This document shows, one piece after another, positions 1-13,984 of a DNA stretch of 13,984 nt. Made by a program: the position numbers and the translations under genes. Position 1 is the stretch's first letter. Each line of letters starts with the position of its first letter. The notes beneath the pieces were generated by a model that saw only the letters and a list, made by a program, of their open reading frames with translations, did no database searches and had not been told where the DNA came from. Where the stretch lies: contig JBEQLE010000093.1 of NCBI GenBank assembly GCA_040326155.1, positions 1 through 13,984 of the forward strand, written 5' to 3'. The DNA comes from Leptospirales bacterium. Lineage in GTDB: Bacteria > Spirochaetota > Leptospiria > Turneriellales > JAOUFE01.

Positions 1-90
1 GTTGAGGTCTTCGCCTGCGTCCAGTTTCTGTTTTAATTCACCAGGTAAAATTTCGGCGACATTACTCTTAAAGGGGTTTCCAAATATCAT
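1..90 (-). CDS. Rhodanese-like sulfurtransferase, 5' part only (runs off left edge)
   Basis: Not in the ORF track. ATG at 90 with GGAG SD at 100-97; open to position 1: MIFGNPFKSNVAEILPGELKQKLDAGEDLN. This matches the typical single-domain rhodanese start (EIxPxELKxKLDAGED-xLIDVR). The catalytic Cys would lie outside the window. Confidence 0.62.
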   Translation of the reverse strand, partial: MIFGNPFKSNVAEILPGELKQKLDAGEDLN

Positions 91-118
91 TAGTTTCTCC
101 ACATGCTTTACATTTTAT

Positions 119-146
119 ACTTTAGTATATTATAATATACTAAAGT
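119..146. promoter_or_regulatory. Perfect 28-bp palindrome, candidate repressor operator
   Basis: ACTTTAGTATATTATAATATACTAAAGT is its own reverse complement and is centred on the -10 box above. Confidence 0.65.
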
Positions 147-157
147 TGTACCGTCAA
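129..157 (-). promoter_or_regulatory. sigma70-type promoter of the rhodanese-like gene
   Basis: TTGACG (157-152), 17-nt spacer, TATAAT (134-129), about 40 nt upstream of the ATG at 90. Confidence 0.8.
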
Positions 158-353
158 CTATTTTTTGCAAAAAGGGACTGTTCATAAAATTTCTACAGGA
201 CGATTTGCATACTATGTGGCTTCTATTTAAAGAAATGGCGCCGCCAGTTCTTGCAAAACCCCTGAAAAGTACTCCGTTAGGCGAACTAGAATAAGCGTTG
301 TTTTGGTAAAAATCTATTGACTGAATGTTTTAGCATATGAATCTACGTGAAAC

Positions 354-947
354 ATGAAAACAAAAATTGTTATTTTATTGATCTTATTATTTTCGACTAG
401 AGTTATCGCCGCTGAAAAGTTCGAAGAGGGAGACAAAAGATTTGCTCTGCTTTTCGCTATTATACAGCCTGGAACATTAAACCTGATCTGGGGTTACTTC
501 CCCATAAACGTTCAATTTGATATTGCAATAGATCAAAGGTCGCATCTAAATATAAATGTAGATGCCAATATCGATTTACAGTCACCGTCCTCAGTATATC
601 AAGACAATGAATTTTCTCTGGGACTGAGTTATCGATTTATGTTATGGGCGATCAGCAAATGGCCCGGCGTTACCAGCTTGAATGGATTTTATATTGCCCC
701 CACAGTAGCCTTCAATACTTACACCTCGTATGACACATGGGAAGACAAAACAACCACTGACCGGAACTTCTCTTTTGGAATGGAAATTGGTCAACAGTGG
801 ACCTTTCCAGAAGGATTCTTAATCGGGTGCCGATTGGGTATCGCCTACCCCTCCAGGGTATCCGACTACGAAGCAGGCTACCTGATTCCCGGACAACCGG
901 ACTTGTTTGGCATTACGGGAGGACTCGATATCGGATATGCCTTTTAA
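354..947 (+). CDS. Secreted outer-membrane beta-barrel-like protein (DUF3575-like), function unknown
   Basis: 197 aa. N-terminal signal peptide (MKTKIVILLILLFSTRVIA), amphipathic beta-strand pattern (FSLGLSYRF, GFYIAP, FGMEIGQQW), C-terminal beta-signal GLDIGYAF. Confidence 0.6.
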   Translation: MKTKIVILLILLFSTRVIAAEKFEEGDKRFALLFAIIQPGTLNLIWGYFPINVQFDIAIDQRSHLNINVDANIDLQSPSSVYQDNEFSLGLSYRFMLWAISKWPGVTSLNGFYIAPTVAFNTYTSYDTWEDKTTTDRNFSFGMEIGQQWTFPEGFLIGCRLGIAYPSRVSDYEAGYLIPGQPDLFGITGGLDIGYAF

Positions 948-989
948 AAACGTATCCGTTGTATGACCCTCACGGCCAAAACCTGCCCG

Positions 990-1038
990 AAAAACAGCTA
1001 CGTACGCACGAAAAGAAACCTCTCCATGCGTACGTAGC
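990..1038 (-). terminator. Intrinsic terminator-like hairpin, best formed on the - strand
   Basis: GCTACGTACGCA (997-1008) and TGCGTACGTAGC (1027-1038) are perfect inverted arms. On the - strand G-U pairs extend the stem to 19 bp with a 4-nt loop, followed by UGUUUUU. Confidence 0.55.
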
Positions 1039-1510
1039 CTTCCACTGTCTCAAATCTACATTGTTAACGCATTAGCTGGCATGTTTATGAAATGTATATT
1101 TGCGTTTTCTCTTTTTACATGTATGGCAACTAATGCTTGCCTTTTACATTTAAATACAGTCTTTGTCACTCGACGTATCTTTGCAATAAAATTTTATTCA
1201 CAAAACGAACATAAACAGTTTTTTGCTACAGTATACGAACGTTTTAGGGCAAATAATGCGCTTCTACGAATTTATGAACTTCAATTTAATAAAAAATTTT
1301 ATTTGAACTCAGATTCTACATCAAACTATGGAAGCAACGCGGCTATACAACTTATAGCATAGAAAGAAATAAAGACAAAAAGAGCCTTGCAATGACAAAA
1401 AAGAAAAAACATAACGCAAATACAATGATATTCTAATTTGCTAATAAAAAATTCTTGCCTTTCTGGAGTAGGAATTTATTAGTGTTCCATACTATTCAAC
1501 GGAGTTGTTT

Positions 1511-2707
1511 ATGCCTAAAGATGAAAAATTTCTAAATAAAACGCCAATACTGGACCAACTAGACGATGGTCCGTGGCCAAGCTTTATTAAAGCCTTTAAA
1601 GAATATGGGGAAAAAACTAAAAAACCTATTCTTCGCGGCGCTATTGATCAATTGGAATATTCATATAAAACCCGGCTCGGGTATTGGAAGGGAGGGACCG
1701 TCGGAGTAAAAGGTTACGGTGCTGGAGTCATCAGCCGCTTTTCAACGCTTCCCGACAAGTTTCCCGAAGCTCACGAGTTTCATACAGTACGCATACAGCC
1801 CACACCCGCTTTTCATTATAACACAAAAGAGCTGCGAGATTTATGCGACGCCTGGGAAGAGCATGGCTCTGGTATTATGACAATGCATGGCCAAACCGGT
1901 AACCTGCAATTTTTAGGCGCCACGGAAGATAATGTACAACTGTTCTTCGACAAGGTGAATAAACAAGGCTGGGACATGGGCGGAGCAGGTGCGGCAACTA
2001 GAACGGGCAACTCCTGTGTTGGACCGGCGCGATGCGAAATGGCCTGTTATGATACCCTTGAAACCATGTATCAGGTGATGCAAAATTATACCGACCAGAT
2101 ACACCGACCCGAGTATCCTTATAAAATGAAATTCAAATTCTCCGGGTGTCCGAACGACTGTAATAACAGTATTATGCGTTCAGACCTGGCCACCATTGGT
2201 ATCTGGAAAGATGCAATTCAAGTCGACCAGGCCGAAGTTAAAAAGTACATCGACAAACAGGGTAAAGACTATCTTGTAAACAACGTAGCTCTAAAATGCC
2301 CCACCAAAGCCATTGAATTTGATGGTGACGAAATTAAAATTGAAAATGACGATTGTGTAAAGTGTATGCACTGTCTGAATGTAATGACGAAAGCGCTCTC
2401 GATTGGTAAAGAGAGAGGGGCTGCTTTAATGATCGGCGGTAAAGGTCACTTAAAAGTTGGTTCCATGTTGGGTTCTCTGGTCGTCCCTTTTATTAAGCTC
2501 GACACTGATGAAGACAAACAAAAATATATTGCCTTTCTCGATAACATTATTGAGTGGTGGGCCGATAACGCGCTGGAGCATGAAAGAATCGGCGAAACTA
2601 TTGAGCGAATTGGAATGCAGGGTTTCTTACAAGCGGTCGGAATTGAACCCCATATTGATATGGTCGAAAGCCCCCGAGACAATCCGTTTTTTATGGCGGA
2701 GTACTGA
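1511..2707 (+). CDS. dsrA: Dissimilatory sulfite reductase alpha subunit, oxidative (reverse) type
   Basis: GGAG SD at 1501-1504 favours ATG 1511 (398 aa). Motifs: TPILDQLDDGPWPSF, YWKGGTV, FHTVRIQP, HGQTG, siroheme-[4Fe-4S] CX5C (CVGPARC) and CX3C (KFKFSGCPNDC), ferredoxin CPT...CVKCMHC, ENA-type LEHERIGE. Confidence 0.97.
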   Translation: MPKDEKFLNKTPILDQLDDGPWPSFIKAFKEYGEKTKKPILRGAIDQLEYSYKTRLGYWKGGTVGVKGYGAGVISRFSTLPDKFPEAHEFHTVRIQPTPAFHYNTKELRDLCDAWEEHGSGIMTMHGQTGNLQFLGATEDNVQLFFDKVNKQGWDMGGAGAATRTGNSCVGPARCEMACYDTLETMYQVMQNYTDQIHRPEYPYKMKFKFSGCPNDCNNSIMRSDLATIGIWKDAIQVDQAEVKKYIDKQGKDYLVNNVALKCPTKAIEFDGDEIKIENDDCVKCMHCLNVMTKALSIGKERGAALMIGGKGHLKVGSMLGSLVVPFIKLDTDEDKQKYIAFLDNIIEWWADNALEHERIGETIERIGMQGFLQAVGIEPHIDMVESPRDNPFFMAEY

Positions 2708-2726
2708 GACTGAGACTGAGACTGAA
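2703..2726 (+). repeat. Hexanucleotide tandem repeat (ACTGAG)x3 + ACTGAA overlapping the dsrA stop
   Basis: Read directly: actgag actgag actgag actgaa. It places TGA in frame at 2705, 2711, 2717 and 2723. Confidence 0.9.
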
Positions 2727-2746
2727 ATCTTTAACGAGGAAAAAAA

Positions 2747-3823
2747 ATGAACACAGAACGAACATACAAGACCGTCGAGCATGGCATTAGACATTACAAA
2801 GACTCTTTGCACCCCACGGTAAAAAAGAACTACGGAAAATGGAAATACCATGACCGCCCCCGTCCGGGCGTACTTCGACATGTGGGTGAAAGCGGTGATG
2901 AACTTTTTACTGTTCGAGCGGGAACCCAGCGACAGGTAACTGTAGATACTGTCCGTTTTTTATGTGACATGGCCGATAAATACACAGACGGGTACCTTCG
3001 ATTTACCGTTCGAAACAACGTTGAATTTATGACCCCGAACGAAGCGAATATCGAACCTCTTATTAAAGCGTTGCAAGATGGCGGACACCCTGTCGGCGGA
3101 ACCGGTAATTCAATTTCTGCTGTTTCCCACACTCAGGGCTGGTTGCATTGTGATATTCCCGCAACCGACGCTTCTGGAGTCAATAAAAGTGTTATGGATA
3201 ATCTCTATGACGATTTTATTAAAGAAGAGATGCCGAACCGGGTTCGACTCTCCACCTCTTGTTGTGAAATCAATTGCGGTGGCCAGGCCGATGTAGCCAT
3301 TATAGTCCAACACACTCGTCCCCCTCGAATTAACCACGATCTACTTAGTAACATTTGCGAAATGCCCAAAGCGGTAGCGCGTTGCCCCGTGGCAGCCATT
3401 CGACCTACCCAGGTAAATGGGAAACCATCGCTTATGGTAGTCGAAGAAAAATGCATGGCCTGTGGGGCCTGTTTTGGCGCCTGCCCGGCAATGGAAATTA
3501 ACCATCCTGAACACTCGAAGCTGGCAATTTGGATAGGTGGAAAGCATTCCAACGCGAGGACGAAACCGACACGCATGAAACTTGTTGCGCACGGTTTACC
3601 GAATAATGCCCCTCGTTGGCCCGAAGTAAACGAAATTGTAAAGAATATATTAATGACGTACAAAGAAGACGCCCGAGACTGGGAAAGAGTCGGAGAATGG
3701 GTTGACCGAATAGGCTGGAAAAAGTTTTTTAGTAAAACCGGGCTTCCTTTTGATAAGTGGATGATCGACAATTATCGCCATGCGCGAGTATCGTTCAACC
3801 AGTCAACGCATGTCCGTTTTTAA
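2747..3823 (+). CDS. dsrB: Dissimilatory sulfite reductase beta subunit, oxidative (reverse) type
   Basis: 358 aa, GAGG SD at 2736-2739. Motifs: NYGKWKYHDRPRPGVL, HTQGWLHCDIPATDASG, SCCEINCGG, ARCPVAAIRP, CMACGACFGACP, PNNAPRWPE, C-terminal STHVRF. These match rDsrB of sulfur oxidisers. Confidence 0.97.
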   Translation: MNTERTYKTVEHGIRHYKDSLHPTVKKNYGKWKYHDRPRPGVLRHVGESGDELFTVRAGTQRQVTVDTVRFLCDMADKYTDGYLRFTVRNNVEFMTPNEANIEPLIKALQDGGHPVGGTGNSISAVSHTQGWLHCDIPATDASGVNKSVMDNLYDDFIKEEMPNRVRLSTSCCEINCGGQADVAIIVQHTRPPRINHDLLSNICEMPKAVARCPVAAIRPTQVNGKPSLMVVEEKCMACGACFGACPAMEINHPEHSKLAIWIGGKHSNARTKPTRMKLVAHGLPNNAPRWPEVNEIVKNILMTYKEDARDWERVGEWVDRIGWKKFFSKTGLPFDKWMIDNYRHARVSFNQSTHVRF

Positions 3824-3836
3824 TCAGAGGTAAATC

Positions 3837-5621
3837 GTGTCGTCAAATAAATACCTGGAACCAAAAGATCTTGAAAATAACCCTGACCTGAAATTTGCAA
3901 TGGAGTATGAATACCCACCGTATTCAACCGAAACAGGGGTGAGTAAAATTTTAACGGGAGAGAACTCTCATAAGTGTCCTGTTTACGTTAAACGGGTTCC
4001 CCCGTGTACCAACTCCTGCCCGGCCGGTGAAGATATTCGCGGCTACCAGAATATATTGCGTGGTGTTGAAGTCGTTGAAGGTATAGACGACAAATGGGAA
4101 GCCGCCTGGAGACGTCTTGTAGATAGCAACCCTTTTCCAGCTGTTATGGGGCGAATTTGCCCTGCTCCCTGCGAAGGTGGTTGCAATCGCGGCGAGGTCG
4201 ATGAAACAGTTGGTATAAACTCGATTGAACACGCTCTTGGCGAGTATGCACTTGAAAAAGGTTTTGGTCTGGTACAACCCGGTCAAACTCTTCCTGCAGA
4301 GACCGGAAAAAAAGTGGCCGTGATCGGGGCTGGCCCGGCGGGACTTTCTACTGCCTATCAGTTGCGTAAAAAAGGCCACGCTGTAACTATATATGAATCT
4401 CAACAAAAAACCGGTGGAATGATGCGATATGGCATTATGGGTTACCGTGTTGACCGTAAAATACTCGATGCTGAAATTCAAAGAATTCTAGATCTGGGTG
4501 TAGAGCTGAAAACCGGGGTAAGTATTGGCACAGATGTGTCATTAAATGATCTCGAAAAACAGTACGACGCGGTATTTCTCGGGCCAGGGGCCCAACAAGG
4601 TAGAAACCTGCCCGTTACCGGTTTTGAAAACTCACCTTATGTAAGTAACGCAATTAAATTTCTAATGGATTATGAACAAAGCCCTGAAAAAATGACGATT
4701 GGTAAGAACATTGTTGTTTTGGGAGACGGTGACGTCGCCATGGATGTTGCTCGGCTTGCGCTTCGCCTTGGTTCCAAAGCCACCATTTTGTCAGCCGTAG
4801 ACCGTGAAGATATGAACTGCAGCAAATACGAATTTGACGAAGCTGTAACCGAAGGAACCGAATTTACGTACAATACCTCCGTTACGGAAGTTCTTAAGGA
4901 TGGAGAAAAAGTACGAGCCTTGAAATGTGTTAAAATGGTAAAAAAAGAGAAGGGCGAAGATGGCTGGAACCATGCCATTCCGTTTCTTCGTTACAAACCT
5001 CTGGAAGGAAGCGAATTTGAATTAGAAACCGATATGGTTGTCGCTTCGATCGGACAAACTACAAATATGAAAGGTTTTGAAGAGGTAGCAAACAAGAAAG
5101 GTATGTTACCAGTCGACGTTCACCATCAGGTAAAAGATCGTGAGAATATTTTTGCCGGTGGCGACGCTGTAAAAATTGATCTTATTACTACTGCCGTTGG
5201 TCATGGAAAAAAAGCGGCTGAATCGATCGATGTCTATTTGAGTGGAAAACCCTACCCGGCAAAAACTCGTTATGAAATTGCCGACTTTAAAAAAATGCAT
5301 CCTTACTTTTTTGAAGCAGCCGACAAGTCAAAAAGAGGTCATCGTAAAATCGAGAATGTAGTTGGAAATTTCGAAGAGATACTCGAACCGTTGAATGCTC
5401 AATGGACGGAATGGGAAGCCAACCGATGTATGAGCTGCGGCCTTTGTTTTACCTGTAAACAATGCCTTCTGTATTGCCCCAAAGAAGCAATAAGTTTCGA
5501 TAGAAAAAAACCTATTGGTGAAACGATGTTTACCGACTACAACAAATGTGTTGGGTGCCATGTTTGTCACGACATTTGTCCCTCTGGATATATTGATATG
5601 GCTATGGGTGAAGACCTCTAA
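3837..5621 (+). CDS. dsrL: DsrL, iron-sulfur flavoprotein NAD(P)H:acceptor oxidoreductase (DsrL-1-like, no YRR motif)
   Basis: 594 aa, GTG start with AGAGGT SD. Motifs: SHKCPVY..PPCTNSCPAGEDIR, NPFPAVMGRICPAPCEGGCNR, FAD GAGPAG, second Rossmann GDGDVAMD, C-terminal RCMSCGLCFTCKQC..CP and CVGCHVCHDICP. Lies directly behind dsrB. Confidence 0.93.
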   Translation: MSSNKYLEPKDLENNPDLKFAMEYEYPPYSTETGVSKILTGENSHKCPVYVKRVPPCTNSCPAGEDIRGYQNILRGVEVVEGIDDKWEAAWRRLVDSNPFPAVMGRICPAPCEGGCNRGEVDETVGINSIEHALGEYALEKGFGLVQPGQTLPAETGKKVAVIGAGPAGLSTAYQLRKKGHAVTIYESQQKTGGMMRYGIMGYRVDRKILDAEIQRILDLGVELKTGVSIGTDVSLNDLEKQYDAVFLGPGAQQGRNLPVTGFENSPYVSNAIKFLMDYEQSPEKMTIGKNIVVLGDGDVAMDVARLALRLGSKATILSAVDREDMNCSKYEFDEAVTEGTEFTYNTSVTEVLKDGEKVRALKCVKMVKKEKGEDGWNHAIPFLRYKPLEGSEFELETDMVVASIGQTTNMKGFEEVANKKGMLPVDVHHQVKDRENIFAGGDAVKIDLITTAVGHGKKAAESIDVYLSGKPYPAKTRYEIADFKKMHPYFFEAADKSKRGHRKIENVVGNFEEILEPLNAQWTEWEANRCMSCGLCFTCKQCLLYCPKEAISFDRKKPIGETMFTDYNKCVGCHVCHDICPSGYIDMAMGEDL

Positions 5622-5658
5622 AGTAAAATTTTTCTGACACAATTATAATAAAAACAGC

Positions 5659-5708
5659 AAATAGTCCAGTTTAAAGTAAATCTTTTCTTTACAAAACTGC
5701 GACTATTT
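5659..5708. terminator. Long imperfect hairpin after dsrL (terminator or mRNA-stabilising stem)
   Basis: Paired segments AAATAGTC/GACTATTT, CAGTTT/AAACTG and GTAAA/TTTAC with a 7-nt loop. No strong U-tract on the + strand. Confidence 0.45.
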
Positions 5709-5736
5709 AGTTATCGTAGTATATACTATTAAATAG

Positions 5737-7458
5737 ATGATAACTATGCAAGACCAAGAATATGATCAACTGTTTCATTTTAAACGATGTGAATTCTCGA
5801 ATGAAGAACTTGATGATATTGCAATTCAAGCGAAAACAATAACTCAGATATTGAAAAAACCGGGACTTGAAATTCCCCTTCAAAATCTGATGAATGAACT
5901 GTTTCGTTACTCTTTTCGACAACATTTTCTAAACATACAAGCTGACTTTATCGATAAAAAGCTTGAAAATCACCCCGACCAGGAAACGCACGGCTTAGTT
6001 TCAGGAGATACTTTTACAAATATCTGCGAAGAAAAAGAGCTGCCAGTTGAACTAACTATATTAAAAAATGGAACTGAAATCATCATCGACCTCTCCCATT
6101 ATGGCAAAATGCCTGAAGAAGAGATGTTGAATATACGAAACGTTTTTAGTTCCATTGAAAAGTCACTGAATGAGTCGAAGCAACACCAGATCTACAGTCG
6201 TGAACAATTAACTGAAAAATTTTCATCTGGAATTCATCTGGCTTTATTGAGTCTTCTGGGTATTGGTATCGCTAAAGAAAATTTTCAAGTAGCGACTACC
6301 AGCCATTCTACTCAATTTCGAATTATCCTGCCATTTGACATGTTTGAGAAAAAACCTGTAGAAGAAACAGCTTCCGAGCGCACTGACAAAAACGAAGGGC
6401 TGCTAAAAAAACTCTTTACCAGCCTGCAATATACACTAATCGAATTTGACCTTGCTGGAAACATTAAACACGTCGACGGGGATATTTTTAAACTTCTCGA
6501 TTTAAAACATAACGATACCGATCAATTGCTAAAATTACTTCCTTCCCGGTTTTTTGAAGATATTATCTGGGGGCCGTTCAGTATTAAAAGTTTAGAAAGC
6601 TTCGAAAATTACCGAGTTACAATTAGTGGGAACAAAGATACACTGACCTGTCTTTTTAATATCAGTGGAGTTAAGTATCAAAATGCGAGTGTCGTTACAC
6701 TATGGCAAGCTGTCAATGTTTCACATTCCATTGGTAATTTCAGTGATGGCGCTATTTTCGAAAATATCAATATAATGAAAATCGTCAGGCCCTATATTCC
6801 TCATATGATTTTAGATAAAGCCAGAGACTGTATTCGTAAGGGTCTTAAAGAATTACCCAACGAAAGAAAAGAAGTCACGGTCCTGTTTGCCGATCTGATC
6901 GGGTTTACACAAAAAAGTGAATCTCTGCCGCATAACGAAGTAATAGGCTTATTGAATTTAACCATGAGTACCATCGTGCAGTCGATTGAACGTTATTCCG
7001 GTTATGTCGATAAATTTATTGGCGATGGAATTATGTGTGTTTTTATGGAACCCTTATCAGCAGTCATATCGGCTATAGAAATTCAGAACAACTTACTGAA
7101 CCTGAATGAATTTCGTAAAATTGGGGGCCAGGACCCGCTTGAACTTAGAATAGGTATAAACACCGGTAAAGTTATTTTGGGTAGTATTGGCATTAAAAGC
7201 AGAATGGACTGGACCGCTTTAGGCGATGTGGTAAATACTGCGTCACGTATTGAGAAAGTATCTAAAAAATACGCTGTGTTAATAGGCGATTCAACATTCA
7301 AAAGTGTCGAACACGCGATTGAAATTACTAAAATGTTAAATACACAGTTCAAGGGTAAAAAAGATAATTATGCCATCTATTACGTAAAGTCAGCCATATA
7401 TGAACATGAAGGCAAAGAACATAAAATTGAACTAAACGAAGAATCTACGGAATTTTAA
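5737..7458 (+). CDS. Soluble class III (IIIb-like) adenylate cyclase with N-terminal GHKL-like and PAS-like regions
   Basis: 573 aa (alternative ATG at 5746). Catalytic motifs: VLFADLIGFT, DKFIGDG (ATP-specifying Lys), RIGINTG, DWTALGDVVNTASRIE. No clear transmembrane helix. The N-terminal domain assignments are by eye. Confidence 0.88.
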   Translation: MITMQDQEYDQLFHFKRCEFSNEELDDIAIQAKTITQILKKPGLEIPLQNLMNELFRYSFRQHFLNIQADFIDKKLENHPDQETHGLVSGDTFTNICEEKELPVELTILKNGTEIIIDLSHYGKMPEEEMLNIRNVFSSIEKSLNESKQHQIYSREQLTEKFSSGIHLALLSLLGIGIAKENFQVATTSHSTQFRIILPFDMFEKKPVEETASERTDKNEGLLKKLFTSLQYTLIEFDLAGNIKHVDGDIFKLLDLKHNDTDQLLKLLPSRFFEDIIWGPFSIKSLESFENYRVTISGNKDTLTCLFNISGVKYQNASVVTLWQAVNVSHSIGNFSDGAIFENINIMKIVRPYIPHMILDKARDCIRKGLKELPNERKEVTVLFADLIGFTQKSESLPHNEVIGLLNLTMSTIVQSIERYSGYVDKFIGDGIMCVFMEPLSAVISAIEIQNNLLNLNEFRKIGGQDPLELRIGINTGKVILGSIGIKSRMDWTALGDVVNTASRIEKVSKKYAVLIGDSTFKSVEHAIEITKMLNTQFKGKKDNYAIYYVKSAIYEHEGKEHKIELNEESTEF

Positions 7459-7459
7459 A

Positions 7460-7864
7460 CTACTTCCATGTATTTGATCCATCCGTGTAAAATTCTTTTT
7501 TCCAGACCGGGGTTTGCGCCTTAATTGTATCGAGAATAAAACGATTGGCCTCATATGCCTCTTTTCGGTGAGCCGAGGCTGTAATTATAACCACTGAAGC
7601 TTCTCCAATGTTGACACGACCAACTCTGTGCATGGCAGAAGCATGTGTTAAATTCCATTTGTTTTTAGCACCAACGACTATTTCCTCCATACTTTTTTCA
7701 GCCATCGGTTTTTGCACTTCATACTCCAGGTAAGAGACACCCTTTCCATTATGGACATTTCGTGTTTTACCAATAAAAATGACTAACCCCCCGATTTCAG
7801 AAGAGTCTGCTTCAGAAATTAAGGCGTCCAAATCGATAGATTTTTCTGTTATATACAAAATCAT
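7460..7864 (-). CDS. moaE: Molybdopterin synthase catalytic subunit
   Basis: GGLVIFIGKTRN, YLEYE, HRVGRVNIGEASV, SAHRKEAYEA, PVWKKE. ATGA overlap with the moaD stop. Confidence 0.95.
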   Translation of the reverse strand: MILYITEKSIDLDALISEADSSEIGGLVIFIGKTRNVHNGKGVSYLEYEVQKPMAEKSMEEIVVGAKNKWNLTHASAMHRVGRVNIGEASVVIITASAHRKEAYEANRFILDTIKAQTPVWKKEFYTDGSNTWK

Positions 7865-8103
7865 CCTCCACTAGAAGGCGGTAAAATATAAATTTTGTCG
7901 TGGTCCGACAAACGATAATCCCTACCTATAATATTTTCATTCACTGCCACCCGACATATTTGCAAAAGTTTTTCAGAGGCAGGATTTTTTTCTACCAAAG
8001 TTGCGACAAGGTCGGCCACGCATCCGCCGGGTGTTAATACAACTTCCATTTGTGCTTCAAAATAATCTTTCAAAGCGGCGTAATTGTGAACCAGAACATT
8101 CAT
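7861..8103 (-). CDS. moaD: Molybdopterin synthase sulfur carrier subunit
   Basis: Likely start is ATG 8103 (GGAGGT SD within the end of moaA), giving 80 aa: MNVLVHNYAALKD...VAVNE...ILPPSSGG with the C-terminal di-glycine. Confidence 0.92.
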   Translation of the reverse strand: MNVLVHNYAALKDYFEAQMEVVLTPGGCVADLVATLVEKNPASEKLLQICRVAVNENIIGRDYRLSDHDKIYILPPSSGG

Positions 8104-8104
8104 A

Positions 8105-9097
8105 TTAACCTCCAATCGAACGCATGTCAGGACCGATTCCCCCGAAATATTTGGAATTTTTTTGCAACATTGCAGTTTCCAGCAGTTCACCATATTTTGC
8201 AGGCGCAACGCCTCCAGTAGAAATCGATTCGGTTGCTCCAATGCATCCGTAAAGAGAACCACCGCTGTCCATTCTTAATCGGTCACACTTTTCACAAAAC
8301 GGACTTGATGTGTTTGCAATAAACCCGAATTGATACCCTTGTTCCGTAATCCATTTTTCGCAGGTTTCATTGCCATCTGTTCCAATTTTTTTTATATCAA
8401 ACTGAGACTGTATCTTTTGCAAGGCAACTGCCATAGGTAAAAACAGATCGGTGTCTGCGGAAATAGCGTTCATAAATTCCAGAAACCGAATTTCAATATT
8501 GTTTGCTGAGGCATATTCAAAAAGCGGTAGAATCTCAGTTTCATTCATTCCTTTTAAAAGTACGGCGTTTACCTTTACGGTTAATCCGGCTTCCTGGGCG
8601 TCGGCTATTCCCTTTAAAACAGATTTCAACTTGTCTGTTCCAGTAATCGTATTATATCTTTTCGAATCTATTGCATCCAAAGAAACATTCACTCCGCTCA
8701 GGCCAGCATGTTTTAAACGATATGCAAATTTTGCCAGGTCAGCTCCATTTGTCGTCATATGAACTTCAGAAATTCCAAACGATTTTATCTCAGATACACA
8801 ATCTACAATGCCAGGAATAAGCAATGGCTCCCCGCCGGTTATCCGAATTTTTCTGAAATGATTTTGCTTATGCAAATATTTTACTCTCAACAGTAACTCT
8901 CGAATTGAAATCCGCTTGTCTGTTTTATCTTGCTTTTGGGATATATTTTTCGCTTCCGGCTCAGTACAATATATACAATTAAAATTACATTTTCGGGTAA
9001 GGCTCAAGCGCAATACATTAAAACGTTTTTGCCCGGTCGTTTGTAAATCGAGCGTTTGTAAACCGGGCTTTTGCAATGTAGAGGTTTCCTTTACCAT
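8105..9097 (-). CDS. moaA: GTP 3',8-cyclase (radical SAM)
   Basis: LRLSLTRKCNFNCIYC (CX3CX2C), RITGGEPL, TTNG, NVSLD, RFLEFM, FCEKCDRLR...GC auxiliary cluster, C-terminal MRSIGG. Confidence 0.95.
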   Translation of the reverse strand: MVKETSTLQKPGLQTLDLQTTGQKRFNVLRLSLTRKCNFNCIYCTEPEAKNISQKQDKTDKRISIRELLLRVKYLHKQNHFRKIRITGGEPLLIPGIVDCVSEIKSFGISEVHMTTNGADLAKFAYRLKHAGLSGVNVSLDAIDSKRYNTITGTDKLKSVLKGIADAQEAGLTVKVNAVLLKGMNETEILPLFEYASANNIEIRFLEFMNAISADTDLFLPMAVALQKIQSQFDIKKIGTDGNETCEKWITEQGYQFGFIANTSSPFCEKCDRLRMDSGGSLYGCIGATESISTGGVAPAKYGELLETAMLQKNSKYFGGIGPDMRSIGG

Positions 9098-10278
9098 GGT
9101 AAAAACTCCACCGTATCGCCAACCAAAAGTTCTCTGTTTTCCACTTCGTGCAGAGCCACACCGTCAGTTTCGGGCATAGCAAGCAGGTCGCCAGATCCTT
9201 TATGAGGGCGAGTTGTAACGGTAATCTGGTTGTTCCTGGTATCCGCTTTTACAGGAAAATACTCGGGACGATCCCCTCGTAGAGTTCGCTGCGTTTGCAG
9301 GTTGGCGCGAACCGGTTCCGAGAAAGAACGACATGACCTTTTTTTCAAGTAAGGCTCAACAAAAATTTTAAACCCGACCGATACAGAGAATGGATTTCCT
9401 GGCAGTCCAAAAACGGCTTTTTCCCCTTTGACTCCAAACCAGATTGGTTTTCCCGGTTTCATTTTTACTTTATGAAAGACTTGTTTCACTCCGGCGGCTT
9501 CCAGGGAAGAAGGTACGTAATCGGTATCTCCCATAGAGACGCCCCCACTCATTAAAACTACATCATATTCGAGAGCCTTTTGAATAGCCAGATCGAGGCT
9601 CTGTTTGTCATCGGCCACTATAGAATAATAAGAAGGTTCAATACCAATAGATTGCAGACCATACAATAAGGAGTAATAATTTACATCGCGAATTTGTGTG
9701 GGTTTTGGTTCCTGATCAATCGGAATAATTTCAGACCCGGTAGAAATTATGGCTACGGTAGGTAGATTATAAACCGAGACAACAGATTTTCCTGTGGCCG
9801 CCAAAGCAGTAATCGAACGTATATCCAAAACACTGTTTTTTTGTATTATTATATCTTCAGCTGAGGCGATAACCCCTTTTGTATCAATGTTATGCCATTT
9901 TTCAGGATTCTTGTCAGGAATTGTAATACCGTCTTGCGACTCAATACAATCTTCTACTTTGAATAGAACATCCCAGGGTGCCGGCAAGGAGGCACCGGTC
10001 ATAATTTTAACACAATCTCCGCCGGTGGGTGCGTTTTCATCAAAATCGCCAGCGAGTATCGTTCCAGATGGGGAAAAACTCACCTGTCCCTTTTGAAGAT
10101 CGGAAAGACGCACAGCGTAACCATCCACACAGGCCCGATGAAAAGGAGGATAGTCCCGGTCAGCACAAATATCTTCCGCCAGTGTAAAACCACGAGCTTC
10201 GCCAAGTTTTAATTTTCGGATCTCTGGTTCAGGAACCGATTGTAATACAAGCTCAAGAGCTTCTTTTATAGTTACCAT
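9091..10278 (-). CDS. moeA: Molybdopterin molybdenumtransferase
   Basis: Likely start is ATG 10278 (AAGGAG SD), giving 395 aa. Motifs: PPFHRACVDGYA, IMTGA, STGSE, SGGVSMGD, KPGKP, GLPGNP. Confidence 0.95.
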   Translation of the reverse strand: MVTIKEALELVLQSVPEPEIRKLKLGEARGFTLAEDICADRDYPPFHRACVDGYAVRLSDLQKGQVSFSPSGTILAGDFDENAPTGGDCVKIMTGASLPAPWDVLFKVEDCIESQDGITIPDKNPEKWHNIDTKGVIASAEDIIIQKNSVLDIRSITALAATGKSVVSVYNLPTVAIISTGSEIIPIDQEPKPTQIRDVNYYSLLYGLQSIGIEPSYYSIVADDKQSLDLAIQKALEYDVVLMSGGVSMGDTDYVPSSLEAAGVKQVFHKVKMKPGKPIWFGVKGEKAVFGLPGNPFSVSVGFKIFVEPYLKKRSCRSFSEPVRANLQTQRTLRGDRPEYFPVKADTRNNQITVTTRPHKGSGDLLAMPETDGVALHEVENRELLVGDTVEFLPW

Positions 10279-10281
10279 TTC

Positions 10282-10374
10282 ACTCCTTTGCAAGTTCGGC
10301 AGGCTTGAAGGTTTCCCCGCAAACCCTATCGTTTTACAAACCATGGTTTCACTTTAGGTTTGCAAAATCGGAGT
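10282..10374 (-). ncRNA. Moco-family riboswitch (molybdenum/tungsten cofactor), P3-less variant
   Basis: The - strand reads ACTCCGA TTTTGCAAAC CTAAAGTGAAACCATG GTTTGTAAAA CGAT AGGGTTTGCGGG GAAA CCTTCAAGCCT GCCGAACTTGCAAA GGAGT. P1 ACUCC/GGAGU sequesters the SD. P2 carries a CCUAA..AUGG tetraloop-receptor-like motif, P4 has a GAAA loop, and P5 is UGC/GCA. It lies directly upstream of moeA. Confidence 0.88.
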
Positions 10375-10379
10375 TTTTT

Positions 10380-10410
10380 AATATTTACTTAAAACTAAAT
10401 ATTTTGTCAA
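10380..10410 (-). promoter_or_regulatory. Promoter of the moeA operon with overlapping inverted repeat
   Basis: Perfect TTGACA (10410-10405), 17-nt spacer, weak -10 TAAATA (10387-10382). The predicted start falls at the riboswitch 5' end. AATATTTA-N8-TAAATATT spans 10380-10403. Confidence 0.55.
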
Positions 10411-10422
10411 CCTCTTTTGAAA

Positions 10423-10842
10423 TCAATGTCCGGTAGATACGCCAAAGGCCGCAGCTAGAAAAATCAAAAGTTGTACAAACACAAGCGTCGCAAAAATATG
10501 ATTCTTGCTTTTTAAATACGAAAAAAATATGACAAAATAAGTAGAAAAACTGATTATAGCCAAAACTACAATCCCTGAAAAACTTATTATATCGCCATAC
10601 TGTAAATTATGAATCCAGTTCCAGCCGGTCGGAACCGAAGACTGGGCCGCATATTCACTTGCCCTTAATTTCAACAGCTCTGCAGTTTTTTCAATAGGTA
10701 TTCGATTTGGTAAAAGTTCAAAAATATAGACTAAAAAGGAAGCAGTTAAAAAGACAAACCCAATGTACAAAAATATACGTAGGACTTTTGAATAAAGATT
10801 CCTCTCTTCATGCCCTTTTTCGTTGTCCCAATCGCGTTTCAT
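10423..10842 (-). CDS. Small membrane protein, DUF1634-like partner of TauE
   Basis: Likely start is ATG 10842 (TAATG overlap with the TauE stop), giving 139 aa with three hydrophobic segments and a PTGWNW...GD motif seen in proteins encoded beside this TauE subfamily. Confidence 0.7.
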   Translation of the reverse strand: MKRDWDNEKGHEERNLYSKVLRIFLYIGFVFLTASFLVYIFELLPNRIPIEKTAELLKLRASEYAAQSSVPTGWNWIHNLQYGDIISFSGIVVLAIISFSTYFVIFFSYLKSKNHIFATLVFVQLLIFLAAAFGVSTGH

Positions 10843-11813
10843 TACCAAACTCCCAACCCTTTCAATAAAGATCGTATTCCAGTCAGCCCTAAAAGTATAA
10901 TAACTCCCCATTTTATAAGGCCGGGTTTCGTTTTTTCTAATACCTTTACACCAATTCGTGTTCCAATCATCATTCCTGCCATGGAAGGAACGACAATAAG
11001 CGGTATAATGGCCGAATTATTTAAGTAAACCCAGGCCGCCGTGGTGTCGGTAAGAGAGAGTATAAATATGCTGGTACCCACTGCTATTTTCAACGGCGCG
11101 CCTAAGACCAGGTTTAAAACCGGTACATTCGCCCAGCCCGCACCCAGACCAAACATGCCCGCCAGAAAACCAATAATAACAAAAAGAAACATGGCCGGTA
11201 TCACTCGATGCACTTTCCAGGCGACGTTTTTACCTGTGGACTCTTCTAAATATGTTCCGCCAATACCAAGTTTTTTGCCAAGTGAATCTTCTTTGGCAAC
11301 ATGAGGAAATTCAGATTTTTTTGCCAACAGTAATATAAAAACAATTCCAACGATAATAATACCAAGAAAAATCTGCACTAAATGAGCGGGTAGTTGAAGA
11401 CCAATTTTGGCACCCACAATAGAACTTGCTGAGGCAATTAAAGCCATGGGAATCGCCAGGCGCAAATTTGCCAGGCCCTTTTTTAACAACGCAGGGCTTG
11501 CCGATAAAGCTCCGGCAAGAGCGACCATTAAACCAGCTCCGCGAACAAAATCTATACCAATCGGAAAAAACCCGGAAACAATAGGCACAAACAATACTCC
11601 TCCGCCAATTCCCGCAGCAATGGCAACGATTCCGAGTATAAAAGTAAATACAAATAGAGTAAGTGGTAATATCCACCAGGCTTTATCTGTACCAGCCACT
11701 TCATTCGTCAATTGGGTAACATCAGAAGCGTCTACAGCAAAAAGAGAAAATATACCGACAGAAAAAGCAGCCAGGCAAACGATTATAAATATTTTAAAAC
11801 GAAAAATTCTCAC
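10842..11813 (-). CDS. TauE/SafE family (TSUP) sulfite/sulfur-compound transporter
   Basis: 323 aa polytopic membrane protein with duplicated family motifs GIGGGVLFVP and GLGAGWANVP, plus AVGTS. GTG start overlaps the dsrH stop (GTGA). Confidence 0.88.
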   Translation of the reverse strand: MRIFRFKIFIIVCLAAFSVGIFSLFAVDASDVTQLTNEVAGTDKAWWILPLTLFVFTFILGIVAIAAGIGGGVLFVPIVSGFFPIGIDFVRGAGLMVALAGALSASPALLKKGLANLRLAIPMALIASASSIVGAKIGLQLPAHLVQIFLGIIIVGIVFILLLAKKSEFPHVAKEDSLGKKLGIGGTYLEESTGKNVAWKVHRVIPAMFLFVIIGFLAGMFGLGAGWANVPVLNLVLGAPLKIAVGTSIFILSLTDTTAAWVYLNNSAIIPLIVVPSMAGMMIGTRIGVKVLEKTKPGLIKWGVIILLGLTGIRSLLKGLGVW

Positions 11814-12103
11814 AGCCAGGTATTAACTATATTTGCGGATACCAAATCAACAAATTTTCCATAATCGGCTATTTCTACACCGGGAATAAGTTTTTCAATA
11901 CCTCTGGCTTTTACATCAGCGCTTATTGCAAACACAGAGCTCTTTTCAGCCAGTTCTAAAATGATTTTTTCATAAGTTGTGCCAGCCATCGCAGCATAAA
12001 CTCCGTCTTCAAGTAGGAGCACACTCTCGCCATCTTTTATAAAACGCAAAGCGGTATCAAGTGAGCTGGAACTAAATGGTGATTTATTTATAGTGTGTAA
12101 CAT
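11810..12103 (-). CDS. dsrH: DsrH subunit of the DsrEFH sulfurtransferase
   Basis: MLHTINKSPF, LLLEDGVYAA, DVKARG, DYGKFVDL, C-terminal WL. GAGGA SD. Confidence 0.93.
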   Translation of the reverse strand: MLHTINKSPFSSSSLDTALRFIKDGESVLLLEDGVYAAMAGTTYEKIILELAEKSSVFAISADVKARGIEKLIPGVEIADYGKFVDLVSANIVNTWL

Positions 12104-12121
12104 TCTTATTCCTCTTGTCGA

Positions 12122-12505
12122 TTAAAAAGGGAAAATAGCTTCTTGTTCGTTCATCAAACGATTAGCTTCATTAGAATCAATGACATCAACATCAACAATC
12201 AAGTCATCACTGGTTAAACCACGCTCATCAAGAGAGGTTTTATCCACATACAGTTTTTCTATGTCATACCCTTCGAGGGTCCGGTAGGTTTTTACGAAAC
12301 CTTTAATTCCAAGTTCTGACGTATCCTGGTTTTTCAGCAAAGCCAAAATACCATCGCCAACAAAAAGCAAAGTTATATCCTGCTCATAAGCGCCTGTAAT
12401 TAAAATAAACTCCAACCCTTCATACGGATAAATTGTGCCGTGGGGGGCCTTCTGCATAATAAACATTATCTTTTTAATTTTTTCTTCAGTTTGTTCTTCA
12501 GACAT
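12122..12505 (-). CDS. dsrF: DsrF subunit of the DsrEFH sulfurtransferase
   Basis: KAPHGTIYPYEGLE, FVGDG, QDT...K.F..TYRTL..YD, SLDERGL. Confidence 0.93.
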   Translation of the reverse strand: MSEEQTEEKIKKIMFIMQKAPHGTIYPYEGLEFILITGAYEQDITLLFVGDGILALLKNQDTSELGIKGFVKTYRTLEGYDIEKLYVDKTSLDERGLTSDDLIVDVDVIDSNEANRLMNEQEAIFPF

Positions 12506-12513
12506 TTTTCCCC

Positions 12514-12870
12514 CTAAGCTCCGAATGTAATAATACGGTCAGCTTCTATGGTCATATCCACCAGCTGCCCGAGTCCGGAAATTCTCATATTGTCGTTTAA
12601 ATTCTCTTCGGTAATGCCCCGTCTTTTAGCGGCAGCAATACACACAACAATATCTATCCCTTTACTGCCAAGTTCTGACCACCGTTTACCAACATGGCGG
12701 TCATCCGTTGGAGGGTCCATCAACTTAGAAGCATTTATTACACCGTCATTGTAAAAAAAGACACCAATAATTTCATGGCCCTTTTCAAGAGCAGCCACGG
12801 TAAAATTATAAGCGCTATCTGAGGCCTCATGGTTATAAGGCCCATCTTGTAATAAAATTGCAAACTTCAT
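12514..12870 (-). CDS. dsrE: DsrE subunit of the DsrEFH sulfurtransferase
   Basis: Likely start is ATG 12870, giving 118 aa. MKFAIL..GPYNHEASDSAY, VFFYNDGV, PP.DDRH, VVCIAAAKRRG (active-site Cys77), ISGLGQL. Confidence 0.95.
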   Translation of the reverse strand: MKFAILLQDGPYNHEASDSAYNFTVAALEKGHEIIGVFFYNDGVINASKLMDPPTDDRHVGKRWSELGSKGIDIVVCIAAAKRRGITEENLNDNMRISGLGQLVDMTIEADRIITFGA

Positions 12871-12877
12871 AACACCC

Positions 12878-13387
12878 TTACATAAATAGATTGATGTCAG
12901 AGTCAGCGGCTTCTTCAAGCATAGTCGCTGCGCCTGCAAAGTCAATGCCGTCTATAAAGTCTTCTTTCTTGAAGCCAAATACGTCCATAGTCATCTGGCA
13001 TGCAATCAATCGAACGCCAGACTCTAAAGCCATATCTCGCAGAGTTTCAACCGTTGCAACTCCCTTCTTTTTGAAAGTTTTCTTCATCATGCTGGTAGCA
13101 AAACGATTGAAAAAAGGCACATTGTTAGCCACCATGTTTGGAATGGGCCAGTTCAAACCCTGGAACCATTTTGGCCCAAAGGGCATTTTCATCGGCATCG
13201 CCGGGTTTGCTCCCGGGCTTATTTGAAAACCTGGTTTTTTCAACAATATTTTTAGACCATAAAATGTAAAAAATATCGTCACGTCCATGTCCAACGCTGC
13301 GGCAGTCGAGCCTAAAATTACCGGTGGGTAAGCCCAGTCAAGAGTACCCTGTGATGCAACCATTACAACTTTTGTTTGTTTAGCCAT
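12878..13387 (-). CDS. dsrE2: DsrE2-type sulfur carrier protein
   Basis: GTLDWAYPP, STAAAL, FFTFYGL, NPAMPM, KGVA, IACQMT (conserved Cys). Lies directly behind tusA, as in sulfur oxidisers. Confidence 0.9.
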   Translation of the reverse strand: MAKQTKVVMVASQGTLDWAYPPVILGSTAAALDMDVTIFFTFYGLKILLKKPGFQISPGANPAMPMKMPFGPKWFQGLNWPIPNMVANNVPFFNRFATSMMKKTFKKKGVATVETLRDMALESGVRLIACQMTMDVFGFKKEDFIDGIDFAGAATMLEEAADSDINLFM

Positions 13388-13399
13388 TATAAAACCTCG

Positions 13400-13633
13400 T
13401 TACTTCTTTTTAATAAAATAGACAAATTCGCCATCGTTTTCTTCACGATCGACAATTTCGTTGCCCGTACGACGCGCCCACGAGTCCATATCGTTTACTG
13501 AGCCAGGGTCGGTCGCAATTACTTTCAAAATTTGACCTTTGGTCATTCCATCGATTGTTTTTTTCGTTTTCAAAACAGGAAGGGGACAGTTCATTCCCCG
13601 AGCATCAAGTACTTCATTTTCAGTTACACTCAT
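13400..13633 (-). CDS. tusA: TusA sulfur carrier protein
   Basis: Likely start is ATG 13633 (GGAGG SD at 13645-13641), giving 77 aa. LDARGMNCPLP (CPxP), ATDPGS. Confidence 0.95.
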   Translation of the reverse strand: MSVTENEVLDARGMNCPLPVLKTKKTIDGMTKGQILKVIATDPGSVNDMDSWARRTGNEIVDREENDGEFVYFIKKK

Positions 13634-13669
13634 AGTCAATCCTCCAATTCATTACAGTATATTAAGTTA

Positions 13670-13701
13670 TTACAATATTGTAAAGTGTTTTTTTACGTCA
13701 A
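13670..13701 (-). promoter_or_regulatory. Promoter of the tusA operon with palindrome over the -10
   Basis: TTGACG (13701-13696), 18-nt spacer, TATTGT (13677-13672). Perfect palindrome TTACAATATTGTAA at 13670-13683. Confidence 0.55.
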
Positions 13702-13728
13702 GGTTTTTTTGCCTATAGGTGTGCTTTT

Positions 13729-13757
13729 TTTACACAACTTGTATGGCATTTTATAAG
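13729..13757 (+). promoter_or_regulatory. Candidate sigma70 promoter divergent from tusA
   Basis: TTTACA (13729-13734), 17-nt spacer, TATAAG (13752-13757). The predicted start is just before the structured element. Confidence 0.4.
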
Positions 13758-13766
13758 AATAAAAGT

Positions 13767-13984
13767 AATGCGGGGGCAAGTCTGCCCCCTGACTCTGGCT
13801 TTTCAACTGAAAGAGCCGACGTCACCCCCGACGTATTTAATTTCCGGCTTACCGCCGGAGGGTGTCACTTTTCTTTTGCCAACAAAAGAAAAGTAACCAA
13901 AAGAAAATTGCCAAGCCGGCATCGCCCTCCTGGCGATGGGGCTTGGATAAGCTCGGCCCTCGTGGCCTCGTACTGAACGGGGGG
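13767..13984. repeat. GC-rich multi-hairpin element (REP/MITE-like repeat or structured ncRNA), probably continuing beyond the window
   Basis: Consecutive hairpins: GGGGGCA/TGCCCCC (13772-13789), GGCTTTTC/GAAAGAGCC (13797-13817), TCCGGC/GCCGGA (13843-13859), ACTTTTCTTTTG/CAAAAGAAAAGT (13867-13894), CCAAGCC..CATCGCC/GGCGATG..GGCTTGG (13911-13946). Confidence 0.6.

Follow-up and report, generated by a model that had tools for sequence, protein, structure and literature searches.

Most of a probable Dsr-based sulfur-oxidation pathway encoded by an uncultured spirochaete of the Leptospira/Turneriella class

The presence of reverse-type dsr genes on a contig binned as a spirochaete raises the question of whether such a lineage genuinely carries a Dsr-based pathway and, if so, in which direction it would run. 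The window analysed here (13,984 nucleotides) is one entire ~14-kb contig (C164) of host genome G000, a draft of 171 contigs which is 95% complete; absence of a gene from it is consequently uninformative about the genome. Genes were identified by Pfam and NCBIfam profile matches judged against curated cut-offs. The reading which we favour, at a probability of roughly 0.78, is that the greater part of a genuine pathway for Dsr-based sulfur oxidation lies in the window, on the chromosome of an uncultured spirochaete of the Leptospira/Turneriella class. The following features were found.

1-102, minus strand: N-terminal 34 codons of a gene leaving the contig at its left end, too short for family assignment
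354-947, plus strand: exported 197-amino-acid protein, weak DUF3575 and OMP_b-brl matches (E 0.004-0.014)
996-1039, no strand: 20-bp inverted repeat without mismatch, then a T run; likely terminator
1505/1511-2707, plus strand: dsrA, dissimilatory sulfite reductase alpha subunit (TIGR02064, 509.3 bits, cut-off 392.85)
2747-3823, plus strand: dsrB, beta subunit (TIGR02066, 486.6 bits, cut-off 341.5)
3837-5621, plus strand: dsrL-like NAD(P)H-binding Fe-S flavoprotein (NF009410, 685 bits, cut-off 516)
5737-7458, plus strand: class III adenylate/guanylate cyclase (PF00211) with an uncharacterised N-terminal domain of ~370 amino acids
7460-7864, minus strand: moaE, molybdopterin synthase catalytic subunit (PF02391, 125 bits)
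~7861-8100, minus strand: moaD, molybdopterin synthase sulfur-carrier subunit (Pfam profile)
8105-9097, minus strand: moaA, radical-SAM GTP 3',8-cyclase (Radical_SAM and Mob_synth_C; TIGR02666, 243.7 bits, below the cut-off of 284)
9091-10278/10344, minus strand: moeA, molybdopterin molybdotransferase (Pfam and NCBIfam profiles)
10267-10385, minus strand: Moco riboswitch upstream of moeA (RF01055, 76.9 bits, gathering score 36, E 1.6e-17, full model length)
10423-10911, minus strand: small membrane protein, DUF1634-like (PF07843, E 0.007, below cut-off; 3 predicted helices)
10842-11813, minus strand: TauE/SafE-family anion transporter, putative sulfite exporter (PF01925, 123.5 bits)
11810-12103, minus strand: dsrH (TIGR03011, 89 bits, cut-off 49.2)
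12122-12505, minus strand: dsrF (TIGR03010, 128.1 bits, cut-off 94.15)
12514-12945, minus strand: dsrE (TIGR03012, 126.2 bits, cut-off 89.25, match from residue 27)
12878-13387, minus strand: dsrE2, sulfur carrier (PF13686, 168 bits; NF047629, 191.2 bits, slightly below the cut-off of 210)
13400-13633/13639, minus strand: tusA, sulfur carrier with a CPLP cysteine motif (PF01206, 89.7 bits; ATG start probably at 13633)
13841-13907, no strand: copy of a dispersed intergenic repeat, ~65 nt (sequence matches within the host genome)

The profiles confirmed the dsr, relay and Moco genes and the cyclase named in the original prediction, as well as their arrangement, in which dsrA, dsrB and dsrL converge on the minus-strand row tusA-dsrE2-dsrEFH-tauE-DUF1634-like-moeA-moaA-moaD-moaE with the cyclase between the two. 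The rhodanese-like gene proposed at the left was not borne out. ORF 354-947 was rejected as a rhodanese, as it gave only the weak outer-membrane beta-barrel matches and has a hydrophobic, signal-like N-terminus (residues 1-23); it has two paralogues in the host genome (30-31% identity), probably encodes a small outer-membrane beta-barrel and lies outside the dsr system, the inverted repeat at 996-1039, a likely terminator, separating it from the dsrA promoter region. The other candidate is the 34-residue fragment at 1-102 (minus strand), the only place in the window where a rhodanese could hide; all three rhodanese-domain genes of the host genome are elsewhere, none at a contig end.

The dsrA start is probably at 1511, because the gene as called in the database encodes 398 amino acids. 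The dsrL-like gene lies directly 3' of dsrB, and its product has Fer4_20, Pyr_redox_2 and C-terminal 2x[4Fe-4S] domains and 54-57% identity to its counterparts encoded just after dsrB in the loci of Chlorobium, Magnetococcales, SAR324 and Nitrospinota. Within the relay row, the true start of dsrE is probably near 12870 (MKFAILL...); DsrE (...VVCIAAA...) and DsrE2 each keep a cysteine, and no cysteine is present in the DsrH sequence. TauE has ~9 hydrophobic segments and the DUF1634-like protein is its partner; the earlier label of this second gene as DUF1634 stands as a weak PF07843 match with three predicted helices, though below cut-off, and in 12 Chlorobiota loci TauE is likewise followed by a homologous gene.

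The original prediction noted that dsrC, dsrMKJOP, dsrN and dsrD are missing, which is true of the window. In the host genome, dsrC and dsrMKJOP were found at the start of contig C101 (288-6210), with scores (cut-offs) of 168 bits (53.5) for DsrC, 495 (300) for DsrM, 717 (400) for DsrK, 143 (100) for DsrJ, 306 (200) for DsrO and 453 (350) for DsrP; DsrC ends in ...QACKFAGLPKPTGCV, with both cysteines kept. On contig C90 a dsrN-like amidase gene (TIGR00379, 465 bits) adjoins a second dsrC-like gene. A type III sulfide:quinone reductase (SQR; 566 bits, cut-off 525) is encoded on contig C22, and the genome also encodes the periplasmic nitrate reductase NapA (1020 bits, cut-off 904) with a twin-arginine signal. 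RuBisCO-based autotrophy is unsupported, because the large subunit was found in 0/4 family genomes.

All four sampled species of the host family carry the Dsr pathway. The predicted Leptospira/Turneriella-like host was supported by the co-occurrence of dsrA with flaA, the spirochaete flagellar sheath gene (4/4 family genomes, 0/14 control genomes), and by the cyclase, whose named full-length relatives are all from Spirochaetia genomes or Turneriella (Turneriella parva, 40%, and Turneriella sp.); with many cyclase-domain matches elsewhere in the host genome, this is a signalling gene of the host lineage and no dsr gene. The three closest DsrA loci (75-79%) likewise carry the record titles Spirochaetia (2) and Turneriellaceae (1). 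dsrA itself is present in 4/4 family genomes and in none of 37 other relatives (0/30 others of the order, 0/7 of the class); a horizontal assembly of the system, as suggested originally, is plausible.

It is highly improbable that the contig is mis-binned or chimeric, its dsr genes stemming from a co-occurring proteobacterium or another sulfur oxidiser. In favour of such an error, the genome is a fragmented draft, the window comprises the whole of a short contig which probably stops where it does because of the dispersed repeat at 13841-13907 (16 further matches of 39-69 nt and 88-93% identity on 11 contigs, several <150 nt from a contig end), G+C is higher in dsrABL (44-47%) than in the cyclase (35-37%), dsrABL taken alone has a tetranucleotide correlation of 0.875 (random 4.1-kb pieces: median 0.95, 5th percentile 0.843), and no independent contig was found to bridge the dsrL/cyclase junction (5621-5737). 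However, both halves of the contig independently point to the same lineage, dsrABL being closest to the other three family genomes (75-84% protein identity). The minus-strand row recurs in the same order in relative G001, where the row from dsrC to moaE lies inside a 224-kb contig, 132 of whose 198 ORFs match G000 over >70% of their length in syntenic blocks (median identity 51%), and the junction of the cyclase with moaE-moaD-moaA-moeA is kept in two metagenome contigs from other assemblies (75-78% nucleotide identity). In addition, DsrA (82%) and cyclase (42%) homologues of a relative were each found on 28,157- and 30,445-nt contigs and therefore probably share one contig, and the composition of the whole window contig is typical of the host (tetranucleotide correlation with the remaining genome 0.982; median of 41 contigs of 9-20 kb, 0.979).

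As to direction, the system looks oxidative from its genes, as originally predicted, because dsrL and dsrEFH are present and dsrD was not found (0/4 family genomes, in a search which had no positive control and matched no genome at all, so that this point is weak). In a DsrAB tree of 38 rows (quick search, SH-aLRT support only, Desulfobulbales rows as outgroup), the window grouped with two family relatives (support 100), a further Spirochaetia genome joined at 82, and these spirochaete rows fell within a 17-row set with Magnetococcales, Nitrospinota and Nitrospirota (support 100). The cysteine-free DsrH counts against the oxidative reading. In the proposed pathway, SQR would generate sulfane sulfur, and persulfide would pass from TusA via DsrE2 and DsrEFH to DsrC, whose bound sulfur would be oxidised to sulfite by DsrAB. 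DsrL could pass electrons on to NAD(P)+, and DsrMKJOP could deliver them to the quinone pool and so make them available to the periplasmic nitrate reductase; sulfite would most likely be exported by the TauE/DUF1634-like pair behind dsrH.

The same genes might instead run reductively or bidirectionally, in sulfite reduction or in sulfur or thiosulfate disproportionation, with DsrL feeding in electrons from NAD(P)H and TauE importing sulfite; this is considered improbable. In its favour, no recognised sulfite-oxidising enzyme was found (aprA and soxB above cut-off in 0/4 family genomes; no PF00174, Sor-type, match in G000), and the trees do not settle the matter. When a divergent Spirochaetota DsrA clade was added to a DsrA tree, the Desulfobulbales rows, which likewise have dsrL behind dsrB, fell with Chlorobi and SAR324, close to the present loci; on both counts they are a poor reductive outgroup, and the root of the oxidative type cannot be fixed from these Dsr trees. 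Against a reductive role, the nearest non-spirochaete DsrAB in the 38-row tree is from Magnetococcales, SQR and NapA give a complete sulfide-to-nitrate chain, and dsrEFH, tusA and dsrE2 make up the full sulfur relay tied to oxidation in Allochromatium. The published typing of two related Turneriellales genomes in PMC11406059 points both ways: supplementary Table 6 (DiSCo) types DsrABC, EFH and L as oxidative but DsrM, K, J and P as reductive.

The genes at the other end of the minus-strand row invite a further question. MoaD has the predicted C-terminal end LPPSSGG, and moeA, moaA, moaD and moaE are present in single copy, the host genome having no Moco genes besides these. An AAAGGAG ribosome-binding site precedes the ATG at 10278, the likely moeA start. 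The Moco riboswitch, which the original prediction overlooked, is found at the same place in G001 (74 bits). Since it splits the minus-strand row, moeA-moaA-moaD-moaE form a separately regulated unit, and a possible promoter lies upstream of the riboswitch. In at least two genera the Moco unit has moved together with the sulfur-relay operon: the order tusA...tauE-x-riboswitch-moeA-moaA-moaD-moaE is common to two genera, and in G001 moaC/B additionally flanks the locus. A functional adjacency, with Moco serving a molybdoenzyme which completes the pathway, appears doubtful. The candidate would be a cytoplasm-facing DMSO-reductase-family enzyme of 957 amino acids on C90, lacking a twin-arginine signal, as a sulfite or sulfur-compound dehydrogenase; TusA could additionally give sulfur to MoaD. 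Its gene lies 4.5 kb from the dsrN-like gene and dsrC2 in G000, whereas in G001 the distance to moaE is 14 kb, and it is present in 4/4 family genomes and 0/37 other relatives, although this pattern counts as one event because it concerns a single lineage. Moreover, the enzyme was not found in 5/5 other dsr-carrying Spirochaetota searched, and many lineages which are not known to oxidise sulfur have close homologues of it (52-76%), none of them bearing the name SoeA. The separate control of the unit, the Moco requirement of NapA, the lack of both tauE and Moco genes behind tusA-dsrE2-dsrEFH in genus g3 (G002, G003), and the finding of Moco genes within 10 kb in 0/80 dsr loci of other lineages likewise argue against such a tie.

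The favoured oxidative system was originally described as non-canonical and convergent and as occurring in an unexpected lineage. The convergent architecture is real in the window and matches neither the proteobacterial nor the Chlorobi dsr order, but it is peculiar to the host genome: the other three family genomes have dsrABL on a different contig from tusA-dsrE2-dsrEFH, and in G001 a single strand carries dsrC-x-dsrMKJOP-tusA-dsrE2-dsrEFH-tauE-x-moeA-moaA-moaD-moaE. The lineage is no longer unexpected; the dsr gene set is real, yet has already been reported for Leptospirae/Turneriellales by recent metagenome surveys. The sections available describe Leptospirae;Turneriellales genomes with DsrABC-EFH-L-MKJOP and without DsrD (PMC11406059, ISME J 2024) and rdsrAB in five Leptospirae genomes (PMC12687941, ISME Commun 2025). 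Phylum, class and gene complement are shared with the present genome, and so is the conclusion that the dsr genes, having Leptospirae-like neighbours on their contigs, are no product of faulty binning. In those sections they give presence/absence and type, and describe no gene order, TauE/DUF1634-like pair, Moco riboswitch or unit behind dsrEFH, or lack of a sulfite oxidiser. Among their genomes, one has sat, aprAB and qmoABC; in the family studied here, aprA exceeded its cut-off in 0/4 genomes.

For Methylovirgula thiovorans HY1, the consulted part of PMC9371685 describes rDsr without Apr, Sat or Soe and proposes a TauE-like exporter of sulfite from the cytoplasm, the exported sulfite being oxidised by periplasmic SorAB. 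The present host differs in that no PF00174 protein was found in its genome and that its sulfur-relay operon itself includes tauE. With the Chlorobiaceae (loci L022, L023, L028 and others) it shares the dsrA-dsrB-dsrL adjacency, dsrEFH and dsrMKJOP, at 59-62% (DsrA) and 68-74% (DsrB) identity, and the module of TauE, DUF1634-like protein, dsrE2 and tusA is likewise present in 12/48 Chlorobiota loci. The Chlorobi order is tauE-x-dsrE2-tusA-dsrC-dsrABL-dsrEFH-dsrMKJOP, all on one strand, with Moco genes within 10 kb in 0/48 Chlorobiota loci, whereas the spirochaete order is tusA-dsrE2-dsrEFH-tauE-x followed by Moco genes, with dsrABL apart or convergent. Allochromatium vinosum, with the order dsrABEFHCMKLJOPNRS and a separate rhd-tusA-dsrE2, shares its protein families with the spirochaete, along with a presumed persulfide relay through TusA, DsrE2, DsrEFH, DsrC and DsrAB and the electron outlets DsrL and DsrMKJOP; the gene order differs, no locus rhodanese was confirmed, and neither SoeABC nor AprAB-Sat was identified in the host genome. 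The moeA-moaA-moaD-moaE operon is the classic setting of the Moco riboswitch RF01055, and the full-length match before that operon agrees with the Rfam family; the element itself is ordinary, and is unusual only in coming immediately after a sulfur-relay operon of the dsr type.

Nearly all gene calls of the original prediction, a reading of the sequence alone, were confirmed with Pfam and NCBIfam models in the source genome G000, a draft of 171 contigs (4.26 Mb, 39.6% G+C; completeness 94.7%, contamination 1.7%). The window makes up all of its contig C164 (13,984 nt). On the plus strand, dsrA (TIGR02064, 509.3 bits; cut-off 392.85), dsrB (TIGR02066, 486.6 bits; cut-off 341.5) and a gene for an Fe-S flavoprotein resembling DsrL (685 bits; cut-off 516) were identified, with a class III cyclase gene downstream of dsrL; in loci of Chlorobium, Magnetococcales, SAR324 and Nitrospinota, the gene that follows dsrB encodes a protein 54-57% identical to the DsrL of the window. 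The minus-strand row, which runs toward dsrABL and the cyclase, is ordered tusA, dsrE2, dsrE, dsrF, dsrH, a TauE-family gene, a gene for a small membrane protein with three predicted helices, moeA, moaA, moaD and moaE. The products of dsrE, dsrF and dsrH each scored above cut-off (TIGR03012, TIGR03010 and TIGR03011, respectively) and dsrEFH is present in single copy in the genome; DsrE2, at 191 bits, fell slightly below its NCBIfam cut-off of 210. The TauE-family transporter (PF01925, 123.5 bits; cut-off 32.6) has about 9 hydrophobic segments, while the three-helix protein gave a weak match to DUF1634 (E 0.007). MoaD was found to end in LPPSSGG, as claimed. DsrH (11810-12103, minus strand) is without any cysteine; in Allochromatium DsrH, a cysteine around residue 20 is conserved. 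The window cyclase gave more than 25 cyclase-domain matches across the genome, including one full-length paralogue on contig C91 (45% identical).

The rhodanese-like gene that had been placed at the left of the window could not be confirmed. By appearance ORF 354-947 encodes an exported beta-barrel-like protein, the sole other candidate is a 34-codon fragment running off the left contig end, for which a relaxed tblastn search returned nothing meaningful, and the three rhodanese-domain genes of G000 all lie away from the dsr locus; TusA and DsrE2 are present for cytoplasmic sulfur delivery. A perfect 20-bp inverted repeat followed by a T run (996-1039) lies between the beta-barrel gene and the region upstream of dsrA. 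An AT-rich stretch of about 460 nt precedes dsrA, and ORF 1081-1362 within it is without homologues and is unlikely to be a gene. At the right end of the window (13841-13907) one copy of a dispersed repeat (about 65 nt) was found, and 16 more matches are spread over 11 contigs of G000, several of them at contig ends. These copies probably belong to a small family of intergenic repeats at which the assembly fragments and which probably also accounts for the break at this end of the window; ORF 13719-13976, which overlaps the repeat, is probably spurious.

The possibility raised by the original prediction, that dsrC and dsrMK might be missing from the genome, did not hold, as both are on contig C101, and the searches for the remaining dsrMKJOP genes and for sqr were also positive (C101 and C22). 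The features located outside the window were as follows:

C101:288-623, DsrC, ending in ...QACKFAGLPKPTGCV, with both conserved C-terminal cysteines
C101:1218-6210, DsrMKJOP, all five subunits above NCBIfam cut-offs
C22:51741-53003, minus strand, type III sulfide:quinone reductase (SQR), 566 bits (cut-off 525)
C90:25905-27684, minus strand, second DsrC/TusE-like gene and adjoining dsrN-like amidase gene
C90:30709-33582, uncharacterised, probably cytoplasm-facing DMSO-reductase-family protein of 957 aa, 4.5 kb from the dsrN-like and second dsrC-like genes

The first 6.2 kb of C101 thus hold dsrC, also above its NCBIfam cut-off, a 174-codon gene of no assigned function and dsrMKJOP. The SQR was missed among the strong Pyr_redox_2 matches and was found after the threshold was relaxed. 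The model that it matches is named 'selenoprotein subtype', but the frame is uninterrupted over 420 codons and therefore has no in-frame stop codon for selenocysteine. Of the two conserved cysteines, the second DsrC-like protein retains only the last, and its dsrN-like neighbour is a homologue of cobyrinic-acid-diamide synthase, the family to which DsrN belongs. C159 encodes the periplasmic nitrate reductase NapA, and C127 carries an operon resembling that of alternative complex III.

The host belongs to the Spirochaetota class that includes Leptospira and Turneriella, and its family comprises 4 species-level genomes in 3 genera. The proposal of a Leptospira-like spirochaete was borne out by three lines of evidence. 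FlaA, the sheath protein of the spirochaete periplasmic flagellum, was above cut-off in 4/4 family genomes (with 3 matches in G000) compared to 0/14 controls; in the collection of named genomes, the three loci with the closest DsrA (75-79% identity) belong to two genomes labelled 'Spirochaetia bacterium' and one labelled 'Turneriellaceae bacterium'; and all named full-length relatives of the cyclase, which is not a dsr gene, are from Spirochaetia genomes, Turneriella parva (40%) or Turneriella sp. A partial 16S sequence is located on C23 of G000. Within the order and class, dsrA was detected only in the family: it was above cut-off in 4/4 family genomes, in 0/30 others of the order and in 0/7 of the class.

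A chimeric or mis-binned contig was considered as a source of the association between dsr genes and this host. The only matching runs listed, two DNA runs of one study with 5-6% of the window's words and no RNA run among them, yielded at 80% likeness pieces of 151-399 nt derived from relatives, none of which bridged the dsrL/cyclase junction (5621-5737) or a contig end. Nor was there any exact overlap of at least 12 nt between the ends of the window contig and any other contig end; a candidate join would set the tusA side of the window against the dsrC end of C101. The tetranucleotide profile of dsrABL alone agreed with that of the genome at 0.875, a lower value that still falls inside the range seen for random pieces, and that of the whole contig at 0.982 (median 0.979 for 41 similar-sized contigs). 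In G001, a family genome of a different genus, dsrC, an intervening gene, dsrMKJOP, tusA, dsrE2, dsrEFH, tauE, another intervening gene, moeA, moaA, moaD and moaE lie on a single strand within a 224-kb contig, of whose 198 ORFs (at least 100 codons) 145 were matched in G000; 132 of these 145 matches span >70% of the length, with a median identity of 51%, in syntenic blocks. The convergent junction between the cyclase and moaE-moaD-moaA-moeA recurs in two metagenome contigs (75-78% DNA identity) that come from other assemblies. A relative with an 82%-identical DsrA has both DsrA and a cyclase homologue on contigs of 28,157 and 30,445 nt, which suggests that the two share one contig in that relative. 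The closest kin of both halves of the window are in the same family, and a chimera would therefore leave the biology unchanged. The dsr and sulfur-relay finding is real.

The non-canonical convergent architecture that had been described is present in G000 but is peculiar to it, being absent from G001 and from the two genomes of the third genus (G002 and G003), where dsrABL is on a separate contig from tusA-dsrE2-dsrEFH. The window locus is locally rearranged.

An oxidative function of the locus is given a probability of about 0.8. The presence of dsrL, dsrEFH and a complete TusA/DsrE2 relay are traits of the oxidative side, and in a table of PMC11406059 the DsrABC, EFH and L proteins of two Turneriellales genomes are typed as oxidative by DiSCo; DsrM, K, J and P are assigned there to the reductive type. 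In the DsrAB tree, whose set was without Gammaproteobacteria and typical reductive references, the closest rows from outside the spirochaetes belong to Magnetococcales, Nitrospinota and Nitrospirota, in a 17-row set with an SH-aLRT of 100; the root of the tree is not fixed. When the divergent Spirochaetota clade described below was added, the dsrL-bearing Desulfobulbales outgroup rows joined Chlorobi and SAR324, upon which the use of Thermodesulfobacteriota as a reductive outgroup was rejected. With dsrL directly after dsrB there is no dsrD at its usual place, and DsrD (PF08679) was detected in 0/4 family genomes and 0/5 other dsr-carrying Spirochaetota, although the model matched no genome and the search was thus without a positive control. 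No dsrD-like ORF was found behind dsrB in the Thermodesulfobacteriota loci either, dsrL being there instead. Among the 80 nearest DsrA hits, the Desulfobulbales/Desulfobacterales loci (L024, L046, L049, L051, L082, L085, L086) mostly have dsrL immediately after dsrB (5/8 by tblastn).

The genome searches for apr and sox genes were negative, with neither aprA nor soxB above cut-off in any of the four family genomes, and no match to PF00174 was obtained in G000. The TauE-family gene in the operon is therefore, from this analysis, the best candidate for sulfite disposal, with a precedent in another rDsr (oxidative, reverse-type Dsr) organism, for which PMC9371685 proposes a TauE-like sulfite exporter. 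The 957-aa protein of C90 is a second candidate. It has no RR motif or twin-arginine signal, is followed by an Fe-S/membrane fusion partner of 528 aa whose first 190 residues are TtrB/DmsB-like, and occurs in 4/4 family genomes compared to 0/37 relatives; a search of 5 other dsr-carrying Spirochaetota did not recover it. No NCBIfam equivalog scored above cut-off for this protein. Its close homologues in large protein and plasmid searches are widespread and carry generic names only, such that labelling it SoeA was not justified. The RuBisCO large subunit was found in 0/4 family genomes. G000 appears to be without RuBisCO and without any recognised sulfite oxidiser for the last step, and on this basis it resembles a heterotroph that oxidises sulfur. 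A speculative and rather improbable scenario is that no known sulfite oxidiser performs the last Dsr step in this family, that sulfite would pass to the TauE/DUF1634-like transporter or to the DMSO-reductase-family enzyme of C90, with the only Moco genes placed behind the relay operon, and that the TauE/DUF1634-like/DsrE2/TusA module, also present in green sulfur bacteria, would belong to the core of rDsr systems without having been recognised as such.

A Moco riboswitch (RF01055, 76.9 bits; gathering score 36; model positions 1-135 of 135) was identified at 10267-10385 on the minus strand, between the DUF1634-like gene and moeA. It ends at the moeA ribosome-binding site, and moeA probably starts at the ATG at 10278. 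The minus-strand row, being divided by this riboswitch, does not form a single uniform operon. A TTGACA box lies 20 nt upstream of the riboswitch, and the Moco genes may therefore have their own promoter. The riboswitch is kept in G001 (8260-8380, minus strand, of its locus L097), and in both genomes the Moco unit, with its riboswitch, is located behind the relay genes, which is not the case in G002 and G003. No other copies of moaA, moaD, moaE or moeA were found in G000, and in G001 a moaC/B fusion lies 2 kb upstream of dsrC. Gene order is identical between L097 and window positions 7460-10344, with identities of 31% for MoaA and 37% for MoeA and of 46-68% for the Dsr relay proteins next to them; replacement of the Moco genes, or their faster evolution, may account for the difference.

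The distribution of dsrA was assessed across 401 evenly sampled Spirochaetota genomes (the 400 others being treated as the same phylum as G000), and it was present in 26 of them, from 14 of 153 genera. Among the loci of this sample (L145-L167), 20 examined ones have a DsrA that is 42-47% identical to that of the window and forms a separate deep clade, the commonest type. In one family (f13) dsrABL is 65-66% identical to that of the window, and a single genome (G060) carries dsrOP-dsrEFH-dsrAB-dsrL at 48% identity. Given these differences in DsrA, at least three kinds of DsrAB are present in the phylum.

Reductive-type Dsr was reported in Spirochaetes genomes in 2021 (PMC8477390), Spirochaetota were included among oxidative-dsr lineages in 2024 (PMC11406059), with Leptospirae;Turneriellales genomes carrying the full complement named in the supplementary tables of that paper, and rdsrAB was described in five Leptospirae genomes in 2025, where binning error was argued against (PMC12687941). 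The window genome is a further member of this recently described group and not a new system. Turneriellales and dsr were not found together in the main text of any paper searched, the mention being in a supplementary table only. In the available text of PMC8477390, PMC11406059 and PMC12687941 no description was found of how the genes are ordered, of the TauE/DUF1634-like pair, of the riboswitch-controlled Moco unit or of the absent sulfite oxidiser; some of this may be in print.

The present analysis adds a well-supported genome to the recent case for energy gain from reduced sulfur among free-living relatives of Leptospira; to our knowledge, no cultured member of the host group shows such energy gain. 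It also provides handles for experiments in the form of a complete gene list over three contigs and an ancestral gene order. Further handles are the riboswitch-controlled Moco unit behind the relay operon and the TauE/DUF1634-like pair shared with Chlorobi. Compared to known systems, Moco genes were observed within 10 kb of dsr in 0/80 loci from other lineages, while in Chlorobiota a module of TauE, DUF1634-like, DsrE2 and TusA genes lies directly upstream of dsrC-ABL-EFH-MKJOP in 12 of 48 loci.
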